From: an uncultured Candidatus Saccharibacteria bacterium | GTDB lineage: Bacteria > Patescibacteriota > CAZHWT01 | Direction of reading: 5' to 3' | Length of the DNA stretch: 64,000 nucleotides | NCBI GenBank assembly: GCA_964554805.1 | Contig: CAZKPX010000006.1 | Coordinates: 11,356-75,355, forward strand | Shown here: positions 1 through 64,000 of the stretch, one piece after another | Layout of the letters: the number at the start of each line of letters is the position of its first letter | How positions within the stretch are numbered: the first letter of the stretch is position 1 | Position numbers and translations under genes: made by a program | The notes under the pieces: generated by a model | What the model was told of the DNA's origin: nothing | The model's database searches: none | What the model saw: only the letters and a program-made list of their open reading frames with translations

Positions 1-139
1 TGGTAATTAGCTGTCTAAACGCGACCACCAGAGGTTGATATTTCGGTAATACTTTTTGATCTATATATTGTTCAACGGTTAGCGAGTTAGGCGATGTCAT
101 CGTGCTTACCCAAAACTAATTAACTAAATCTTGCCCTTG

Positions 140-829
140 TTATTGATTGGAGCCAAGCATGTCATCTAATTGTGAGTCAAGACCAAGTGGTGCCAGGAGA
201 GTGCGCAGAGCTTGAATGGCTTGAGGATGCTCGGATAGCTGAGACAGTTCGGCGTATGAACAATTCAGCTGACCGTCGTCAGTAACGGATACTTCGATCA
301 ACAGCTGGCCGCCTTTTTGAAATGATCGTTTGCCATGTGCCACAGCTATGTCAGTTTGGTCGAGTTGGCTTAGTCGGTATGAAACTTCGATGGTCAGCTC
401 ACCGAGATAACCCCAAATAGCCTTAGCTTCGGTATGAGGGATGCTGACCCAATTAGAAAAATTGGATCTTTTAATACCTAATCGGGTTAGTCTTGGGTTA
501 AACAGGTCTTTTCGCAACCGCTCGGCTTGGTCAGGTCTGATTTTTGCCGGCTCAACTTCTTGGGACTGGAGAATTTTATCTAGCGCAGCCAACTCTTGTC
601 TAATGGCCTCGGCTAGCTCATCGGATTGATTGGCAATGGCGTCTTGAAGATTGTTGTTGAGCCATTCAGCTAATTCGTCTAGTTCTGATTCGTCGGTTGT
701 AGCTGTTATTCGAGCTTGGATTTCTTTGAAGCGCTCCCATTCTTCAGCCAAGGCAGCTGCTTCAGCAGCTTCAGGGCTTTGTGGTTGGCCTTGCTCTGGA
801 TTGTAACCGGATTGTTCGGGACTTGGCAT
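140..829 (-). CDS. hypothetical protein (acidic, coiled-coil-like N-terminus)
   Basis: Complete 229-aa ORF with ATG start. No recognisable catalytic motif. Confidence 0.45.
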   Translation of the reverse strand: MPSPEQSGYNPEQGQPQSPEAAEAAALAEEWERFKEIQARITATTDESELDELAEWLNNNLQDAIANQSDELAEAIRQELAALDKILQSQEVEPAKIRPDQAERLRKDLFNPRLTRLGIKRSNFSNWVSIPHTEAKAIWGYLGELTIEVSYRLSQLDQTDIAVAHGKRSFQKGGQLLIEVSVTDDGQLNCSYAELSQLSEHPQAIQALRTLLAPLGLDSQLDDMLGSNQ

Positions 830-899
830 ACTTTAAAGCATATCAGATATTTGGTGATATTAAAAATTTTCGGTACGGCTTGATCGAAATTGAATGGGG

Positions 900-1259
900 C
901 TAATCTTCTTCTGAGCGTTCGTCTAGGCGCATCTGGGCGATCTGGGCGACGAGATTGGCGGGTATAGGTTGATCTAGAGGGAAGCGGATGGTGCCTTTGC
1001 CGGATTGGTCATAATTAGCTGTTTCAGGAAGGGCTTGCGCCATGGCTGAAGTGAAAGGGTACATAGCCACATGCTTTTTGGCTCCTGAGAAGTAGATGAG
1101 GAACTTGTCGTCGACTTTGAAGGCTGGTATGGCATAGCTGATACCTTCGGTGGCTTGAGGCAAAGCTCGTTGAATGGCTTGGCGAACCTGCTGAAGCAAA
1201 TCCTGGGTTTCTGGCGGGAAGTTTTGGATATATTGATCGATGGTGGTTGGTTTGGACAT
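900..1259 (-). CDS. DUF1801 (YdhG-like) domain protein
   Basis: 119-aa ORF. Sequence pattern 'YAIPAFKVDDKFLIYFSGAKKHVAMYP' is typical of DUF1801/YdhG-type small proteins. Confidence 0.7.
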   Translation of the reverse strand: MSKPTTIDQYIQNFPPETQDLLQQVRQAIQRALPQATEGISYAIPAFKVDDKFLIYFSGAKKHVAMYPFTSAMAQALPETANYDQSGKGTIRFPLDQPIPANLVAQIAQMRLDERSEED

Positions 1260-1580
1260 ATAAGAAAGAATACTCCTAGATATGTTGTCTGGCTAGGATT
1301 TTGGAGACTTGGCTAGCCGTTCTAGTTGACCTTTGCGTTTGACGATGTTTTTGTAGTCCCATTGAATATTTGGCGATTTGACCAGCCAGCGCTGTAAGCC
1401 TTGGGAGTTTATTTCGGCTGCGGCATTGTGTGGGATTGAGGCGTCTTTGAATTTGCCGGTTCCTGAAGCTAAACGATCTGGTGATCTGGAAGGTCCGACC
1501 TTAACCCTAGCCGGGAAGGTCGGACCTTATTTAGCTTGGTGTGATTTTATGTATGACGTGAGTAATGCTAAGATAGGTAA

Positions 1581-2048
1581 ATGGATGATAAACAATTTCT
1601 GCAAGCGGCATTAACAAAAGCGAAGGAATCAGTGGCTCTCGGCGGTTTTCCGGCTGGGGCTGTTGTTGTCCGCGATGGCCGGATTGTTGGCGAAGGAATT
1701 TCTGTTGGCAATAAGATGCATGATCCGACTAGCCATGGTGAAATGGCTGCAATTCGGACTGCCTGCAAAAATCTGAAAACCTCTGACTTATCTGAATCGA
1801 CCCTGTATGCTTCGATGCAGCCATGTCTTATGTGTCTGGGTGCAGCTATGTGGAGTGCCATCCCAAGAATAGTTTTTGCTTGTCCTCAGAGTAAAGTGTC
1901 GACCGAATATTATGGTGGGCACTATAAGCCAGCTGTTATAAATGCGGAATTAATTCGCCCGATTGAATTAGCCCATTTTGCTCAACTAGAGGCTGATTCC
2001 TTAGCGATTGTTCGCCAATGGGAAGAGCTATTGTCAAGCAGCCAATAG
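1581..2048 (+). CDS. CMP/dCMP-type nucleoside deaminase (TadA/guanine-deaminase-like)
   Basis: Zinc-binding deaminase signature H(A/G)E ('HGEMAAI') and 'PCLMCLGA'. The 155-aa size fits the CDA fold. Confidence 0.8.
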   Translation: MDDKQFLQAALTKAKESVALGGFPAGAVVVRDGRIVGEGISVGNKMHDPTSHGEMAAIRTACKNLKTSDLSESTLYASMQPCLMCLGAAMWSAIPRIVFACPQSKVSTEYYGGHYKPAVINAELIRPIELAHFAQLEADSLAIVRQWEELLSSSQ

Positions 2049-2420
2049 CATGCCATGATTGATGTATTCGTTAGCGCATGGAAAATTGAGTGCTAACGTG
2101 GAAAGCCTTCCTTCATCTCAGATAATGAGTAATAGATATATTCAATATGGAAATTATGGAAAGTGACACAGCATGGTACAAAAACCATGCTGTGTCATCC
2201 TGATGAGTCAGCGAAGAAGGATCTTGGGCACAGAACCATGCTGTGTCATCCTGATCCGTCAGCTGGCAGGTCAGGATCTAGCGTGTTGATTCTATTGACA
2301 GCGTCTCCACAATGATAGCGTATTTTGGATACTTAAAACTATGACTAAAGAGCAGTTGAAAAGCAATCTTGACTGGAGGGGAAGCTGCGTTGTGGCTTCC
2401 CCTACTTTTATTTTATAGGG

Positions 2421-2798
2421 CTAGCCCGTTTGACGGTGTTTTTTCTGGATTTGTTTGTATAGTTCACCGCTACCATCCTCGCCAGCTTTTTTGATGGTGT
2501 CGGCTGGATATTTAAGGCGGGTTTTGGTGTTTTTGTCGATGATAATTTGGCTGCTGTCTAGTCCGAGCAGGACGGCCATTTCGATGGCGTAAATCATGAC
2601 ATCGGCCAACTCTTCTTTGATTTTGGCCATCTTGGCCTCATCCTGCTTAACTTCTTCCAGGCTTTGATTGGTCCACTGGAAGACTTCCAACAATTCAGCC
2701 CCTTCAATCATAATTGATTTGGCTAGATCGGCTGGCTTCAGGTTATCCCAGTTGCGTTCTTGTAAATATTCTAAAATGTACTGTTCAAGCTCTTTCAT
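2421..2798 (-). CDS. MazG-like nucleotide pyrophosphohydrolase
   Basis: 125 aa. Pattern 'EGAELLE...EELADVMIYAIEMAVLLGLD' matches the MazG EExxE/D helix motifs. Confidence 0.7.
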   Translation of the reverse strand: MKELEQYILEYLQERNWDNLKPADLAKSIMIEGAELLEVFQWTNQSLEEVKQDEAKMAKIKEELADVMIYAIEMAVLLGLDSSQIIIDKNTKTRLKYPADTIKKAGEDGSGELYKQIQKKHRQTG

Positions 2799-3015
2799 AG
2801 CCCTCCGGTGTAAGTACGGTTAATATAGGGTTTTATTTCTATCTTGGCAACAGTTGGCGCTGCCAACTTGGCGCACTTTTGCTTAACAGGTACTTTCCAT
2901 GTTAGCACTCTACCCCATTTTCAAGCCTATTATCTGAGATAAAGCTATTAGCACTCTATGGAAAGTTGACTAAAACCTATGAGCGGCATTGGTGCGCCCA
3001 GTTAGACTCGAATTG

Positions 3016-4275
3016 TTAATCAGTTAAGTTAATAACTTGGTCGCTCTTTTTGTGGAGCAAATACCAAGTGACTGCTCCGCAGATTAATATGGCCCAGGTT
3101 ATTAAGAAGTATTCTAGCTTGCCAATGGTATTGAGATAACCAATCAATGGCGCCAAGACAATGTATGGCAAAGATTTTATCATTGAGGCAATTGATAAGA
3201 CTGTCGCTCTCTGCTGTTCGGGTGCGTGGTAGTTTAATATTTCACTTAAGAACGGTTGCAAAACTTGCTCGCCGGCATAGAGTGTAAGGATGATCAGGTA
3301 TCCCCACCAGCCTATATTTGCCACAGCTAACAATAGGCTAGATGCGGCCGATAGACCGATGATTGTTAGAACAGTTTTTTCGCTTAGTTTGTCAGCATTT
3401 TTATGGATATATGCCAATAATCCGACAGAGATTAGGCTGCTACTGGCAATTGCTATTGATCCCCAAAACGGATCGAAGTCAAAGCGCTCTAAGAGTATTA
3501 GCTGTAATAGACCGTAGCTAGTGGTGTAGAAAAGCCCTTGGACAGTAATAATGAATGGTACGTAGAGCCGTAGTTGAGGGAGTCGAAATTGGCTGAAGCC
3601 GATTTGAATATCGTGGAGATAATTTTTTAGTTCAGGTAGTAATGCTTGCCGAGCCTTTTGTGCTCGTTTGTCCGTAATGGACCAAATTACTACTGCGGAT
3701 ATGATAAAGGCAAGTCCATTTAATACCCATGGTATGCGGGGGTTAATTGTATGTAACCAGCCGCCCAGGACAACGCTCAGCAATGTGCCGATTAAGGCAA
3801 ATTGGGAGCCGCGAATTAATAGTTTGCGCCATTCTTTGGAGTTTCTATCAAATCGCAATTCATCAAAGAATAAGGCCTCGTCAGCGCCCGATATGAGAGA
3901 TACCCCGATCATCATTATTGTTTGCCCAGCAAAGAATGGTACAAAACTACTGCCTACGGCTTGGATTAATAAGCCGCTGCCGGCCAGTATCTGACCTAGT
4001 CGCACTACTTTATCCCGACCAAATTTATCGGCCAAGGCGCCAGAGGGGATTTCGGCTAACAAACCTATGGCAAAGGCTAGTCCATCAAGGATACCAATCT
4101 GCTGGTCGGTTATAAAAAGTCGATAAAAGTATAGCCACACCGCATTGACGAACCATAGATTTGTCAGTGTTCGGTATAAAATAAATTTATGTGATAGCCA
4201 CTTTTGTTGCTGAGTCATAGTTGCAAGGATACTATACCGCAATAGTCTTCTGTATATAAAGTGGATTAATAACAA
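3016..4275 (-). CDS. MFS transporter
   Basis: 12-TM-like hydrophobic profile with the MFS loop motif 'GALADKFGRDKV'. The true start may be the internal Met at about 4219. Confidence 0.75.
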   Translation of the reverse strand: MLLIHFIYRRLLRYSILATMTQQQKWLSHKFILYRTLTNLWFVNAVWLYFYRLFITDQQIGILDGLAFAIGLLAEIPSGALADKFGRDKVVRLGQILAGSGLLIQAVGSSFVPFFAGQTIMMIGVSLISGADEALFFDELRFDRNSKEWRKLLIRGSQFALIGTLLSVVLGGWLHTINPRIPWVLNGLAFIISAVVIWSITDKRAQKARQALLPELKNYLHDIQIGFSQFRLPQLRLYVPFIITVQGLFYTTSYGLLQLILLERFDFDPFWGSIAIASSSLISVGLLAYIHKNADKLSEKTVLTIIGLSAASSLLLAVANIGWWGYLIILTLYAGEQVLQPFLSEILNYHAPEQQRATVLSIASMIKSLPYIVLAPLIGYLNTIGKLEYFLITWAILICGAVTWYLLHKKSDQVINLTD

Positions 4276-4375
4276 GCTGCTAAGAAATGTAGCTTACTTG
4301 TCTTCGGCTATCTTGTTGAGCTGAGCCAACAAACACACCTCCGAGGTTGGAGACATTTTAAGATTCTATATTGGT

Positions 4376-4447
4376 GGGCGATACAGGACTTGAACCTGTG
4401 ACCTCTACAATGTCAATGTAGCGCTCTACCAGCTGAGCTAACCGCCC
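4376..4447 (-). tRNA. tRNA-Val (anticodon GAC)
   Basis: The reverse complement folds as a canonical cloverleaf: acceptor GGGCGGT, D-arm GCTCAGCTGGTAGAGC, anticodon loop TTGACAT, T-loop GGTTCAAGTCC. Confidence 0.8.
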
Positions 4448-4704
4448 TTGAAGGGATTTATCTGGTTGTGATATTGCGTTGACCTTGATGGATAGGGTGA
4501 TCGCGGCTGGTAGAGCGCTTGTAGCGCAATAGTTGATTGCCGGTCTCTGGTGAGGCCTATGCAGCTGAGCTTAGCTATCCATAGAGGTTGACGGGAGGTA
4601 TTGTATCACAGAGTTGGGGCTATGAGTAGTCCTCGATGGCTGGTTGTTGATTTGTGTGGTAACGGTGCTATATTTGGTTTAATGGTGGGGGCTTAATCTT
4701 CTAT

Positions 4705-4744
4705 GTCATTGCGAGGAATGAAGTGACGCGGCAATCCAGGACAG
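4705..4744 (+). repeat. Repeat family A copy (GTCATTGCG...GGCAATCCAGGACAG), overlapping the GIY-YIG gene start
   Basis: The same about 40-bp unit recurs, inverted, at 5046-5089. Further copies lie at 9758-10056 (5 copies), 13499-13550, 13662-13710 and 18150-18183. Confidence 0.8.
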
Positions 4745-5025
4745 GGTATGTTTACATTTTATTCAATAAACGAAACGGAACGCTCTATACTGGGGTTACT
4801 TCGAGCTTGTCTCAACGCGTCTACCAGCATAAAAATAAGTTAGTTGCAGGTTTTAGCCAGAAGTATAGTACTGATAAGCTGGCCTATTTTGAAATCTATG
4901 ATGATATGAGCAGGGCAATAATTCGAGAGAAGCAGATTAAAGCAGGTTCGCGGGAGGATAAGTTGAGGCTGATTGAGGACAACAACCCTGACTGGATTGA
5001 TCTTTATGATTGGTTGGGGTGGTAG
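4723..5025 (+). CDS. GIY-YIG nuclease family protein (small, stand-alone)
   Basis: Motifs 'GYVYILFN...GTLYTGVTSSLSQRVYQHK' form the GIY-YIG core. The GTG start lies inside a family-A repeat. The gene is bracketed by inverted family-A copies. Confidence 0.8.
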   Translation: MTRQSRTGYVYILFNKRNGTLYTGVTSSLSQRVYQHKNKLVAGFSQKYSTDKLAYFEIYDDMSRAIIREKQIKAGSREDKLRLIEDNNPDWIDLYDWLGW

Positions 5026-5045
5026 GATTGTTGGTCATTAGTTAG

Positions 5046-5260
5046 CTGTCCTGGATTGCCGCTCCGCCAGCTGGCGGAGCGCAATGACGTTGCAGGGGGG
5101 GTGTCAGGTGTTGGGCTAAATCAAAACTCAAAAGGCAAAAGGCAAAAATTAAGGTCAAAAATAAAAAGTCGGCCACAGCTAGGCCAAACTTTTGACTTTT
5201 GCCTTTTACACTTGTTCTTGTCGCTTGTCGCTTGTCGCTTGTGTTTCGATATCCGTGTCT
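5046..5260. repeat. Composite repeat block: inverted family-A copy, family-B 'AAAGGCAAAAGG' palindrome, and (GTCGCTT)3 tandem
   Basis: Inverted family-A copy at 5046-5089. A long imperfect palindrome is centred on GGCCACAGCTAGGCC (5125-5215). Tandem tcgcttgtcgcttgtcgcttgt at 5218-5240. Confidence 0.75.
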
Positions 5261-5287
5261 CGATATCCACGACCGAAGGGAGTTGTC

Positions 5288-8200
5288 TTAGTTCCCCCAG
5301 CGAACGGCTCCGCCATTGTAGAGGACGTCGATTTGTTTTTGGGTTAGGGCGTAGTTGAAGATTTGGACGTCGTCGATTTGGCCATTCCAATAGCGACCGT
5401 TGTTATTGTTGGTTCGTGTCCCGATTTGGATGGAGGCGACATTATTCAATGTCGGGCCGGCCTGAATAGCAGATCCGTCCTTGAGGCCATTAAGATAAAT
5501 CGTAGCGGGTAGCCCTGCTCCATTTTGAACTGCGCAAGCATAGTACCATTGGTTAGTTAAAATAGTCGTTGCTCCACTCACAGATACCGCTGTGCCTTGA
5601 CTGGGAGTCATGGTCCAGCTCAGCCATCTGAGCACATTGCCCTCCACAGATAGACCCCACTCCCGCCCGCTAGAACCACTCGACCCAGCTCCTCCATAGC
5701 CATTCTGTTTGATAACGATGTTCTTCGATGCAGCGCCATTTAGCAAAACACTGTTATTGAACCAGGCACAAACGCTAAGCTGGTCACCGTAAAAGACATC
5801 TCCAATATCCACAAAGTCATCCACTCCATCAAAACTCATCGAAGCATTGCGCTTGCCCATCTTGCCTAGAGACCAGGCGGTGTTGGTGGAGTTGCAGGTG
5901 CCGGGGGTGGTTATTCCAGAGGCGCCAAGATTGAGGGTGCCGTGGAGGTGGTTGTCGGAGGCATCGTGGATGGTGGTGCCGGAGCATTCGTCCATGCGGT
6001 AGTGGGCGATGGGTTTGCCTTTGTTGTAGTCCCAGGCGACTTGGGCAGGGGTGCGGGGGTAGTTGTAGACTCTTATGTCATCTAGGCCACCATTAAAATA
6101 TGCGCTGCTCGCATATCCTATTAACATTTGCGCTGGGCCGGGCCATGGAGTGTAATTATAGGAGCTATCCGTAGCCTCATGTTGGCCGTTTACGTATAGC
6201 TTCACCTCCGAACCATTGCTGTAGGTAGCTACCACATGGGTCCATTTGCTTTCTGGGACATCGGAGCTTGATAACACATATGGCATCATAGCGCCAGCAT
6301 TGTTCTTCATGCGGAATGCTAGCTTTCCGTCATGAATCCTCATTTGATATGTTATCTGTTCCCAGCCAATAATATCTCCGTTGCCTCCAGGGTCGCGGTT
6401 TATCCATGCTTCTAAGGTGAAGTCAGCTGTAGGGGCAGGCGCTGAATTAACAGTAAATCTGTAGGTTGGTGGATGAATAGATACGGCAGTTCCATTCTTT
6501 CCAGGAATTCTCGGCACTGATCCTACTTGCGATGCTGTAAAGTTGTTACCACTAGTGTCTCTCGGATTGCCTGATTTTTCTTCAAACAGCCACTCCCCTA
6601 CTGGTTTGGCGCAGTAGTCGGTGGAGCCAGGGATGCAGTATTTGGAGTCTTGGGATTGGGAGGGCTGGGTGGCTGCGGCACCACTTCCGGAAGTGGTGGG
6701 TTCGGTTGAGGTGGCGCCTGCAATCATGGCTGAGGATTGGTTGTAGTCGATGGCGATTTGTTGAGGGGTGAGGGCTTGGTTGTAGATTTTGACTTCGTCG
6801 AGGGCTCCTATGTATGGATTAGAAGCTGCATATCCTGGATATAGAAGGCCTATGGTTGTGTTGTTTCCGTAAGTGCTTGATAAGGCGGATGGGTGAGTGT
6901 TTCTGGTGATAAGCTGTCCGTCGCGATAGAATGATATAAATATAGCCTGGGAGGTTTGCTCAAAAGTGTAGGTATAATAATGCCACTCGTTTAGGATGAG
7001 TGCTTCATTTGCAGAGTATGATGCGACCTGACTAGAATCATTGCTATAGGATACCATCATCCTATTGCTGTTACTAAGACCCGCATACCAATTCGAATGA
7101 TTTCCCATGGTAAAGAGTGTGGACGTACCGCCGACTGAAGCATCGGGTTTGGCCCAAAAAGACACTGATTTTTGAATGACTTTATAGGCTGGGACATCAC
7201 CTATCGATACATTAGCACCGTTGCCATTAAAATGTACCGCACTGCCACTAACTCCATTAACCCAAACCGTGTCTGTCATGGAGCCACTTAGTTGAGTAGC
7301 CCCAGAATCTCTAGTTATAGAGCCTTGATTTTCATCCAACTTCCAGTGGCCAACAGGGTTTAATTCATTGGGCATGCTGGATTGCATGTCGGCCAGGATT
7401 TGGCCTGGGGTGCGGGCGTAGTTGTAGATTTTGACTTCGTCTAGCTGGCCGTGTAAGTAGTAACTATTTACCGCATCATAGTGAATTCTGGATCCGAGCA
7501 CTAATGGCACAGGAGTATTGTTTTTGGTTATGCCTGGAGTGCTTGAGCCCCTCAAAACTCCATTTACATAAATTGATAAGACTGTCCCATCCCAGCTTCC
7601 GACGACATAATGCCATTGGTCGGCTGACAATGTCATGCCTGCTGATACCTGGTACGACGCAATACCACTAAAAATACTGAAACCCAGCTGACCACCTATT
7701 ATGCGTAAATTGTAATCCTTGTTGGCTCCGGCATCGTATTTGCCTATCAATACTTGATCGTCAGGGCTGCCTTGATCCAGTTTTACCCAGGTGGATACTG
7801 TGACAAGACTTGACTCGAGCATATGAGACGAAGCGGCCTCAATGTAATTGTCCTGACCATTCAACTTAGCTGATTTCCCTTTTTTGCCTTCAGCGTATTG
7901 GTGTCCTGTCCCATTCCAGGATCCTGAGTGGTTATTACCAGACTTGTCATAGGCAGTACCGCCAGAGCCTTCTTCGAAATCGTAATAGGCTACAGGCTTG
8001 GGGGCGGAGGTGTAGAGTTGGGAGATTTCTGGCTGGCTTAAATGCCTTGTATAGTAGCGGAGCTCATCTATTTCTCCATTAAATGCAGATGTATCAGCTT
8101 TCTTGCTACCAATCTTCATATGAGTTGGTGAGGTTGCTGGGCAAGTGGAGCCGTCGGGCAGAGCTATGGTTGAGGTAAGTTGTCCATTTAAATATCCTTT

Positions 8201-10108
8201 TAGGACGCGCTCTTTAAAGTTGTAGGTAAAGACTATATGATTCCATTGATTTATGATTGGTAGAACCGAAGGGCTTAGCGCAGGGTCGCTCGAACACAAA
8301 TGCCCCCACTGCCTAGTCCCAGCTTCCCTAGCTCCAAATCTACCTTCGTTACCTCCATTATTTGGTGAAAATATAGTGCCCCAAGCTGAAGTTCCATCAG
8401 GATATATCCAAGCGCTATAAGCTCTCTCTTGGTTTTCTGCTAGACTGACACTTGAATTAATGCGGACATGCTGATCGATCATTGAGTTGAAACTTCCAGC
8501 ACTGCCATATTTCCCTACATCTATACTTGCCCCATCAACTGCTTGGCCATTGTTATTATTTCCGCTACTATCTTTAACTTCCCCTATTGTGCCGTCCCAG
8601 CTGGGTTCATCCATTTTCCAGTGGCCGACTAAGCCGTTCGATAGGTTGCCTTGCTGGGCTTGCATGGATTGGATGCCTTGGATGTAGTCTTGTTGGATTT
8701 GTTGTTGGGTGCGGGGGTGGTTGTAGAGTTTGGCTTGGTCTAGGAAGCCTTGGTAGAAGGAGTTGAAGTTGGTGCCGGTGCAGTCGTTAAAGGAGCCTAG
8801 GCTGGAGCAGGTGTCGATGGTGGACAGGCCGGAGTAAGAGCCGGTGGCGACTTGTTGGCCGTTGGCGTAGGCATGGTAGGTGCCGTTGTCCCAGGTTAAG
8901 GCTAGGTGGTACCAGGTGCTGCGGGTGAGGTGAAAGTTGGTGTTGACGGCGGCGGCGGTGCCTAGGCGGATGCCCAGGTTGCCGGAGGAGCCTAGGCGGA
9001 GCAGGTAGATGCGGTGATCGTTGCGGTTGGCCATGACCATGTATTCGTCGCTGCCGCCGGTGGCTCGGGTGGGTTTGGCCCAGATGGAGATGGTGCCGGT
9101 TTGGGCGGAAATGTGGGTAGAATCGGCGCCGATGGCGTCGTCGGTGCCATCAAAGTAGAGGCATTTACCAGCCACACACATGTCCTCGGTTTGCCAGGTG
9201 GGGGTGTTGTGGAAGGTGCCGTGGTTGGCGGTGGTGGTGGAGTCATGGGCGGTGGTGCCGTGGCCTTCGTCCAATTTCCAGTAGGCAATGGGGCCGGTGG
9301 ATTGTTCTTGGGAGCCGATGTTGCCGGTGGTGGTGTCGGCTAGGTTGTTGAATGGTTGGGTGGCGCTGGCTTGGGGTGCTTGGGGATTGCCATAATACAT
9401 ATAAATAGTGGAAGCGCCGGCGGGGAGATTGGTGAAAAGGATTTGGATTTGGGTGGTGCCGGTGCCGCAGCCGGAGGCGAGATGATAAGGGATGAGTTGG
9501 CCAGAGAGGCTAACAAAACGGAGGTCAGAGCAGTCGTTGTTGAAGGTGGTGGTGCCGGCGGTGTCTAGGGTTAGTTCGAGGTAGACATTGGTTTGGGGAG
9601 TGACGGAGGTAATGTCGACCGGGGCGCGGTAGCGGTAGTCTTCGTTCCACCAATCATTGGAGGCTTGAGCTGCTTGAGGGGTAATGAAGCCGAGGATGGG
9701 GAGGGCTAGGCCGAGGATGAGCGAGGTAATGATGAGGAGGGCTGTTCCCCTCTTAAGGTCATTGCGAGGAGTGAAGCGACGTGGCAATCCACCCCTCTCG
9801 TCATTGCGAGGAGTGAAGCGACGTGGCAATCCAGGCAGGAATGATGACCTAGTAGGGGTAGTAGTCTGTCCTGGATTGCCACTCCGCCGGTTGGCAGATC
9901 GCAATGACGGGAGAGCGGGGGCTGTGGTTTTTTGTATGTCATTGCGAGGAGGCAAGGCCGACGTGGCAATCCAGGAGAGAGGGTGTTTGTGTTTAGGGTT
10001 GGTTGTTTGTCCTGGATTGCTGCTCTGCCTGCTGGCGGATCGCAATGACGGGGAGTTAAAGCCTGCAACCCAAAGCCTAAAACCTTGCCTCTTTGCCATC
10101 TTCATCAA
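5288..10108 (-). CDS. giant secreted/surface protein with at least 6 LamG (concanavalin A-like lectin) modules
   Basis: Recurring LamG C-terminal signatures: 'LDEVKIYNYARTPGQI', 'LDEVKIYNQALTPQQI', 'LDDIRVYNYPRTPAQV', 'IDDVQIFNYALTQKQI'. A signal/anchor-like segment 'TALLIITSLILGLALPILGFITPQAAQA' is present. The first about 110 codons are built from family-A repeats, so the true start is uncertain. A TTG near 9772 would give a classical signal peptide. Confidence 0.75.
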   Translation of the reverse strand: MMKMAKRQGFRLWVAGFNSPSLRSASRQSSNPGQTTNPKHKHPLSWIATSALPPRNDIQKTTAPALPSLRSANRRSGNPGQTTTPTRSSFLPGLPRRFTPRNDERGGLPRRFTPRNDLKRGTALLIITSLILGLALPILGFITPQAAQASNDWWNEDYRYRAPVDITSVTPQTNVYLELTLDTAGTTTFNNDCSDLRFVSLSGQLIPYHLASGCGTGTTQIQILFTNLPAGASTIYMYYGNPQAPQASATQPFNNLADTTTGNIGSQEQSTGPIAYWKLDEGHGTTAHDSTTTANHGTFHNTPTWQTEDMCVAGKCLYFDGTDDAIGADSTHISAQTGTISIWAKPTRATGGSDEYMVMANRNDHRIYLLRLGSSGNLGIRLGTAAAVNTNFHLTRSTWYHLALTWDNGTYHAYANGQQVATGSYSGLSTIDTCSSLGSFNDCTGTNFNSFYQGFLDQAKLYNHPRTQQQIQQDYIQGIQSMQAQQGNLSNGLVGHWKMDEPSWDGTIGEVKDSSGNNNNGQAVDGASIDVGKYGSAGSFNSMIDQHVRINSSVSLAENQERAYSAWIYPDGTSAWGTIFSPNNGGNEGRFGAREAGTRQWGHLCSSDPALSPSVLPIINQWNHIVFTYNFKERVLKGYLNGQLTSTIALPDGSTCPATSPTHMKIGSKKADTSAFNGEIDELRYYTRHLSQPEISQLYTSAPKPVAYYDFEEGSGGTAYDKSGNNHSGSWNGTGHQYAEGKKGKSAKLNGQDNYIEAASSHMLESSLVTVSTWVKLDQGSPDDQVLIGKYDAGANKDYNLRIIGGQLGFSIFSGIASYQVSAGMTLSADQWHYVVGSWDGTVLSIYVNGVLRGSSTPGITKNNTPVPLVLGSRIHYDAVNSYYLHGQLDEVKIYNYARTPGQILADMQSSMPNELNPVGHWKLDENQGSITRDSGATQLSGSMTDTVWVNGVSGSAVHFNGNGANVSIGDVPAYKVIQKSVSFWAKPDASVGGTSTLFTMGNHSNWYAGLSNSNRMMVSYSNDSSQVASYSANEALILNEWHYYTYTFEQTSQAIFISFYRDGQLITRNTHPSALSSTYGNNTTIGLLYPGYAASNPYIGALDEVKIYNQALTPQQIAIDYNQSSAMIAGATSTEPTTSGSGAAATQPSQSQDSKYCIPGSTDYCAKPVGEWLFEEKSGNPRDTSGNNFTASQVGSVPRIPGKNGTAVSIHPPTYRFTVNSAPAPTADFTLEAWINRDPGGNGDIIGWEQITYQMRIHDGKLAFRMKNNAGAMMPYVLSSSDVPESKWTHVVATYSNGSEVKLYVNGQHEATDSSYNYTPWPGPAQMLIGYASSAYFNGGLDDIRVYNYPRTPAQVAWDYNKGKPIAHYRMDECSGTTIHDASDNHLHGTLNLGASGITTPGTCNSTNTAWSLGKMGKRNASMSFDGVDDFVDIGDVFYGDQLSVCAWFNNSVLLNGAASKNIVIKQNGYGGAGSSGSSGREWGLSVEGNVLRWLSWTMTPSQGTAVSVSGATTILTNQWYYACAVQNGAGLPATIYLNGLKDGSAIQAGPTLNNVASIQIGTRTNNNNGRYWNGQIDDVQIFNYALTQKQIDVLYNGGAVRWGN
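9755..10060. repeat. cluster of 5 family-A repeat copies (mixed orientation) inside the 5' end of the giant LamG gene
   Basis: Copies at 9758-9793, 9800-9838, 9878-9925 (inverted), 9938-9985 and 10009-10056 (inverted). They encode the 'GLPRRFTPRND' peptide repeats in the ORF. Confidence 0.8.
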
Positions 10109-13100
10109 TCCACCCTCGCCACCACTATCCAGTTGGTTCCATTGCTGACTACAGTTAGGCTATGATACTGGCCGGCTAGAGATTCGCTGGCTTGACCGCT
10201 GATAGTTTGGGCAGAGGTGGTGGCGATATTGACGGTGTTGGAGGCGACGGCTTTGGCGATAGTGTATTGGCGTCCGGCTTTGTCGACTGCGCTAGGTAGG
10301 GTGATAGTTACGCTGCCGCCGGTGGTATCAACATTGACTACGCCGTGGCTGTTATTGAGAGTAGTGTTGGTGGATAGGCTGGTGTAGGGTTGAGTAGCAG
10401 AGCGGCCGCTAGTTTGGATGTCGGCGTAGGCGTCGGTGTTTTCGGAGACCTTGAGGGTGTTGGAGGTAGAGTCAAAGTAGGTGCGAGCAGTTCCGGCAGT
10501 CGATAGGCCAGGCGCAGTAGCACCGGTCCATGCAAGATAGTTGCCAATTGTTTTGTTTAGTATAGTTTGAGTTTGGCCATTGGTTGTTACAGTGTGTCGA
10601 CTAGAATTGCTGGTGAAATATAAATTTACTCCGTCGTATTCAATAGCACCTGGTTCGGGGGTAGCCAGGCTGGTTCCAGCGGTTAGCTTAAGGGGTGCAG
10701 TGCCTGCAGCGGCAGTACCGGCTCTAATGTGTAATCCGGCGGTGGGGGTGTAGATTCCGCCTAGGCCGAGTCTGGTGTTGTTGGCGGTGGAGATGATGCC
10801 GGAATCGAGCATAATGGCGCCATTGTTGTAGGTGGACAGGGTTAGGTCAGATGAGTTGTAGCTCTCCCCTGCCTGAATACGCAAGGGTCCGGCCGAGGTG
10901 ATGTTGCCTGAGGAGGAGTTGTCGAAACGTAGGTCGTGGGCGATGGACATATCTCCAGCAGCCATGAAAGCGACGGGGACGTTGGCGGTGATTTGGGATT
11001 GAGTGACTTTGAAGACGGATAGGCCGTCGGTCATCAGATTCATCAGGCTGCCGGCAGTACCGTTGGGGCCGATGTTGAGGCTGAAGAGATCACCGGTCAT
11101 GGTGGTAGCGGAGCCTGGGGTCCAGGATAGGCCAACTAGACCACCGGTGGTGAGGGCGGTGGAGGTGGAGGAGATGTTGAGGCCGCGGCCGGTAGTGAGA
11201 GAGTTGGCGGTGATCTGAGTTCCATTTTGGGTTGTCCCAGAAGATGCAATATCTAGTCGGGCACCAGGGGTGGTGGTTCCTAGGCCCAAGCGATTCAAAG
11301 AGTTATCCCAGAAGAAGTCATTATTGGAGGTTTGAGTGCTACCACCACTCCATACTACAACTCGCCCCACAAGGCCAGTTCCCGTGGCGTTGTTAGCGGG
11401 GACACAGCTATTCCAGGAAGCAGCTGCACCTGTAGTGGCAGTTAAGCATTGGCCTGTAGTGCCGGCTCCGAGTTGAGAGACGACGCCGGAGTCGTTGGTG
11501 TAGAGCAGGCCGCCGGTGGTGGTGTAGTTGGATAGAGTTGTAGCGCCGGTGGCCCGGAAGGTTCCAGCGACATCTAATTTGGCGCCCGGACTTGCATCTG
11601 CTGTTCCAATGCCAACATTTCCACTGGATGTCTCAAAAAGCACCCGAGTATTACCACTGCCATTTCTAAAGTAAAAATTACCGCCAGATTCCAGCCAGAA
11701 TTGAGAGCTCGAGGAAATAGTTAGGAATGCAGTCGAAGTGAGTTGAGACCCCCCATGGCCTGTTAATCGTAGCCCCTTGCCTGGGCCAGCAGTAAGCCAT
11801 GTGTAGGATACATCGTAGTTAATTGATAAAGCGTTTTCTGAGTTTTCTGCGTCATAAATTTGAAGAGCGCCACTTGGATTATCGGTACCTATTCCGACAT
11901 TTCCTTGGTCGCTGATAATCATGGATAGGGCTGGGCCTGCGCCGCCGGTCGTGACCTGCTTAGTGTAGAATCGCAAATCTCCCATCGAATTGCTGCCTGT
12001 TCGCTGATGAGTAATGGCTGCGCCTATGTTATTATCGGTGTTGGTTACTGAAAAACCGAGTCCGGCAGCCAATCCATTCTGAGCATAGGGGTGGCGCAGT
12101 ATTTGCAGATAATTGATGGATTGACTTAAGTCTGCACTTGCGTTGCGTGGAGCCACTACCTCAAGTTGAGCCTGCGGGGTAGTGTCGCCGATGCCAATGC
12201 GCCCCAATGCGGAGACTGTGAGCCGCTCTTGATTTCCAGTCTTGAGTCCAAAGTCATGATGACTAATGTTGCCAACCGAAGAAAAGAAGACGGAGCCGTC
12301 ATATTCCTGAAATATTCCTGTATCTACCCCATATGTGGTGTGGGTTAGGCGTATGCCGCTGAGGTCTGGTCCAGACAGGTGGAGCATCCGTCCCAAAATT
12401 GCTGAACCGCCAATCCTTGCTCCTGCTCCAGAAGGGGTCGTTGTTCCAATTCCTAAACTCTGGCTAACATTATCCCAAAACAACCCACTATTTGAAGACT
12501 GACTATCTGCTCCAGTAAAGAAGGCAATCTGCCCGTTAGCTCCAGTGCCGGTGATGGCATCGGTAGCAGCGCAAGCTCCCCAGTTGGGGGTAGTGCTGGT
12601 GGATTTGAGACATTGACCGGTGATACCTACTCCTAGTTGGGCTAGTTGTCCTGAGGCATTGGTGTAGAGGAGGCCGCCGTTGGTGGTGAATTGAGTTAAG
12701 GCTAATGGTCCGCCGATGGTTACTTTGCTAGCATAGCTAATGTTGCCGGTGGCTATAGTCCAGGGCGAGTATTTATTGGTGTTGCCCTGGGTCAAATTAT
12801 CAGTCGTAAAGCCAAGTAGATTAGTTAAAAAGCCGGCGTCGTTGGTGATGAGTGAGGTTTTGAGCCCTGATTGGGTAACTGAGCCAACGATAGTGCCGCT
12901 GGTGATGGCCAGGGTCAGGGTGGAAGTGCTTAGAGGTTTGAGATCTTGGAGCGAATTTGGAATAACGTTGCTATTTTGACTGGTGTCATTCTGGGCTGGG
13001 GGACTTGATGGTAAGTTGCTTAGGATCCAAGCCTTATCTCTGTCAGTTAGCAGTTTAGAGTTGGCAGGAATTTTCCCTTCGGCTATTAGATCCTCATAAG

Positions 13101-13344
13101 CTGAGAAGCGGTCGGAGACCATAGTGGAAACCATGGTGCCAACATTTAGATACTGTAGGCCGGATTTTCCCAGTAGCGAAGACATATCAACCGCACTGCT
13201 CTGGGCCAGTACTTGCTCAAAGTTGTCTTGGGTAACGGGTTGATGTTGCCCCTGTAGGCCTAGGATGACTTGCCTAGCAGGGTTGAAAAAGATGAAAGCT
13301 AGAACGACGCATGTGACTCCAGCAATCAGATAAATGGGTTTCAT
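10105..13344 (-). CDS. giant Thr/Gly/Ser-rich surface protein (fibre-like repeats), N-terminal TM anchor
   Basis: 1079 aa with N-terminal hydrophobic segment 'IYLIAGVTCVVLAFIFF'. Repeated 'TGQCL..T....W..C' and 'GLGTTTP' modules. The stop overlaps the downstream start as ATGA (translational coupling). Confidence 0.7.
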   Translation of the reverse strand: MKPIYLIAGVTCVVLAFIFFNPARQVILGLQGQHQPVTQDNFEQVLAQSSAVDMSSLLGKSGLQYLNVGTMVSTMVSDRFSAYEDLIAEGKIPANSKLLTDRDKAWILSNLPSSPPAQNDTSQNSNVIPNSLQDLKPLSTSTLTLAITSGTIVGSVTQSGLKTSLITNDAGFLTNLLGFTTDNLTQGNTNKYSPWTIATGNISYASKVTIGGPLALTQFTTNGGLLYTNASGQLAQLGVGITGQCLKSTSTTPNWGACAATDAITGTGANGQIAFFTGADSQSSNSGLFWDNVSQSLGIGTTTPSGAGARIGGSAILGRMLHLSGPDLSGIRLTHTTYGVDTGIFQEYDGSVFFSSVGNISHHDFGLKTGNQERLTVSALGRIGIGDTTPQAQLEVVAPRNASADLSQSINYLQILRHPYAQNGLAAGLGFSVTNTDNNIGAAITHQRTGSNSMGDLRFYTKQVTTGGAGPALSMIISDQGNVGIGTDNPSGALQIYDAENSENALSINYDVSYTWLTAGPGKGLRLTGHGGSQLTSTAFLTISSSSQFWLESGGNFYFRNGSGNTRVLFETSSGNVGIGTADASPGAKLDVAGTFRATGATTLSNYTTTGGLLYTNDSGVVSQLGAGTTGQCLTATTGAAASWNSCVPANNATGTGLVGRVVVWSGGSTQTSNNDFFWDNSLNRLGLGTTTPGARLDIASSGTTQNGTQITANSLTTGRGLNISSTSTALTTGGLVGLSWTPGSATTMTGDLFSLNIGPNGTAGSLMNLMTDGLSVFKVTQSQITANVPVAFMAAGDMSIAHDLRFDNSSSGNITSAGPLRIQAGESYNSSDLTLSTYNNGAIMLDSGIISTANNTRLGLGGIYTPTAGLHIRAGTAAAGTAPLKLTAGTSLATPEPGAIEYDGVNLYFTSNSSRHTVTTNGQTQTILNKTIGNYLAWTGATAPGLSTAGTARTYFDSTSNTLKVSENTDAYADIQTSGRSATQPYTSLSTNTTLNNSHGVVNVDTTGGSVTITLPSAVDKAGRQYTIAKAVASNTVNIATTSAQTISGQASESLAGQYHSLTVVSNGTNWIVVARVD

Positions 13345-13498
13345 AGCGAATAGGCCGGATGGTTGTAATTCGGCGTATATACATACTACGGGAACAGCAG
13401 GCAGGCGTCAATATTTATCTTTAATGAGGGGTCTAGTTGTAGTATGGTGTTTGTATTGAGGCAAGTTGTGTGACTGACAAATTAAGAGCTAATAAGTA

Positions 13499-13710
13499 TC
13501 TTCTCGTCATTGCGAGGATCCGCCAGCTGGCGGAGACGTGGCAATCTGGTTCGCTTGATGAGGGGTTGGAAAGGCAAAGGTCGAAAGGCAAAGGGCAAAA
13601 ATTAAAGTTAAAAATCAAAGTCCAAGGTTGCAAGTAGTGCCAAGTTAGCCAGTATTCGTCATTGCGAGGATCCGCCAGCTGGCGGAGACGTGGCAATCTA
13701 GGAGGATTAT
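13499..13710. repeat. Composite intergenic repeat: two direct family-A copies flanking a family-B (AAAGGCAAAGG) element
   Basis: 13499-13550 and 13662-13710 are near-identical 'tcgtcattgcgaggatccgccagctggcggagacgtggcaatct' copies. 13565-13615 carries the 'gaaaggcaaaggtcgaaaggcaaagggcaaaaatt' element. Confidence 0.8.
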
Positions 13711-13731
13711 GATTATTAATCTGGATCAGCG

Positions 13732-14325
13732 TTATTTCAAGACTTTATCGATTAAGCCGTATTCGACGGCTTCGGTGGCGCTCATGTAGTAGTCGCGGTC
13801 GGTGTCTTTGATGATTCGGTCGCGAGACTGAGTAGTGTTTTCTTCTAGGATGTCGGTTAGGATTTCTTTGAGACGGAGAATTTCTCGGGCGGTGATTTCG
13901 ATGTCACTAGCTTGACCTTCTGCTCCACCCAATGGTTGATGCATGTGGATGCGGCTGTGTGGGAGGGCTAGGCGCTTGCCTTTGGTGCCGCCTGACAACA
14001 GAATGGTGCCCATGGAAGCGCATTGGCCGACACAGATGGTCGACACGTCGCACTTGATGTGTTGCATAGTGTCGTAAATCGACATACCCGCAGTTACGAC
14101 TCCGCCCGGGGAGTTGATATACATGAAAATATCCTTTTTAGGATCCTGAGCTTCAAGATACAGCAGTTGGGCTACCACGATATGTGACATTTCGTCGGCG
14201 ATGCCGCCACCTAAGAAGATAATTCTATCTTCGAGGAGACGAGAGAAAATGTCATAGGCTCGCTCGCCTCTGACATCCTTTTTTATTACCATTGGGACTA
14301 AATCCATGCTTGGTTCCTTAATCAT
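13732..14325 (-). CDS. clpP: ATP-dependent Clp protease proteolytic subunit
   Basis: Canonical ClpP sequence: '[27 protein letters not shown]', active-site 'GQCASMG', and 'HQPLGG'. Confidence 0.95.
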
Positions 14326-14359
14326 GTAGTGCTCCTTTATCTAGCGGCGGCTGCTTAAC

Positions 14360-15463
14360 TTACTGGCCGCTCTTGTTGACTGCGTCCAAAATATGCTGGA
14401 GTACTTTTTGTCGCCACAGAGAGTAGGTCAAGTAGTATCGTTGCTGAGGATCAGCGAAACGAGCTTGGGTTTGAGCATCTACTTTAGCCAGTTCGGCTTC
14501 AACCTCTGATTCCTCAATCTGAATATCCTGCTTTTTTGCTACTTCGGCTAGGGCTACTTCTAGAATGGCTTGTTTTTCAGCTTGTGGTCGCCACTGGGCT
14601 TCCATTTCTGCCTGATCTTTGCCGGCTTGTTTGAGGTAATCTTCCATGGTGATACCAAGAGAAGATAGTTGTTGCTGATAGTTGGCGCGCATCCGAGACA
14701 GCTCATCTTCGACAAAAGCCTCAGGCAGCTCGACCTTGGTCATATCAATCAAGGCCTGCATGACTTCATCCTGCCACTTGTTTTCAGCTTCGTATTTCTC
14801 GGCTGATTCTAGATCGGCTTTGACCTGATTGCGCAGGTCCTCCAGGTTTTTGGCACCCAAGGTTTTGGCCCAGTCATCATCCATCTGCATGTCTGGCTTG
14901 GCCTTGCTTGACAATGGCTTGCCATCAGCACCGACTAGTACATCCTGATCTTGATGCGTATGGTCATGATCGTGATCATGCTCGTGAGTATGGCCAGGCT
15001 GTTGTGGGGCAGAAGTTGAGCGCTCAAAGATGGTCTTCATGGTGTCATTGAGCTTGTCTTCGGTCACTTCAGCTACATTTTTAGTGGCTTTGATCTTGCT
15101 GTAGTCCCCTACTTCAGCTTCCGGGCGGATTTGGACAATGGCGGTAACGGCAATTGGTTTGGAGTAATCGACGCTTTCAATATTAACCTCTGGTTGGGCA
15201 ACTGGTACGATATCGTGCTCTTTGAGGGCTGCTTGGTAAGCCAGATTCATGACCACATCGAGGGCTTGTTGCATGGCGGCACTTGGGTTGATGCGCTCTT
15301 CGATCATCTTGCGAGGAGCTCGCCCCGGACGAAAACCAGGCACCTTGACCTGATCGGCTAATTTGGAAAAAGCTACTTCTCGTTCTGCTTCTAGCTTGGC
15401 GGGATCAAGACTGAATGAAATCTCGACTTGGCTTTTGGGTAATTTTTTGATAGTTGAACTCAT
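14360..15463 (-). CDS. tig: trigger factor (short form lacking a recognisable FKBP PPIase domain; His/Asp-rich insert)
   Basis: N-terminal ribosome-binding signature 'VPGFRPGRAPRKMIE'. The gene sits directly upstream of clpP (tig-clpP synteny). The middle region 'HTHEHDHDHDHTHQDQD' replaces the PPIase domain. Confidence 0.85.
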   Translation of the reverse strand: MSSTIKKLPKSQVEISFSLDPAKLEAEREVAFSKLADQVKVPGFRPGRAPRKMIEERINPSAAMQQALDVVMNLAYQAALKEHDIVPVAQPEVNIESVDYSKPIAVTAIVQIRPEAEVGDYSKIKATKNVAEVTEDKLNDTMKTIFERSTSAPQQPGHTHEHDHDHDHTHQDQDVLVGADGKPLSSKAKPDMQMDDDWAKTLGAKNLEDLRNQVKADLESAEKYEAENKWQDEVMQALIDMTKVELPEAFVEDELSRMRANYQQQLSSLGITMEDYLKQAGKDQAEMEAQWRPQAEKQAILEVALAEVAKKQDIQIEESEVEAELAKVDAQTQARFADPQQRYYLTYSLWRQKVLQHILDAVNKSGQ

Positions 15464-15927
15464 AGACGATTCCTGATGTTTTCAAATGGACCACAATTAT
15501 TTCTGGCCGTAGTGCAAGGGATATTATAGCAAATGGAGACAAGAGACGAGCGAGGGAAGGATATAAGGCAAAAGGCAAAGGGCAAAAGGCAAAAATTTGC
15601 ATAAAAACTATACGGAGAGATGACGCAATAAGTGAGTGGCCTGAATGAACGATGCGGTTCGTTCATTCAGGCTTGTCTCTTGCCGTCATCATTGACGGGG
15701 GTCTCCTTCATGGTTGATCAGACTTTGGCAGCCTTGGTTCGACGCGAGGCCTTCTTTTTCGCGCCTTCCATTTGGCGAATACGGTTCTCAATTTGTTTGA
15801 GATAGCGACTCTTCCCTCTGGAGTGGAGCGCTTTAAGCTGCTGCAGACTTAGATGATGAATGCTGCAGTCGTTAGCCATGGTGTCTCCTCCTGGCTTGTA
15901 TGTCTGCTGCCTGATCCGCTTCAGGCA

Positions 15928-16002
15928 TGGTCACCCATACAGGACTCGAACCTGCGACCTCTTCTCTTTGGGAGAAGCGCTCTGCCGCTGAGCTAATGGG
16001 CT
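15928..16002 (-). tRNA. tRNA gene with atypical anticodon arm (loop CCCAAAG; identity unresolved, CAA or CCA reading)
   Basis: Reverse complement AGCCCATTAGCTCAGCGGCAGAGCG...GCAGGTTCGAGTCCTGTATGGGTGACCA. Perfect D-arm and T-arm, encoded CCA. A1:G72 mismatch and C at position 33. Confidence 0.5.
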
Positions 16003-16079
16003 GGTGCCGAAAGGAGGATTCGAACCTCCATGACCTTCGCTTTTGAGAAGGAGCCGCTTCCAAGCTGCACTCTTCCGGC
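16002..16079 (-). tRNA. tRNA gene with atypical 8-nt anticodon loop (TCAAAAGC; identity unresolved)
   Basis: Reverse complement GCCGGAAGAG...CCTTC-TCAAAAGC-GAAGG-TCAT-GGAGGTTCGAATCCTCC-TTTCGGC-A-CCA. Good acceptor and T-arm. It abuts the previous tRNA. Confidence 0.5.
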
Positions 16080-16152
16080 ATAAAACATAAAAACTAACAA
16101 AAAGCCCTCCCGGTTTTAAGGGGAGGGCTTTGAAGTGTGCGATGTTTTGAAG

Positions 16153-16248
16153 TTAACTTACTTGTTCATCGCCAAATGCAGCCTTCCCACGACCTACGAG
16201 GAGGACGAGGACGACTGTGAGAATGGTGATAATGGCTACAGTTAACAT
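16153..16248 (-). CDS. putative 31-aa hydrophobic peptide (MLTVAIITILTVVLVLLVGRGKAAFGDEQVS)
   Basis: Short ORF with a single TM helix. A bidirectional hairpin terminator lies downstream at 16103-16130. TATAAT lies immediately 5' of the ATG, so the transcript may be leaderless. Below the ORF-track size cutoff. Confidence 0.25.
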   Translation of the reverse strand: MLTVAIITILTVVLVLLVGRGKAAFGDEQVS

Positions 16249-16261
16249 GGGAGTATTATAG

Positions 16262-16405
16262 TAAGTCAAAGGTCAAAAGTCAAAAGGCAAAAATGCAAAT
16301 CTGCAGGCAAGCTGCGAATAAATCCGAGCAAAAGTCAAAAGTTCGGCCTAGTTGTTTTTAACTTATTATTTTTAGCCTTAATTTTTGCCTTTTGCCTTTT
16401 GCTTT
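16262..16405. repeat. family-B palindromic element (AGTCAAAGGTCAAAAGTCAAAAGGCAAAAAT ... inverted partner)
   Basis: Long imperfect inverted repeat made of AAAGGCAAAAG / CTTTTGCCTTT units. Related copies at 5125-5215, 13565-13615 and 15560-15600. Confidence 0.75.
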
Positions 16406-16532
16406 TTGACTTAACAACTAACCCAGCCCTTACTAGTTCCACGCATCAGGGTGGGTATGCTATAATCCTTCCGTCTAGTTTTGAGATTTGCTTTGATATG
16501 CAGGTTAAAACTACGCACTAACAAATTTATCG

Positions 16533-16616
16533 GCCGGGGTGGTGGAATGGTAGACACGCATGCCTTAGGAGCATGTGTCGCAAGACGTGGAGGTTCGAGT
16601 CCTCTTCCCGGCACCA
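16533..16616 (+). tRNA. tRNA-Leu (anticodon TAG), type II with long variable arm
   Basis: GCCGGGG acceptor, anticodon stem CATGC/GCATG with loop CTTAGGA, variable arm TGTCGCAAGACGT, T-loop GGTTCGAGTCC, encoded CCA. Confidence 0.85.
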
Positions 16617-16620
16617 GAAA

Positions 16621-16652
16621 AAAGAGGTCATCTTCGGATGGCCTCTTTTTTC
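16621..16652 (+). terminator. rho-independent terminator after tRNA-Leu
   Basis: Hairpin agaggtcatc-ttcg-gatggcctct followed by a T6 run. Confidence 0.7.
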
Positions 16653-17174
16653 TGGTTTGAGGATCGGAGACCCCCCAGCTTCGTCTCTAGCCAAAGGACT
16701 GCCAACCTCGGAGGTTGTCTGCGTAGCGAACCTCCGAGGTTGGGGTTTATGGATTAAGGCTTTTATAGTTCGTAACTGTCACAGCTTTGGTGGTGGGGGG
16801 GTATTGGATTTATTGTTGATGCCTTGTGGTGGGTAATGGGATGGGAAGATGTTGGCGCGGGGCGCAGTGGCCAGTAGCTGGCTGGCTGGCTGTTGGGCAT
16901 ACAATTATGGCTTCGGGGTTCTGTTTGTGGCGGGCACAGCCCTCAACGCCTGCCAGACTTAGTCCTTGGCAGCACTGCGACTGGCGATGTATGTTTCAAA
17001 TGCCTAGCTCCTTTAGCTAGCGGCCACTATTGTGATTGCTGTAGATCCGATTTTTGGGAATAGTAGTTGTATCCTTGGGTCCGATAAGGTTGTGATAGGT
17101 CAAATCACCAAGAGTGATGATACGGTCGAGATTGTTTTGGTGGATACCTAGAGGGAGGTCGATGCTGGGAGGGT

Positions 17175-17810
17175 TTAGAGTCGGTAGTTCTCTAAGTCTT
17201 CCATGAACTGGCTGACACCTCTGACCCAGGGGTGATCTGGTTGAGCTGCACTGGGTGGGGTGTAGCGCTTTTCTATTTTGAGCAAGGTATCGTGACCCTT
17301 ATCGAAGTAACCGCGACGCAAGCCTCGAGCTACCGTTTCAATGCCAGCATCCCACGAGGAGAAGGCTATGCCGCTCTGGGCACCGGTTGGGATACCCCAG
17401 CCCCAGGCGTTGAAGGAGTTCTTGGGAATTCTTTTGCCAAAGCTACTCTCTTTACCGGCGATGGCGACCAGTAGGCGCCAGTCTAAATTGTACTTATCGG
17501 CAATGCTGACAAAGGTGCCAGCGCTGCCAGCCATTGGTGAGCGATGGCTTTTGAGGAAGCCTTCAACCATGGCCACGCGAGAATCGCTACCAGCTACAAC
17601 TGAGTCACCAAGAACGGCGCCTCTCAGCGGAGCTGAAGCGTATAGGCCGGCATCAGCCGCAGATACTGTATCTATTTGATCGAGCTTTTCGGGGATAGCT
17701 CCTTCATTGGCGATTAAACCGCCAGCTGCCATTAAACAAATGGCGATTGAAGGGAACCATAGAACTAACAAAGTTTTTCTTAAATGAACACGTTTGAAGG
17801 GCAGTTCCAT
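17175..17810 (-). CDS. putative secreted peptidoglycan hydrolase (glucosaminidase/FlgJ-like domain)
   Basis: N-terminal TM/signal segment. 'LLVAIAGKESSFGKR...NAWGWGI' resembles the ESGWG...NLFG pattern of Glucosaminidase-family domains. This is a weak assignment. Confidence 0.4.
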   Translation of the reverse strand: MELPFKRVHLRKTLLVLWFPSIAICLMAAGGLIANEGAIPEKLDQIDTVSAADAGLYASAPLRGAVLGDSVVAGSDSRVAMVEGFLKSHRSPMAGSAGTFVSIADKYNLDWRLLVAIAGKESSFGKRIPKNSFNAWGWGIPTGAQSGIAFSSWDAGIETVARGLRRGYFDKGHDTLLKIEKRYTPPSAAQPDHPWVRGVSQFMEDLENYRL

Positions 17811-18327
17811 AGATGTGACTTACTGTTGGTGCGTAAGTTGAAATAATAGTAACTAATTGGATGCTTGGTTGTCAAACCGTCCGCCGTTGGCGGAACCAGG
17901 CGGTTTGGATGCGAGGGTTGCTTGCCGCCGCAAGCTATTTATGACTTTTCCTGCTTGGCTGGAGTGCGTATGCAATCTATTGGGCAAGATTGGATGCCAT
18001 CTTTGTTTGCTAAGCAAACAATGTTTCACTTTCCAACTGAGTTGGACTGGCATGCAAACCGTCCGCGGTTGGCGGAACCAGGCGGTTTGGATATTGGGGC
18101 TTTTCGTCTCGGAGCACTCGTGCTTGCACCGTTTCTCTCGACAAGCTAGTGCTGGATTGCCGCGTCGCTCCTCCTCGCAATGACGGGATGGCTAGACTGG
18201 TGTCTGTTGCTGGTGTACGTATTGCAGTATGGGAATGCTTGGCTGTATACTGGTGATACCTGGTATATGGTTGGGATGTTCTAGGGAGTTCGCCAAATTG
18301 ACCCAAAGGGGGTGAACGAACAGTCTT

Positions 18328-18663
18328 ATGGATTATCAAGATAAAACTTTGCAGTGTACTGACCCAGCTCATGAAGAGAATACTTCTGAGATGGATGAAC
18401 AATCCCAATCAAAAGAGTTTGTATTCAGTGCTGATGAACAAGCTTTCTATGCTGAAAAAGGTTTTAGTGAGCCACAGCGCTGCCCAGCTTGTCGAGCTGC
18501 TAAAAAAGCTCGCTTCAACAGCCGTGGTCGCGGTGGTGACCGACAAATGTTTAGCGCTACTTGCGCTCAGTGTGGTCGTGAGGATCAGGTTCCTTTTGAG
18601 CCCAAAGATGGCCGACCTGTCTATTGTACCGATTGTTTTCAACAGCAGCGGGCTACAGCCTAA
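18328..18663 (+). CDS. zinc-ribbon protein (CPxCR...CAQCG...CTDC)
   Basis: Three Cys pairs with 'RPVYCTDCF' C-terminus. Acidic N-terminus. A hairpin terminator follows. Confidence 0.6.
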   Translation: MDYQDKTLQCTDPAHEENTSEMDEQSQSKEFVFSADEQAFYAEKGFSEPQRCPACRAAKKARFNSRGRGGDRQMFSATCAQCGREDQVPFEPKDGRPVYCTDCFQQQRATA

Positions 18664-18676
18664 AGCACAATAAAAA

Positions 18677-18700
18677 CAGCTCCGAAAGGAGCTGTTTTTT
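18677..18700 (+). terminator. rho-independent terminator
   Basis: cagctcc-gaaa-ggagctg stem-loop plus TTTTTT. It terminates two convergent genes. Confidence 0.75.
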
Positions 18701-18726
18701 GTTGGGCAGGTTTTTGGCAGACTGGT

Positions 18727-21700
18727 CTACTCTACCCAGCTGAGAGTGGAGCTGCCCAGAGCTGGTTTTAGGATCTCCAGATATTTGGGCTGGAAGCGGA
18801 TGGTTTCTCCGGGGTTATTGTTGCCGGTACCAAGGTCTCTCTGAAGGCCGGTGGTTGCTCCGTTAAGGAAGTTTCCAGAGTTGCTAGTCGGCTGATTGCC
18901 AGCCAGACCTATCAGTGAGCCATTAATGATTAGAGGCTGGCCGCCAGCTTGAGTAACGAAGCTGCCACCGAAGATATAAGCGCCGTCCAGTCGAGTGACT
19001 GCTGAGCCGATGGTGATGTTGCCACTGACGATGAAGACTATGCCGGAGGAAGATGTGTCGTCGGTGATATTTTGATTAATAGCTAGATTGCCTTGGACAA
19101 AGTAGATTATTTGACTGTTAGGGCAGTTGGCATTGGTGATGGCGGTGGAGGCAACTGAGCGGGTCATAGTGTTGTTGGCGGCATCCGGAGGAATAATGAG
19201 GAAGGCTCTGCTTACTTGAGGGACGGGATTGGGGCTGCATGAGCTGAGGATATGGTTGCTTGTTGTGGCTGTGGCAGTGTCGATAGTGGTAATTGTGCCC
19301 AGATTACCGCGAACTGTTTGGAGGAGGCCTTGATAGGCTGGGCTGGTAATAGCTGGTTGATAGACAGGCACTTTCCATTGAGAGGTGGCTGCCAGCTTGT
19401 TGCTAGGGAGGTTTAGGCCCTGGGCATTGGCGGAATTGGCACTGACTAAGCCGGCCACGCTTTTGAAGAAGTATTGGTTGAATGGAATATTGAAGCTTAT
19501 TCCTCCGTTGGAGTGAACGTCGCCGGTGTTTCGGCTGGCGGCATTGCTGTCGATTTGAATCCATTTGGCGTAGCGGACTTCAAAGGTGGTGTAGGCAACT
19601 GGATTGTTGGCGCTACCGGCGGTTGATCGTGAGCCGACACAGATGGTGTAGATGCCTTGTGGAGTGCTGTCTGAAGCAGCTAGGAAAGCGACTAAGCTGG
19701 TTCGGCTGCTAGCTGGGAAAGTCATGGTGCCGACCAGAGGAGCTGCACTATTATCCAGATCGGCAGTTATGCCACTGGCCCCCCCTGAGCCACTCGTAAC
19801 GGCTGGGCTGTTGCCATTGTACGGTGCGCACAGAGCGGCTGAGTTGCTGCCGGGGTGAATGCCGACTACTGAGATGGTAATTGGATCGTTGCCCCAGGTA
19901 GCTTGCGATGGCAGGTAGTTCATATTGATGTCCTGAGTGGCTGAGTCACCGCCTGGTTCAGCGACGGTGCCGCTTGGAAGGGTGGTGTTGAATGATTGGC
20001 AGCTAGGGGTGGTAAATGGAGCGCCGGTTTGGAGATCGGGGCTGTAGCCATTGGTGGTGTTAGCCTGTAGAGTCCAGGTGTAATTGGTATTGCCGACTAA
20101 GCCGGCGGCGTTAGCGTTGGAGACGTTGCCAGCTAGGTCGAGAGTTTGAACTGGGTTGCCACCGGTAGAGATAATTAATCGATAACCCGTGATGTTGCCG
20201 CTACCGGCCGTCCAGGTGAAGCTAGCTGAGGTGCAGGTTGGCGTGGTGGCTGGGTTGAGTACGGGTTGGCGAATAACTGAGTAGTTGAAGCTACGCTGGT
20301 TGTCTGCAGGGTAGGTGCTTTCAGTGGTGCTGTTTTGGAAGTTGGCAAAGACTCGAGCGCTATAGTCAGCAGCATTGCCTTCCTGCCAGAAACTTGGCGC
20401 ACCTACAACGCTATTTGGCGAAGTTGAATTTTGATTGTTGGCCCAGTTAGCGCCACTCCATGAGCTGTAGGTGCGAGTTTGACTGGCATTAAATATGCCG
20501 TGGTTGAGAATGTAGAATGGAATATCGGACATTTCGTTGGCATTGACTTGGCTAGGACGGTTCTTATAGATAGCAGTTTTTGTGCCGGCCGGAAGAGTCG
20601 AAGGCCCGTTGTTCTGCATGGAGGCATAGAAATAGATATTCTCGTTGACGTTGAAGACAGACCGAGATGCCCCAGCATTGTTGGCTAGATTGAAGGCGGT
20701 GGCGACTAGGTTGGGTGGGTTGGCGATGGTAATGCTGCCTAGACTAATGTTGTCGGTGGCGATGACGGCGTTGAAGAGGTTGTAAAACCTAATACGCTGA
20801 TCGGGCGCAGGGACCGAGGAGTTAATGCTTTGGTTTCCGGTTGGTGCTCCTGATCGCACTCGAGCTGTGAATCGAAGACAATATTCAGCAGTGCTGTGAC
20901 TGTAGGGGACATTGGCATTAATCGTGTCGTTGCTGCCCGAAAGGGTTACGTTAGCTGTCCCAATTTGAGTATTTGTACTGCAATCGTACACACCAGCGAC
21001 GGCAGTGATGCTGTTATTGCCGAAGACGCCGGTATTGAGTTGGTCTGTGACTGTGAAGTGAGTCGGGGTGATAGTATTGCGGATAAAATTTAAGGCAGAG
21101 GTCATATCGGGCTCTTTTGTAGCAATGCGACCTGAGTTAATTGCAGCAGTGATTGTATAGTCTATAAAATCTATACCAGTAACATCATCTGTATTTGAAT
21201 TGGGATAGTCTAAAATATAACCGCAAGGAGATTGATACCTATTGGCTACTGGCGGGGTCATACCAAATGAACCATCAAGCTCATTGCCAAGTTGGTCGCC
21301 TCCGGGTATCAGCATTAATTGATTGAATCTCTGGTTTGCGATGTTTAATGAGCCAGGCACTCGTGACGTACTCCCTCCGGTAAATACGCACTGACCATCC
21401 CAAGCGGTTAACCCATAACGTCGGCTACCAAAGGCAGGATAGTTGTGAACACCGTCAGTTAGGGCAACGAGAAATCTGCCACTACTTGTGCCTGTACTAA
21501 ATAAGTTATTTCCATCTCTCAGACCTCTGTGCAAATCTGAGTATGCTCCTCCAACAGAGGCCTTTACGCCGTTTGTGGCATTTGTTCCTATGGCGTTTTT
21601 TAAATTTGTTATGTCAGTATTACCAGAAATGGTTGTAAGAGGAAAATGTGTTTCAGGGAAGTATCCAATGTCATCGTACAAATTTTCATTATAGCCGAAA

Positions 21701-22056
21701 GAAACAATACCAACTTTAACTAAGCCTGGGTAATTGATCAATGAATCTGCAAAACTGCGCATCGGTACTTTCATATTAGTGATTTCAGTTGCCATTGAAT
21801 ATGAGGCATCTACCACAAACACGACTTCAAATGGTGGGAGGTTAATGTTAGTCGGCTTAGGAATTCGTATTTCTAAATTGGCAGTTTGGCCGGGAGTGTA
21901 TGAGGTGGCACTGCTTGTGACAACTTTGTTAGCAGCAGCCTGGATAGCCTGAGGGCTTGAGCTAAGGATGATGGTGATGGCAATTAGTGATAGTGTGCTT
22001 AGACGGAAAGCCTTTTTAGAAATGTTCTTTATCTGACGACTGGAAAGTTTTGACAT
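18727..22056 (-). CDS. giant surface protein with N-terminal vWA (MIDAS) domain; paralog of 24965-27499
   Basis: Signal/TM N-terminus. vWA signature 'VVFVVDASYSMATEI...VGIVSFG'. The C-terminal about 250 aa resemble those of the 844-aa paralog ('TRLDGAYIFGGSF...GLQRDLGTGNNNPGETIRFQPKYL'). Confidence 0.8.
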   Translation of the reverse strand: MSKLSSRQIKNISKKAFRLSTLSLIAITIILSSSPQAIQAAANKVVTSSATSYTPGQTANLEIRIPKPTNINLPPFEVVFVVDASYSMATEITNMKVPMRSFADSLINYPGLVKVGIVSFGYNENLYDDIGYFPETHFPLTTISGNTDITNLKNAIGTNATNGVKASVGGAYSDLHRGLRDGNNLFSTGTSSGRFLVALTDGVHNYPAFGSRRYGLTAWDGQCVFTGGSTSRVPGSLNIANQRFNQLMLIPGGDQLGNELDGSFGMTPPVANRYQSPCGYILDYPNSNTDDVTGIDFIDYTITAAINSGRIATKEPDMTSALNFIRNTITPTHFTVTDQLNTGVFGNNSITAVAGVYDCSTNTQIGTANVTLSGSNDTINANVPYSHSTAEYCLRFTARVRSGAPTGNQSINSSVPAPDQRIRFYNLFNAVIATDNISLGSITIANPPNLVATAFNLANNAGASRSVFNVNENIYFYASMQNNGPSTLPAGTKTAIYKNRPSQVNANEMSDIPFYILNHGIFNASQTRTYSSWSGANWANNQNSTSPNSVVGAPSFWQEGNAADYSARVFANFQNSTTESTYPADNQRSFNYSVIRQPVLNPATTPTCTSASFTWTAGSGNITGYRLIISTGGNPVQTLDLAGNVSNANAAGLVGNTNYTWTLQANTTNGYSPDLQTGAPFTTPSCQSFNTTLPSGTVAEPGGDSATQDINMNYLPSQATWGNDPITISVVGIHPGSNSAALCAPYNGNSPAVTSGSGGASGITADLDNSAAPLVGTMTFPASSRTSLVAFLAASDSTPQGIYTICVGSRSTAGSANNPVAYTTFEVRYAKWIQIDSNAASRNTGDVHSNGGISFNIPFNQYFFKSVAGLVSANSANAQGLNLPSNKLAATSQWKVPVYQPAITSPAYQGLLQTVRGNLGTITTIDTATATTSNHILSSCSPNPVPQVSRAFLIIPPDAANNTMTRSVASTAITNANCPNSQIIYFVQGNLAINQNITDDTSSSGIVFIVSGNITIGSAVTRLDGAYIFGGSFVTQAGGQPLIINGSLIGLAGNQPTSNSGNFLNGATTGLQRDLGTGNNNPGETIRFQPKYLEILKPALGSSTLSWVE

Positions 22057-22060
22057 AGTG

Positions 22061-22687
22061 TTATTTGGCTTCTGTTAATTTGTACCCTGATTGCTTGAGC
22101 TGGTCTAGGCTTTCGTTGAGGGTATGGACATTGCGGATATTCTTAGCTTTTAAAATAGCGACTGCTTTGTCTAGGTCTTCTTCATTGGGGCTATAAACAA
22201 CCATGTCGACATCGGTATTTAAGTAGGCAATCTGTAGTCCGCTTAATGGAACGTTTGTTGCGCCTACAATATGTTGTTTATCAAAGTCCTCTGTGGGCCG
22301 GATATCCATAACTATAAATCCGTCTAGAGCCCAGGCGGCTTCGTCTTTGTCTTCTTGGATTTTAGCTACCTGATCTTTGAAGTCGCTTTTTAAATTTTCT
22401 GCAGTAGTCTGTTTAACTGAAGTTTGACTATCTCGATTTTGGTTAGGGAGTAGTTTGAAGTAAAAAAGAAGGCCGATGGCTATAAAAAAGGTTACGGATG
22501 CCAGAACAATAATATGTTTTCTGGAGTATGGTGGTAACAAGAATTTCATAAGAATAGTTCTAATACATATCATTGTGTCTTTTACATGCTTGCTTGTCAA
22601 CCCTGATTTAGTCGGGGTTGGGTGTGTTTTTTGTGTGCCACTGTAGGCTGCGACGATTCTTTCAGCATGACTGGAATGCATATGCAA
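22061..22687 (-). CDS. membrane-anchored rhodanese-like domain protein (catalytic Cys replaced)
   Basis: Single TM helix followed by rhodanese fold 'FIVMDIRPTEDFDKQHIVGATNVPLSGL...MVVYSPNEE'. Ser occupies the active-site Cys position. It sits 4 bp upstream of the vWA gene. Confidence 0.6.
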   Translation of the reverse strand: MHMHSSHAERIVAAYSGTQKTHPTPTKSGLTSKHVKDTMICIRTILMKFLLPPYSRKHIIVLASVTFFIAIGLLFYFKLLPNQNRDSQTSVKQTTAENLKSDFKDQVAKIQEDKDEAAWALDGFIVMDIRPTEDFDKQHIVGATNVPLSGLQIAYLNTDVDMVVYSPNEEDLDKAVAILKAKNIRNVHTLNESLDQLKQSGYKLTEAK

Positions 22688-22807
22688 CTAAACTTTGCTA
22701 AACTCTGGCCCCCCGGAGCAGGACCTTATTTGGCAATGTGATTTTCACTTGTCCTATAGATAAATATTTAACTCAGATATAGAATAAATATTGTAACCTA
22801 TAGCCTA

Positions 22808-22836
22808 TTGACAGATGCTTATATATATAGTATAAA
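22808..22836 (+). promoter_or_regulatory. sigma70-like promoter (TTGACA-17-TATAAA) in an AT-rich divergent intergenic region
   Basis: TTGACA at 22808-22813, 17-bp spacer, TATAAA at 22831-22836. It lies upstream of the 23187 gene. Confidence 0.45.
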
Positions 22837-23186
22837 TGAGCTATAAGACATCGCGACTATGAGGTCTATGCACGTTTCTTTTAATATGCTATAGTCCTCA
22901 TGACGCAAAGTCTTTTGTCGTACCTTGACAGGCGCATATAGTGTAAATCTTAAACTTAGTCCCCTACTCTTTTCTTTGATAAGCAGCAGAACTAGGCCTA
23001 GCTACCAGTGGTAGTTGGTCTGGCTCTGCTGTGGAATCAAGGACTGTAGGGAATCCAGTCTTGAATCGCAGGAGGTCGAAGAGCGACCTTGGGATCAATT
23101 GCCAACTCAATGGTATTGATCACTCCCAGCGGAAACTCAGGCTGGGAGTTCCAGTCAATATTCCATTCAAGGAAAGGAGACTGGCA

Positions 23187-24680
23187 ATGTCCCAGTCTAA
23201 GAAGTTCGTCATCGTTCGTTCGCTTGTCGTGTTTGTGATGCTGATGGTCTCGCTCGCCGGGACTCAATCGGCACTCGCTGGTCCGTCGTCTTCGATTGAT
23301 CCGTGGGTCATGATGGCCCAGGATCAGGAGGAAGGCTCGACAGAAGCGCCCGCCGAGACCGTCGCGGTCGCGGATGAGCCGACGGCACCAGAAGTGGTGC
23401 AGCCACAGAATGTTGTCGTCAATGAGCCTGCTGTTCCGGAAACGGTGCAGCAGGAACCGATCGTCGAGCAGCCCCCTGCGCCGCAAGCGGTGCAGCAGGA
23501 GCCGATCATTGTCGACGAAACGACTGAAGTCGAAACCGAGGAGACCGTCATGGTCTCCGAAGAATCGACCGAGGTTGTCACTGAGGAGGCGACGGAAGTC
23601 GTCACCGAAGATCCGACGGAAACGCCGGTGACGGAAGAACCTGGTGGCGCGTGCGATTTCAGCGCTTGCGTTGAGATTGTCAGCACTGACTGCGAAGCAG
23701 GCACGCTGACGTTCTCTGTCGAAGTCCGTGTCGGTGGAGCCGCGAACGTCGAAGCTTACGCTTACGATGCTCGCGGATATGATGAAAGCGCAATCGTGTC
23801 TTTCACAATGAGCACTGGGTCTGACACGGCAACCCTTCCTAATGGTCCTTTCGAAGGATCCACAACCTTTGCAGTTGATGCTGGCTTCAGCCATGCGGAA
23901 ACTACTGTGGTGTGCGGGGGGACTTCAACCGAAGAACCTACGGAAGAACCGACGGAAACGCCGGTTTCAGAGGAGCTCGTCATCGATGCTTCTCTGCAGG
24001 GGTGCACCGGGATCAACGTCGCGCTTTCCGGCGCGGTTGAAGGCCAGGTCTACACGGTCAAGGTCTTCGTCTCCGAGGTTCTCATTGCCAAGTTCGACTA
24101 CAGTTCTCCTCAGCTGGTTGAGCATATTCTGCTCACCGGTGATACGGTGACTGTCAAGGTCGAAGGCGCCGAAAAGTGGACGGAGCCTGTTGAAGACTGT
24201 GATGCTCCAACCGAGACCCCGGATCCGACAGAGGAGCCGACGGAAGAGCCAACCGAGGAGCCGGTAACCCCGGAGCCCACGGAGGAACCAACCGAGGAGC
24301 CGACTGAAGAACCGACCGAAACGCCGGGCCCGACGGAGGAACCGACGGAAACGCCGGATCCAACCGAGGCTCCAACCGAGGAACCGGTTGAAGAACCGAC
24401 CACCACTCCTGGTGGCGGGTCGACAGACGGTCCGACCCAGCCTGGCTCCGGCCAGACTGGCGGCGGTATCACCGACACCGGGAGCGGAACGGCCTCCAAG
24501 TCGACGACTTCGTCGCCGACGACGGAAACGGTCGACCCAGTCACTGGCTTGCCGGTGTCTGGGTCTGGACCGTTCCTCGTCACTTCGAGTGGCCTGGCGA
24601 TCTTGGCCGGGATCATGGCGATGGTTTTTTGGTGGCATGCGGATTTCTTCCGTTCTGCCTGCAACTATCGCCGGAGGTAA
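23187..24680 (+). CDS. secreted Pro/Thr/Glu-repeat surface protein with C-terminal sorting-signal-like tail (LPVSG + hydrophobic + RRR)
   Basis: RBS AGGAGA precedes the ATG. Signal peptide 'VFVMLMVSLAGTQSALA'. (PTEE)n low-complexity linker. Ends with 'GLPVSGSGPFLVTSSGLAILAGIMAMVFWW...RRR'. Markedly GC-rich relative to its neighbours. Confidence 0.7.
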   Translation: MSQSKKFVIVRSLVVFVMLMVSLAGTQSALAGPSSSIDPWVMMAQDQEEGSTEAPAETVAVADEPTAPEVVQPQNVVVNEPAVPETVQQEPIVEQPPAPQAVQQEPIIVDETTEVETEETVMVSEESTEVVTEEATEVVTEDPTETPVTEEPGGACDFSACVEIVSTDCEAGTLTFSVEVRVGGAANVEAYAYDARGYDESAIVSFTMSTGSDTATLPNGPFEGSTTFAVDAGFSHAETTVVCGGTSTEEPTEEPTETPVSEELVIDASLQGCTGINVALSGAVEGQVYTVKVFVSEVLIAKFDYSSPQLVEHILLTGDTVTVKVEGAEKWTEPVEDCDAPTETPDPTEEPTEEPTEEPVTPEPTEEPTEEPTEEPTETPGPTEEPTETPDPTEAPTEEPVEEPTTTPGGGSTDGPTQPGSGQTGGGITDTGSGTASKSTTSSPTTETVDPVTGLPVSGSGPFLVTSSGLAILAGIMAMVFWWHADFFRSACNYRRR

Positions 24681-24964
24681 GGTGAAAGGTTTACACTAGT
24701 GCTACCGTCACAAAACGGTATGACAATAGTGTGAGAAGACACCTGGGGGTGGTTAGCAGCAATGCCGACCACCCCTTTCTCATTTTAAAAATATAAGGGG
24801 TGAGATTTGAAATTTTAGAATCTGTTTGGGCGAGGATGACAAGCCGTGTTTATTTTTAACACCTAGATCCTATACTTCAGCTTTGCTTGCGTGCTTCGGG
24901 CTTTGCCCTCCGTAGCGCCTGCGGCTCCAGGATGACAAGTCGTGTTTATTTTTAACACGACTTG

Positions 24965-27499
24965 TCAATTTTCTTGCCAGGATAGGCTGCTGCCGCCGAG
25001 GAGGCTGTTGACTAAGTGCAGGTACTTGGGTTGATAGATGATGGATTCGGCGGGATTGTTGTTGCCTGTGCCGAGGTCTCGTTGGAAGCCTGAGGCTGAG
25101 CCGGTGTGGAATCGACCAGTTGCGTTGGATGGATTTTTGCCGCCTAGGCCAATCAGTGATCCCTTGGTGGTGATGGCTTGGTCGCCTACTCCATTGCTGA
25201 ATGACCCGGCAAATATATACATACCATCAAGTCGGGTGACATTGGGCTGGACGATGATGTCGCCTTGAACGATGAAGGTTATAGATGAAGCATTGGTATC
25301 GTCAATGATATTTTGGCTGACAGTTAGATTGCCGTCGACGAAGTAAATGGTGCTGGCGCTGGGGCAGTTGGCATTGGTAAGACTGGTGAGCGAACCTCTG
25401 GTTAGATGGCCGGCGATGCGGAAAGCTTTGGTCTGACCAGCTGCACATTGAGCCATGGTGTGAGGCTGACCACTGCCGGCAGGAGTAGCGGGTCGGACTT
25501 CAGGTGCACCGGCATTGTTGGTGGCTGTTTCTAATAATTTGGCGTATATAGGCGAGTTGATGGTTTGATTGTAGGCGCCTATTCTCCACTCTACTAAGCT
25601 AGAAAGTCTTCCTGAAGTGATGCTAAGAGCACTAGCTGTTGAGGATGATGAGCTGACTAAACCAGCCAATCCTGAGCTAAAGAAATATTGTGTTGGTGGA
25701 ATACTGAAGGTAATGCCGCCATTGGAGTGAATATCGCCACTATGTCGACTAGCCGAGGTGGCGCCAACTTGCAGCCAAGAAGCATAACGGACTTCAAAGG
25801 TGCGAGCGACTATCGGGTTATTGGCTGTGCCAACTGCTGAGCGGGAAGCAATACATAGTGTGTATGTGCCTTGAGTGGCGGCTGAGGTTGTTAGTTCTAG
25901 ACTAACTTGGTTACGTGACGAGGCTGGGAATGTATAACTGCCACCCGTGGCACCGTCATGTGGTATATGTAAGTTTATGTCGCTGCCCGAGCTGACAGCT
26001 GGACTGGCATTGGTGTAGGCTGAACAATTATTTGTACCTGACAAAATAGCGACTACTGATGTTGTGAGCTGGCCATTGCCCCATGTTGCTAAGTCGGGTA
26101 GGTACGTAAGGTTGATATTCTGGATAGCGGCTGCGCTGCCTGGTTGAACAATGGTGCCTTGAGGAGCTTCGGTGTTGAAATTTGGGTTGGGGGTTGGGTC
26201 AGTGATAACAATCGAACCCGGAGCGATGGTATCAGTTCTGATGATGGTGCCGTTGTTATTGCGGTGATTGATACTGTTGTTGATTGTGTTAATAGTGGTG
26301 CTGCCGGTGGTTGGGCTATCTTTGACAGTGGCGGTAAAGCGAACGCAGAAGTTGGTTTCGCTGCCGAGATTGGTGATGTTGCCCGAAATAGTTAGGCCAA
26401 CGGCAGTTAGAGCAATGGTGCCAATTGGCGTGTTGGTACCACAGCGGTAGACTGCAATATTATCTATGCCCTTGGCAATATCGAAGACGTTGCTGTTGAG
26501 AACATCGTTTAGCTGGATGGTTTGGACTTGCTTGAGTAGTGTCGCTTCATCAATGATGCTGTTGAGATCTGGGCTGATGCTTGAAACTAAGGCAGAATTT
26601 GGATAAACACGGCGAGGCCAGTCTGCCATATCATCAAGAAGGTCGCAGGCAAGTGTGGCCCAGCCTCGTCCACCTTCGCCTGGCCTACAGACTGATTCTA
26701 TAAGCGGAATGTTGTGGTTGAAGCCCCAGCTAACATAGGCGTTTCGGCCGACTTGAGCTGTAGTGCCTCCGCAAGGCCCAGTGGTGCTAGTATTGAGGGT
26801 GCGAGTATAATCGGTGCCAATTTTTAGAGGCAGAATGCGGAACGTTGATGATTTCAGAGTAATTGCAGGTCCCAGGGTGGCTGAAGGTGCGGTGGCAGTG
26901 CCATTGACTATGACCGGACAATTGCCGGATGATCGCAAGCCAGTGCCGGGATTGACTGGATTGGGAGGGGTGTTGGCGTAACCATCTGTTAGCAGGAACA
27001 TATACTTTTTGGCTGTACTGTTAGTAAACAAGGCATTGCCGTCCTGCATACCTTTGACGATATCTGAATAAGCACAACCAGGACAGCCAATATACATATT
27101 ATCAATGGCTGCTTTAAAAGAACTAGCACTGGCTGCAGTAATAACGGACGGACCAAATGAGCCGTATCCTTGACCGAAGCTGCGCAAGCCTATACTCACC
27201 ATGCCGTAGTACGGAGCTAGGTCATCGGCAAATTTTTTAAGAGCGGTTCGGGCAGTATTGACTTCGCTGCCGATCGATCCTGACAAATCCATGACCACCA
27301 CAACTTCGATTGGATCAACTGAGCTGGGAGGAGTGGTGGGCTTGGTGACTTGAATTTCAATTGGCACTTCATCGCCCGGGGCGTATGGTCCGCTGTTGGT
27401 GGTATTTTTTGGAGCAATGTCAGCCTGAGCAGGTAGCGGTACCCACAGACTAACGACTACCAAGAGGCTTAAGAAGATGGATAAAAATTTACTGCTCAT
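24965..27499 (-). CDS. giant surface protein with N-terminal vWA (MIDAS) domain; paralog of 18727-22056
   Basis: Signal peptide. 'VVVVMDLSGSIGSEVNTARTALKKFADDL' DxSxS motif. C-terminal region is homologous to the 1109-aa paralog. Confidence 0.8.
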   Translation of the reverse strand: MSSKFLSIFLSLLVVVSLWVPLPAQADIAPKNTTNSGPYAPGDEVPIEIQVTKPTTPPSSVDPIEVVVVMDLSGSIGSEVNTARTALKKFADDLAPYYGMVSIGLRSFGQGYGSFGPSVITAASASSFKAAIDNMYIGCPGCAYSDIVKGMQDGNALFTNSTAKKYMFLLTDGYANTPPNPVNPGTGLRSSGNCPVIVNGTATAPSATLGPAITLKSSTFRILPLKIGTDYTRTLNTSTTGPCGGTTAQVGRNAYVSWGFNHNIPLIESVCRPGEGGRGWATLACDLLDDMADWPRRVYPNSALVSSISPDLNSIIDEATLLKQVQTIQLNDVLNSNVFDIAKGIDNIAVYRCGTNTPIGTIALTAVGLTISGNITNLGSETNFCVRFTATVKDSPTTGSTTINTINNSINHRNNNGTIIRTDTIAPGSIVITDPTPNPNFNTEAPQGTIVQPGSAAAIQNINLTYLPDLATWGNGQLTTSVVAILSGTNNCSAYTNASPAVSSGSDINLHIPHDGATGGSYTFPASSRNQVSLELTTSAATQGTYTLCIASRSAVGTANNPIVARTFEVRYASWLQVGATSASRHSGDIHSNGGITFSIPPTQYFFSSGLAGLVSSSSSTASALSITSGRLSSLVEWRIGAYNQTINSPIYAKLLETATNNAGAPEVRPATPAGSGQPHTMAQCAAGQTKAFRIAGHLTRGSLTSLTNANCPSASTIYFVDGNLTVSQNIIDDTNASSITFIVQGDIIVQPNVTRLDGMYIFAGSFSNGVGDQAITTKGSLIGLGGKNPSNATGRFHTGSASGFQRDLGTGNNNPAESIIYQPKYLHLVNSLLGGSSLSWQEN

Positions 27500-27977
27500 A
27501 GATTACAAAACCTCGTTCGGAAAGGGCTGTGAGTGGATCATTGAGAGTATAAATCTTAGTAATGCTCTTTGATTTGAGGATGGACTTGGCTTGATCGAGT
27601 TGCTCAATTGAATCGGAATAGACTACTACGGTGGCTCCTGAACTGATTGCCGTGCGGTCCAACCATGCAAGCGGCACGGATATGGCGCCTTCTATATGAG
27701 ATTTGGTAAAGTCCTCAGTGGAGCGAATATCGTACATGACAAATTGGTTATCGCCCCAGGCAGCTGATTGATTGCCTAACTGGGCTAAAGTGAAAGGAGC
27801 AGTAATGTCCTGGTTATTGCGGAGATCTTGGGCTTGAATGGTGGTGGCTGTGGTTGTATTGGCTTGACGATCTGCCTGCATTTTCCAGGCAAACAATACG
27901 CTAATGGCTATAAAAAAGGTTAAGCTGGCTAGGACAATGATATGTCGTTTGCCGTATGGGGGCAGAAAAAAAATCAT
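27489..27977 (-). CDS. membrane-anchored rhodanese-like domain protein (no catalytic Cys); paralog of 22061-22687
   Basis: TM helix plus 'FVMYDIRSTEDFTKSHIEGAISVPL...VVVYSDSIEQ'. It overlaps the downstream vWA gene by 11 bp. Confidence 0.6.
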   Translation of the reverse strand: MIFFLPPYGKRHIIVLASLTFFIAISVLFAWKMQADRQANTTTATTIQAQDLRNNQDITAPFTLAQLGNQSAAWGDNQFVMYDIRSTEDFTKSHIEGAISVPLAWLDRTAISSGATVVVYSDSIEQLDQAKSILKSKSITKIYTLNDPLTALSERGFVIYEQ

Positions 27978-28096
27978 ACAATGGTTGGTCGATTTGATCG
28001 ATGTATAGATTTATTGTAGCTTGCCTGTATTAGGTTGGCAAGCCGGTGATGGTTGCTTGTAGGAATTGAGCGGGATGTTTGGGTATAATTGGGGTA

Positions 28097-29527
28097 ATGC
28101 CCAGTTTATTTGATGGCCCTTTATCGATTGTAGATGTAGAGACTACCGGAACTTCCTATAAGAATGGTGGGGTAATTGAAGTGGGGATCGTGCGGGTCGA
28201 AGATGGGCAGGTGGTAGCAACATACGATCAATTAATTAATCCTGGCAGTCAGTTGCCGGCATTTATTACTAACTTAACAGGCATTCATGCTGATGATTTG
28301 GTCGATGCTCCAGCCTATGCTGATGTGGCTGATGAGGTGTTTGACATCTTGGATGGCAGTGTGTTTGTGGCGCACAATGCTCGGTTTGATTATGCCTTTA
28401 TTAAAGAGGAATTTCGTCGATGCGATTATCGATTTAACCCTCAATTGTTATGTACGGTTCGCTTGTCCCGTCAGCTCTTCCCTACTATTTCAAGTCACAA
28501 GCTCAGCTCGTTAATAAGTCATTTTGGTATTCAAACACTTGATAGACACCGAGCCTATGCCGATGCGGTGGCAACTTGGCAACTATTGCAGATAATGGCC
28601 GATCAGAGGTCTGAGGCCGTTTTTGATATGGCGGTTACACAGCAACTCAAGACGCCCAGTTTGCCAACTCAACTGCCGTTGCAGGCGATGAGCGAGCTGC
28701 CTGAGGGTCCTGGTGTTTATCTATTTACCAATAGTCAGGGCGCCACCTTGTATGTTGGCAAAAGTATCAATATTAAACAGCGGGTGTTGTCGCATTTCAA
28801 TGATGATCACCGCCTGGTTAAGGAAATGAAGATTGCCCAGGAGATTGCCGATATCCAAACAATTCCTACGGCTGGCGAGCTAGGTGCTTTGCTGTTGGAG
28901 TCTAAGCTGATCAAAGATATGTTGCCGATACATAATCGGATGCTGCGCCGTCAATCAGAAATGGTGGTGGCCATAAAGGGTCAGGATAAAAAGACCGGCT
29001 ATCCGACAGTCGAAACCCATCGAGGGGTGACGGCTGATGAAGTGCAGCGGATTGGCTTTGAGGCAGTGCTGGCCGTGTATAAATCAGAACGTCAAGCCAA
29101 AGAATCGTTGTTGGCTATGGCCAAAGATAATAATTTATGTCAAAAGTGGCTTGGATTACAAAAAACTACTGGGGCTTGTTTTGCTCATCAATTGAAGCAT
29201 TGCCCCGGGGCCTGTGTGGGCAAGGAGTCCGTTTTGGATTATAGTCGTCGATTAGATGCAGCATTTGCGGCCAGTCGATTGGCTAATTGGCCATATTCAG
29301 GGCCGGTTATGGTGACAGAAGTTCGTGATATGGAGTGGAGCGTCAGCTATATTATTGATCAATGGGCGGTTGTCGGCACCATAGAGCAGAGAGATCAGGA
29401 TATTCAGCATCGGTCATATGCAGGGCGATTTGATTTGGATGAGTACAAGATTTTGAAACGATACTTGAGTAATCCACGACAGACAGTACAGCCCTTTCAG
29501 TGGTCTCTGCCGCTGAAAGAATATTGA
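28097..29527 (+). CDS. DnaQ-like 3'-5' exonuclease fused to GIY-YIG (UvrC/Cho-like) nuclease domain
   Basis: Exo I 'VDVETTGT', Exo II 'FVAHNARFDYAFI', Exo III 'YADAVATWQL'. Then GIY-YIG 'GPGVYLFTNSQGATLYVGKSINIKQRVLSHF' and a Cys cluster 'CPGACVGKE'. An alternative TTG start exists at 28079. Confidence 0.85.
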   Translation: MPSLFDGPLSIVDVETTGTSYKNGGVIEVGIVRVEDGQVVATYDQLINPGSQLPAFITNLTGIHADDLVDAPAYADVADEVFDILDGSVFVAHNARFDYAFIKEEFRRCDYRFNPQLLCTVRLSRQLFPTISSHKLSSLISHFGIQTLDRHRAYADAVATWQLLQIMADQRSEAVFDMAVTQQLKTPSLPTQLPLQAMSELPEGPGVYLFTNSQGATLYVGKSINIKQRVLSHFNDDHRLVKEMKIAQEIADIQTIPTAGELGALLLESKLIKDMLPIHNRMLRRQSEMVVAIKGQDKKTGYPTVETHRGVTADEVQRIGFEAVLAVYKSERQAKESLLAMAKDNNLCQKWLGLQKTTGACFAHQLKHCPGACVGKESVLDYSRRLDAAFAASRLANWPYSGPVMVTEVRDMEWSVSYIIDQWAVVGTIEQRDQDIQHRSYAGRFDLDEYKILKRYLSNPRQTVQPFQWSLPLKEY

Positions 29528-29634
29528 ATATAGGATATGGAATATAGAGTGCGAAGGTGATGGAGGCTTGATTTTTGAGTTTTCTATATTCGATATCCCA
29601 TATCCTATATCCAACCTGTGATATCATATATGAT

Positions 29635-30528
29635 ATGAATATACCAGATGTGAAGCGAAATGTAGCTCTGGCTCCTTATACCACCTATGGTATAGGCGGT
29701 CCGGCTGATTATTATGTTGAAGCTATATCACAAGATCAGTTAGCAAAAATCGTTATTGATGCTCGTCAGTCAGCCCTGCCCTATTTTATTTTGGGAAGGG
29801 GAGCCAATATTTTGGTTGCCGATCAGGGTTTTCGAGGATTGGTGATTCGAAACATGGCTCAGCATGTCGCGATGCAAGATGGGTTATTGATTGTAGAATC
29901 CGGCGCGGTTATTTCTGATCTGATCGCTTTGACTGCCGAGCAGGGTTGGTCGGGTTTGGAACATTTTGCGGGCATACCATCGACGGTGGGCGGAGCGATG
30001 TGGCAGAATCTTCATTTTTTATCCCCTGATCGAAGTAGAACTGTGTTTATATCCGAAATTGTCGAATCGGCCAAGGTGTTGATGCCAGATAGTTCTATTC
30101 AACAAGTAGGTGCTGAATTTTTTGAATTTGGCTATGATGATTCTTTGCTCCATCATCAAGAAGTGGTGGTATTAGAGGTAGGTTTGAGGTTAAATCCAGG
30201 CTTGAAGTCGGAAGTTCTTCAACAGATAGATAAAAATTTGCTGTGGAGACGACACCGTCAACCGCAAGTCGAGGACTGTCCGTCTTGCGGTTCAGTTTTT
30301 AAGCAAATTGAAGGTGTTGGGGCTGGTCGATTGATTGATGAGGCTGGTTTAAAAGGTAAACGAAGCGGTGGGGCTCAGATTTCTGAATTGCATGCCAATT
30401 TTATTATAAATACAGGCGGTGCAACTGCTCGTGATGTTCTTGATTTGGCAGCGCTGGCACAGGGCGAAGTACAACGTAAGCTTGGTTATGATTTGGAGAT
30501 GGAAATAAATCTAGTGGGTGAGTTTTAA
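29635..30528 (+). CDS. murB: UDP-N-acetylenolpyruvoylglucosamine reductase
   Basis: 'LAPYTTYGIGGPADYYVEA', 'LGRGANILVAD', and a C-terminal 'GGAQISELHANFIIN'-type segment typical of MurB. The upstream in-frame extension to 29575 is unlikely to be coding. Confidence 0.85.
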   Translation: MNIPDVKRNVALAPYTTYGIGGPADYYVEAISQDQLAKIVIDARQSALPYFILGRGANILVADQGFRGLVIRNMAQHVAMQDGLLIVESGAVISDLIALTAEQGWSGLEHFAGIPSTVGGAMWQNLHFLSPDRSRTVFISEIVESAKVLMPDSSIQQVGAEFFEFGYDDSLLHHQEVVVLEVGLRLNPGLKSEVLQQIDKNLLWRRHRQPQVEDCPSCGSVFKQIEGVGAGRLIDEAGLKGKRSGGAQISELHANFIINTGGATARDVLDLAALAQGEVQRKLGYDLEMEINLVGEF

Positions 30529-30590
30529 TGTGAAGGCTTTTGCTGCCTCCAGAAGCCCGATAAAGGGATCTTCTGGAGGCAGTATTGCTA

Positions 30591-31055
30591 CTAGAAATCC
30601 GGCTTGCCACCACCACTCAATTCACCGCCCGATCCACCTGCTCCTTCACTGGAATCAATAGTAGGGGTGCTTACATTTGCTGGCTCCACGCCTATCTCGA
30701 CGGCAGAGCTGCCGGTGCGGGGATTGTACCAGCCGGAGCACCCCTCCCGCTCCCCTACTCCGCTGAAGAAATAGAGCCCTGTATCTTGGTCGAAGGACAG
30801 GGATGTAACAGTAAAAGGTGTAAGCTGATCAGTCCGAGTTTTGACGTTAAGGTAAATAGGCGACTCTCTGCTTGCCGGAGCGAGGTACGCTTCTCCTAGG
30901 CTGCGTTTAAGCGCACCTAAGGTAATGCGGAACATTTGCGGCACTCTCCTCTTAATCGCTGGTCGATCTGGCATGGTCTTTCTCCTGAATAACCGGTTAA
31001 GCGATCTATCGATGGTGACTTGGGTAGTATATGATAAAGGTCTCCCCTCTTTCAA
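30591..31055 (-). CDS. hypothetical protein (Gly/Ser-rich C-terminus)
   Basis: 154-aa ORF fills the murB-mnmA gap on the opposite strand. No motif recognised. Confidence 0.3.
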   Translation of the reverse strand: MKEGRPLSYTTQVTIDRSLNRLFRRKTMPDRPAIKRRVPQMFRITLGALKRSLGEAYLAPASRESPIYLNVKTRTDQLTPFTVTSLSFDQDTGLYFFSGVGEREGCSGWYNPRTGSSAVEIGVEPANVSTPTIDSSEGAGGSGGELSGGGKPDF

Positions 31056-31130
31056 TGCTATAAGGTGTATTTTTGAAAAGACCGGCCGCGCTTTGACCTT
31101 GAGGGTTAAATGGTGTATTATCCTATAGCT

Positions 31131-32186
31131 ATGAAGATTTATGTTGGTATGAGCGGTGGCGTCGATAGTTCATTGACGGCAGCACTGCTTAAAGAACAAG
31201 GCCACCAGGTGACTGGTGTATATATGAAGAACTGGGCCGAAGAATGGTCTATTTTTGATTGTCCTTGGGCTGATGACCTGGAAGATGCTAGCAAGGTGGC
31301 TGAGCAGCTAGGTATTCCATTTAAGGTCTTTGATTTGCGTCAGCAATATCACGATACGGTGGTCAGTTATATGCTGGCCGAGTATCAAGCTGGTCGGACT
31401 CCCAACCCTGATGTGATGTGTAATCAGGAAATGAAATTTGGGGTGTTTATGGATTTGGCTTTTGAGGATGGAGCTGAAGCGATTGCTACCGGGCATTATG
31501 CTCGAGTCAAAGAGGGTAAGTTGTATGCCGGTTTAGATACAAACAAAGATCAGAGTTATTTTTTATACCGTGTTCGCCCTGAGATTTTGACTAAGGTCTT
31601 TATGCCGATTGGTGAATATAAAAAGCCAGTGGTTCGGCAAATGGCAGCAGAGCGTGGTTTGATTACTGCTCATAAAAAGGACTCTCAAGGCATCTGCTTT
31701 ATCGGCAAAGTTGATATGAAGGACTTCTTGCGTCAGTACATTCAGGCGGAGCCGGGTGAAGTGATTGATGAGCATGGCAAGGTGGTCGGCTATCATCAGG
31801 GGGCAGTTTTTTATACCATTGGTCAGCGATCAGGCATGGGCGTGGGTGGAGGCAAGCCGTATTATGTGACCGGTAAGGATATGGCTAAGAATCAGGTTTT
31901 TGTAACGACTGATAAGGAAGACAAAGATTTATGGGCTGTAACGATCACCATCGATCAACTGCATTGGTTGACCGAAAAGCCTGCGGCGGGCCAAAAATAT
32001 CAGGTTCGGCCACGATACCGATCGCCGTTGATGTCGGCTGAAATTGCAATTGAAGACGAGCGGGCTCAGATAAAGCTTGATAAACCAGCCCGAGCTATCG
32101 CCGAAGGACAATCGGTGGTTGTTTATGATGGAGATTTGGTGGTGGGCGGGGGAATTATCGTCGGCAGCACTTCGCCTGACAAGTAG
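31131..32186 (+). CDS. mnmA: tRNA-specific 2-thiouridylase
   Basis: PP-loop 'VGMSGGVDSS', 'CNQEMKFG', catalytic Cys region 'SQGICFIG'. Length matches MnmA. Confidence 0.9.
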   Translation: MKIYVGMSGGVDSSLTAALLKEQGHQVTGVYMKNWAEEWSIFDCPWADDLEDASKVAEQLGIPFKVFDLRQQYHDTVVSYMLAEYQAGRTPNPDVMCNQEMKFGVFMDLAFEDGAEAIATGHYARVKEGKLYAGLDTNKDQSYFLYRVRPEILTKVFMPIGEYKKPVVRQMAAERGLITAHKKDSQGICFIGKVDMKDFLRQYIQAEPGEVIDEHGKVVGYHQGAVFYTIGQRSGMGVGGGKPYYVTGKDMAKNQVFVTTDKEDKDLWAVTITIDQLHWLTEKPAAGQKYQVRPRYRSPLMSAEIAIEDERAQIKLDKPARAIAEGQSVVVYDGDLVVGGGIIVGSTSPDK

Positions 32187-32247
32187 GGTTGCCATGTAGC
32201 CTGGCAACTATGCAAAATGCCCGGGTCGACGACTCGGGCATTTTGTC
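32187..32247. terminator. bidirectional terminator hairpins between mnmA and rnc
   Basis: ttgcca-tgtagcc-tggcaa and gcccgggtcg...cgactcgggc-attttg stem-loops. Confidence 0.6.
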
Positions 32248-32280
32248 TCTCTATGGACAGAAGTCTTAGCGACGACTTCT

Positions 32281-33027
32281 CTATCTGCCAGGTAAGAACG
32301 AATTGAGGTAGTTCTTGGCAGCCCAGTATATCGATTGGGGGCGATCATCTCCATGGCCGGAGCTGAGGGTTCGTTGCCGATGCCTGAGTTGACAGCGATA
32401 TCGTGACCCCTCTCTGGTTGTCTGAAAGCTGGGCAGGCTGCCATGTCGCTGCTTGACTTTGTAATTGGCCAGCAAAGCAGGCTGATCCAGCTCGGTTGGA
32501 GAGAGCTTGATAAGTGATAGCGGTATAACCCAACTTTCCACCACTCTTTGAACCGCAGGCATGCCTTGATCTCTGTATAGTGCACCCAGAACGGCTTCGT
32601 AGGCGTCGCCATTGAGCCGAGCAGTCCAGTCCTCCTTGCGGTATCTCTGGAAATTTGGTAGGTCTATCCTCAGCCATTGGGTGATGTTGAGCAGTTGACC
32701 TTGCTGGCTGAGACTCTCGTTGCTCTTGAACCATTTCAGCAGCCTCTCGACCACTTCGTTTTTGCCAAAGTTGGCTTCGAGGATGTCGCAGATGGCTAGC
32801 TGAATAACAGCATCACCAACCCACTCCAGACCCTTGTTGAATGGCTCTGGTGGATTTCTCCAATCCATAAACGACGAATCGTGTGTCAGTGCTTGCGCGA
32901 GGAGTTCGATGTTGCGAAACCTGACCCCCAGCTTTTTTTCAAGTTGATCGAGCGGCCGTTGCCCCTTGGCAAAGTCCCAGGTTGAATCCTTGATTGGCTC
33001 TATGTGAGGCAATGTATAGTGCGACAT
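32281..33027 (-). CDS. rnc: ribonuclease III
   Basis: RNase III signature region 'HDSSF...LEWVGDAVIQLAICDIL' and a C-terminal dsRBD-like segment. Confidence 0.8.
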   Translation of the reverse strand: MSHYTLPHIEPIKDSTWDFAKGQRPLDQLEKKLGVRFRNIELLAQALTHDSSFMDWRNPPEPFNKGLEWVGDAVIQLAICDILEANFGKNEVVERLLKWFKSNESLSQQGQLLNITQWLRIDLPNFQRYRKEDWTARLNGDAYEAVLGALYRDQGMPAVQRVVESWVIPLSLIKLSPTELDQPALLANYKVKQRHGSLPSFQTTREGSRYRCQLRHRQRTLSSGHGDDRPQSIYWAAKNYLNSFLPGR

Positions 33028-33106
33028 GTGCTCACTCCTGTGGTTGTCGACAGTACAATGGCCGGATTATATCACGGTTGTGAGCCTCTGTCTGCGCGCT
33101 ATGTCT

Positions 33107-34357
33107 TTAGTGATGGTGGGAGTGGTCTTCTTTGGCGGTGAATTTGTTGAAGATGGGTTTTTGCCAAATAGGCCAGTCGATAGTTTTGGCAGCTAGATAG
33201 GTGGTGACGGGGACGGAGATGACGATACCGATGCTGACGACTAGGGTGCGGATTATTTCTTCGGCTACTATTTCGTAGTTAATAATTTCCATGAAGGGGC
33301 GTTCGGTTTGAGTGAAGAGGAGCAATAGTGGCATGGCTGCGCTGGTGTAAACCAAGATAAGCGTGTTTACCAACGAAGCGATATGGTCCCGGCCAACCGA
33401 CATGGCTCGGTCAAAGAGTTCTCTGGCGGGGATGGTTGGCTGAGCTTGTTTTAGCTGTTGAATAAAGCCTGCCTGAGTGATGGTGACATCATCGAGTACG
33501 CCGATTAAGCCAAGGACGATACCGGCTAGGATGAGTCCCTGAATATTTATTTCGCCGGGATTATTGGCGGCCAAGAAGCCGGCTTCGTCTGAAGCATAGC
33601 CTGTTAAGCGAGTTAGGTTAATGAAGTATTGAGCCAAAATGACAGCAATAGCCAATGAAGTTAGGGTGCCAATGGCGGCTGTGACAGTTTTTCTATTGAA
33701 GCCATGAGCTATAAAATAGGTAAGCGGTATCATGATAACTGACGCTAGCAGGGCTATTAAAACCGGATTGTGGCCTGCCAAAATCAGCGGCAGGATGACG
33801 GCGAAAATGATAACAAAGGTCAGGCCCAGACTGAGGAGTGAGGCAAGGCCTTTTCTTAAATTGATCAGAAGGATGAGTCCAATGAATATGGCAGCCAGCC
33901 AAAATAAGGGCGCTCGTCTGACATAATCTGAAATCTGATAGCTAGCCTGTCCTTGCGGAGTGGTGCTGGCTAGGATTTGAACTGTATCTCCTACTTTGTA
34001 TTGTTGGATATTAACCGAAGCGACTGAGCCGTGATCGATGGTGATGGTTTGACCTTTATTTTGGCCAGAGGTAATCAAAACTTCTAGAGTTTGAAATAGT
34101 TGCTGATGGCCCATTATCTCGGTTTGTTCTTCTGAAACAACCTTGGTAATGGTGCCTTCAAGGGTTAGGGTTTGACTTTGAGTCTGAGACACCGTGCCTG
34201 GTTGCTCTTGAACGAGCGGCAGGTCAATGGCGCTGGGGTTGACTTGGTCTGTGGTTTGAGCTTGGACTGAATTGAGACCAATCAGACCGTGCAGGGCGGT
34301 TAATCCAATAAAACTGGTTGCTATAAAAAGAAAGGTTAGGCGGGTGAATTTAGTCAT
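33107..34357 (-). CDS. YibE/F-family membrane protein
   Basis: Signal peptide. Thr/Gln-rich extracellular segment. Multi-TM core with 'GLIGVLDDVTITQA' and 'VGRDHIASLVNTLILVYTSAA' blocks characteristic of YibE/F. Confidence 0.6.
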   Translation of the reverse strand: MTKFTRLTFLFIATSFIGLTALHGLIGLNSVQAQTTDQVNPSAIDLPLVQEQPGTVSQTQSQTLTLEGTITKVVSEEQTEIMGHQQLFQTLEVLITSGQNKGQTITIDHGSVASVNIQQYKVGDTVQILASTTPQGQASYQISDYVRRAPLFWLAAIFIGLILLINLRKGLASLLSLGLTFVIIFAVILPLILAGHNPVLIALLASVIMIPLTYFIAHGFNRKTVTAAIGTLTSLAIAVILAQYFINLTRLTGYASDEAGFLAANNPGEINIQGLILAGIVLGLIGVLDDVTITQAGFIQQLKQAQPTIPARELFDRAMSVGRDHIASLVNTLILVYTSAAMPLLLLFTQTERPFMEIINYEIVAEEIIRTLVVSIGIVISVPVTTYLAAKTIDWPIWQKPIFNKFTAKEDHSHHH

Positions 34358-34952
34358 GGCTCGTTATGGGTTGGACGGTGTGTAGCCGAAGAATATTGTG
34401 AAAAATGGCTGAGCCGCTGGTGTAGTTTGGGAAGACTTCGGGATGAAACTGCAAGCCATAGAGAGGCTTTGATTTATGTTTTATGACCTCGTGGCCGTTG
34501 CTGGAAATGGCTAAGCTTTGTAGTTGAGGTCCGAGTTGATCAATGACCCAGAAGTGACTCTGGTGAACTTTGAAATTTCTTTGAGCTCTAAAAATGGGCG
34601 AGCTGCGCGTTATGGAAATGTGCTGCTGCCCCCTACTTCGATTGGCTAGTCGTCTCATCCGGCTACCATAAGCAGCGGCAATTATCTGTGCTCCCAAGCA
34701 AACGCCAATAACGGGTTTGTTTGTCTGTTGAACCAACCTAAACTGGTTGTCGTAAAATTTGGGATCGTATGATACTGATCGGCCAGTGCTACCGCCCGAT
34801 AGGATAATCAAGTCTGACATATTGGCTAGTTGCTGTAATTGATCAAACTCAGTCCGGCCATCAATTAGGGTGATGGCATGGTTGTGAAGACCGGCTAATT
34901 TGGCTAGCCTTTTGATATGGATGGTTCGATTGTTGACCAGGAGAATATTCAT
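34350..34952 (-). CDS. class I glutamine amidotransferase domain protein (GATase1)
   Basis: Nucleophile elbow 'VIGVCLGAQ' and 'LYGLQFHPEV' triad region. 200 aa. Confidence 0.75.
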   Translation of the reverse strand: MNILLVNNRTIHIKRLAKLAGLHNHAITLIDGRTEFDQLQQLANMSDLIILSGGSTGRSVSYDPKFYDNQFRLVQQTNKPVIGVCLGAQIIAAAYGSRMRRLANRSRGQQHISITRSSPIFRAQRNFKVHQSHFWVIDQLGPQLQSLAISSNGHEVIKHKSKPLYGLQFHPEVFPNYTSGSAIFHNILRLHTVQPITSHD

Positions 34953-35062
34953 TAGCTCAGCACATTATAGCAAAGCTGGGGAAGTTCAATAAAACCCAAT
35001 ATTGATGAATGTCACTATCAGGACTATCAAGTGCTATTAAGCCACTATTAAGGGCTATTAAG

Positions 35063-35221
35063 GTCCGACCTTGGCACGGCGCAATAAGGTCGGACCTTAA
35101 TTCTTGGCAATTCTTGGTAATCGATTTTGATAGCCTTAAATTTCGAGTCTTTTTGAGGTATATATCAACCTGGTATCGTTAAGGTCGGACCTTGGTACGG
35201 GGAGCTAAGGTCCGACCTTAA
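35063..35221. repeat. two pairs of perfect palindromes TTAAGGTCGGACCTTAA (family E)
   Basis: 35063-35105 and 35175-35221 each contain two AAGGTC(C/G)GACCTT palindromes about 20 bp apart. A third pair lies at 1487-1530. Confidence 0.8.
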
Positions 35222-35278
35222 TTTATTATCTTGTTTACTGGATCTGTTTCGACGTGGCAATAAGATGGTATCAGGAGT

Positions 35279-35626
35279 ATGCTTTATTCAAGTAATAACA
35301 AGAAAGGCCTTTCCATGGCATTGCCTCCACAGACAATCTCTCCGAACTATAGTTTTCGATTTGATGGCACAGATTTAGAAATTTATCAACTAAAAAATGA
35401 GGACTCTCCCGAAGTGGTATCGCTTGAAACCGGTAATTCGTTTACGTGGAACGATGGTGATGACTACGAATTATCATTAAGGAAAGTAATTGTGGATCAG
35501 GATTTAAAAGAGCGCTATGCAGAGAATGCTGGTATGGCAGGTCCATCTTCAAGCGGAGGTTTGTTTGAGCTCAAAACCACCAATAACCAAGGCGAGCTTG
35601 TGACAGAGATTGAATTAAATGCTTAG
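35279..35626 (+). CDS. hypothetical protein
   Basis: 115-aa ORF downstream of the palindrome pairs. No motif recognised. Confidence 0.35.
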   Translation: MLYSSNNKKGLSMALPPQTISPNYSFRFDGTDLEIYQLKNEDSPEVVSLETGNSFTWNDGDDYELSLRKVIVDQDLKERYAENAGMAGPSSSGGLFELKTTNNQGELVTEIELNA

Positions 35627-35667
35627 TCTAGCAATTAAGAAACTATATTGATCTTTTTAGTTTCTAT

Positions 35668-36269
35668 CTATATTGGCTTACTGCCTTGGGAAGTATGTAG
35701 TCTGAGAATATTGTTGAAAATGGCTGATCCACCGGTATGGTTTGGGAAGACTTCAGGATGAAATTGTAAGCCATAGTGAGGCTTTGATTTGTGTCGGATG
35801 ACTTCGTGCCCGTTGCTGGAAATGGCTAAGCTTTGTAGTTGAGGTCCGAGTTGATCAATGACCCAGAAGTGACTTTGATGGACTTTGAGATTTTTCTGAG
35901 CTCTGAAGATGGGTGAACTTTGTTGGACCGAGATATGTTGTTGCCCTCTGCTTCTTTTGGCCAATCGGCTCATTTTGACTGCCATAAGCTTTGGCGATTA
36001 TTTGGGCGCCTAAATAGACACCAATAACCGGCTTGTTGGTTTGCCTGACAAGACCAATTTGGTTTTGATAAAAGCCGGCATCGTAGGCGACCGATCGACC
36101 ATTGCTGCCTCCGGACAAAATGATTAAGTCAGCTTGGCTGGCCAAAGCCTGAAGGTCGGCAAAGGCAATCGTTCTGCTGACGGCGGTGATGGCATGATCG
36201 TGTTGACCAGCCAATTTGGCTAGGCGTTTGATGTGAATAGTGTGATTGTTGAGCGAGGAGAATGTTCAT
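35668..36269 (-). pseudogene. degenerate tandem paralog of the GATase1 gene (2 frameshifts; Cys to Tyr at nucleophile)
   Basis: Two overlapping ORF fragments (35855-36214 and 35668-35985) align to the N- and C-halves of 34350-34952. 'VIGVYLGAQ' replaces the catalytic Cys. The start 'MNILL' is retained, followed by a 1-nt insertion. Confidence 0.65.
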
Positions 36270-36393
36270 TAACTCAATTCATTATAGCAAAGCGTTGTTC
36301 AAATCGATGGATAGGCATCTCATGGTACGATTTATGCCAATTATAAATCACATTTCTGCAATATACTTGGTTGATTAATGGTATTATAGAAGC

Positions 36394-38754
36394 ATGAATT
36401 CTCAATTTAGCCGGGATGTGGATCGGCAGGCGCAGGCTGTTGAAATTACTCCGGAAATACAACAGAAAATGGATAATCTGCCGATTGTTGATATGCTGGC
36501 AGATGTCACTGAATCGGTCAAACGAAACCAGGCCACGGTTATTATTGGGGCGACTGGTAGTGGCAAAACAACCATGACCGGCTTGCATCTATTGCGCCAA
36601 GGGCTAGCTGTTAATGGCCGTATTGGGGTAACTCAACCTCGTCGATTAGCGGTTATCTCGTTGGCGGAGTTTGTGTCGGGATTGTATGGTTGTCAGCCGG
36701 GGCAAGAGGTTGGGTATCAGGTTCGGTTTGATGATACGACCATGGAAGGCACCAAACTGAAGTTTATGACTGATGGTATCTTGCTGCAGGAGGCCAGTGT
36801 TGACCCGCTGTTTAGCCGGTACGATGTGCTGATTTTTGATGAGGCTCATGAGCAAGGGTTGAATACAGATATTGGCCTAGGTCTGGTCAAACGAGCACTG
36901 AAAGATCGACCCGATCTGCGAGTAGTGGTGATGTCGGCTACTATCGATACGGGCCGCTTCGCGGAGTATTTTGATAATGCGCCGATTATTACTATTCCCG
37001 GTCGCAGCTATCCTATTGATACCGAATATCTGACAGAAGATGAGGCCGTGTCGGCCATGAAAACTTTTAGCGAAGAAGGAGATATGGCTTCGGTGACTTC
37101 TCTGGCGGCCTACAAGGCGCGGCAGGTTCACTTGTCTGGTCGTGAGGGGCATATTTTGATATTTATGCCTGGTAAAAAGGAAATTGCCCAGACTATTGAA
37201 AACCTCGAGTCATTTAATATCTCCGAAGATCAATTCCTGCCTCTGGCGGCTCACAGCGAAATGGATTCATGGGAGCAGCAGCGTATTTTTGAACCAACCA
37301 CGGCTCGCAAAGTGATTGTGGCGACGAATATTGCCGAAACATCAATTACGGTGGACGGTTTAAGCGTGGTTATTGATAGCGGTTTGATTAAGGAAATGAC
37401 TTTTGATCACAAGCATGGTATTGGAGCGCTTAAAACGATTGAGCATTCCAAAGCTGGGTTGAAGCAGCGACAAGGACGAGCTGGGCGCACTCAACCGGGC
37501 TTGTATTTGCCTTTGTTTACCGAAGAGGAATATCATAATGGCCGCCCTGAATTTTTGGAGCCAGGTGTTAGTGGTCGGCCTGACTACTCTACTCCGGAGA
37601 TTCAGCGCGAAGACTTATCCAGCGCGGTACTAAGAATGACTGAGCTGGGTATCCCAGATGTGGAGAATTTTGAATTTATGAATCAGCCGGCTAAGGGTGC
37701 TATTCATAATGCGTTGGTGTCGCTAAAGGTGCTGGGTGCGGTTGACGATCAAAAACAGGTAACGGAGTTGGGTCGACAGATGGCCCGTTTGCCGGTTGAG
37801 CCACGGATTGGTCGATTGATTCTGGCTGCTCAGAAATATGGATGTGTTAAAGAGATCTTGATTATCGCCGCTTGTCTGTCAACCGGTCCGGTATTCACTC
37901 GTCCTATTGGTGAAGAGTCGGCGGCTGATGCGGCTAAAGAGCAGTTGCAGGATAAGCGTGGCGACCTGTTTACCTTGTTAAAGATTATTCCTTTGTATGA
38001 GCGTCAATCGACAGAAGATCGCTTGCAATGGGCTATGCAGAATTATCTTAATCAGCATATTTTGGAAGAAATAATCAAGATTCGCGATCAGCTGACTGAT
38101 TTGGTTAATTGGTTGGATATTCGAATTACTTCGGTGGCTGAGCAGACAATTAATCTGGGGCGCAAAGAGGCGCGCAAGGAAGAATATCAATTACTGGGAC
38201 GGGCTATGACGGCCGGACTGATTCAAAATATTGCTGCCCGAAGTGGCAAGTATGAATATACCCGCCTGAATGGCCATACCATGAAGCTGCACCCATCGAG
38301 TGTGTGGTTTAAGTATATGCCGGATATTATTGTGTGTACTGAGATCTTGGAAATAAATGGCCGCAGACTGGCCATTGATGTGCAGGCGGTTGAATATGAT
38401 TGGGTGCAGGAGATTGCGCCACACATGATCCGGGTTCGCAAAGAGCCGTTGCAGAGTAATTTTAAGGGTGGAGTGTCGGGTACGTACACTGTGACTTATT
38501 TGAATGGTGTGGAAGTGTCGCGTAGTTTCAGTCGGGGTAAGAAAGGTGAGTTGGTTAGTTTGGAGCAATTGGACTCTGAATTGCGGGGGAATGCTGGACA
38601 AAGTCATGGCAGCAGTCACGATAATAATCGCAAGGGCCGCCGCAGTCAAAAAGGCAAGGGTAAACATAAAGACCGTAAGCGAGATCGCAATGCGCCAGTT
38701 TCTGCTAGCGGAGCTGGGCAGAAATTTTTTAAAGGTGGTCGAGGTAAACGTTAG
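36394..38754 (+). CDS. DEAH-box ATP-dependent RNA helicase (HrpA/HrpB family)
   Basis: Walker A 'GATGSGKTT', 'DEAHEQ', 'TNIAETSITVDG', 'QRQGRAGR'. C-terminal HA2-like region and a Lys/Arg/Gly-rich tail. Confidence 0.85.
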   Translation: MNSQFSRDVDRQAQAVEITPEIQQKMDNLPIVDMLADVTESVKRNQATVIIGATGSGKTTMTGLHLLRQGLAVNGRIGVTQPRRLAVISLAEFVSGLYGCQPGQEVGYQVRFDDTTMEGTKLKFMTDGILLQEASVDPLFSRYDVLIFDEAHEQGLNTDIGLGLVKRALKDRPDLRVVVMSATIDTGRFAEYFDNAPIITIPGRSYPIDTEYLTEDEAVSAMKTFSEEGDMASVTSLAAYKARQVHLSGREGHILIFMPGKKEIAQTIENLESFNISEDQFLPLAAHSEMDSWEQQRIFEPTTARKVIVATNIAETSITVDGLSVVIDSGLIKEMTFDHKHGIGALKTIEHSKAGLKQRQGRAGRTQPGLYLPLFTEEEYHNGRPEFLEPGVSGRPDYSTPEIQREDLSSAVLRMTELGIPDVENFEFMNQPAKGAIHNALVSLKVLGAVDDQKQVTELGRQMARLPVEPRIGRLILAAQKYGCVKEILIIAACLSTGPVFTRPIGEESAADAAKEQLQDKRGDLFTLLKIIPLYERQSTEDRLQWAMQNYLNQHILEEIIKIRDQLTDLVNWLDIRITSVAEQTINLGRKEARKEEYQLLGRAMTAGLIQNIAARSGKYEYTRLNGHTMKLHPSSVWFKYMPDIIVCTEILEINGRRLAIDVQAVEYDWVQEIAPHMIRVRKEPLQSNFKGGVSGTYTVTYLNGVEVSRSFSRGKKGELVSLEQLDSELRGNAGQSHGSSHDNNRKGRRSQKGKGKHKDRKRDRNAPVSASGAGQKFFKGGRGKR

Positions 38755-38835
38755 AATAAGTGCTTAAACGCAAATCGCCCCGCACATCATGTGATGTCCG
38801 GGGCGGATGAATGAGCTGTGGTACGACAGTGTCGT

Positions 38836-39309
38836 TTAGCCCGGTGCAGTGTGGGCGAAGTTCGGTCCCAGGATTGCCCTGAGGAAGCCGCAGGTTCCGC
38901 CGAGCGTGTTGTATGAGTAAAGTATATTCCCAATATTAACTATGGGGTTATACTTCACCTCTCGCTGATTATCGAGGGCATCCATCCAAGTGACCAGGAT
39001 GGGCTCTCCTTCTGTGATCTTGAAGGCGATCATGTGGTAAGTATACCACGCTATCGGCTTTTTTTGTAAGCCAAGCCATCGCCAGTCTTTGGCCCATTCG
39101 GTCTCTTTTGTCCAGGATTCGTGAGGGCTATAGAAGCCGACCTGACCCCTTTCCAGTTGCTTGTTCGGGCCTGTCGCCATTAGATAGCCGCCCGCCAGCA
39201 TCCTTGCCTTGACCGTTTCGAAATCGATTTCGAAGTCCAGCGGCCGATTGGCGAGGGCCTCAATCTCTCGCTGGCGGTCCTTTTCGGTGAGCATCAAGGT
39301 GCGTGACAT
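38836..39309 (-). CDS. hypothetical protein
   Basis: 157-aa Trp-rich ORF. No motif recognised. Confidence 0.45.
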   Translation of the reverse strand: MSRTLMLTEKDRQREIEALANRPLDFEIDFETVKARMLAGGYLMATGPNKQLERGQVGFYSPHESWTKETEWAKDWRWLGLQKKPIAWYTYHMIAFKITEGEPILVTWMDALDNQREVKYNPIVNIGNILYSYNTLGGTCGFLRAILGPNFAHTAPG

Positions 39310-40049
39310 TGCCGTGTCTCCTGCTGTCTATGACAGCTGTTAAACAATGACGATATATGAATTATACCGCGCTATAGGCTTTATGTCAATAACGTTTGTT
39401 ATGATTTGATATTTATTGGAGTGAATAGTTCAAAAAGGGAGTTGAGGGGATGACGCCATGCCCGGGCATGGCGTCATCTTAGTTCTTATCTTGAGAGCCG
39501 GCTAGACTGTCGTTGGCTAGGCGAAACTCCCAGCTTGGAATCTCAATGATTGCTCCCCTGAAATAAAACCTTGCGTTGCGCTTTGACTGAGGTTGCTTTG
39601 CCTGTCGCAAGAAACAAAAGTAGGCTGCTTCCGCCCGGTCCGGATTTGACTGGTTGACTGCCTCGTCTAGATCCGGCTGGCCGAATGGCCTAAATGACTC
39701 AAGGTTGGGCATTACCCCTACTGGTGGTTTGTGTTGGCCGAGGATGATAATGATCGGTAATAGCCCAAAGCGAGCGCTGAATTCTCCTACCAGCCAGAGC
39801 AGCTGCCGAGCTCATAGTCCTTCGCTTTGTAGCCCTGACTGTCGACGATAAAGCTGACTTAATTTCCTTTCCAACACCCATCTGTCCCATGCGTTGAGTT
39901 GGGGATATGTTGGATAGCATAACCTGTGAAGTCTGTCCACTTTTTTATCCAAGTTCTACCAGCATGCGACTGGAGGTAAAACAACAATCCCCGCCTAGGA
40001 TTGACAGGGATTGTACTCTCTTGAGCTTGGGAGTTCAAGTTAGGTGTTA

Positions 40050-41228
40050 TTAGCGGGTGAAGGTCGAGGTAGGAGTTGGGGTTCGGCTTGGGGTGGGGGT
40101 GACTTTGCTGGTTGAGCTTGGAGTTGGCGATGTGGGCGCAGTGATGGTCGGAGTAGCTCCGCAGACAATTAAACTTTGCCCGGTATTGGAATAGTAGCTA
40201 AAATAAGCAGGACTGCCGGAGCCTTTTTGACAGGCGACGGTATTGGCGGATAAGGTTGTGTAGGCGACGACTTCTGATTTGTCGCTGGCTGCTTTGATGG
40301 TGACGTCAGTAACGCTCTGTAGTGAGGCTAGATATTTTCCAGATGCCAACTTGGATAGGTTATCGCAATTTGTATAGCTGCCAGTGGCTTGTTCGGTGTA
40401 ACAGTCTTCCAAAGCGCGGGCTACTTGTGCTATCTGGTTTTTTTGACCGGAGTCATTGACTTCATTTAGGCGAGATTGAGGATTGATCATGATTAGACTG
40501 AGGGTTGCTGCCAGGCCGATAAGGCTGGGGACTACTATAATTACCAGATATATCTTAGCCCACTTGCTCCATTTGCTCATATTTTGTTGATACGACTCAA
40601 AACTATCCCAGTAGTGAGATTGCCAGGCGATGCGGCGGGCACTTTTTATATAGAAAACGAGCACGACTAGGTTGAGAATTGGAATACTTGATCCTATAAG
40701 AGAGATCGCGCTATGACGAAGAGAGTTTTGGGCAATCAGGAATATTGAGCCCCATACGCCAGCCCAACTAGCACCGTTGATAAATATCTTTTGCTCTTCG
40801 TTGAGGCTATCGATGACTTCTTGGGGAGGACTAAAGCTGTTGCCTGATCCGTTGGAGGCCGATGATTGATTGACGACTTGTGGGGCGGCTTGGGTTGGGG
40901 GTGGATTGAGACTAACTTCGTTGGCGGGCGGAGTAATATCAGAAAGAGCTGATCCGGCGGCGACCGTAGCGGCTTGGCCTGGTTGGGTGCTATTTTTCCG
41001 CTGCTCTTCGAGGTGAGCCATCAGCTCTTCGCTGGCTGGCAGATAATTTGGTTTATTATTTACTGAAGGATCAGCGGGCGCCGGAGTAGGTTCAGTGTTG
41101 GCGTGAGCTGCCTCTATCTCAGCCGGAGAAGCAATCACCTGATCGTTTGCTGCAGGCTGATTATCTGCCTGATTATCCGGCTCGGACGGGGTATTTGGGG
41201 TGTTGTCTGGGGCTGGTGTATCTGCCAT
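40050..41228 (-). CDS. membrane protein with Pro/Thr-rich termini and Cys-containing extracellular C-domain
   Basis: Acidic Pro-rich N-terminus, 3 or more TM segments, C-terminal domain with paired cysteines, and a PT-rich tail. Confidence 0.5.
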   Translation of the reverse strand: MADTPAPDNTPNTPSEPDNQADNQPAANDQVIASPAEIEAAHANTEPTPAPADPSVNNKPNYLPASEELMAHLEEQRKNSTQPGQAATVAAGSALSDITPPANEVSLNPPPTQAAPQVVNQSSASNGSGNSFSPPQEVIDSLNEEQKIFINGASWAGVWGSIFLIAQNSLRHSAISLIGSSIPILNLVVLVFYIKSARRIAWQSHYWDSFESYQQNMSKWSKWAKIYLVIIVVPSLIGLAATLSLIMINPQSRLNEVNDSGQKNQIAQVARALEDCYTEQATGSYTNCDNLSKLASGKYLASLQSVTDVTIKAASDKSEVVAYTTLSANTVACQKGSGSPAYFSYYSNTGQSLIVCGATPTITAPTSPTPSSTSKVTPTPSRTPTPTSTFTR

Positions 41229-41335
41229 AGAAATCTCCGTTATGTGAAAATTGTATAGGTTATATACTCACTCTACACGATTATGCTTGGTTGATGCAAG
41301 AATGCTTGACTGATTTGTAGTATACTTTCTAAGTG

Positions 41336-41391
41336 AACAGTGAACAGTGAACAGTGAACAGTGAACAGTGAACAGTGAACAGTGAACAGTG
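41336..41391 (+). repeat. (GTGAACA)8 heptanucleotide microsatellite
   Basis: Perfect 7-bp tandem repeat of 8 units. It ends in GTGAGTAG at the 5' edge of the next ORF. Confidence 0.9.
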
Positions 41392-41403
41392 AGTAGAAGC
41401 TTT

Positions 41404-41886
41404 ATGTCTGAATTTGGAATCGTTACAGCTTTTGATAGTAGTGTGATCGCCTTTATGAAAAAGGTTTATCTGCCAGCAGCTCGTCTGGCTTTGTTTGTAG
41501 TTTTTGGTTGGTTTGGAGTTTTGAAAATCTTTGGTTTATCCCCTGCTACGCCGTTGGTGCGGGCACTGTTTGATCAAACGCTGCCATTTCTACCATTTAA
41601 TGAGTTTATGATGGCATTTGGTATTTTTGAGTTGGCGATTGGCATAGCTTTTTTGATAAAAGGTTTTGAACGACTGGCCATTGCCTTGCTTCTCCCGCAT
41701 ATGGTGATGACCGCTATGCCATTAGTGTTGCTGCCGGGTATGGTTTGGACGAGCTGGTTTGTGCCGACTTTGGAAGGGCAATATATTATTAAGAATTTGG
41801 TTCTAGTGGCTGCAGCTATTGGTATAGCAGCACAGTTAGTGCCCTTGCGTAAGAAAAAGGCTAAAAATAGTAAAGAAGAAAAATAA
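41404..41886 (+). CDS. small multi-TM membrane protein (DoxX/DUF417-like)
   Basis: Four hydrophobic helices. An alternative GTG start at 41389 lies inside the heptamer repeat. Confidence 0.5.
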   Translation: MSEFGIVTAFDSSVIAFMKKVYLPAARLALFVVFGWFGVLKIFGLSPATPLVRALFDQTLPFLPFNEFMMAFGIFELAIGIAFLIKGFERLAIALLLPHMVMTAMPLVLLPGMVWTSWFVPTLEGQYIIKNLVLVAAAIGIAAQLVPLRKKKAKNSKEEK

Positions 41887-41998
41887 AAGCTAAAATTCTT
41901 TACAATTTGCTTGACATGAGACCTATAGCTGAATATAATATTGCCTGTCTAATTCTGGTGGCCAAGGTGGCTGCAAAAGAATTTGGCTAGATAGATAG

Positions 41999-42574
41999 GT
42001 GGGTGTCATGCGCAGGGTGGTGTCAGCTTTGATTTTGATGTTTGGATTGATGGGGCTGGTGGTCTCGTCTACTGCTGCACAGGTGCAGCCGGTGCGCTTC
42101 ATGCAGGCTGAAATATTCACCTGCAAGCCGGACAATCGGACCACTGAGCTGGTGGCTGATACCATTCGCATTACGCAATGCGAGGCCTACGAGTTGGCCT
42201 CAGAGGATGCCTTCGGCCGAGCGCTGCAGCATCGGTGCTTCGGTGAGGAAGAGGTGATTCGTATGGCCAGCATGGACGGCGAAATTCATGTCCAGCTGAC
42301 CGAGATTTACTCCGAAGGCGCTGGTGCCTGGGAACTTACTCGTCTCGACGTCACATCGCAGGATGTGCGCGGCTACGATGAGCAAGGCCGCGCGTACCCG
42401 ATTGAGCTCAACGCTTCATTCGAGCCAGGGATCAAGGGGCCGGGCTTCGGTCATTCCCATATATCAGTGGCCGACGCAGACGTCACGTACGAAAAGTTCG
42501 AAGGATTTGCTCAGACCGAGACGGGCTGGAAGCCAAATGCGTCTGCGCCGTGGGGATGTATCTACCCAAGATAA
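41999..42574 (+). CDS. secreted hypothetical protein (GC-rich)
   Basis: Signal peptide 'ALILMFGLMGLVVSSTAAQV'. GC content is visibly higher than the surrounding DNA. Confidence 0.5.
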   Translation: MGVMRRVVSALILMFGLMGLVVSSTAAQVQPVRFMQAEIFTCKPDNRTTELVADTIRITQCEAYELASEDAFGRALQHRCFGEEEVIRMASMDGEIHVQLTEIYSEGAGAWELTRLDVTSQDVRGYDEQGRAYPIELNASFEPGIKGPGFGHSHISVADADVTYEKFEGFAQTETGWKPNASAPWGCIYPR

Positions 42575-42736
42575 TCTCGCAACAGACATCCTAGGTTTTG
42601 CTGCTATCCCGGCGCTTCGGCGCCGGGTGGCTTTCCCTTGTAACGCGTTTAAGGAATTTGCTTTGGTGTGGTAATATATTCAAGTCTATCCCGATTTGAT
42701 CGGGGGTCGAGTTTGCTTGTTAGTTCAATGTAATAT

Positions 42737-42811
42737 GGGCCGGTAGCTCAATGGTAGAGCAGTTCCCTCTTAAGGAATTGGTTGGGGGTTCGAATCCCTC
42801 CCGGCTCACCA
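42737..42811 (+). tRNA. tRNA-Lys (anticodon CTT)
   Basis: GGGCCGG acceptor, D-arm GCTCAATGGTAGAGC, anticodon stem GTTCC/GGAAT with loop CTCTTAA, T-loop GGTTCGAATCC, encoded CCA. Confidence 0.85.
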
Positions 42812-42849
42812 AAAATCCCCCATGACTGAATGGTTGTAGGGGATTTTTG
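42812..42849 (+). terminator. rho-independent terminator after tRNA-Lys
   Basis: aatcccc...ggggatt stem followed by TTTT. Confidence 0.7.
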
Positions 42850-42938
42850 ATTCGTTATGGTTGATTCTCACTACGCGCACCATTTTCGTTAATGTATCAT
42901 ACACTCCCAGTAAGGTGTGTTTTTGCTATAATTAGATT

Positions 42939-43346
42939 ATGCAAAAAACAACTACTTTCTTAATGTTTGTCGGTGATCAGTGCGGTAAAGCCGAAGAGGC
43001 AATTAATTATTATGTGTCGCTTTTTCCTGACTCAGAAATAAAGTATGTTGACAAATGGAAACAAGATGAGCCAGGCGGTGAAGAAGGTTTGATAAAACAG
43101 GCTTCATTCTCTATTGCTGGTCAAGAGTATATGGCTAGCGAAAATAGAATGGACCACAAGTTTTCATTTACTCCAGCAATTTCAATTTATGTTAATTGTG
43201 ACAGTGAAGACGAGTTGCACAAGCTATTTGAAAAACTATCTGAGGGCGGTCAAGTCATGATGCCTGTGGATGGCTACGGATTTAGTAAAAAATTCGGCTG
43301 GGCTGCAGACAAATACGGAGTATCCTGGCAACTTAATCTCGCATAA
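42939..43346 (+). CDS. VOC-family protein (PhnB-like / 3-demethylubiquinone-9 3-methyltransferase-domain fold)
   Basis: 135 aa. 'TTFLMFVGDQCGKAEEAINYYVSLFPDSEI...FTPAISIYVNCDSEDELHKLFEKLSEGGQV...KFGWAADKYGVSWQLN' matches the PhnB-like glyoxalase-fold family pattern. Confidence 0.8.
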   Translation: MQKTTTFLMFVGDQCGKAEEAINYYVSLFPDSEIKYVDKWKQDEPGGEEGLIKQASFSIAGQEYMASENRMDHKFSFTPAISIYVNCDSEDELHKLFEKLSEGGQVMMPVDGYGFSKKFGWAADKYGVSWQLNLA

Positions 43347-43536
43347 TACTAATAAATTATTAGAATAATCTTGTTCAAAGGCGGTAGGTGACTTTTGGCA
43401 TTTCAAACGTGCTGTCAATAATTGCTTCTATAAGCTTAAGAGCATTCTATGACTCCTCGGTGCAAGGCTCGCAGATAGGAAATACTATTACTCGAAGAGT
43501 AAAATAGTATTCTCTATCGTCACAAAGTTATCTCTA

Positions 43537-43590
43537 CTGGCTCACCAAAAGTGGCATCATGAAAGTGATGTCTTTTTTGTTATAGTGATA
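43537..43590 (+). repeat. family-C repeat copy (tRNA 3'-end-like 'GGCTCACCAAAA' + hairpin + T-run)
   Basis: ctggctcaccaaaagtggcatcatgaaagtgatgtcttttttgtt. Upstream 43440-43536 carries the associated 'gcagataggaaatactatt...agtattctctatcgtcac' palindrome. Confidence 0.7.
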
Positions 43591-43743
43591 GACAAAGTTT
43601 TTGGATAGGTGTTCGATATTTTGATACCCTAATGCACTAATCGAACTCCATATTTTGTGTTTACTCCAAAACAGCGCCATTGTGGCGCTGTTTTGGTTTG
43701 AGTGACCATAGAAATCAAGTCGGTAGCTAAGCGCTAATCATGA

Positions 43744-43956
43744 CTACTTCTTTGGTCCACCGAAGCCATGGCGACCTGGGCCACCAAATCCGCTGCGGAG
43801 ATATTCCAGGGGAATGTCATTGTCTTCAGCCCATTGTGCAAGTTCATCGCGTTGTTGCTCCATAGCTTCACGACGCTCTTCACTCGATACGTCTTGCATT
43901 GAGTCGCGATTTGTCGCACTCTGGTCTTTCAATTCTTGCTGCTTGGCTACAATCAA
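43744..43956 (-). CDS. small hypothetical protein (Gly-rich C-terminus)
   Basis: 70-aa ORF. No motif recognised. Confidence 0.3.
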   Translation of the reverse strand: MIVAKQQELKDQSATNRDSMQDVSSEERREAMEQQRDELAQWAEDNDIPLEYLRSGFGGPGRHGFGGPKK

Positions 43957-44114
43957 GTCTTTTTGCTCAAACGTAAGTTCGCCATCATCAACAGCATCTT
44001 GTAGTTTATCTTCTTTGCGTACCTTTTAAAACAGTAGGCCTGCAGTCACTAATTGTGTCATATTGGCTCGCTAGACTCCTGTCTGTTCTGCTGTGTTTTT
44101 TGGGATATTCATAG

Positions 44115-45659
44115 GTGAATAGGGAGCGTGTGCATGCTTCAGGCAAGCTTATTGCTTTCTCTTATCAACCGAGTTACAGTATTGATATGAATATTTCTGA
44201 ATCTACTGCTAATACCACTGCTAATCAAGATGAGATAGTTAATAGCCCTACTCAGGATGCCAGTTTGGTGCCACCGGTTAAACAAAGGTCGTCTAAAAAG
44301 AAATACTGGATAGTCGGCAGTAGTCTGTTGCTGACCTGTTTGTTATTGGTTGGGGCTTGCTACTGGTTTATGGTGAGAAATAATCAGGATGAGCAGATTG
44401 CAGAGCAGACGGGATCTAGTCTCATGCCCACTCCACAAGTACCGGCTATAAGATTTGATCAATTACTAGCCACTCCAACAGCTTCTGTTACCCCTACTCC
44501 TACCATTTCGTCTCCTTCTATTGATCCGTCAGCATTATTTAAGGGATTATCAAGGGCTACCTTGCCGACGGCCAGCTTGCAAAATATTAATAGTGCTGAG
44601 GCGCGCAAAATATCATTACAAAATTATCGACTGCGTAGGGCTTCGATTGTCTTAGCCTCTGACCCAGCCGAGTTGCCTGTGTATGGATGGAATAATCCTA
44701 TTGCTAACGCAATGAGTAGTTCACTTGCCAGTGATCGCGAGCAAGATCGGAAAGTTATTTTAAGCATGGCCGCTCACTATGGCTTAACACTCCAAGATCG
44801 AAAATCTGAGGTTTTACAGCCATCGACAACCTATGCCGCTACCTTTAGCAAGAATGGCAAAGAGTACGAATTTCCTGATGTGCGAATAGGTACTCCTAAT
44901 TTTCGGGCAGCATTGCAGAAGTCGGGATCCTTTACGATGACCAAGGATCAGGCTGCTATAAAGGCCAAAGAGTATGTGTCCGTATCTGGGTTAGCGTACC
45001 CTAATATTGACTGGGATAACGCTGTGGTAGGTAGTCTGTTCAGTCAGTCGGGTAATGGTTCGTACATGGAGGTTGTTGTGCCGGTTCATTTGGGTAGTTA
45101 TAAAGTGTTATCAACTAATATAGCTGATGATATTAGAGTACTTTTTAATAATCAGGGGGTGTGGCAGGTGCAGTCGATGAATGGAACGGTATTTAATACC
45201 TATCCAACGTATGATACCTATCCATTAATTACTTTTAATCAGGCTAGAGATGAGGTAGCTCATATGGGCGGCTATCTGAATTGTGTGGATTTGGAGTCGT
45301 CTTCTCTGGGAGATGCCAGTTCTGATTATTACAATCATCACTGTAATCATGTAGCGACTACCAACAATAACAACACCGCATTTGGAAATTATGGCGGAGT
45401 GTTTCAAGATGTATCTTTAGCCAGAGTGGAGCTGGTCTATGCTAAGCTGCCTAATCCAGACTATTCTTTTGATAAGCCAACTTCCTCGGCTTACTACTTT
45501 TTGCCGGTATATCGCTTTACAGGTAGCGCTATTGCTAACTATGATTTGACTAAGACTACCCCTAACTCGGCGGGGCAGCCAACTAATGAATGGTCCAGAA
45601 TGCGTGATGGCAAACGACACCTATTCAGCATGATGGTGCCGGCAGTCAAGTTTGATTGA
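44115..45659 (+). CDS. membrane-anchored secreted hypothetical protein
   Basis: N-terminal TM 'YWIVGSSLLLTCLLLVGACYWFMV' followed by a 450-aa extracytoplasmic region. Confidence 0.5.
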   Translation: MNRERVHASGKLIAFSYQPSYSIDMNISESTANTTANQDEIVNSPTQDASLVPPVKQRSSKKKYWIVGSSLLLTCLLLVGACYWFMVRNNQDEQIAEQTGSSLMPTPQVPAIRFDQLLATPTASVTPTPTISSPSIDPSALFKGLSRATLPTASLQNINSAEARKISLQNYRLRRASIVLASDPAELPVYGWNNPIANAMSSSLASDREQDRKVILSMAAHYGLTLQDRKSEVLQPSTTYAATFSKNGKEYEFPDVRIGTPNFRAALQKSGSFTMTKDQAAIKAKEYVSVSGLAYPNIDWDNAVVGSLFSQSGNGSYMEVVVPVHLGSYKVLSTNIADDIRVLFNNQGVWQVQSMNGTVFNTYPTYDTYPLITFNQARDEVAHMGGYLNCVDLESSSLGDASSDYYNHHCNHVATTNNNNTAFGNYGGVFQDVSLARVELVYAKLPNPDYSFDKPTSSAYYFLPVYRFTGSAIANYDLTKTTPNSAGQPTNEWSRMRDGKRHLFSMMVPAVKFD

Positions 45660-45754
45660 AGCCTGACTTTTTCGTAATTTTTGGAGACCATCTACTCAGG
45701 AACACAAAAGATAAAACATGGCTTTTGTAAGATCATTTATCCAATAAAGCAAGT

Positions 45755-46260
45755 GTTCGAACTGTGCATCATCCGGCTCACCAAAACACCCCGATTGTCT
45801 TAGCGACGGTCGGGGTGTTTTTGTTAGTCTTGATGATTCTAACCGCGCACAGCGCCAGGTTCGTAGATAGGAAATACTGTTGCTTGAATAAAGCTGAGTA
45901 GTATTCCCTATCGTCACGCAGTTATCCCTCCCGGCTCACCAAGAATCCCTCATCATCTTAGCGATGGTGGGGGATTCTTTGTGATCTGGTCGGTATTTTG
46001 AATACTGCGTAGCATAGGGGGCGAAGCTAGGAAAGCACTATTTGAACAACGATTCAAATAGTGTGAACTAGCGTTACGAATCCGCCAGCTGGCGGAGGAG
46101 TTACCCTCCCCTACCCCGATTGTCTTAGCGATGGTGGGGGAGTTTTTGTTGTGTCGGTTGGATTCTAGCTGCGCGAAGCGCCTAGTTTGTAGATAATAAA
46201 TATTATTCTTAAAAAGCGTAATAATATCCCTTGTCGTCACGGAGTTATCCATCCTTGCAA
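45755..46260 (+). repeat. three consecutive family-C composite repeat copies
   Basis: 45755-45830, 45935-46000 and 46100-46160 each contain '(c)cggctcacca(a)aa...ttagcga(c/t)ggt(c/g)gggg...ttt(t)gtt'. The spacers contain a 'tagata(g/a)(g/t)aaatact...agtatt' palindrome and 'cgtcacg(c/g)agttatcc'. Confidence 0.8.
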
Positions 46261-46281
46261 TAAGAAATTGAATGTTATAAT

Positions 46282-46848
46282 TTGACGATGAAAACAGAAG
46301 AAAAACGATTTCAAAACATTTTAGAATCTTTTCCAAAGCTTGAGCCTATTATGGTAAAACTTGATGAAGCTCATATTCCATACGCAATTAGTGGAAGCGC
46401 TGCGCTTTATGTTCAGGGGCATGACCGAATGCCTAATGATGTGGATTTTATGTTACCAGATGAGGCGTTTTATAAAGCAAATAAGTTGTTTGACATAGAG
46501 CCGCAGTATATAGAGCGACCTTACAACAGTATGAATAAATCCACTCCCGTCGATGATGGTTCAGTAGAATTTCTTAATCGGTATACGGCTAGAGCTGATG
46601 GTCGTTCTTATTATTCCCCTCCATTAAAAACGATTCCTGTTGTATTTAACGGTAGAACGGCAGAGTTTATTCTTGCTGAAGAGATTGCCGCGTACAAGCT
46701 CATCAGTCGCCGCAATCACCATGGCGATATGGAGGATTTTAATAAATTATTTCAACATCCAAACTTTAATATGAGCTCTTTTTGGAAAATTGTGGATTCG
46801 ATTAATGCACGCAAGATAGTTGCTGACTTATTACTGGATAAGCATTAA
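46282..46848 (+). CDS. nucleotidyltransferase-fold protein (minimal Pol-beta-like NTase)
   Basis: 'ISGSAALYVQGHDRMPNDVDFML' fits the hG[GS]-x(9-13)-DhD NTase motif. 188 aa. Confidence 0.55.
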   Translation: MTMKTEEKRFQNILESFPKLEPIMVKLDEAHIPYAISGSAALYVQGHDRMPNDVDFMLPDEAFYKANKLFDIEPQYIERPYNSMNKSTPVDDGSVEFLNRYTARADGRSYYSPPLKTIPVVFNGRTAEFILAEEIAAYKLISRRNHHGDMEDFNKLFQHPNFNMSSFWKIVDSINARKIVADLLLDKH

Positions 46849-46939
46849 TAGCAGATGATGACTTTCTGCTCAAGTGGCTTTTATGCAGCCGTTTAATCTT
46901 CAAGTTCGAAGACTAGCTTGCTTCGCATATCTTCCAACC

Positions 46940-47020
46940 ACTCCAGCAGGTGTTCGAACTGTGAGTCATCGGGCTCACCAAAACACCCTGATTGTCTTAG
47001 CGACGGTCGGGGTGTTTTTG
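46940..47020 (+). repeat. family-C repeat copy with full tRNA-3'-like module
   Basis: ccactccagcaggtgttcgaactgtgagtcatcgggctcaccaaaacaccctgattgtcttagcgacggtcggggtgtttttgtt. Confidence 0.8.
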
Positions 47021-47121
47021 TTATGTTGGTCTGATTCTCTCGTGGGAAGCGGTGAACCATAGATTTTTGGATTCAAAAAAGGCCCGGACAGCGCGGTATG
47101 CGCTGCTCGGGCGAGGTTGAC

Positions 47122-47664
47122 TTAGGGATTATGGGAACACATAGGTTCCGGCATCCCGGTGTAAGGTTCAATAGTGAAGGCCGAGTCTCCCACCATGTTG
47201 GCCATCAAGCCATCAGCGGAGTAACTAACCCACATAAGTCCGTCTCCAGCGATAGACAGGAACGTGGTGACGACGTTGTCGGGCGGCATGCTGTTTACCG
47301 TTTGAGTGGTGCTCTCGACCACGTGAAAAACTTGGCCGTCGTCACTTACACCATAGACGGCAATCGTTTGAGTAGTAATACTAAACGTGCCGGGCTGGTC
47401 TGGCGAACCGGTTTGGGTAGTGACCACATAACCGGTCAGCTGCAGGTGCAAGGGGATGTCCATGCATGGTACATTGTAAGACCGTTCGGCCTCCACCATG
47501 GTCAAGCAAGTGATCTGCGTATTTTGGGCCTTGTCAAAGATTTGGCTACAGTCTACCTCCTGCAACGCTGCCGGAGGTATTGCTGCCGGATCTTCCTTGG
47601 CATTGGCTACTGAGACCGTTGAAGCCAAGGTCATCAAGAAAATAAACAAGAGTCGCCTAAGCAT
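47122..47664 (-). CDS. secreted hypothetical protein
   Basis: Signal peptide 'MLRRLLFIFLMTLASTVSVANA'. 180 aa. Confidence 0.5.
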   Translation of the reverse strand: MLRRLLFIFLMTLASTVSVANAKEDPAAIPPAALQEVDCSQIFDKAQNTQITCLTMVEAERSYNVPCMDIPLHLQLTGYVVTTQTGSPDQPGTFSITTQTIAVYGVSDDGQVFHVVESTTQTVNSMPPDNVVTTFLSIAGDGLMWVSYSADGLMANMVGDSAFTIEPYTGMPEPMCSHNP

Positions 47665-48065
47665 GACTATCTCCTACCGAAGTTCTAGCCGCGTCAGAAA
47701 CAAGCGCATTATATCATACTATGGGATTTATTTAAAGACATAGTAATGAGGGATTGAATTATGTTCATCAATGGTGGCAATGTATGTAAATGCTTAGACT
47801 TTGTTTGACTAAAAATAAAGTATTTATTTAGCAGTCAGGGAACATCCTGCTCACTTTCCACTATTAGCGCTCTACTCTGCCTGAGACCATTGTATCTCTA
47901 ATGGGTGGCAAGCAGTCTATGGAAATTCCCAAACAGCAGCATCTTTTGCAACAATTCTTTAGGTTGTTTGGGATGCTATGCGTAAACGGAGTCAAAAGCT
48001 TTGACTTACTATTAAGCCTCACGAGACTGGTAGAATATATTGCTTAAATAATATAGCCATTCCAC

Positions 48066-48250
48066 TAGGTGTTCGAACTGTGAGTTATGCGGCTCACCAA
48101 AATACCCCGATTGTCTTAGCGACGGTTGGGGTGTTTTGTTGGGCCGGTCAGAAGATCAAATATGTGCGGAGCACTAGGTTTGAAGATAAGAAATATTATT
48201 GCTTTAAAAAGCAAAATAATACTTCTTATCGTCATGAGGTGCAGCCGAAT
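48066..48250 (+). repeat. family-C composite repeat copy
   Basis: ggtgttcgaactgtgagttatgcggctcaccaaaataccccgattgtcttagcgacggttggggtgttttgtt plus a downstream palindrome. Confidence 0.8.
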
Positions 48251-48409
48251 TCCATTCTCCTGGCCCGATTGTCTAGTTGGGAGAATACTATTTAAATAAA
48301 CGACTCAAATAATCAAAGAATTGTTTTAGGTTTGATATCTGATTTTATTGGTCTAATCGATCTAGTATGCTTACTTGTAGCATGGTCCGATGAAGTATAT
48401 AGTTGAGAT

Positions 48410-49816
48410 ATGAGTACTCCTGAACCCTCTCTAGAGCAACAGCCTATTGATCAAGCTGAATTACCCGCTGATATTATTGAGACGCCAGTTGTAATTACTG
48501 CAAAACGAAGTAGGAAATGGCTTATTGTTATAGTCATTATGGTGCTTTGTGTGTTCGGTGCCGCTGCGGCTGTGCTGGTATATAAGCCTTTTAATATAGC
48601 TAGTATTACGCAAAAAAATAGTTCAACACCAATACCCACCCCCACCCCGCCAAACGATAAACTCCTCAAACCTCTAGATATCGCCTCTGTCCAACCTAAG
48701 CTTGTTATAGATACTAGAGACCAAAAAGTCTACACCATTGACCTAAACGGTCAGAACCGTCAACCAGCCAACTTCATTAATTTTGATAATGGCTACGGCA
48801 GCAATATGTATATTGTCGGTGGCAGTCGTCAATGTCTCTATTACTTCAAAGACAATAATGTTCACCGCAGCCTCATTGATGGTACGAGCGATAACCAAGT
48901 CACCTCTTTCCCAGAACAGTTATTTACCGGTCAGACCACCAAGCCAGACAATCTTACCCTAGGCAATGCCACTAAAACACCAACCCGAGTTCTCGGAACA
49001 ACCGGAACAACTGCCGCTCGCATTGGTCTGCTAATGGTTAACCATGATTGTAGCCAAGCAGTCATTAGTTTCAATAACAAAGTAGGGGACACCTCACTAC
49101 CTGCCTCAGCCCTCTATCTGATTGCCCCAGAAAAATTTGACCAACCGCAACTCTTAGATGACCAAGATCGCTATCAGGCCATTGCCTATGACACGTCCAA
49201 CATAGCTCACTTCATAACCAAGGACAATTCAGGATCCAGTTATATAAAATTTGATGGACAGACTTCTCTCTATAAACTAGACGGAACTAAGATAGTCCAA
49301 GAGAATACGCTATCAAACAATACCACTACCGCTACCTTTGGTAAATACATCAAAGAAATGACTGCTTCTAAGCTATTCATCACCATGCAATACAATGACC
49401 TCCAGACTCCTCAAGCCACAACCCAGCCCGCACTCTATGATGCCAAAGCCAATAATATAACCACCATCAGCACCCCTCGGAAGACCAACTCCATTAATAG
49501 TGCCTCCCTGCAGCCAGGAGGAAAGTACGTTGCCTACAGTCTCACTAGTAGCACTACAGATGGCTACAGTTATAATCAACTGTATCTCTATAATGTAGCA
49601 ACAGCCAAACAGGAAAAGGTGAACATAGGCGGCGAACAGCTTCGCCTAAATTACAATGGTCCTCTTTGGGTTAGCGACCAGGAGTTTATTATTCATACCG
49701 GTCAGCCGCGAGGTAATGTCTTTGACGGCGATATTAAGACATGCTCAACCGTGTACCTAAGTTGCCGCACCATCTATAGCAAAGCCGACTTTAACTTCTA
49801 CGGCCACAATCCATAG
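48410..49816 (+). CDS. membrane-anchored secreted hypothetical protein (possible beta-propeller C-domain)
   Basis: N-terminal TM 'WLIVIVIMVLCVFGAAAAVLVY'. Pro/Thr linker. About 400-aa extracytoplasmic domain. Confidence 0.5.
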   Translation: MSTPEPSLEQQPIDQAELPADIIETPVVITAKRSRKWLIVIVIMVLCVFGAAAAVLVYKPFNIASITQKNSSTPIPTPTPPNDKLLKPLDIASVQPKLVIDTRDQKVYTIDLNGQNRQPANFINFDNGYGSNMYIVGGSRQCLYYFKDNNVHRSLIDGTSDNQVTSFPEQLFTGQTTKPDNLTLGNATKTPTRVLGTTGTTAARIGLLMVNHDCSQAVISFNNKVGDTSLPASALYLIAPEKFDQPQLLDDQDRYQAIAYDTSNIAHFITKDNSGSSYIKFDGQTSLYKLDGTKIVQENTLSNNTTTATFGKYIKEMTASKLFITMQYNDLQTPQATTQPALYDAKANNITTISTPRKTNSINSASLQPGGKYVAYSLTSSTTDGYSYNQLYLYNVATAKQEKVNIGGEQLRLNYNGPLWVSDQEFIIHTGQPRGNVFDGDIKTCSTVYLSCRTIYSKADFNFYGHNP

Positions 49817-50189
49817 TTGGTCAGTTTACATTAGGGGTTGTTATGGATCATGCTCTACGTGCTGGGTGAAAGATAGGTGCAGAGTTACGAAGCGAAGCTC
49901 CCCTCCCGACCACTTTTCGTGACTGAACCCTACTCTATATTTCACCCGTTGGTGCTATACTCTGTGTGGTCCGATTTTTGGCTGCATTGCTGTTTATGCC
50001 TACTATAATGCTCTTTTTTGCTGTCGTTCTACTTTCAATGGCACGATCCTTTTGATTAAACTACGAAATCCTAATACCGATGCTTTGATATGTTAGTGCA
50101 AAAGATATGAGCGAGAAGGAAAGAATTAAACTGTCTGAAGAAACAAAACTGTAATTTTCAAGATTGCATTTCATGCACTATATCCTTCA

Positions 50190-50545
50190 GTCACTCCAAG
50201 TGGTGTTCGAACCAAATTTCACTAGGCTCACCAAGAATCCCTCATCATCTTAGCGATGGTGGGGGATTCTTTGTAGGCTGGTCGGTATTTGAATTCTGCA
50301 AAGCATGGGGGCGCAGCTAGGAGAATACTATTGTGCCAACGAGCACAATAGTATGAACTAGCGTTACGAATCCGCCAGCTGGCGGAGGAGTTACCCTCCC
50401 CTACTTTGATTGTCTTAGCGACGGTTGGGGTGTTTTATTGTGTCGGCCGGATTCTCGCAGCGCGGAGCGCTAGGTTCGTAGATAGGAAGAAACTATTGCT
50501 ATAACGATTTTAATAATTGGTACTACCGTCATGGAGCGAAGCGTA
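50190..50545 (+). repeat. two family-C composite repeat copies
   Basis: 50190-50280 and 50395-50450, with an intervening 'gaatccgccagctggcggagg' palindrome shared with family A. Confidence 0.8.
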
Positions 50546-50660
50546 ATTACCCTCTCGGCCTACCGCTATGCATATGCTTGTTTGTTGCTTTTTAAGGATT
50601 AAGCGAGTATATAAAAGATAGCTCAACCTGAGCGTTGCCCAGTCAGAAGGAGAAAGACTA

Positions 50661-50882
50661 ATGGGCATTGGTAATGGCGATGGTCGTGAGACCTTCGATA
50701 GCACCGTTTTCGAGTCGAAGGAGACGGACGATCCTCGAGGCGATCGTACCGATCACTACTTCAACTCGGGCAGTGGCCAAGGAGCAGAGCATGGTCATGT
50801 TGTAGAAATCCGCCACGATGATGGCTCGGTTTCTTACCCATACGTGCGTGATGCTGATGGCAATGTTTACGCCGACGACTGA
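50661..50882 (+). CDS. small acidic hypothetical protein
   Basis: 73 aa. Good RBS (AGGAGAAAG) 8 nt upstream of the ATG. Confidence 0.4.
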   Translation: MGIGNGDGRETFDSTVFESKETDDPRGDRTDHYFNSGSGQGAEHGHVVEIRHDDGSVSYPYVRDADGNVYADD

Positions 50883-50965
50883 ATATCAATCTCGCAAGTC
50901 CTGGGCACGACTTTAAAAACTGCCTACCCTTCCCCGAGGACTGCTTAGAACATTGAGGTGCAAGT

Positions 50966-51265
50966 ATGAAATATGAAGACTATCAAAACGAAGTGAGCGA
51001 AAAAGCCTTTGGCGATGAGCTAGATAAGGATGAATTGTTGTCTTCCCTAAAAACTTATATTTCTAATTACGAACAGTCTGGAGATATTGAGTATCGCAAG
51101 GGAATGGCATATCGGTTTGCTGGGATTATGGCGTCGGATTTGTTCCGAGACTCCTTGTCACAGGATGCCCAGATTGCAGAAGCTCTTGAGTTGTGTGGGC
51201 GCCTAGAGATTGATTCCCAGCCAGAATCTGCTGACTGGGAACAATTGAAATCAGTTGTGAGTTAA
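50966..51265 (+). CDS. small acidic hypothetical protein
   Basis: 99 aa. RBS GAGGTG upstream. Confidence 0.4.
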   Translation: MKYEDYQNEVSEKAFGDELDKDELLSSLKTYISNYEQSGDIEYRKGMAYRFAGIMASDLFRDSLSQDAQIAEALELCGRLEIDSQPESADWEQLKSVVS

Positions 51266-51454
51266 CTGTGCTGAATTTTTCTGTCACATAGCTCGGTCAT
51301 TACTCTGACCGAGCTATTTTGCTTTCAAAGTCACATAATAGATGTAAGTTGCTCCGACTCACTAAATGCCCCGATTTTCTCAGCAATAATGAGGATTCGT
51401 TGTGAGCCGGCTCGGACTATCCACGGATAGTACCGACTAAATCGGGGTTAATGC

Positions 51455-51570
51455 TCTCCCCTCCCCTTGACCGTTTCATCTCAGATAGTATGATTAGCAG
51501 TCTATGGAAAATGAGCACCATTGACCTGGCAAGCAGAGGTGTTCTGAGATGCACGCCCGGAAGGGGTGAA
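51455..51570 (+). ncRNA. family-D structured repeat element, candidate small RNA with its own -35/-10 (copy 1 of about 5)
   Basis: TTGACC-16-TATGAT precedes 'tagcagtctatggaaaatgagcaccattgacctggcaagcagaggtgttctgagatgcacgcccggaaggggtg' (GGAA-capped hairpin). Related copies at 54455-54580, 56600-56720, 62210-62330 and a degenerate copy at 57180-57300. Coding potential is poor. Confidence 0.4.
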
Positions 51571-51656
51571 AAGGGGATACTACGAGGGGAGGTGAGAGGC
51601 ATTGCAAATGATGTGGACCCGGTGGCTGAAACAGCCACCGGGTCCATGATCCCTCC

Positions 51657-52745
51657 TTATACATCCCGTTGAATTCCGAAGTCCAATATCCCCAACAGTA
51701 CGTTTCTCATAGCGCTCTCTGGGAATACGTCGATCAACATGGACTTTGCCTCTGCCACAAGCCTTTGCGCTGTAACTTGAGCGTAGCGCAGTGACCCGCT
51801 TTTCTCCAGGATGGTGATTGCTTCAGCGTGGTGCATCGGATCTTTGGTTTTTAAGGCCAGGATCTCTAATAGACGTTGGCTGCCAGGCGAACTAGCCCCT
51901 ACAGCATGAATGACTGGCAGGGTCTTTTTGCCCTCGGCTATATCCGCGCCGTAATCATCCGCGCCAGAGCGTAGGCAAAGCATGTCATCGTGCAACTGAA
52001 AGGCGGTAGCACTCAGGTGGCCTGCCTGGACTAGTACCTCTAACTCCCTAGAGTCTATTCCGCCAGCCAGCGCACCCACCACAATGGCAAACTCAAATGC
52101 AGCACACTTAAGCTTACACATACGCAAGTACTCTTCGGTTGAAGGGATGTAGCTCTCTTGAGACCACGCTAAGTCCAGTGTTTGACCGAGGCGGGCCTCT
52201 GCGGAGAGGCGCTTGTAGTGGGCAAGAAGCTCGATGGCTAGTATGCCATCAACTCCATCCGTCTCTAGGATGAACCGAGGGGACTGATAGAGTAACTGAG
52301 CAGCCTCACTCGCCACCGCTATGCCATGCTCAAGATGAGCTGGCAGTTTGCCATCGCGCTGCTCAGCCTGATCATCCATGTCATCCTCAATCAGGGATCC
52401 TCGGTGAGGTAGCTCTGCCAAAAGAGACAGTTGGTCGATCAGAGGAAACTGTCCGGCGGCTAGATCGTGGACTAGATAGACTAGGACTGCTCAAACCCTT
52501 TTGCCTCCACCTGCAATCGCTGATACACGGATTGCTTCAAGAACCTGATCATCTACCGAAATTCGGTAATGCCCATCACGCAAACTTTCCCAAAAGGTCT
52601 GGAGATTTCTCTGAGACCTTTGGTACTTCTCTATGTAATAGGGCGTCCAATCAAAGGCAATGTGACCTACTTTTGCTATTGCTTGAGACTGGCGTGCAAC
52701 GACGACTGTGCTCATCTGTCCGTCTCCCTGCGATTGTCGATTCAT
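51657..52745 (-). pseudogene. polyprenyl (isoprenyl) diphosphate synthase, disrupted by a frameshift
   Basis: The C-terminal fragment (51657-52421) carries both Asp-rich motifs ('LIEDDMDD', 'FQLHDDMLCL'). The N-terminal fragment (52491-52745) ends with the conserved 'AGGGKRV' in a different frame. Confidence 0.6.
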
Positions 52746-53022
52746 CTCCTGGGTGCATTATGCCATATAGGTCAACCTTGCTGCGAGATTTTGTAGTCTG
52801 CGAAAACATATAAGTTGTCATATGGACAAATTACGTACAATCCAACTTGCGTCGTAAGTCCTCTAGTTACTCCAAAAGCAGTATGGGAATTTAAGTATCT
52901 ATTCATAATGAATATTTATACGGTATTAACGGCAAACTGTATAAATGGTATACAATTGACTATACTTAGTGTATAATATATCATATTATTTATACAGTAC
53001 TTAATCAAAGGACTAATATTCA

Positions 53023-54132
53023 ATGAGTATAGATAGAGACCAACCATACAACGAATTACCATTATTGCCTCCAAAAGATATACCCTACAATGATTCTAAA
53101 ATCTTGGAAGCTTCATTATTGGCATCTGATGCGATAGGGGCGCTACGAGCTGGTATGAGATCTGATCAACATAATGTAATAAGGGCAGTGAGCATGATGA
53201 GTCCTCTTTTTGTCCCAGAAGCAGTAACAAGCTCAGGAATAGAAAATATTGCAACAACAAATGAGTTGGTATTGCAAGCACGCTCAGAGCAGCGTAACGA
53301 TGTAAATCCAAATGAAAAAGAGGTTCTAAATTACGTAGACGCCTTAATTCATGGTATGGAAAAGATACATGAAAGAAAAATCCTTACAACAAATGATATT
53401 ATTGATATTCAATCAATTCTTGAACCTACCAAGAGAGGTTTAAGAAAGGTGCCAGGGACATCGCTTCAGAATCCTGTTACAAAAGAGGTTTACTACACTC
53501 CACCTACTGGTGAAAGATTAATAAGGGATTTATTACAAAACCTTGAAGTTTATTTTAATGAAGAGGCACCGATTCAGGAGATATATGCAAGAATGGCAAT
53601 TTTGCATTATCAATTTGAGGCCATTCATCCGTTTAATGATGGAAATGGAAGAACTGGACGAATGTTAATGCCATTGTACTTGATGCAGCAAGGCCGCTTA
53701 AGTCTTCCGGTTCTATTCATAAGTAAGTATATATTAGAAAATAGAGATGAGTATTATCAAAAGCTGAGGGCGGTAACGTATGAAAATGCATGGGCGGAGT
53801 GGATTCTATATATCATCACAGCCACAACAACTCAAGCGAAGTACACTTCTGATATTCTAGATCGGATAAGACATACGATTGAAGTTACAAGCAAAAGATT
53901 AAAGCAAGAGCTACCAAGCATATATAGTGCTGAACTAGTAAACTTTATTTTTGCAGAACCATATTTTGATGTTGCAAGATTTCAGCATAGCCTTGGCATA
54001 AGTTATGCTACAGCTAGAAAATATCTCGCACTTTTGGAGGAGTCTAAGTTATTGGTGAAGAAAAAGCAGGAGGGTAGAAATCGTAATTTGTACGCAAATC
54101 CGCAATACATACAAATCTTAAAACAAACATAG
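53023..54132 (+). CDS. Fic/Doc-family protein (class II, with inhibitory SxxxEN motif and C-terminal winged-helix)
   Basis: Fic motif 'HPFNDGNGRTGR'. N-terminal 'TSSGIENI' inhibitory-helix motif. C-terminal HTH-like segment. Confidence 0.85.
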   Translation: MSIDRDQPYNELPLLPPKDIPYNDSKILEASLLASDAIGALRAGMRSDQHNVIRAVSMMSPLFVPEAVTSSGIENIATTNELVLQARSEQRNDVNPNEKEVLNYVDALIHGMEKIHERKILTTNDIIDIQSILEPTKRGLRKVPGTSLQNPVTKEVYYTPPTGERLIRDLLQNLEVYFNEEAPIQEIYARMAILHYQFEAIHPFNDGNGRTGRMLMPLYLMQQGRLSLPVLFISKYILENRDEYYQKLRAVTYENAWAEWILYIITATTTQAKYTSDILDRIRHTIEVTSKRLKQELPSIYSAELVNFIFAEPYFDVARFQHSLGISYATARKYLALLEESKLLVKKKQEGRNRNLYANPQYIQILKQT

Positions 54133-54279
54133 TTTTGCGAATAAATAATTATGGTTCATATACAAGCTGGTAGTTAAGATATTGTAGATAAAGCACTCCC
54201 CTCCTCCATCACCTTAAGCAACTTATTCCAGTCATTCAGGCTCTGGAGTCATTGATTCCATTGCGCCGAAAGTCGGCTC

Positions 54280-54345
54280 ACCAAGAATCCCTCATCATCT
54301 TAGCGATGGTGGGGGATTCTTTGTAGGCTGGTCGGTATTTGAATT
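54280..54345 (+). repeat. family-C repeat copy
   Basis: cggctcaccaagaatccctcatcatcttagcgatggtgggggattctttgt, nearly identical to the 50228 copy. Confidence 0.8.
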
Positions 54346-54664
54346 CTGCAAAGCATGGGGGCGTAGCTAGGAGAATACTATTGTGCCAACGAGTACAATA
54401 GTATGAACTAGCGTTACGAAGCGAAGTTAAGTTACCCTCCCGGCTCACTTCTCATCTCAGCGCTCTCCCCTACATTAAGTCCATTTATCTCTGATAGCAG
54501 AGTTGACAGTCTATGGAAAATTAGCCACAGCGATCTGGCAAACAGAGTCGTTCTGAGATGCACGCCCGGAAGGGGGTGTTAGCGGGGTGTTAATCTGTAT
54601 CCTGCTTGTTGGTTGTTTTGCGTCAGCTTGACTAAGATTGCCGAAGTATGGCACACTGTAGGCA

Positions 54665-55276
54665 ATGAAACGCTTGCCTGTTCTATTTTTGAGTAGGTTC
54701 GGGTTGGTGGGATTGGTTGGGCTGTTGGTAGCAGTCCCCCCTGCTCTGGCGGCCTCTATCTCTTTACAAGGTCAGGCAGTATTCTCCAATACCGGAGGCT
54801 CTCTTCACTTTAGTGATTTCAATAGCAATGTGACTTTGGATACCGACACCGGTCATCTATCCGGCTATTCCTGGTCAGATGATAGCGGCTGGGTAGCGTT
54901 TGGTACGCAAGATAATGAGCAGGGTCCAGTTATAGTTAACCTAACCACGGGAGCCATTACCGGTTCGGCTAAAGTATTGGCTACCGACACCTATATTACC
55001 TTCACCGGCAACAGTAGCAACCTAAGCCTTGACACCCAAACAGGTCAGTTTACTGGCTACTTGTTTGACCCGGATATGGGTTGGGTTGAGTTTGGATCTT
55101 CCCCGCAAACAAGTGTAGTATTGGCGGCCGCTCTGCCGCTCGCCCCTACTCCAGCGCCTACTTCTGCCCTGCCCTTGCCTGAGACCGGAGCAGCTTTGGG
55201 GTTGGCGGCGGTAGTGGGCTGGATGCTTTTGGGAGGCGGTCTGATGAGCCGTGTATTACGGAAGAGGAATCTTTAG
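54665..55276 (+). CDS. LPXTG cell-wall-anchored surface protein (sortase substrate)
   Basis: Signal peptide. C-terminal 'LPETG' followed by hydrophobic 'AALGLAAVVGWMLLGGGLM' and 'RKRNL'. Confidence 0.7.
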   Translation: MKRLPVLFLSRFGLVGLVGLLVAVPPALAASISLQGQAVFSNTGGSLHFSDFNSNVTLDTDTGHLSGYSWSDDSGWVAFGTQDNEQGPVIVNLTTGAITGSAKVLATDTYITFTGNSSNLSLDTQTGQFTGYLFDPDMGWVEFGSSPQTSVVLAAALPLAPTPAPTSALPLPETGAALGLAAVVGWMLLGGGLMSRVLRKRNL

Positions 55277-55277
55277 T

Positions 55278-56234
55278 ATGACTATTTCCCTTGAATTGAA
55301 TAAAAAGTCTGGAGTGATAGTTGGGGTGAGCGTGATAGGGCTGATTGCTTTGGGCATGGCGGTGCAGACATTTGTGTCTCCTATTTTGACAGCTCAGGCA
55401 GATCAAGTAGGCGGCTCTCCCGATTCCGGCGTCGCCTCCCGCCTCACCCAAGCCTACAATTCAGTGGTTGACCAAGGCCACGGCGCTAGTGCAGTTCCGG
55501 AATGGACGCATGACTGGAGTACACAGTGGAACAGAATTATGCGTGCTGCCAGCTGGACGCCAGGCGGAAGTGCTGATCCCAATCAGGTACTTGCTGGTAA
55601 AACGTTTACGGCTGGCAGTCGCGGTTTGCAAACTGGCACCTATGACCCGATTGATACCATGTACGGTGGACTATCGTTACAAAACACTCATAATGACACC
55701 ATAGGCAACGCCACCTGGACAGAAACTAGCTCTGGTGGCACGCCAGCCAGTGTAATCCTGCGGACGGTGACTATTGCCCTGTCATCAAACAGTGTCATGC
55801 AAGACCAGCGCACCGGGTTGTATTGGACAGACCGCAGTGATACGGCTGTATCAAACAACAGCTTTGCCAATACTGCCGGGCAGACTGACCGGGTTAATCC
55901 GGATACTAATCACTGCAACTTTAACAGCCCAGGAGATGCTAATGAGTGGTGTAATACCGCCGACACTGGTGTATCGGCCAATGAGCTTTGCCTGAACTTA
56001 GAGCTTGATGATGGGACAGGCCTTAAAACTGACTGGAGGCTGCCTACCCAAAAAGAGTTGATGATTGCTTTTGTTAATGGGGCAGCTGCTAATCTAGCTA
56101 GCACCGGTGTCCACTACTGGTCTTCTACCCAGGGTTCGGCGACGGTTGCCTGGGGCGTGCTCTTGTTTAATGGCACCGCGGGCTACGGTACTAAAACGGA
56201 GGCCACGGTCCTTGCTCGGTGTGTCCGGGGATAA
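55278..56234 (+). CDS. DUF1566 (Lcl C-terminal-like) domain protein, N-terminal TM anchor
   Basis: 'WRLPTQKELMIAF...YWSSTQGSATVAWGVLLFNG...ARCVRG' matches the DUF1566 consensus pattern. Confidence 0.6.
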   Translation: MTISLELNKKSGVIVGVSVIGLIALGMAVQTFVSPILTAQADQVGGSPDSGVASRLTQAYNSVVDQGHGASAVPEWTHDWSTQWNRIMRAASWTPGGSADPNQVLAGKTFTAGSRGLQTGTYDPIDTMYGGLSLQNTHNDTIGNATWTETSSGGTPASVILRTVTIALSSNSVMQDQRTGLYWTDRSDTAVSNNSFANTAGQTDRVNPDTNHCNFNSPGDANEWCNTADTGVSANELCLNLELDDGTGLKTDWRLPTQKELMIAFVNGAAANLASTGVHYWSSTQGSATVAWGVLLFNGTAGYGTKTEATVLARCVRG

Positions 56235-56649
56235 AGGATGATAATCCGACCCAGTAGGGGCGGATTTCTCTCTCACCCCTTCCGGGTGTGCATCCCGGAA
56301 CGCCTTCGGGCAAGCGTGTGTTTTTGGTGGGCCGGGAGGGGAATTCCACTTTGTTCCATAAAGCTAGTTCATACGATTGAGCTCTTTGGCTCAATCGTAT
56401 TCTCCCAGCTTCCAAACCTGGCGCTTCGCGCGGATTCGATGGCGACCAGACGCAACAAAAAGTCTCCAGCACAAAAGTCCTGAGGGTTCTTTATTGTGTT
56501 TGGTTGGATTCTCACCTCCACTAGCTGGCAGAGAAGTTACCCTCCCTTGCTCCGGTCAGGACAACGATACCCTCTCCCGGCTCTTACTTTCCATGCTGGC
56601 GCTCCCCTATACTTTTGACCGGTTCATCTTAGATAAGATTGTTAGCAGT

Positions 56650-57090
56650 CTATGGAAAATGAGCACCATTAACCTGGCAAGCAGAGGTGTTCTGAGATGC
56701 ACGCCCGGAAGGGGTGAAAATTGTTTCAACTATATCAACTGGTATGTATTCAGATTCTAAAATCGATCGACAAATTTCTGATGTCTGCTGTACTCTAACC
56801 TTATTGCTGCGAATAAGCACCACCCCACCAGAGTATTGATCGCGATTGGCTAGATAAAAATCCCGTACATCTAATCCTAATTGGGCTGCTTGCTCTTCTC
56901 CTTCGCGGGTTAGGGGTTGGTTTCTATCATTCTCTAGGTGAGGCTCATTTTCTGCGTGCCTGATGGCAATAATATGCTGCAGGGTGGGAGCAGGCCCTTT
57001 ATTATTGTAGAGTCTTTGATAGCTTGGTTGGTGCGCTTCTTCATTTTGGATTAGGTTATTTTCATGCGGACCAGGGTATTCATTGGACAT
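56650..57090 (-). CDS. histidine phosphatase (SixA/PGAM-like); C-terminus encoded by a family-D repeat
   Basis: 'IIAIRHAENE' RHG-type motif. The last about 27 codons run into repeat D3, suggesting insertional truncation. Confidence 0.5.
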   Translation of the reverse strand: MSNEYPGPHENNLIQNEEAHQPSYQRLYNNKGPAPTLQHIIAIRHAENEPHLENDRNQPLTREGEEQAAQLGLDVRDFYLANRDQYSGGVVLIRSNKVRVQQTSEICRSILESEYIPVDIVETIFTPSGRASQNTSACQVNGAHFP

Positions 57091-57554
57091 TATGTATGTA
57101 ACTCCTTAACGCATCCCATAGGCTTATTATCGCTTATTCTGGCAGATAGATGCAATCCGCCTTCTGTGCGAGCACCTTTCCCTATTTTAGTCCGGTTATC
57201 TCCAATAATAAGATTAGTGGTCTATGGAAATTCGAGACCTTAAATGGGCAAGCTAGGTAGTTTGAGTCGCTCACTTGTAAGGGGTGAAATAACTAAGAGA
57301 TATCAGGATCTTGTGTGGGAATTGATTGACGCTTGTCGGACTTGAGATGTTTTATGGATGCTTGATGGTATGTAAGCATTTTAATGACTCTTATGCTTTG
57401 GGTGGTGCTGTTTATTGCACAACAAGCCGAAAGCGAGTATGGGGAAAATAGAAGTAGAAAAGGTTAAATGCATAATAAAAAAACTGGGTAGGTCAGATTT
57501 TGATTAGGTTTTTATCTAGAGAACTTTTTGATTTAGGATTGAACATCTTTCACT

Positions 57555-57640
57555 TAGTCATTCCAGCTGGTGTTCGAACTGTGAGTTATTCAGCTCACCA
57601 TAAAAACCTCAAGTCTTCCGACTTGGGGTTTTTATGTTAT
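57555..57640 (+). repeat. family-C repeat copy (divergent)
   Basis: cattccagctggtgttcgaactgtgagttattcagctcaccataaaaacctcaagtcttccgacttggggtttttatgtt. Confidence 0.75.
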
Positions 57641-57893
57641 TCGGAGGGTAGAACTGCCAGGTTCGGGGCCATAGGAAGTCATTATTGCAAATCGATTGCA
57701 ATAAGAAATGCACCAGGCGATAGTACGAAGTGTCAACTCTCTACTCAATAAATATGTATTAAAATATATATTTGTTACATTTAACCCTGATAAATTTTAT
57801 ATACATAGGTAGTTGTGGTTAAGCGTCAGAGGCAACCATTTGGTAAGTGTGAAAGGTGTCTTGAGACATATTTATTTCTGAATAACTTGACTC

Positions 57894-60320
57894 ATGCTTG
57901 CCCGTAAGCCTAAAATAATGCTGATGCTTATTCGGAAGTCGCTTCTTAAAAAGCTAACTTTAATTGCACTATCTACTATTGTTTTGGCTAGCATAGCTCC
58001 TTTATCTACCACCCAGGCTGATTCGGATCCATCATTTCAATGGTCGGAGTCTTCCATGCCGCCCATCGGTCGATTGGCAGCGCAATGGAGAGGGCTCTCG
58101 GTTAGCAGTGATGGGCAGGTGATTATCGCTGGTGCGGCTTATGGCAGAGTCTATGTCTCTCGTGATCGAGGTGATACCTGGAATGAGGTTCGGCCTGCTG
58201 GAGACACAACCAAAGAATGGCAAGGTATTGCTACTAGCGGTGATGGGCAGACGATGATGGTAGGCGTAGCTCACGGCAGTGGTTTGGGTAGACTTTATCT
58301 TTCTAAGGATGCAGGCGCTAGTTGGATAGACCAGCCGTTGGCGGGAGATATAGACAGAAAGTGGCGGACAGCTTCTATAAGTTATGATGGGCAAACTATT
58401 TTTGCCGCTGATAGTGGCGGTAGGGCTTATTTATCTAGGAACGGCGGCGATGACTGGGTTGAGGTTCAGCCCAATGGAGATGCGAATAGAAGCTGGTACT
58501 CTTCGGGAATGAGTCGAGATGGGCAAATCATTGTAGCTGGGGTAGCTAGCGGCCGAGCATTTTATTCGAACGATAATGGAGTTTCGTGGATTGAGGTGCA
58601 GCCTCACGGAAATTCTAATCAAACATGGTATGCCGCCTCAGTGAGCGGCAATGGCCAATCGGTTTTGTTCGGTGGCAATACTGCGAGGTTGCACATTTCA
58701 ACGGATGATGCTCAAACGTGGGCACCAATCCCCTTTGATGTGGATACGGGTATGGCCTCCCTAGCTGTAGATATCGCTGATAACGGCACGATTCTAGCTG
58801 GTAGAGATGGGGGCATACCTTATATTTCTTATAACTTTGGACAATCATGGGCAATTGCTCCCGACCTTCCGTCGAGCTCTTGGCGAGCAGTTGGCATAAG
58901 CGATGACGGGCAAACGCTTGTAACTGGTGGTACAGCAGGATACCTTTATATATCCAAAGATGCTGGCATTAGCTGGCAATCGACTGGTCCTTTGGTACAT
59001 GATTCTGGCTTTATCTCAACTGCTGTTAATCATGATGGCCATGTCAAGATTGCTGGAACAGGTGGGCGCCTTTATCGCTCACTAAACAGAAGCAATAATT
59101 GGGCAGAGGTTAGGCCAGCTGGTGACAGCAATCAAACATGGTATACCGCCTCTATTATGACTGATGGTCAAACCATATTAGCTGGAAGTAACACGCGACT
59201 GTATCGCTCAATCGACGGCGGGGATAGTTGGTCTGAGATGCAACCAGCGGGTGATGTTAATAGAGTCTGGTTCACAACTTCTTTAAGTAGTGATGGAGAG
59301 ACTATATTAGCTGGTGTCAATAGTGCCAGTAATGGTCGCCTGTATCGTTCTGTTGATGGTGGAGTCACTTGGGGCGAAGTTAGGCCAGGAGGAGATACTA
59401 ACTATACCTGGCGGACCACTGCCATGAGTAGTGATGGACAGGTCATGCTGGCTTCAGTGACTGGTGGCCACCTTTACCGCTCTGTTGATAGTGGAGACAC
59501 TTGGTCTGAAATACAGCCAGAAAGCGATGCTGCTCAAACATGGAGGACCACCTCTATAAGTAGTGATGGGCAAGTAATGCTGGCTGGTCACACTGCTCGT
59601 TTATACAGATCTGTCAATGGTGGTAATGCATGGAGTGAGGTTCAACCTGCAGGTGATGCGGATGGTAATTGGCGAACATCTATGTCCTCCAGTGGTCAGA
59701 TTATGGTGGCAGCCTCTTATGGTGGTCGGATATACCGTTCAGTTGATGGAGGCGACACATGGAGTCAGGTGCAACCAGGCGGAGATATCAATTCTAACTG
59801 GCATCCTATTTCGGTGAGTGGTGATGGCCATACAGTCTTGGCTGGGGTAGATGGTGGTGGATTGTATCTAGGCGTCACAAGCCCTGCATCTCCTGTACTA
59901 ATGATTGTATCTGGCGCTCAATTTATTGCTGATTCAATGATTGCGCTGACTGGCACTGCTCCTGCTAATGCTACTGTTGAAGTTGAAGTCCATTCGACTC
60001 CTCAGTCTGGCACGGTTGTAGCCAATGGTAGCGGCCAATGGTCATGGATTCCTCCGCTAAAACTTGAACCAGGCTCTCATTCCTATAGGGCTAGGGTGAT
60101 TGATGGTGATGTTATTGGCGCTTGGAGTGTGTGGACGGAATTTCAAGTTTTAGCTGCTATAACCAACAATCCCTCTAATTCATCCAGTCAACAAATACCT
60201 AATACGGGATCTGATTCTTTGGTAATTCGCTATAGTGGCCTTGTATTACTGGGACTTGGTGTAGCTAGGTTTTATGTGATTTTAAGGCGCAAGCGGCTAG
60301 ATGCGCCTGAATTATATTAA
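57894..60320 (+). CDS. BNR/Asp-box beta-propeller surface protein with IPNTG sortase sorting signal
   Basis: At least 14 repeats of 'G(R)LY(R)SxDxGxTW(S)E(V)QP' (Sx[DN]xGxTW). Signal peptide. C-terminal 'IPNTG' + hydrophobic + 'RRKRL'. Confidence 0.75.
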   Translation: MLARKPKIMLMLIRKSLLKKLTLIALSTIVLASIAPLSTTQADSDPSFQWSESSMPPIGRLAAQWRGLSVSSDGQVIIAGAAYGRVYVSRDRGDTWNEVRPAGDTTKEWQGIATSGDGQTMMVGVAHGSGLGRLYLSKDAGASWIDQPLAGDIDRKWRTASISYDGQTIFAADSGGRAYLSRNGGDDWVEVQPNGDANRSWYSSGMSRDGQIIVAGVASGRAFYSNDNGVSWIEVQPHGNSNQTWYAASVSGNGQSVLFGGNTARLHISTDDAQTWAPIPFDVDTGMASLAVDIADNGTILAGRDGGIPYISYNFGQSWAIAPDLPSSSWRAVGISDDGQTLVTGGTAGYLYISKDAGISWQSTGPLVHDSGFISTAVNHDGHVKIAGTGGRLYRSLNRSNNWAEVRPAGDSNQTWYTASIMTDGQTILAGSNTRLYRSIDGGDSWSEMQPAGDVNRVWFTTSLSSDGETILAGVNSASNGRLYRSVDGGVTWGEVRPGGDTNYTWRTTAMSSDGQVMLASVTGGHLYRSVDSGDTWSEIQPESDAAQTWRTTSISSDGQVMLAGHTARLYRSVNGGNAWSEVQPAGDADGNWRTSMSSSGQIMVAASYGGRIYRSVDGGDTWSQVQPGGDINSNWHPISVSGDGHTVLAGVDGGGLYLGVTSPASPVLMIVSGAQFIADSMIALTGTAPANATVEVEVHSTPQSGTVVANGSGQWSWIPPLKLEPGSHSYRARVIDGDVIGAWSVWTEFQVLAAITNNPSNSSSQQIPNTGSDSLVIRYSGLVLLGLGVARFYVILRRKRLDAPELY

Positions 60321-60574
60321 AGGTTAAGCCTACCTGCTGACTATGGAGTATCAGACTTACCACTAAGCATTGAAGATACCGCACAAAGCGCAGTCAATAG
60401 AGCAAAGGAGGTACCCTAGTGACCAGCTGCTCTGGTCTGATGCGTTAAGCCGAGCAACGCAAAGCCATCACTGAATCTGGATCTATGGCTTGATCGGCTT
60501 TAAATATCTTTGAGGGACGATTTTCCAGACTATACTAAGTGTGAGGCTGTAGTTTTTTGTCGTAAATCTTCCAG

Positions 60575-60660
60575 CCACTCCAAAAGGTGTTCAAACTGTG
60601 AGTCATCCGGCTCACCAAAAGGGACATCGCGAAAGTGATGTCTTTTTTGTTGTTATAATA
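60575..60660 (+). repeat. family-C repeat copy
   Basis: ccagccactccaaaaggtgttcaaactgtgagtcatccggctcaccaaaagggacatcgcgaaagtgatgtcttttttgtt. Confidence 0.8.
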
Positions 60661-60762
60661 ATGAAAACTATGTCTGACCGAGTTCGATAATTTGACACTA
60701 AGAGGGATAATATCGAACTCTGCCAGCTATTCTACAGCTCATCTGTAATTTTTTGTAATAAA

Positions 60763-60816
60763 TACTGTACATTATGAGTACAGTATTATTGACATTTCTT
60801 TATAAATATGTAAAAT
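60763..60816 (+). promoter_or_regulatory. operator-like inverted repeat (TACTGTAC-N7-GTACAGTA) abutting a TTGACA-16-TAAAAT promoter
   Basis: IR at 60763-60785. -35 at 60789-60794. -10 at 60811-60816. The ATG lies at 60823, so the mRNA would be (near-)leaderless. Confidence 0.55.
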
Positions 60817-60822
60817 GAACTT

Positions 60823-61521
60823 ATGGCTAATATTACCTATGTAATAGAAAAATTAATAAAGCTTCGAGAGCAAAACAGCTATACTCAAGAAGAGATTGCG
60901 CAAACTCTCGGATTGAGCAGGCAGAGTTATATCCTCGTCGAAAAAGGTCAGCGAGATCTAAATACTCAAGAACTAGAGCTTCTTGCCGCCAAATACGGTA
61001 TTGATATCGCTGATCTCTTTGATGAAATTCCTAACCTAGAAAAGTTTAAGCAAATGTATTTTGTATGCTTGGAGTTCGCTGCTAATAGTCATGGGAATGT
61101 TACCAAAACTATGCTAGCGAAGCTCCTCTATCTTGCAGACTTTGCAAATTTTTATGAAGCACTGGAGCCTATGAGTGGGGTTAAATATCGTCGCATGGAA
61201 TATGGGCCAGTAGCAGATATTTTTTTCTCAATGACCGACGACTTGCTTGAATCGGGTAAGATTAAAGTGCAAGTGCTCGACCGAGGGGCACAAATGATAT
61301 CTCTTAACACCAGAGAGGCGAAGACTAATCTGCTTTCCAACGAAGAACTTGATCGCATAAAGACTATTTGTGAAGCATGGAAAGACAAGCCAACTCAAGA
61401 TATCATTAACTTCACTCACGAACAACTGCCCTGGAAAATGTGTCGTAATGGTGAGTATATTCCATACTCTCTTATCATACAGGAAGATCCAGAGCATGTT
61501 TACCAACCGCTTACCAGATAA
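60823..61521 (+). CDS. HTH-XRE + Panacea (DUF4065/SocA-like) domain protein; PanA-type antitoxin candidate
   Basis: N-terminal 'YTQEEIAQTLGLSRQSYILVEKGQRDLNTQELELLAAKYGIDIADLF' Cro/C1 HTH. C-terminal 'LAKLLYLADFANFY...EYGPVADIFF...EQLPW' Panacea pattern. Confidence 0.75.
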   Translation: MANITYVIEKLIKLREQNSYTQEEIAQTLGLSRQSYILVEKGQRDLNTQELELLAAKYGIDIADLFDEIPNLEKFKQMYFVCLEFAANSHGNVTKTMLAKLLYLADFANFYEALEPMSGVKYRRMEYGPVADIFFSMTDDLLESGKIKVQVLDRGAQMISLNTREAKTNLLSNEELDRIKTICEAWKDKPTQDIINFTHEQLPWKMCRNGEYIPYSLIIQEDPEHVYQPLTR

Positions 61522-61921
61522 TATCGATTACAGAGTAGTGTTTAGTGATTTTGCTCAAAGATACTTCATTAAACAATTTTCTAAGAATTATCCTGGTAAG
61601 CAGTGGACAATAACGCAAGATTCTATCTTTGAGCAGCTGAAGCGTGTTCATGCGATACAGAGCACTCAGCAGGTGGATGAACTAAAGAATTGTGCTGATT
61701 GCCTGCTCTTTAAATACGATTTTGCTGTTGCCAAGACTAATGTATCGGCAAAAGCCTCTGGGAACCGCTGTGTAATCTTCTTGGATAAGTTGACTCAACA
61801 ACAAACAATTCTGGTCCTGTATCATAAGTCGCATTTACCCAAGAATAAACACGAGAATCAGTATATTGATGCTGTCCTTAAGGACGAATTCCCTCAATTT
61901 TATGCTCGACTTCATGTTTAA
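61496..61921 (+). CDS. small toxin candidate (RelE/ParE-like features, unclassified) overlapping the Panacea gene end
   Basis: ATG at 61496 overlaps the upstream stop by 26 nt. 141 aa, basic. 'YRVVFSDFAQRYF...RCVIFLDKLTQQQTILVLYHKSH' is vaguely RelE/ParE-like. The six-frame ORF (61370-) would start earlier, but the internal Met fits the operon geometry. Confidence 0.45.
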   Translation: MFTNRLPDNIDYRVVFSDFAQRYFIKQFSKNYPGKQWTITQDSIFEQLKRVHAIQSTQQVDELKNCADCLLFKYDFAVAKTNVSAKASGNRCVIFLDKLTQQQTILVLYHKSHLPKNKHENQYIDAVLKDEFPQFYARLHV

Positions 61922-61994
61922 TGAGTGGGTATTGGTGGTGGATCAAGATCATCTTTGTTGATCTGTAGGCTCTCATATAAAATCTAGTCTCTGT

Positions 61995-62100
61995 CTTAAA
62001 CTCTCTAGCCACTCCAATAAAAGTTCGATATGAGCATCACTCAGGTCACCAAAACTCCCTCATCATCTTAGCAATAGTGGAGGAGGTTTTGATGTGTTGG
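61995..62100 (+). repeat. family-C repeat copy (degenerate) fused to family-D element at 62210-62330
   Basis: ccactccaataaaagttcgatatgagcatcactcaggtcaccaaaactccctcatcatcttagcaatagtggaggaggttttgatgtgttgg. Confidence 0.7.
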
Positions 62101-62459
62101 TCAGTATTTGAATCCTGTGAAGCAAGGGGGCGTAGCTAGGAAAGCCCTATTTAAACAACGATTCAAATAGTATTCCTTATCGCCACGAATCCGCCAGCTG
62201 ACGGAGAAGGCACCCTCCCCTCTCCTTGACCATTTCATCTTAGATAAGATTGTTAGCAGTCTATGGAAAATGAGCACCATTGATCTGGCAAGCAGAGGTG
62301 TTCTGAGATGCACACCCGGAAGGGGTGAGAAGATACAAGTGCGGGATAAACTTGGGTAGGAATGGTGGGTGGAGTGGTTGAGAGCGTGAGTGGAGGGCTT
62401 GGACAGGAGTGCTCTGGATGTGTAAACTGTATACTAACAGACAAGCACGCGCGCTTCTT

Positions 62460-64000
62460 ATGCTTTCTTTTAGATCTTTTTCACATGAGGCTCCTGGGCG
62501 AGTACGTCAGTATTTGTTTCAGAAAAAATACCGGTTTAACCGGCTAGAGCTTAACGGTTTGGTTGTCACTGCACTGTCTATTGGTGTGGTTATTGGCAGC
62601 TACGCCATTTTATCTAATCTTATCCCCCGACTTTTTGCTTTAAATGATACCGCTAAGGTGTGGCAGTTCGTGTCTGCGACAGCAGGTGATTACACAGCCT
62701 CATTGGTTGCCGTTAACAATGACGGGGCTAAGCCAACTGGTGGTGTGGTCGGAGCGAATCATATTTCTAATCCTAGCTTCACTTCTGATGTTTCGTCTTG
62801 GACTCCTGGGGCTGTGCCTCCTGAGGGTTGGGTTGAAGTGCCAGGTGACCCGAATTATGGTACTGATAACTTCCTAGTTATGCAGTATGAAGCTAAGTAC
62901 GACTGTACCGGGGATGGGATCGGTGACACTGCTGCTGCTTGTTCTGCTGCTGCAGATAGTGATCTTGGTCTGGACTGGCGGGACACTGATCAGGATCGCA
63001 ATAAGGTAGTCTCTACTCCTGAAGGCGCGCCAATTGTTCACATGACTTGGACTCAGGCTTCAACTGCTATTTGTCCGGTCGACACTCATTTAATTACCAA
63101 TGATGAATGGATGACCATTGCTCGCAACGCTGAAGCACAATCTCAAAATTGGGCTGATGGGGTGGTGGGCAGTCTGGTTTCTAATGGTGGCGGTATGTAC
63201 CGAGGCAACAGTGGTGAGAGCAGTTCGGTTGGCTATAACGGGGCTGATCCTGAGCATGGCACGGGTCGCGATACACGGGCGCGGTTGACGTTGTCTAATG
63301 GCACTCAGATTTGGGACTTGGCTGGAAATGTCTATGAATGGGTCAATTTTGATGCTAATGGCAATGGTATTTACAATGAGCCAGCGGATCAGATATCTGA
63401 GCAGGATCAGCCAGAGGCGACTGATGGGGCTGTAACTAGGACAGGCTATCAGTGGTCAGGCTTCACTTCGGCTGACCCGGCTAGTGATGGCGCTGGGGGA
63501 TTTTGGTATTTGGCTAATAACGGTAGTGGTGATTGGGGATATGACGACTTCCGACCAGCAAATAACACCTATTCTGCCTTGAACGGTGTGGGGCGTATGT
63601 ATCACAACTCAAACTCTGCTAATGCCACCAAAAACCGTGTTGTTCGCCGTGGTGGGTACTGGACGACTAGCTCCAGTGCAGGTGCTTTCACAGCCCATCT
63701 GCTTTATACAGCCGCGATCCAGACCAATACTGCAGGCCTGCGTTGTGCCAGTGATCCCGTAGGAATCTCCCAATCTTATTCTCCGTCCGTTGGCCGTCAG
63801 GCAACTCCAGCGAATACAGTCAACGCTGGGGCGTTGACTGACGCAAAAATTTTTCAAACGGTTAATGTTGGTTCGACCAACAGCTATACCTTGTCTGCCT
63901 ATGTGTATAACAATACGGTAGGCAATGAAGGTGGAGTCGTGAATGGTACGGTAGCGGGGCTTCGAGCTCATGGTAGTCAGGTGGCAACTACTTTCACTCC
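62460..64000 (+). CDS. membrane-anchored surface protein with FGE-sulfatase (formylglycine-generating-enzyme-like) domain; 3' partial
   Basis: Not in the ORF track because it runs off the window. Frame 3 is open from 62382 to the end of the window. N-terminal TM 'LVVTALSIGVVIGSYAIL'. FGE-family blocks 'MTWTQASTAICPVDTHLITNDEWMTIARNAE', 'GNVYEWVNFD', 'RVVRRGGYWTTSS', 'GLRCASDP'. An alternative ATG lies at 62418. Confidence 0.6.
   Translation, partial: MLSFRSFSHEAPGRVRQYLFQKKYRFNRLELNGLVVTALSIGVVIGSYAILSNLIPRLFALNDTAKVWQFVSATAGDYTASLVAVNNDGAKPTGGVVGANHISNPSFTSDVSSWTPGAVPPEGWVEVPGDPNYGTDNFLVMQYEAKYDCTGDGIGDTAAACSAAADSDLGLDWRDTDQDRNKVVSTPEGAPIVHMTWTQASTAICPVDTHLITNDEWMTIARNAEAQSQNWADGVVGSLVSNGGGMYRGNSGESSSVGYNGADPEHGTGRDTRARLTLSNGTQIWDLAGNVYEWVNFDANGNGIYNEPADQISEQDQPEATDGAVTRTGYQWSGFTSADPASDGAGGFWYLANNGSGDWGYDDFRPANNTYSALNGVGRMYHNSNSANATKNRVVRRGGYWTTSSSAGAFTAHLLYTAAIQTNTAGLRCASDPVGISQSYSPSVGRQATPANTVNAGALTDAKIFQTVNVGSTNSYTLSAYVYNNTVGNEGGVVNGTVAGLRAHGSQVATTFT

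Follow-up and report, generated by a model that had tools for sequence, protein, structure and literature searches.

Hairpin repeats paired with a dedicated nuclease have been described by Chenal et al. (Nat Commun 2025, PMC11893778) for the Ssn GIY-YIG nucleases and the NTS/SRM repeats. SsnA binds its 'CGTC-tagged' hairpin repeat only as single-stranded DNA (ssDNA) and cuts a few bases upstream, leaving double-stranded DNA (dsDNA) uncut; hydrolytic ssDNA cleavage is the only chemistry documented for Ssn enzymes, and ssDNA-only cleavage of one strand of the repeat has been documented for four Neisseria and Wolbachia enzymes only (PMC11893778). In the Neisseria repeat, a GTC located 5' of the palindrome governs cleavage and a C located 3' of it governs binding, and mutation of Y6, Y17 and E64 in N. 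meningitidis SsnA was reported to abolish cleavage (PMC11893778). Deletion of ssnA in N. meningitidis increased transformation five-fold, only with NTS-bearing DNA, and the NTS repeats of Neisseria cluster beside surface-protein genes; the IS-like character of the repeat-gene-repeat layout was raised by the authors as a hypothesis (PMC11893778). A related body of work, by Di Nocera et al. (BMC Genomics 2013, PMC3733652), concerns the CGTC-tagged REP repeats, which include dRS3 of Neisseria and RPE-4 and RPE-6 of Rickettsia; these were said to 'lack a dedicated transposase', and no associated enzyme was found (PMC3733652).

The locus described here lies in a 64-kb window, by which we mean the whole stretch of DNA that was analysed, and very probably (a probability of about 0.85) represents such an Ssn/SRM pair, that is, an Ssn-family GIY-YIG nuclease together with a set of repeats, the family-A units, that would be its cognate 'Ssn-related motif' hairpins. 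Homology, catalytic residues, orientation-defining bases, the linkage of gene and repeats across phyla and the boundaries of the module form the basis of this reading; ssDNA-specific cleavage, and any biological role of the window protein, is what we infer. By their sequence, the family-A units belong with the CGTC-tagged REP repeats as a variant form, and their recognition by the window protein is predicted.

The gene (4723-5025, + strand) encodes a single-domain GIY-YIG nuclease of 100 aa, assigned by homology to the Ssn family, which corresponds to CDD model cd10448. In a profile search the product was matched by Pfam GIY-YIG (PF01541) at E 2.4e-16 over residues 8-78, and by no second family. 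The window protein matches the single ssnA locus of N. gonorrhoeae (tblastn E 4e-22) and aligns by BLASTP with the Neisseria ssnA product at 51% identity over 86 aa with zero gaps (E 3e-32), both values lying below the E < 1e-10 used by Chenal et al. for Ssn homology (PMC11893778). Residues Y11, Y22 and E69, which are invariant across 16 homologues, align with Y6, Y17 and E64 of N. meningitidis SsnA. The product is an Ssn-family nuclease, for which ssDNA-specific cleavage would be expected from its homology with SsnA. The PDB contains no Ssn structure, the nearest entry being UPF0213 BH0048 (E 0.016), and since this similarity is weak the window protein is not a UPF0213 member; an exact look-up placed the protein on no further contig and matched it to no named member of a cluster. 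The sequence-only reading had called the nuclease 'homing-type', a description that has to be abandoned for a single-domain enzyme of the Ssn family, whose Neisseria member is a hairpin-directed ssDNA nuclease modulating natural transformation (PMC11893778). Assignment as a GIY-YIG homing endonuclease was rejected, TIGR01453 giving 18.6 bits against a cutoff of 56 and covering residues 9-42 only. A homing-enzyme setting (intron, intein or phage) was also rejected: the surroundings are those of a chromosome (tRNA-Val, MFS transporter, trigger factor), with zero Rfam intron matches.

As had been noticed from the letters alone, the gene starts inside a repeat. GTG 4723, the sole canonical in-frame start 5' of the GIY motif, is located within the family-A unit 4704-4744 (+ strand; subtype A1, SRM-like; TGTCATTGCGAGGAATGAAGTGACGCGGCAATCCAGGACAG), 5 nt past a Shine-Dalgarno-like GAGGA that the unit also holds. 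This unit is laid out as TGTC-ATTGC-GAGGAATGAAGTGACGCG-GCAAT-CCAGGACAG, and its DNA fold consists of a 5-bp ATTGC/GCAAT stem only. Downstream of the gene, at 5046-5089 (- strand), lies an inverted unit of subtype A2, which reads CGTCATTGCG-CTCCGCCAG-CTGGCGGAG-CGGCAAT-CCAGGACAG on the minus strand. It had been taken for the same repeat inverted; an inverted copy is indeed present, but the two units have just their ends in common (CGTCATTGCG ... GGCAATCCAGGACAG), the A2 interior being a long hairpin (CTCCGCCAGCTGGCGGAG) that the upstream A1 copy does not have. In a DNA fold, 5046-5089 as ssDNA forms a strong hairpin (-15.1 kcal/mol, z -4.2), and in A2 units the inner stem spans 9 bp and contains a bulged G; A1-type units are without a stable inner stem and, under standard DNA parameters, fold no better than shuffles (z about 0). 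The 5-bp ATTGC/GCAAT stem is the only one that is constant across the window units.

The pattern TCATTGCG-N(8-30)-CAATCC has 8 matches in the window against 0.02 expected from shuffles, and two further family-A copies, at 13505-13547 and 13657-13699, end in AATCT; all 10 copies carry GTC-ATTGC...GCAAT-C. Besides the gene's own pair there are eight, fewer than the 'about 10 more' initially counted. The pattern census placed a solo A1 unit at 9758-9790 (+). Two gene-less doublets were found, one at 9799-9909, in which an A1 unit (9799-9832, +) and an A2 unit (9873-9909, -) are separated by a 40-nt spacer, and the other at 9937-10050, in which an A1-like unit (9937-9972, +) and an A2 unit (10014-10050, -) are separated by 41 nt. 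The A1+A2 pair of both doublets is the same as that flanking the nuclease gene, including the inner CCAGGACAG/CTGTCCTGG extension, and the spacers, when aligned to the interior of the nuclease gene, gave no convincing coding remnant, a result that fits doublets as deletion derivatives and as empty targets alike. In agreement with the sequence-only reading, two copies flank a family-B hairpin at 13.5 kb and one lies at 18.15 kb: the former are the identical direct units 13505-13547 and 13657-13699 (both +), to the left and right of the family-B copy, with the A1 frame and an internal TCCGCCAGCTGGCGGA hairpin, and the latter is a solo unit of short A1 form (18154-18185, -), downstream of the VWA/fn3 ORF 18727-22056 (-). 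The strand bias of the units, six forward and four reverse, is uninformative against GC skew, which is positive throughout the strand. All 10 units fall within 4.7-18.2 kb, with none in the remaining 46 kb of the window, and they bracket three large secreted-type genes, namely LamG (5288-10108), ORF 10105-13344 and the VWA/fn3 ORF 18727-22056.

Five family-A copies, placed by the pattern census at 9759+, 9801+, 9873-, 9939+ and 10014-, are located within the first 350 nt of the LamG ORF (mechanically delimited; 5288-10108, - strand), which confirms the position earlier claimed for them; the claim that they build the 5' end of the gene fares less well, this repeat-built end probably reflecting run-on of the ORF. 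On the minus strand, a TTG in frame at 9787 would yield a signal-peptide-like LamG N-terminus and is possibly the true start. The palindrome and the tandem repeat reported next to the nuclease gene were both recovered, the former as a family-B palindrome (AAAGGCAAAAGG; 5117-5202) whose A-rich and T-rich arms enclose a GC hairpin (DNA fold z -2.15), and the latter as (CTTGTCG)x3.7 at 5217-5242. Located between the convergent ssn (+) and LamG (-) genes, the family-B palindrome resembles a bidirectional terminator; it is a separate dispersed element, outside the Ssn/SRM pair. Rfam, applied to the whole window at the gathering threshold and to 4450-5300 at E <= 1, returned only tRNAs and chance-level matches on the family-B palindrome, so that a known structured RNA or ribozyme finds no support. 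A hammerhead-like reading of GA...GAA was rejected for want of a fitting core.

The published degenerate SRM motif, HGTCWYN(0-2)YYVSBRHN(0-5)WNVSBRGN(0-2)RNCYNB, is a search heuristic and not a definition of the family; it had 0 matches in the window and, at 80 homologous loci, not one in the vicinity of the gene, while the Neisseria control gave 6 in 1.46 kb. The mismatch sits in stem bases (TGCGAG vs TCCCGC), and it is because of this different stem that the motif misses the window units, which thus constitute a divergent variant. The Neisseria gene of L091 has CGTCATTCCCGC..GCGGGAATCC units on its flanks. Literature searches with the repeat, whether in the form of DNA or translated into peptide, matched primers only, and nothing relevant was found linking GIY-YIG with MITE, inverted repeats or UPF0213.

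Homologues of the window protein number 3898, and in many of them the N- or C-terminus is extended by translated unit sequence (MTKQSRK.., RHCEERSDEAIQ, ..DCHGAKAPRNDG); the start codon lies inside the unit in many homologues, as it does in the window gene. That GIY-YIG genes elsewhere would also be repeat-associated was borne out: an immediate unit-gene-inverted-unit layout is present at 40/80 loci from many phyla, and at 49/81 within 150 nt. The modules are mostly 355-400 bp long, with the termini YGTCATTGCGAG...CTCGCAATGACR. Repeat-rich hosts of this variant among the loci L001-L080 include Gastranaerophilales, Muribaculaceae and Sphingomonadaceae genomes. Among 172 units from 80 loci, extracted by a core pattern that leaves the flanking positions unconstrained, GTC was found at 69-73% and C at 70%. 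At 16/80 loci, and in Neisseria, an inverted rather than a forward unit stands directly upstream of the gene, which there is consequently not inside a doublet. Two Clostridia genomes (L025 and L028) have a common 389-bp module that is 89% identical in unrelated flanks, the homology ending exactly at the outer unit ends. Between phyla, nucleotide similarity is limited to the gene and about 50 nt on either side, and protein identity is 55-70% among Cyanobacteria, Firmicutes, Proteobacteria, Patescibacteria and others. Some genomes have two or tandem gene copies (L001, L011, L021/L031, L017/L030), and 6/49 modules lie within longer palindromes versus 1.2 expected. In two gut species the gene occupies one fixed locus in 24/24 contigs each and is single-copy across strains, and in one gut species it is found between two giant FliD/Glug genes.

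By homology with SsnA, the enzyme would bind the unit only in ssDNA, such as that of replication forks, incoming transforming DNA or recombination intermediates. The bound strand would be only that reading CGTC-ATTGC...GCAAT-C, and the cut would be made on it, a few nucleotides away from the CGTC tag on its 5' side. Where a gene stands between a forward and an inverted unit, the strand open to cleavage is predicted to be the top one at the left end and the bottom one at the right end, which would place both cuts just outside the ~385-bp module. The other eight units, including the two gene-less doublets, may serve as further substrates, and the way in which units bracket three large secreted-type genes may parallel the bracketing of surface-protein genes by NTS repeats in Neisseria. 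Candidate roles include the restriction of repeat-bearing ssDNA and the control of recombination, as in Neisseria, and/or the spread of the module and its repeats.

Chance association of ordinary REP-like or terminator hairpins with a GIY-YIG gene is extremely improbable. Palindromic repeats are frequent in bacterial intergenic regions and the A1 units are weak hairpins, but eight copies against 0.02 expected, start codons placed within the unit in the window and in many homologues, and the already published gene-repeat association (PMC11893778) all argue against coincidence, which is refuted in practice by the finding that homologous genes are flanked by the same unit at most of the 80 loci, in many phyla. 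Compatible with the Ssn/SRM reading is an active transposon, in which the module would be autonomous and the nuclease would also mobilise the doublets and solo units as non-autonomous, MITE-type derivatives. On the model of IS200/IS605 and REPIN-RAYT, movement would pass through single-stranded intermediates and leave the target site unduplicated. This proposal, made in print beforehand, is plausible though unproven, and we would give it less than even odds. The geometry that had suggested a nuclease-mobilised MITE does recur at 40/80 loci, with gene-less doublets built of the same A1+A2 pair as the gene flanks and with the 89%-identical 389-bp module of L025/L028 in unrelated flanks. Terminal inverted repeats (YGTCATTGCGAG...CTCGCAATGACR) are conserved and bound a discrete module of ~385 bp, just outside both ends of which the cuts are predicted; the confinement of cross-phylum similarity to the gene and about 50 nt each side, the two or tandem copies in L001, L011, L021/L031 and L017/L030, and the protein identity between phyla, which suggests horizontal spread, point in the same direction, and the excess of modules in longer palindromes hints at hairpin targets. 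Target-site duplications, which the sequence-only reading had proposed to look for, were absent for k = 2-6 at all offsets, with counts as in permuted flanks (for 2-mers at offset 0, 1 observed vs 1.08 expected), an absence that counts against the transposon reading yet is compatible with mobility, since elements moving as ssDNA are also without duplication. No dispersed filled/empty site was found in strain comparisons at homologous loci outside the window, the sole polymorphisms being a 141-bp indel between direct units and the copy number of tandem 126-bp doublets beside the gene, both explained by recombination between direct copies or tandem copy-number change. Against transposition also stand the fixed locus in 24/24 contigs in each of two gut species, the 16/80 loci and Neisseria with the gene outside a doublet, and the placement of the cuts on opposite strands, whereas IS200/IS605 elements excise from the same strand. 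Moreover, we know of no GIY-YIG enzyme that performs strand transfer.

A domesticated, host-serving pair, in which nuclease and repeats restrict or shape ssDNA recombination around large surface or secreted-protein genes and the repeats are kept for function, is another tentative possibility that falls short of an even chance. It is favoured by the five-fold rise in transformation on ssnA deletion, restricted to NTS-bearing DNA, and by the NTS repeats beside surface-protein genes in Neisseria (PMC11893778), by the confinement of 10/10 window units to 4.7-18.2 kb, bracketing LamG, ORF 10105-13344 and the VWA/fn3 ORF, by the position between two giant FliD/Glug genes in one gut species, and by the single-copy gene at a fixed locus across strains; the bracketing of surface genes is, however, an impression from one 64-kb window, and vertical inheritance alone hardly explains the cross-phylum likeness of gene and repeats. 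GIY-YIG enzymes include classical homing endonucleases, and the gene-less doublets might be seen as empty targets into which the gene homes, a nick or break being repaired by gene conversion from the gene-bearing copy with the units as homology arms. The A1+A2 pair common to doublets and gene flanks, down to the inner CCAGGACAG/CTGTCCTGG extension, would fit such homing; it is nevertheless unlikely, as the window has one gene copy to two doublets, the protein is without the DNA-binding domain of homing enzymes (as the TIGR01453 score indicates), many loci have the gene between doublets and not inside one, the spread of the doublets themselves is left unexplained, and SsnA does not cut dsDNA (PMC11893778).

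The window locus is a further example of the system published in 2025, and its IS-like reading is not in itself new. Its main use lies in annotation, where the ORF can be described, by homology, as a ssDNA nuclease of the Ssn family and the 40-bp units as its predicted cognate repeats. As the widespread ATTGCGAG...GAAGCAAT variant escapes the published motif, the reported fraction of ssn genes with repeats is probably an underestimate. Beyond what was described in PMC11893778, the gene in this subfamily lies inside the doublet, with its translation start encoded by the predicted recognition hairpin, and the module stops sharply where the outer repeats end and is present in unrelated genomic contexts, which is the type of evidence needed for the idea of Ssn mobile elements. 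New Ssn-hairpin pairs are also of practical interest as sequence-specific ssDNA cutters. It is conceivable, if rather unlikely, that the ~385-bp unit-ssn-inverted-unit modules are autonomous members of an unrecognised class of prokaryotic mobile elements driven by a GIY-YIG single-strand nuclease, with the doublets and solo units as non-autonomous MITEs. If so, the CGTC-tagged REP superfamily would have gained its 'missing transposase', and the near-identical termini (CGTCATTGCGAG...) together with 55-70% identical proteins, from Patescibacteria and Cyanobacteria to Firmicutes and Proteobacteria, would be explained; the window variant would then be the most compact form, with the ribosome-binding site, the start codon and the initial nuclease residues all encoded by its forward unit.

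Compared with known systems, the window locus has in common with I-TevI-type homing endonucleases the GIY-YIG catalytic fold and the association with selfish DNA, but those enzymes bind DNA through a separate domain, cleave dsDNA of an allele that lacks the intron or the gene, and have no recognition repeats of their own on their flanks. The IS200/IS605 elements likewise have subterminal hairpins that are recognised as ssDNA, cleavage at a distance and no target-site duplication; their ends, however, are not inverted repeats, both cuts are made on one strand, and TnpA joins strands, none of which is known for Ssn. In REPIN-RAYT systems, too, a small nuclease gene, often single-copy at a fixed locus, is flanked by its own hairpin repeats, mostly in inverted doublets and recognised in ssDNA; there, a single-copy Y1 HUH transposase acts through a covalent tyrosine intermediate, as opposed to hydrolysis by an unrelated GIY-YIG enzyme, the tag is GTAG instead of CGTC, and RAYTs are mostly vertical, whereas the window-type module looks horizontally spread. 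The CGTC-tagged REP repeats resemble the family-A units in their CGTC/TGTC tag, in a stem opening with AT and in a CCA-type tail, the window form being (C/T)GTC-AT TGC...GCA AT-CCA(G). They occur mostly as head-to-head dimers, often heterodimers, as do the two A1+A2 doublets and the gene-flanking pair of the window, the direct pair at 13.5 kb being the exception, and some copies lie inside ORFs or longer palindromes; they differ in having a perfect 8-9-bp stem and a 4-5-nt loop, where the window units have a perfect 5-bp stem, G/A-rich mismatches and a variable insert. With respect to the Ssn/SRM system of Neisseria, the window stem is ATTGC-GAG...GA(A/C)G-GCAAT, with an inner hairpin that is variable or absent, in contrast to ATTCCCGCG...GCGGGAAT, and the window gene lies inside a doublet and starts in the forward unit, whereas the Neisseria gene lies between doublets. 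The likeness to this system extends to a GIY-YIG protein of one domain and about 94-100 aa in which the catalytic residues agree, to oriented hairpin repeats that flank the gene and have CGTCATT...AATCCAG in common, to the GTC and the C that respectively precede and follow the palindrome in the units of both, and to extra copies that are dispersed and clustered near large surface-type genes.

The open reading frame at 4723-5025 (+) encodes a 100-aa protein in which a domain search finds no domain besides GIY-YIG (Pfam, residues 8-78, E 2.4e-16). As the sequence-only reading had stated, the gene lies between inverted copies of a dispersed repeat of about 40 bp (family A): a 41-nt forward unit (4704-4744, TGTCATTGCGAGGAATGAAGTGACGCGGCAATCCAGGACAG) and an inverted unit (5046-5089) located 20 nt after the stop codon, the two being alike at their ends (CGTCATTGCG ... 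GGCAATCCAGGACAG). Folded as ssDNA, the upstream copy, of subtype A1, forms a 5-bp ATTGC/GCAAT stem only, and the downstream copy has in its interior the long hairpin of subtype A2 (-15.1 kcal/mol, z -4.2). No canonical start other than the GTG at 4723 precedes the GIY motif; this GTG is inside the forward unit with GAGGA 5 nt before it, and at 4715-4745 the unit provides this Shine-Dalgarno-like sequence, the start and the first seven nuclease codons (MTRQSRT). In many homologues from other phyla (P0002-P0042) the corresponding stretch of their own unit encodes an N-terminus reading MTKQSRK; that the recognition hairpin also encodes the translation start of the nuclease is a point worth keeping. 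The genomic setting is that of an ordinary bacterial chromosome, with a tRNA-Val 258 nt upstream and with several very large secreted-type proteins besides an MFS transporter, trigger factor and an HrpA-like helicase. A second GIY-YIG protein, encoded at 28079-29527 (+), is 482 aa long and joins an RNase_T exonuclease domain to a GIY-YIG domain; no family-A unit was found near this gene, and the repeat association is therefore specific to the gene at 4723-5025, which is of the Ssn type (single-domain GIY-YIG nucleases that cut ssDNA).

The pattern TCATTGCG-N(8-30)-CAATCC has eight matches in the window where shuffled sequences predict 0.02, and two further units with an AATCT tail (13505 and 13657) bring the total to ten. 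Besides the gene's own pair, these comprise a solo unit (9758-9790), two gene-less doublets (9799-9909 and 9937-10050), each pairing a forward A1 with an inverted A2 unit as do the flanks of the nuclease gene, an identical direct pair at 13.5 kb around a family-B palindrome, and a single unit at 18154-18185. All lie within 4.7-18.2 kb, bracketing three large secreted-type genes. The mechanically called start of the LamG frame (9680-10108, -) probably lies upstream of the true one; the TTG at 9787, in frame within the unit at 9758-9790 and after GAGGGG, leads into MPRRFTPRNDLKRG, a hydrophobic stretch and AQA, and would give the protein a signal-peptide-like N-terminus that is partly repeat-encoded. 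The palindrome noticed earlier after the gene (5117-5202) and the (CTTGTCG)x3.7 tandem at 5217-5242 are both real. The former belongs to family B, a dispersed palindrome of about 86 nt whose A-rich and T-rich arms (CAAAAGGCAAAAGGCAAAAATT...) enclose a GC hairpin. Family B is also present at 13565-13619, 15564-15613, 16262-16311 and, inverted, 16328-16413; two of its copies are next to family-A units, and the rest lie between the two tRNA-Leu genes. The copy at 5117-5202 has a terminator-like match on the minus strand and separates the nuclease gene from the LamG gene convergent with it. We read family B as a separate, dispersed, terminator-like element resembling a bidirectional terminator. 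Elsewhere, a dense and unrelated second set of repeat families occupies 42.7-62.3 kb (for example at 45774, 45932, 46971, 48090, 50224, 54274, 62042), with a hairpin (GGCTCACCAAAACACCCCGATTGTCTTAGCGACGGTCGGGGTGTTTTTG) that has conserved upstream sequence, several direct and inverted repeats of 70-290 nt and a 118-nt family at 51456, 54465, 56604 and 62215, which suggests a block of repeated gene cassettes; the frame at 23031-24680 carries a degenerate, 12-nt-phased coding repeat (23563-24412) rich in ACCGAGGAGCCGACGGAAGA, a Pro/Thr/Glu-rich linker.

The linkage of gene and repeat extends far beyond the window, and the earlier question of whether GIY-YIG genes elsewhere are repeat-associated is answered positively. 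A word-indexed database holds 3898 homologues of the nuclease at E <= 1e-3, the nearest about 70% identical and from very different bacteria, and in many entries N- or C-terminal extensions (for example MTKQSRKGYVYILF, RHCEERSDEAIQ, MSLRGAKRRSNPE, ...DLDCHGAKAPRNDG) are the unit translated in one frame or another. Eighty loci were taken from species-representative genomes (53-69% protein identity), including Gastranaerophilales, Clostridia, Alpha-, Gamma- and Deltaproteobacteria, Cyanobacteria, Patescibacteria, Omnitrophota, Spirochaetes, Bacteroidia and Ignavibacteria. Their flanks, when read, hold units like those of the window almost everywhere; a simple pattern places a forward unit directly upstream and an inverted one directly downstream in 40 of the 80, and this unit-gene-inverted-unit layout is found within 150 nt in 49 of 81 loci, the window included. 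Modules mostly measure 355-400 bp, with termini YGTCATTGCGAG...CTCGCAATGACR. In an alternative layout, seen in many Alphaproteobacteria, one gut species and Neisseria, doublets stand on either side of the gene instead of one doublet enclosing it.

SsnA of N. meningitidis is a 94-aa single-domain GIY-YIG protein (CDD cd10448) that binds an oriented hairpin repeat, the NTS (CGTCATTCCCGCGMAVGCGGGAATCYRG), solely as ssDNA and solely on one strand, and cuts a few nucleotides upstream of it; cleavage is controlled by the three bases before the palindrome and binding by the C after it, and ssnA deletion raises transformation about five-fold, for NTS-carrying DNA only (Chenal et al. 2025, PMC11893778). 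Its homologues number in the thousands, and most of them have flanking Ssn-related motifs, or SRM (PMC11893778). The window nuclease matches one place in each of two 2.17-Mb N. gonorrhoeae records in PLSDB (E 4e-22), which lists these chromosomes as plasmids; the gonococcal locus has canonical NTS units on its flanks. Pairwise, the window protein and the gonococcal ssnA product share 51% identity over 86 ungapped residues (E 3e-32), and Y11, Y22 and E69, invariant across 16 homologues, align with Y6, Y17 and E64, whose mutation abolished SsnA cleavage. Among solved structures the closest is that of a UPF0213 protein, with an E value of just 0.016. In that gonococcal locus (NZ_CP119142.1, 1881119-1882576) the ssnA frame is apparently broken near its 5' end (ATG CAC GGT TTA TAT TTT AGC AAG CCA ACG TAA), the conserved frame being off by one base. 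Window units and NTS have CGTCATT and AATCCAG in common, and the window units carry GTC and C at the functionally critical positions; among 172 units from the 80 loci, found with a core pattern that leaves these flanking positions unconstrained, the frequency of GTC is 69-73% and that of C is 70%. The published degenerate SRM motif, which finds six units in a 1.46-kb Neisseria control, has no match in the window and none near the gene in the 80 loci, because the stem differs (ATTGC-GAG...GAA-GCAAT here, ATTCCCGCG...GCGGGAAT in Neisseria). Homology to SsnA, the catalytic residues and the oriented bases, together with units that the motif nevertheless misses, thus indicate an Ssn/SRM system with divergent repeats, an identification made from sequence to which we assign a probability of about 0.85.

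The sequences themselves show this homology with its catalytic residues, the conserved oriented repeat bases and the gene-repeat linkage across phyla. By analogy with the Neisseria enzyme, the nuclease would bind units in single-stranded DNA and nick the strand that reads CGTC, a few bases 5' of this tag. The strand in question is, in the window layout, the top one on the left of the module and the bottom one on its right, so that both predicted nicks would fall just outside the module.

The placement of inverted copies around the gene led the sequence-only reading to propose a nuclease-mobilised MITE family, and the IS-like arrangement had already been remarked by the discoverers of the Ssn family (PMC11893778). 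That the module is an active transposon is compatible with its identification as an Ssn/SRM system, and we consider it possible but doubtful. A 389-bp module with 89% identity is common to two Clostridia genomes whose flanks are otherwise unrelated, the homology beginning at CCGTCATTGCG and ending at CGCAATGACG; cross-phylum nucleotide similarity is limited to the gene and about 50 nt on each side, some genomes hold several copies, and the gene-less doublets mirror the nuclease gene's flanks. Moreover, 6 of the 49 modules lie inside longer palindromes, against 1.2 expected and a maximum of 5 in 500 permutations. In these six (among them L015, L016, L038 and L057) the sequence outside both ends forms an inverted repeat, of up to 19/20 bases in L057, which would mean either that a longer palindrome encloses the module or that the module's terminal repeats are extended; L015 is flanked by units of a different SRM variant. 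Against movement, no target-site duplication surrounds the modules, the gene occupies one same locus in 24/24 contigs read for each of two abundant gut species, and no GIY-YIG enzyme is known to join strands. The earlier observation itself is correct. The strain differences seen are one 141-bp indel and copy-number variation of tandem doublets. The former, upstream of ssn in strains carrying P0075 (L081-L090; ~2750-2940 in L083), has at its borders two or more copies, in direct orientation, of a variant of the inverted unit (CTGGATTCTTTCGGAC..CCTCAGAATGAC). The latter concerns gut metagenome strains carrying P0013 (L092-L097), in which two giant, convergent FliD/Glug genes enclose ssn; the number of 126-bp doublets beside it varies by strain, being 1-3 on the upstream side and 1 to at least 4 on the downstream side. 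Both differences can be explained by recombination between repeats. A doublet hairpin in L093 shows a compensatory pair, GCCAC/GTGGC to GTCAC/GTGAC. No literature follow-up demonstrating mobility of Ssn modules was found; the sharp module boundaries, worth keeping in mind here, make the hypothesis testable.

Among known repeats, CGTC-tagged palindromes have been defined by a CGTC or TGTC tag, a stem starting AT and a CCA tail; they are mostly head-to-head dimers, include Neisseria dRS3 and Rickettsia RPE-4 and RPE-6, and were concluded to 'lack a dedicated transposase' (Di Nocera et al. 2013, PMC3733652). The modules nested in palindromes echo the dimers nested in palindromes of that class (PMC3733652). 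SsnA-associated repeats have since served as a benchmark class of natural repeats in a 2026 preprint. The unit cluster around secreted-type genes gives the impression, in this single window, of recalling NTS clusters at Neisseria surface-protein genes. The locus is a further instance of the system described in 2025 rather than a new kind, and a further point worth keeping is that its repeat variant escapes the published SRM motif.

Follow-up and report, generated by a model that had tools for sequence, protein, structure and literature searches.

The window, by which we mean the whole 64,000-nucleotide stretch of DNA analyzed here, contains two copies of a two-gene unit, in which a small gene for a transmembrane (TM) protein with a rhodanese fold is followed by the gene for a giant vWA protein. 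The small proteins lack the catalytic Cys of rhodaneses, and related loci repeat the pairing wherever the giant has a vWA head, with few exceptions. We propose that the products of each cassette form a cell-surface adhesin of two subunits, whose small partner docks or holds the vWA head at the membrane, a reading whose chances we put at about even.

Two paralogous cassettes

The genes and the signals that flank them are as follows.

18672..18699, minus strand: hairpin of 12 bp with a T-run behind it, immediately 3' of giant 1
18727..22056, minus strand: giant 1, 1109 aa, with the architecture of giant 2 plus an insert of ~240 aa
22061..22549, minus strand: partner 1, 162 aa from ATG 22549, with the architecture of partner 2
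22061-22687, minus strand: longer open reading frame of partner 1, 208 aa from a TTG start, with an extension that is not conserved
22572..22600, minus strand: promoter-like site 5' of ATG 22549 (TTGACA, 17 nt, CACAAT; consensus match only)
24933..24967, no strand assigned: 14-bp hairpin directly 3' of giant 2
24965..27499, minus strand: giant 2, 844 aa, predicted secreted vWA adhesin-like protein
27489..27977, minus strand: partner 2, 162 aa, one TM helix and a Cys-less rhodanese-fold domain
28013..28041, minus strand: promoter-like site 5' of partner 2 (TTGCCA, 17 nt, TACAAT; consensus match only)

The giants are paralogous, sharing 27% identity in the N-terminal half (E 9e-27) and 47% in the last 424 aa (E 4e-106), which bears out the conserved C-terminal module claimed in a preliminary description of this DNA. 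The partners are paralogous as well (40% identity, E 2e-38). Partner 2 and giant 2 overlap by 11 nt (ATGAGCAGTAA), and a gap of 4 nt separates partner 1 from giant 1. Both cassettes carry a promoter-like site of their own 5' of the small gene and a terminator-like hairpin with a T-run 3' of the giant; the hairpin at 24933..24967 may terminate transcription on both strands, serving giant 2 as well as the convergent gene at 23031-24680. The two paralogous bicistronic cassettes, with their overlapping or abutting genes, are therefore as first described, and the gene coordinates given for both also stand, apart from the start of the first small gene, placed at 22687. For that gene, ATG 22549 is the most probable start codon, since the alignment with its paralogue begins at Met47 of the 208-aa reading frame and a promoter-like site lies at 22600-22572. 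A neighboring 1079-aa protein (10105-13344) was considered as a third paralogue of the giants and rejected, as BLASTP detected no similarity.

A rhodanese fold without its catalytic Cys

Both partners exceed the cut-off of the Pfam Rhodanese family (PF00581, 22.2 bits), scoring 30.2 and 30.8 bits (E 4e-7 for partner 2). A profile search of the Protein Data Bank with the partner retrieved Alr3790 (E 1e-7) and PspE (E 1e-4), single-domain rhodaneses that have the same fold by sequence profile. In partner 2, the N-terminal motif LPPYxKxHII leads into a TM helix at aa 13-31, which is followed by a linker and the rhodanese-fold domain at aa ~75-160. Neither partner of the window contains a single Cys, and the position of the catalytic Cys, after the central β-strand, reads VVYS; across the partners it reads VVYS or VVYG. 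The catalytic Cys is absent from 20 of 20 unique rhodanese partners, with Ser or Gly in its place, and most of these proteins have no Cys at all. The preliminary claim of a single-TM rhodanese-fold protein lacking the catalytic Cys is thus upheld, and we reject an active sulfurtransferase on the absence of this residue from the window pair and all 20 unique partners.

Non-catalytic rhodanese homology domains, such as those of MAP-kinase phosphatases, likewise have the catalytic Cys replaced, and in the known cases this replacement accompanies a docking role. The partner differs from these domains, and from PspE and Alr3790, in its N-terminal TM anchor and predicted extracytoplasmic location. 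It also differs from known rhodaneses in being encoded together with a vWA giant, among loci that were retrieved via the giant.

The predicted topology draws on more distant partners with two TM helices, which have no Lys or Arg before TM1 and three to six in the loop, a distribution that would place the rhodanese domain outside the cell. The single-TM partners of the close family have a weak charge bias, with two to three Lys or Arg before the TM helix against zero to three after it. We infer, partly by homology with the two-TM forms, that their rhodanese domain probably also lies outside.

Could the small protein nevertheless be a working sulfurtransferase, sulfur-relay or redox protein, linked for example to mnmA, with its adjacency to the giant incidental? 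The rhodanese fold is confirmed, and mnmA (tRNA 2-thiouridylase) adjoins or lies near the cassette in the window and in three related loci (L004, L014 and L015). Beyond the lost Cys, this reading conflicts with the predicted location of the domain outside the cell and with the ties between partner and giant, namely overlapping or abutting reading frames and duplication as a unit. We find it scarcely credible.

In close-family partners, the short N-terminal motif and TM helix form the most conserved part and are kept even when the ectodomain is replaced. Such conservation would suit a transmembrane signaling or coupling subunit that relays ligand engagement by the vWA head through the LPPYxKxHII-TM segment to a cytoplasmic or membrane machine. 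However, the cytoplasmic part would comprise only ~12 residues, conserved signaling genes are missing from the vicinity, both in the window and at related loci, and the N-terminal motif is entirely different between the close and distant partner lineages, making a signaling role very unlikely.

Giants resemble pilus tip adhesins but lack their anchoring signals

Both giants begin with a Sec signal peptide, continue through a vWA head and Ig-like domains, and close with a C-terminal β-helix of ~190 aa.

18730..19155, minus strand: C-terminal β-helix of giant 1
20038..20244, minus strand: fn3 domain, giant 1 only (aa 605-673; PF00041, E 4.6e-6)
21154..21918, minus strand: vWA/MIDAS head of giant 1 (metal-site motif DASYS, aa 83-87)
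24968..25552, minus strand: C-terminal β-helix of giant 2 (aa ~650-844), ending PAExIxYQPKYL....LG....SWxE
26495..27322, minus strand: vWA/MIDAS head of giant 2 (aa ~60-335)
Giant 2, aa ~327-570: two Ig-like sandwiches
Giant 2, aa 1-26: signal peptide

The fn3 domain falls within the ~240-aa insert of giant 1 (aa ~450-689). The vWA/MIDAS head ascribed to the giants at the outset is corroborated by Pfam VWA (26.7 bits for giant 1, above the cut-off of 23.8; 23.7 bits for giant 2, just below), by an intact DxSxS metal-site motif, and by fold, with metal binding predicted from sequence. In giant 2, DLSGS (aa 71-75) is joined by S145-D146, invariant in the alignment, and by LTDG (aa 170-173), and every vWA-type member keeps DxSxS. 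A full-length AF2 model of giant 2 (pLDDT 74) gave PitA, SpaC and RrgA as its best Foldseek matches (E 1e-12 to 3e-9), and then integrin β headpieces; β I domains were also among the fold matches. PHROGs and NCBIfam searches with the giants yielded no meaningful matches. Such structural similarity to pilus tip adhesins agrees with the adhesin reading put forward earlier, and from the model we infer that the giants are probably adhesins.

Like RrgA (2ww8), SpaC (6m3y), and PitA (7w6b), the giants combine a vWA/MIDAS head with an Ig-like stalk, predicted Sec secretion, and a similar size. Sequence identity to these proteins is just 10-14%, however, and the giants lack an LPxTG sorting signal as well as a nearby sortase or backbone pilin gene, end in a probable ice-binding-like β-helix in place of CnaB plus a sorting signal, and have a dedicated rhodanese-fold membrane partner. 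None of 11 giants checked has an LP.[TSA]G motif or a C-terminal TM segment. No TM helix, lipobox, or LPxTG provides the giants with a membrane anchor of their own. Read by eye, their signal peptides run from a basic n-region through a hydrophobic core to an AxA site (PAQA/DI and AIQA/AA).

These features bear on whether the giants are pilus tip subunits, either sortase-assembled or of the type IV/Tad kind, with the small gene encoding a known pilus accessory. Sortase-pilus tip adhesins are the best structural matches, and proteins with LPXTG-like tails are encoded beside the cassettes in several genomes. PilY1, TadG, and PilB of S. sanguinis are vWA proteins of type IV/Tad pili. In contrast to these, the giants have no class III (prepilin) signal peptide, pilin domain, or nearby pilus assembly genes. 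We rejected sortase pilus subunits on the missing LPxTG and C-terminal TM tail and on finding no sortase or pilin family in the window or related loci. We also rejected type IV or Tad pilins and minor pilins, a possibility raised in the preliminary description, on the Sec-type N-termini with AxA sites. Genes for sortases, pilins, or type IV pilus assembly were found neither among the window reading frames scanned nor in related loci, and we give a pilus tip role almost no weight.

Were the head a distal tip, in the style of a pilus adhesin, a membrane-tethered head binder would be geometrically awkward unless it acted transiently or the protein folded back.

A widespread C-terminal β-helix

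The C-terminal domain is a predicted β-helix that probably resembles the IBP-1 fold of ice-binding proteins (5uyt, 3wp9, 7bwx, 6bg8), and it has no Pfam or NCBIfam model. No sequence link to ice-binding proteins or DUF3494 emerged, with Pfam matching 0 of 64 members, and PDB sequences, searched by profile, yielded nothing. Unlike those proteins, the domain lies at the very C-terminal end of a variety of surface proteins and gives no hint of ice binding. DUF7305 (PF23981) was considered and rejected, as it reached 19.4 bits where the gathering score is 27, did so in giant 2 alone, and matched none of 64 other carriers at E ≤ 1e-3. Six close full-length relatives of the giants emerged from an exhaustive profile search, along with hundreds of other surface proteins that share the C-terminal domain only. 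The family comprises 729 cluster representatives at E ≤ 1e-3. The module is a widespread domain in its own right and a candidate for a new domain definition.

The partner co-occurs with the vWA head

Co-occurrence was counted by scanning 72 loci with purpose-built HMMs, all related loci having been retrieved through the giant and not through the partner. A partner accompanies 15 of the 17 unique vWA-headed proteins with readable upstream DNA, compared with 3 of 12 without vWA (Fisher p = 0.0013), so the pairing first noted in two copies is conserved. Partner presence follows the vWA head, not the C-terminal module. The gene upstream of the giant encodes a Rhodanese-match protein, overlapping or ≤17 nt away, in L004 (two pairs), L005, L008, and L009, and more distant vWA relatives of 700-780 aa also have an upstream Rhodanese-match gene (L014, and two pairs in L015). 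A vWA-type giant with no partner of its own occurs as the third gene in L010 and L012, after two consecutive pairs, and one orphan partner was seen (L064, 2202-3050).

The three vWA-less proteins with a partner are P0009-type pairs, in which the giant has no DxSxS and the partner keeps the PPYxxHII-TM module with a non-rhodanese ectodomain. Small TM proteins 5' of vWA-less giants in L059, L064, and L053 resemble the rhodanese partners in the N-terminal TM part alone (E 5e-7, 6e-4, and 3e-4, respectively). The partner ectodomain is therefore swapped modularly together with the head of the giant.

Tandem duplication of the pair is recurrent, being found in the window and in L004, L008, L010, L015, L036, and L064. 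The identity matrices of partners and giants correlate over 16 pairs (r = 0.89) and within the close family (r = 0.51, Mantel p = 0.016), a correlation partly explained by shared phylogeny. Given its recurrence in the related loci retrieved, we regard the pair as more than chance.

No description of a dead rhodanese paired with a vWA giant turned up in the literature searched, in keeping with the initial view of the pairing as undescribed. A word-index homologue search with the small protein returned the query alone, and searches with the 844-aa giant and an eight-sequence alignment gave the query alone among the matches listed. Scans of genome contigs with alignments of the giants produced pattern matches, none confirmed by tblastn, and a metagenome scan with the partner motif LPPY[SG][KR]xHI found no match.

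A proposed two-subunit surface module

Because the partner ectodomain is matched to the head of the adhesin, we favor a dedicated membrane-bound docking or holding subunit. The giant would be exported by Sec, as its cleavable AxA signal peptide suggests. The small gene would be translationally coupled to it, so that partner and giant are probably made in matching amounts. The partner would sit in the membrane with its rhodanese-fold domain outside the cell, and this domain, incapable of sulfur transfer after loss of the catalytic Cys, would bind protein, with specificity for the vWA head. Its docking or holding of that head next to the membrane could amount to permanent retention or masking; alternatively, the partner may capture the N-terminal head on its emergence from the translocon. 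Partner and giant may bind each other physically.

The same matching of partner to head, rather than to the C-terminal domain, would also be expected of a transient export or folding factor (a holdase, metal loader, or MIDAS shield) that catches the head at the exit of the Sec translocon, is absent from the final structure, and releases the head once the giant is anchored C-terminally. The vWA head would be translocated first, and the tip-adhesin fold analogy would put it at the distal end. Moreover, C-terminal-domain proteins exist with neither vWA nor rhodanese partner, and retention may therefore depend on the C-terminal domain. On the other hand, translational coupling suggests matching amounts, which are commoner for a stable complex than for a catalytic chaperone, and we know of no chaperone with a rhodanese fold. 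We consider a transient factor possible, though rather doubtful.

CglB of Myxococcus gliding, reported as a masked vWA adhesin (PMC9946355), and integrin α/β heterodimers offer an analogy. In these systems, a vWA/MIDAS adhesive head cooperates with a separate membrane-associated partner, or the partner holds or masks it, as the proposed module would do. The likeness is one of analogy only: the partner folds are unrelated (β-propeller or outer-membrane Glt proteins versus rhodanese), and common descent is unsupported.

A broader reading would make the cassettes one instance of a general, hitherto unrecognized surface-display system in small-genome bacteria, similar to sortase/LPXTG or T9SS C-terminal-domain sorting but non-covalent. 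Here, the C-terminal β-helix would mark a large class of secreted surface proteins, served by a small, lineage-conserved TM module that bears interchangeable, head-matched ectodomains (rhodanese for vWA, others otherwise), and the dead rhodanese would have been newly recruited as a MIDAS ligand or cap. This proposal is speculative, and we regard it as unlikely in its full form.

Implications

Adhesins with vWA/MIDAS heads are central to attachment in many bacteria. To our knowledge, all that are well studied are anchored via known routes, namely sortase, pili, lipidation, or outer-membrane machinery. The giant family described here has none of these routes and instead has a co-encoded dead rhodanese membrane protein and a C-terminal domain unmodeled in Pfam and NCBIfam. 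If the partner does bind the head, it would represent a new use for the rhodanese fold and a new means by which a MIDAS adhesin is kept in place, masked, or matured. It would also provide a handle on how giant surface proteins are displayed in poorly known small-genome bacteria.

Results and Discussion

Two cassettes lie in the window, each joining a gene for a small transmembrane (TM) protein with a Cys-less rhodanese-fold domain (the partner) to one for a large secreted vWA-headed protein (the giant).

22061-22549 (-), partner 1
18727-22056 (-), giant 1, 1109 aa
27489-27977 (-), partner 2, 162 aa
24965-27499 (-), giant 2, 844 aa

An ORF check recovered all four genes of the preliminary description, and the proposed paralogy was borne out: the giants are 47% identical in the C-terminal 424 residues (E 4e-106) and 27% identical in the N-terminal half, and the partners are 40% identical. 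The pairs do overlap or abut as proposed, with an 11-nt overlap in cassette 2 and a 4-nt gap in cassette 1. The first small gene is present, but the start assigned to it at 22687 is disfavored. Because partner 2 aligns with the 208-aa ORF from Met47 onward, and the ATG at 22549 is closely preceded by a TTGACA-17-CACAAT site, this ATG is the most likely start, giving a predicted 162-aa product equal in length to partner 2. In both cassettes a promoter-like site precedes the small gene, and the giant is followed by a strong hairpin. Scanning the window with family HMMs built here yielded only these two giants and two partners; the surrounding genes encode housekeeping proteins (ClpP, trigger factor, MurB, MnmA, RNase III, and a Cho-like nuclease) and further large surface proteins.

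Both partners score above the Pfam Rhodanese cut-off, and profile comparison links them to Alr3790 and PspE, single-domain rhodaneses of known structure. The reported loss of the catalytic Cys holds, as neither protein contains any Cys and the strand usually ending in it reads VVYS. The residue is present in 0/20 unique rhodanese partners, and this universal loss makes a working sulfurtransferase the least credible reading of the partner. Judged by sequence, the partners are members of the rhodanese homology superfamily and not sulfurtransferases. In each window partner a conserved LPPYxKxHII motif leads into a single TM helix (aa 13-31). In two-TM partners from distant lineages, no Lys/Arg precedes TM1 and 3-6 occupy the inter-TM loop; the positive-inside rule predicts that both termini, and therefore the rhodanese domain, are outside. 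In the window's own family, single-TM partners have 2-3 Lys/Arg N-terminal and 0-3 C-terminal to the helix, a distribution compatible with, although not decisive for, an N-in/C-out topology.

The giants start with Sec-type signal peptides that have AxA sites, and neither another TM segment nor LPxTG was found in the two window proteins. The vWA/MIDAS head was upheld by a Pfam vWA domain with DxSxS, the conserved Ser-Asp, and LTDG; a Pfam fn3 domain is confined to the 1109-aa protein. An AlphaFold 2 model of the 844-aa giant (38-sequence alignment, mean pLDDT 74) comprises a vWA head, two Ig-like sandwiches, a badly predicted linker, and a C-terminal β-helix. In the PDB its fold comes closest to tip adhesins of sortase pili, namely PitA, SpaC, and RrgA (E 1e-12 to 3e-9), with integrin β headpieces next. 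The model thus suggests a likeness to Gram-positive pilus tip adhesins in fold, and possibly in working, but the giants lack the sorting signal that defines those adhesins. With sorting signals missing and no assembly genes found among the scanned window ORFs or in the related loci, it is very improbable that the giants are pilus subunits.

The C-terminal module, previously described as conserved, is indeed conserved but composite: a family-specific Ig-like part precedes a widespread terminal domain (the β-helix), since hundreds of relatives share only the last ~130 residues behind diverse N-terminal parts. An exhaustive profile search returned 729 cluster representatives at E <= 1e-3. Six of them are closely related over their full length (968-1143 aa; E 4e-137 to 5e-47), others form a group with vWA plus terminal domain and a size of 700-800 aa, and hundreds (125-1930 aa) have only that final segment in common. 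The N-terminal domains of 64 scanned members include VWA, CARDB, LamG, F5/8-type-C, PA14, and SdrD_B, and the terminal domain is typical of secreted surface proteins. At the sequence level it belonged to no Pfam or NCBIfam family and matched no solved structure. DUF7305 was rejected as a weak match (19 bits versus a cut-off of 27) absent from other members.

Pairing of the two genes was found to be conserved. On all contigs of close relatives, a gene with a Rhodanese match (163-179 aa) lies directly 5' of the giant. Among these related loci, L004 resembles the window in having an opposite-strand gene between its two pairs, L008 has two pairs in tandem, and L005 and L009 have one each in the same housekeeping neighborhood. 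Distant vWA relatives are arranged alike (one pair in L014, two in tandem in L015). A DNA-pattern scan of metagenomes with the terminal-domain motif PAExxxYxPKY added 57 loci, and all 72 were scanned with HMMs built here for terminal domain, partner, and vWA head. We restricted the count to unique proteins whose 5' end is complete and preceded by >=700 nt, and accepted as partner an ORF whose end falls from -15 to +144 nt relative to the giant start. On this basis 15 of 17 vWA-headed proteins have a partner, versus 3 of 12 vWA-less proteins (Fisher p = 0.0013, indicative only because de-duplication was crude, with every locus retrieved through its giant). The two vWA-headed exceptions are copies of one gene (L010, L012) located after two consecutive pairs. 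Partner and giant identities correlate (r = 0.89, 16 pairs; within the close family r = 0.51, Mantel p = 0.016), in agreement with the pair having duplicated and diverged as a unit.

Two loci depart from this layout. L064 holds the sole orphan among the loci, a 282-aa rhodanese-type partner (2202-3050 (+)) with no vWA giant directly after it; the genes that follow encode a TM protein of 182 aa resembling the partners and a terminal-domain protein without vWA, and beyond them lies a normal pair. In L036 (5738-7899 (-)), a 504-aa ORF with vWA and a 216-aa ORF with the terminal domain lie 3' of a partner, in different frames and sharing 4 nt; they look like a single giant broken by frameshift or assembly error.

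The three vWA-less giants with a partner form the P0009-type pairs. Their giant has lost DxSxS and shows no head detectable by the vWA HMM; their partner retains the PPYxxHII-TM module, aligning with the L009 partner at E 1e-6 over the N-terminus only, and carries a different ectodomain without a Pfam match. In L059, L064, and L053, small TM proteins directly 5' of vWA-less terminal-domain proteins likewise show similarity to rhodanese partners in the N-terminal TM part alone; the pattern thus recurs independently in distant lineages. By sequence comparison, then, the TM module stays constant while the ectodomain switches along with the giant's head. A signaling role for this conserved module seems improbable. 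Our main argument is that, because ectodomain and head change together, the vWA head, rather than the shared C-terminal domain, would be what the rhodanese domain acts on or works with. The modular scheme is not universal, since other vWA-less members lack a small TM protein at that position.

Neighboring genes

Low-complexity secreted proteins are encoded between, or divergent from, cassettes:

Window 23031-24680 (+)
L009 15-1079 (-)
L010 3363-4070 (-)
L004 4791-6320 (-)

All four are Pro/Thr/Glu-rich, have hardly any sequence similarity among themselves, and end in an LPXTG-like motif (LPVSG, LPNTG, LPEAG, PPSTG), a hydrophobic stretch, and a basic tail, a predicted sortase-type wall-anchoring signal. 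No sortase was found among the scanned window ORFs.

The gene mnmA (tRNA 2-thiouridylase) adjoins or lies <=3 kb from a cassette, both in the lineage of the window and in others so distant that their partners are <25% identical:

Window 31110-32186 (+)
L004 44-1090
L014 4456-5691
L015 7447-8547

This proximity could reflect a gene order that small genomes have preserved, or it could be left over from an ancestral rhodanese that took part in sulfur relay.

Other window genes are as follows:

5288-10108 (-), 1606-aa giant with six LamG-type (Laminin_G_3) domains and DUF2341
10105-13344 (-), 1079-aa giant, no Pfam or NCBIfam match
28079-29527 (+), RNase_T exonuclease and GIY-YIG domain fusion, divergent from cassette 2
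53023-54132 (+), Fic/DOC
55251-56234 (+), Lcl_C-domain protein
57894-60320 (+), 808-aa BNR/Sortilin-type β-propeller
60823-61521 (+), HTH and SocA/Panacea antitoxin-like

The first two genes overlap by 4 nt; neither product is related to the vWA giants. The fusion gene keeps its position in L005 and L010-L013, and precomputed matches for its relatives also list UvrC_M and Cho_C. Several 150-500-aa ORFs at 38-50 kb had no Pfam match. GC skew is positive in nearly all 2-kb bins of positions 1-64000 and its cumulative curve climbs steadily despite genes on both strands, with no origin or terminus signal in the window.

Proposed function

The best-supported reading, held with roughly even confidence, is that the giant would be exported via Sec as a vWA/MIDAS adhesin bearing an Ig-like stalk and a terminal β-helix, and produced together with a membrane-anchored pseudo-rhodanese that may bind its head, perhaps docking or masking it permanently at the membrane. 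Such binding might instead be a transient capture and maturation step, a rival that we consider less likely. Our literature search, incomplete in coverage and hence only absence of evidence, found no paper connecting vWA proteins with rhodaneses, whether in CPR, Patescibacteria, or Saccharibacteria or in gene-neighborhood studies. We rate the system as one of vWA surface adhesins with an obligate partner and a terminal domain, both undescribed.

Follow-up and report, generated by a model that had tools for sequence, protein, structure and literature searches.

How an array of mostly single genes could accumulate, between structured repeats, downstream of a tRNA-Lys(CTT) gene that has no recombinase beside it is the question raised by this locus in a Saccharibacteria-type (Patescibacteria) genome. 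The first-pass annotation of the window, i.e., the whole 64-kb stretch of DNA analyzed from an 88-kb contig, correctly stated that it encodes no integrase or transposase (no such domain was detected in any ORF tested), and it offered two readings, serial att-site duplication and an integron-like cassette array. The former provides the best fit: only the tRNA 3′ end is common to the junctions, the arms around it are shuffled, and occupancy of the site is graded in relatives. About ten recombinase-less mini-islands in tandem have probably been left behind tRNA-Lys(CTT) by one site-specific integration after another (accretion) at its 3′ end.

The repeated core consists of the final 9-18 nt of tRNA-Lys(CTT). 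Exact copies of GGCTCACCA number nine in the 64-kb window, the tRNA's own copy counted, all on the + strand and spanning 42803-60617, compared to 0.51 expected by chance from sequence shuffles. Two variants with one mismatch each, AGCTCACCA at 57592 and AGGTCACCA at 62043, bring the total to 10 core junctions plus the tRNA itself. All 10 non-tRNA cores lie at 43.5-62.1 kb, on the + strand only and inside the 19.6 kb downstream of tRNA-Lys; the 42.7 kb upstream contain none, and the 3′ ends of the window's three other tRNAs are without repeat copies. The longest copy of the tRNA matches in 18 of 18 nt (45924-45941) and is located at the end of a palindrome module. An intact target RNA gene is present at one end of the array, and direct repeats of its 3′ end, in the same orientation as the tRNA, border every unit. 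The 32-mer originally quoted for the repeat has five matches at up to three mismatches (0 expected). The annotated number of at least 10 repeat copies holds for the shared core, but not for the module to its left, T, of which there are seven copies and one divergent version, T′.

At the 10 junctions, the arm left of the core is T (n = 7), T′ (n = 1) or P (n = 2). To the right of every core, directly after CCA, stands an intrinsic terminator of type H0, H, H2, H3 or H4, and in most cases a structured, tRNA-like unit of ~175 nt, named U, comes next. With an inverted-repeat module (S) and a promoter-like module (R), the array reads as follows (L036, L038, and L045 are related genomes):

42737-42811, + strand: tRNA-Lys(CTT), the docking gene (attB side); ARAGORN, and Rfam RF00005 with 72.1 bits
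42812-42850, + strand: H0, a terminator hairpin that immediately follows the tRNA; 92% identical to the hairpin behind the first core of L045 (11331-11368), kept in L038
42803-43551, + strand: Unit 1; U split by a PhnB/VOC gene, 42939-43346 (Pfam PF06983, 9e-33), into a 5′ half, 42803-42883, and a 3′ half with long hairpin P, 43458-43551 (nhmmer profile positions 1-82 and 75-180); closing core 43539-43547 (+)
43548-45783, + strand: Unit 2; H3 terminator 43548-43580; S ~43590-43660; ORFs of 70 aa, 43744-43956 (minus), and 514 aa, a membrane-anchored protein, 44115-45659; T arm 45724-45783; core 45775-45783
45784-45941, + strand: Unit 3, 158 nt, without cargo; H; U with long hairpin P (E 1.6e-38); its end, 45924-45941, matches the last 18 nt of the tRNA perfectly
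45942-46980, + strand: Unit 4; H2; Q-type U 45933-46116, core partly deleted; second H, then U 46113-46264 with decayed core; 188-aa gene 46282-46848; T arm 46922-46980; core 46972-46980
46981-48099, + strand: Unit 5; H; only the 5′ half of U, 46972-47040; secreted 180-aa protein 47122-47664 (minus); T arm 48040-48099; core 48091-48099
48100-50233, + strand: Unit 6; H; U 48091-48266 with acceptor-like GGGCCGG...CTGGCCC; membrane-anchored 468-aa protein 48410-49816; T arm 50174-50233 with TGA at a Trp codon; core 50225-50233
50234-54283, + strand: Unit 7; H2; U 50225-50408; H; U 50407-50569; 73-aa and 99-aa ORFs; R 51441-51580; truncated polyprenyl synthetase 51657-52421 (minus); 84-aa ORF (minus); Fic 53023-54132; divergent T′ arm 54213-54283; core 54275-54283
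54284-57600, + strand: Unit 8; H2; U 54275-54450; R 54465-54582; LPxTG-type 203-aa protein; Lcl_C protein 55251-56234; inverted U 56322-56489 (minus; E 6e-24); R 56604-56721; 146-aa ORF (minus); R-like module 57198-57289; T arm 57544-57600; core variant AGCTCACCA 57592-57600
57601-60617, + strand: Unit 9; terminator hairpin; U 57593-57738; 808-aa BNR/sortilin-repeat surface protein 57894-60320; T arm 60557-60617; core 60609-60617
60618-62051, + strand: Unit 10; H3 terminator; S; HTH+SocA_Panacea antitoxin 60823-61521 and overlapping 138-aa partner 61505-61921; T arm 61991-62051; core variant AGGTCACCA 62043-62051
62052-62330, + strand: last recognizable composite; H2-like hairpin; U 62044-62221; R 62215-62330
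From 62460: FGE-sulfatase-domain gene downstream of the last composite, running beyond the window edge

The left arm had been described as a tRNA 3′-half-like module, which did not survive comparison: T and the tRNA have only CCGGCTCACCA in common, and TTCGAA is out of register by 5 nt, lying 19 nt from GGCTC in all T arms vs. 14 nt in the tRNA. ARAGORN recognizes four true tRNAs in the window and nothing else, and no tRNA or RNA family model in Rfam matches T, U or R at E ≤ 10. In serine integrases, the zinc-ribbon-domain motif is shifted between attP and attB (PMC3783163), and since the 5-nt outward displacement of GTTCGAA in T equals this shift, it was counted in favor of integration; all T arms display it, while T′ arms and the arm adjoining the recombinase island of L045 do not. 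Right arms combine freely with left arms: H2 occurs after P (45941), T (50233, 62051), and T′ (54283), H3 after P (43547; L045 11495) and T (60617), H three times after T, and H0 after the true tRNA (window, L038) and after a foreign arm (L045 11330). Altogether, there are at least 10 pairings of left arms (tRNA, T, T′, P, other) with right arms (H0, H, H2, H3, H4), and the homology of unlike junctions ends within a few nt of CCGGCTCACCA. This free combination, together with the break of homology at the core, points to the core as a recombination crossover. RecA-type exchange is unlikely, because the shared core of 9-11 nt is too short.

The terminator-like hairpin annotated behind the repeat is well supported: the post-core hairpins are the top-ranked terminator-like sites of the region, and compensatory changes are found in 9 of the 13 pairs that form them. 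A terminator right after CCA at each right arm is expected of an element that has to restore the tRNA gene. The second imperfect palindrome seen in the first pass is real as well, and corresponds to the long hairpin of U. Missed at that stage was that palindrome, terminator, and 5′ acceptor-like strand form one conserved, tRNA-like unit. Profile searches found nine full copies of U on the + strand and one inverted copy, plus split or partial ones. Its structure is accompanied by compensatory changes. In the palindromes between cassettes, G-U pairs are confined to the + strand. The H3+S pair of Unit 2 is seen again at 60618-60725 and at L045 11496-11594. Several cassettes carry promoter-like sites. 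An R-module fragment and the CCGCCAGCTGGCGG palindrome are present outside the array, too (2891-2964, 5063, and 13518).

Relatives share the locus from a DoxX-like gene to tRNA-Lys, with graded occupancy. L038 is unoccupied: tRNA and terminator are followed by a 1421-aa gene, and there are no additional cores. L036 has one cassette, a 111-aa gene closed by T′ and core, and the T′ arm of Unit 7 is homologous to this closing arm (76% over 72 nt). L045/L013, a Candidatus Saccharibacteria MAG, has four cores with cargo unlike that of the window. Among these distant relatives, the unit counts are thus 0 (L038), 1 (L036), at least 3 plus an island (L045), and 10 (window). In L045 (11322-11497), the U counterpart of Unit 1 is uninterrupted and without the VOC gene. 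Presence and absence of units is observed among distant relatives, but not among same-organism assemblies: the only others, Logan L001, L002, and L049 (the latter colinear over Unit 5), are 100% identical to the window and colinear, ending inside repeats. Neither an excised circle nor an empty-site read was encountered. The public collections scanned contained almost no further members of the repeat family.

A putative link to a recombinase comes from L045, the single relative to provide one. In L045, a large serine recombinase of 521 aa (Resolvase 128 bits, Recombinase 59 bits, Zn_ribbon_recom 31 bits) is encoded on the reverse strand at the head of a ~11 kb core-free island, which had escaped the first pass. 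At its right end, the island has a foreign arm, a core, and H0; its left flank is CAZQWH010000002.1 upstream of 46823, and the retrieved DNA excludes the left junction, where tRNA-Lys is expected. No remnant of this recombinase was found in the window by tblastn. The island was counted in favor of integration, because its layout is that of the Dehalococcoides ssrA islands, in which DsiB, a serine recombinase of ~540 aa, lies on the reverse strand beside attL (McMurdie et al., 2011; PMC3146451). Further similarities to that system are tandem units downstream of a small stable-RNA gene, each bordered by its 3′-end repeat, and a further conserved motif immediately preceding every repeat. Roughly half of the ssrA islands are without an integration module and were proposed to be mobilizable in cis (PMC3146451). 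In contrast to those islands, which target tmRNA and measure ~10-20 kb, the units described here follow tRNA-Lys, span 0.16-4 kb, and reside in a Patescibacteria host; none of the 10 has an integration module, and they bring a terminator and the ~175-nt tRNA-like unit instead.

Integration might proceed as follows: The left end of a unit would supply a replacement tRNA 3′ end (CCGGCTCACCA) and an intrinsic terminator, usually followed by U, so that the tRNA gene stays intact and terminated once the unit is inserted. The middle would hold one to five cargo genes, some with their own R promoter module, and an arm particular to the element (T, T′ or P) would form the right end, abutting the next core. 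A site-specific recombinase would cut and rejoin at, or just left of, CC|GGCTCACCA, and every newcomer would rebuild the whole tRNA and shift older units downstream. The units of the window may be mobilized in trans or be fixed relics, with mobilization in trans as the favored reading. The enzyme would most likely be a large serine recombinase on a full-size member, like that at the head of the L045 array. Serine integrases normally do not use attL again, so serial insertion would require that attB be regenerated or that the enzyme be permissive in the manner of CcrAB. Moreover, their att sites are only ~50 bp long, which leaves the conserved 175-nt structured U unexplained.

Dependence on foreign enzymes has precedents. 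Staphylococcal SCC members without ccr rely on large serine recombinases (CcrAB) from other elements; SCC elements, 10-60 kb in size, have a protein gene as target and use its 3′ end. Streptococcal CIMEs are mobilized by an integrase-bearing neighbor, and some streptococcal elements are specific for tRNA-Lys(CTT). Tandem accumulation at one site with short direct repeats between elements is common to the array and to SCC/pseudo-SCC at rlmH/orfX (PMC7029136), but tRNA mimicry and terminator modules are features of the array and are not known from SCC, and a serine recombinase is only presumed for the array. CIME/ICE/IME accretion likewise produces att-flanked elements without recombination genes, in tandem to an integrase-bearing neighbor (PMC5704250), although with tyrosine integrases, far larger elements, and usually one or two CIMEs vs. 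ten units. In the tycheposon islands of Prochlorococcus, repeated integration at one tRNA displaces older elements inward, and scattered partial tRNAs and degraded elements are found in a streamlined host with few classical mobile elements, as they are here (Hackl et al., bioRxiv 10.1101/2020.12.28.424599). Unlike the array, tycheposons use tyrosine recombinases and replication modules, and do not form regular single-gene arrays with conserved composite arms. What is new is the scale, down to single genes, the conservation of a unit that mimics a tRNA, and the lineage of the host.

It is conceivable, though unlikely, that each T-core is the right-hand border of a former recombinase-bearing island of at least 10 kb that shrank by internal deletions in a streamlined genome, in which case the single-gene units were never mobile in their present form. 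The sole recombinase-bearing member seen is ~11 kb in size, and decay is visible: the polyprenyl synthetase is truncated, cores at 54435 and 56575 are eroded, T copies contain stop codons, and some U units are halved. However, nearly all units keep both the terminator with U at their left end and T at their right end, and repeated internal deletions would always have had to spare the two. The cargo-free unit of 158 nt with perfect ends (45784-45941) and the one-gene cassette of L036 also resemble small entities rather than remnants.

Less probable still is an exchange of cassettes by natural transformation and homologous recombination, with the T, H, U, and R modules as portable homology and no site-specific recombinase, comparable to the minimal mobile elements of Neisseria. 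Module lengths are 60-180 nt, and copies inside the array reach identities of 99%; a 146-nt duplicate of 99% identity is also present. The modules are common to the window and another genome at 78-92% identity despite different cargo, and the window is without a recombinase. Yet unlike arms diverge at a core of 9-11 nt, below the needs of RecA, and homologous exchange does not account for the identity of the core with the tRNA 3′ end, the co-orientation of its copies or the start of the array at the tRNA.

Serial integration differs from an integron-like platform, in which an integrase beyond the window would insert promoterless cassettes at a primary site by the tRNA and the hairpins would be folded attC-like sites. 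The array resembles chromosomal integrons as a one-locus stock of mostly single-gene, co-oriented accessory cassettes with structured imperfect palindromes between them, and the + strand-only G-U pairs suggest a single-strand fold. We nevertheless consider this very improbable, and the earlier proposal was not upheld: IntI, attI, and common promoter logic are missing, no attC-type site is apparent by eye, every unit has a strong terminator, several promoter-like modules are present, and five cargo genes lie on the minus strand. Phage_integrase has no match in the window ORFs or in the flanks of L036 and L038, and no tyrosine recombinase occurs in the array or in the 42 kb upstream; L036 and L038 likewise have none closer than 10 kb to the site. 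On inspection, the junction is CCGGCTCACCA, a tRNA 3′ end and not an R′′/R′ (GTTRRRY) core, and the hairpins appear to be without the R′ core.

The array is neither an integron nor a dispersed REP-type repeat: dispersed REP/BIME/MITE-type repeats or terminator modules unlinked to mobility, or tRNA-like RNA elements for RNase P/Z processing, would fit the structured modules with compensatory changes and predicted terminator function as well as the R and palindrome copies outside the array, but are highly improbable, as the T profile has seven copies (E 2e-13 to 1.6e-19, all +, 45.7-62.1 kb) and U ~11 in 19.6 kb vs. none of either in the 42.7 kb before the tRNA gene, they fit no Rfam or tRNA model, and in relatives both are confined to positions after tRNA-Lys or beside cores. 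T and U are also absent from ~90 kb of other Patescibacteria loci.

Also counted in favor of integration was the accessory, mixed nature of the cargo (GC3 0.30-0.61), which comprises one to five genes per unit, one of them truncated, next to one inverted repeat unit. The gene content annotated in the first pass was mostly borne out. For the “NTase” (46282-46848), searches of Pfam, NCBIfam, and PHROG gave no match; the genes identified are PhnB/VOC, Fic, Lcl_C, BNR/sortilin, HTH+SocA_Panacea, FGE-sulfatase, and the truncated polyprenyl synthetase.

The docking gene of the array is tRNA-Lys(CTT), and its 3' end, GGCTCACCA, recurs downstream in eight further exact copies and two with one mismatch. 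All of these cores lie on the plus strand between 43539 and 62051, where 0.5 copies are expected from dinucleotide shuffles, and the 3' ends of the window's other three tRNAs show no such repeats. The 32-mer singled out by the first-pass annotation yields five matches at ≤3 mismatches against none expected, and a profile built from T, one of the arms found left of the cores, recovers seven copies (E 2e-13 to 1.6e-19) and none across the 42.7 kb upstream of tRNA-Lys. Since core and T copies exceed chance and the T profile is empty upstream, the repeat observation is confirmed; the ten copies claimed earlier hold for the shared core, whereas the T module is present seven times, with a divergent T' in addition.

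Each core is a junction, with T (seven copies), T' or P on its left side:

42737-42811, plus strand: tRNA-Lys(CTT), the docking gene
54213-54283: T' arm, left of a core
ending at 43547 and 45941: P arms, a long-hairpin end with as many as 18/18 nt of the tRNA 3' end behind it

All junctions have only (CC)GGCTCACCA in common, and homology breaks there; dyad symmetry around the core, judged by eye, is weak and inconsistent. Directly after CCA there is always a hairpin consisting of an A-tract, a G+C-rich stem and a T-tract, which falls into the families H0, H, H2, H3 (with the inverted-repeat module S on its 3' side) and H4. These right-arm hairpins are the top terminator-like sites of the region, show compensatory changes in 9/13 pairs, and include many G-U pairs that form on the plus strand only. 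Left and right arms are freely combined: H2 is found behind P, T and T', H3 behind P and T, and H behind T; H0 stands behind the true tRNA both in the window and in the related genome L038, and behind a foreign arm in L045, the wider view of a Saccharibacteria MAG locus (L013). Such mixing of arms with a homology break at the core is the signature of hybrid attachment sites, i.e., of site-specific recombination at the tRNA 3' end, and the terminator at the start of every right arm fits elements that have to supply the tRNA gene with a fresh 3' end and terminator. We therefore consider it probable that the array is an integration hot spot, which arose by serial site-specific insertion at tRNA-Lys and whose present units are recombinase-less; the arm mixing at a tRNA-derived core backs the earlier suggestion of serial att-site duplication from repeated integrations.

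Ten units, 0.16-4.05 kb in size, lie between the cores. Their cargo comprises PhnB/VOC, Fic, an HTH and Panacea antitoxin pair, Lcl_C, sortase-type and BNR surface proteins, a truncated polyprenyl synthetase and unknowns, with GC3 spanning 0.30 to 0.61:

45784-45941: cargo-less unit, 158 nt
51657-52421, minus strand: polyprenyl synthetase, first ~47 profile positions missing
52491-52745, minus strand: separate 84-aa ORF preceding the polyprenyl synthetase

The polyprenyl synthetase looks, from its sequence, like a truncated or frameshifted cargo gene. Across the entire 64 kb, domain searches of the tested ORFs detected no integrase, no transposase and no resolvase, which upholds the reported lack of an integrase or transposase.

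Usually 3' of the terminator lies U, a structured unit of which 12 copies, drawn from three genomes, align across ~175 nt. It begins with a 5' strand GGGCYGG, which matches the 5' end of tRNA-Lys itself, continues with a 4-bp mini hairpin and a 20-25-bp irregular hairpin (the "second imperfect palindrome" of the first-pass annotation), and closes with the motif CGTCAC and a tRNA-like CCCTCC-CGGCTC-ACCA. In the proposed five-helix structure 84.9% of cells pair, compared to 38-56% with the partners slid, and 20 pairs carry double changes, compared to 7-13 in the slid controls; the observed values were reached by 0/500 shuffles. The weakest helix is the acceptor-like closing helix, where changes are mostly one-sided. 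Nine full copies are on the plus strand and one is inverted, halves occur too, and the PhnB/VOC gene splits one U into a 5' half (42803-42883) and a 3' half (43458-43551). No module, T, U and R included, matches an Rfam family, and a reading of the modules as tRNA pseudogenes or a known RNA family was rejected. After the Lcl_C gene, 56273-56489 on the minus strand holds a whole U (56322-56489) and the end of an R module, both inverted, suggesting that part of the array was inverted or that a unit inserted in the opposite direction. The palindrome (C)TCCGCCAGCTGGCGGAG, an extra hairpin of the Q-type U, is also found in intergenic positions far from the array (5063-5079, 13518-13535 and 13670-13687).

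The R module (~120-140 nt) occurs in 4-5 copies in the array:

51441-51580, 54465-54582, 56604-56721, 62215-62330: R
57198-57289, 47880-47930: R, weaker
2891-2964: R, weaker partial match outside the array

A sigma70-like TTGACC-16-TATGAT opens the module, and a conserved leader able to form a stem (TAGCAGTCTATGGAAA...GGTGTTCTGAGATGCACGCCCGGAAGGGGTGA) comes next; a co-oriented gene lies 3' of R in some cases only. The 7-mer GGTGTTC has nine plus-strand copies (43608-62297), all within the array (five in T, one in S, three in R), and none on the plus strand of the first 42.7 kb of the window; it may be a protein-binding site.

The T arms were also read as peptide, by minus-strand translation:

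45724-45783, 46922-46980, 48040-48099, 60557-60617, 61991-62051: T arms in the window
L045 12580-12642: T arm in the Saccharibacteria MAG

This frame yields a conserved peptide, GEPDDSQFEHLLEWLED(L)R, with an excess of synonymous differences (0.26 versus 0.10-0.16 in other frames), and all five sites that differ between two of the copies are synonymous (5/5). T as part of a real protein was rejected, because the frame has no start codon, four arms carry a stop at a Trp codon, and a profile of the peptide found no homologue among 5.8 billion proteins. T could be an alternative C-terminal tail of the element's leftward-reading gene or recombinase, which would span the attachment site and take this form in the excised circle only. 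A reading of T as a tRNA fragment or pseudo-tRNA was likewise rejected, since ARAGORN and Rfam are silent and just 11 nt are common to T and the tRNA.

A synteny walk from the DoxX-like gene 5' of tRNA-Lys led via the homologues P0014 and P0005 to the related genomes L036 and L038, while the loci of four other homologues (P0008, P0020, P0070, P0026) are not syntenic. In L038, tRNA-Lys and its terminator are followed by a 1421-aa gene, with no additional core. In L036, tRNA-Lys, a terminator, a U-like unit and one 111-aa gene form a cassette closed by an arm homologous to the T' of the window plus GGCTCACCA. The FGE-domain gene of the right flank has no counterpart 3' of tRNA-Lys in relatives. 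Among 185,579 species genomes the T pattern has one real match, L013, besides 16 chance matches; 11 matches in the JGI metagenomes are all due to chance, IMG/VR contains nothing related to the T, H and R patterns, and the matches of the tRNA 3' end in IMG/VR are confined to tRNA arrays of phages and a single unrelated partial tRNA. The repeat family is rare in public data, with L013 as its single real match in species-representative genomes, JGI metagenomes and IMG/VR. The unrelated viral contig L034 (IMGVR_UViG_3300033073_001260) carries, at ~1697 of its reverse strand, a partial tRNA 3' half ending in TCCCTCCCGGCTCACCAA, which by sequence resembles a classical attachment site used by phages at a similar tRNA.

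The Candidatus Saccharibacteria MAG has four cores, and its cargo differs and includes an APH-type kinase. The window and the MAG have a core-H0-U-core-H3-S block in common (78-92% identity), from which the VOC gene is missing in the MAG, and the MAG also contains a larger island:

L045 1-11320 (CAZQWH010000002.1 of GCA_964597145.1, 46823-58140): core-free island of ~11 kb, ending at a tRNA-Lys 3' core

The island directly precedes the first core, and at its head a 521-aa large serine recombinase (Resolvase 128 bits, Recombinase 59, Zn-ribbon 31) is encoded on the reverse strand; the only relative of this enzyme in IMG/VR is a 26%-identical protein. The island looks defence-type because it encodes an SRA-HNH nuclease and a STAND-like NTPase along with several unknown genes. 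The distance between the motif GTTCGAA and the core is 5 nt greater in T than it is in the tRNA. Serine integrases have a zinc-ribbon-domain motif that is displaced in attP versus attB (PMC3783163), and by analogy the shift in T would fit such an enzyme; it is missing in the T' arms and in the arm beside the L045 island. Involvement of a serine recombinase, with the L045-type enzyme as candidate, is accordingly put forward only tentatively; tRNA-Lys would be expected on the far side of the enzyme, beyond the L045 sequence.

How the units came to lack a recombinase allows for two explanations. Movement of small units in trans is favoured over deletion relics of larger islands, because both ends are kept in nearly all units, one unit of 158 nt is cargo-less, and L036 holds a one-gene cassette. 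Cassette exchange by homologous recombination was downgraded: it leaves the short tRNA-derived core unaccounted for, and a core of 9 to 11 nt is too short for homologous exchange, although such recombination may add to the shuffling. A 146-nt stretch (H2 terminator and start of U) at 50225-50370 is 99% identical to 54275-54420, which indicates, on sequence grounds, a recent duplication or gene conversion; block order across these repeats (50225, 54275) rests on the original assembly, and short-read mis-ordering is possible there. Logan assemblies of the window's organism from two runs are identical and colinear to it with breaks inside the repeats, so no polymorphism is visible within the population. 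The integron-like cassette array proposed earlier was rejected, as IntI is absent, no attC-type site is seen by eye, and every unit has a terminator. Dispersed REP/MITE-type repeats are at odds with the strict locus and strand restriction in all available sequence and were likewise rejected.

Serial insertion at tRNA-Lys might go along with a further role of U, which we regard as improbable: the U of each cassette would be a working tRNA-Lys mimic and self-renewing landing pad (pseudo-attB), making the array a tRNA-mimicry capture platform served by a large serine recombinase in trans. In this mimic, the long hairpin would substitute for the anticodon arm and the mini hairpin would resemble a D arm; the terminator, the acceptor-like closing helix and a T-stem/acceptor 3' strand with a terminal CCA would make up the rest. 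Each insertion would then produce a docking site for its successor and shield the real tRNA, so that bacteria of very small genome size would possess a gene-capture platform resembling an integron. If true, U as a functional landing pad would show how genes can be inserted serially and in order by a simple natural design.

The closest described system is the set of ssrA islands in Dehalococcoides, which are arranged in tandem, bounded by a 20-bp repeat of the RNA gene 3' end, and preceded at every repeat by an extra conserved motif (PMC3146451). Half of them lack an integration module, and the remaining ones encode a ~540-aa serine recombinase on the reverse strand adjoining attL (PMC3146451), the same layout as in L045. 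Tycheposon islands follow the same logic as the array, with older elements displaced inward and partial tRNAs remaining. Further parallels to the recombinase-less units are SCC composite islands with ccr-less pseudo-SCC elements and streptococcal CIMEs. The array, a real feature made up of tandem mini-islands that sit at a tRNA gene and lack a recombinase, stands out through the single-gene scale of its units, the conservation of its tRNA-mimicking unit and the lineage of its host.

Patescibacteria, and Saccharibacteria among them, have tiny genomes and are thought to be poor in mobile elements; their surface proteins, toxins and defence genes differ among strains. Such strain variation would gain a concrete route from a compact docking site at which single accessory genes accumulate; Fic, the toxin-antitoxin pair, the sortase substrates and PhnB are among the cargo of the array. 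T, U and the core can serve as search models for similar arrays and their recombinase in other genomes.

Upstream of the array, the window encodes huge repetitive surface-type proteins (1606 and 1079 aa, VWA/fn3), together with Pro/Thr/Glu-rich tandem coding repeats:

5288-13344, minus strand: surface-type/repeat coding region
18727-22056, minus strand: surface-type/repeat coding region
23500-24400: surface-type/repeat coding region
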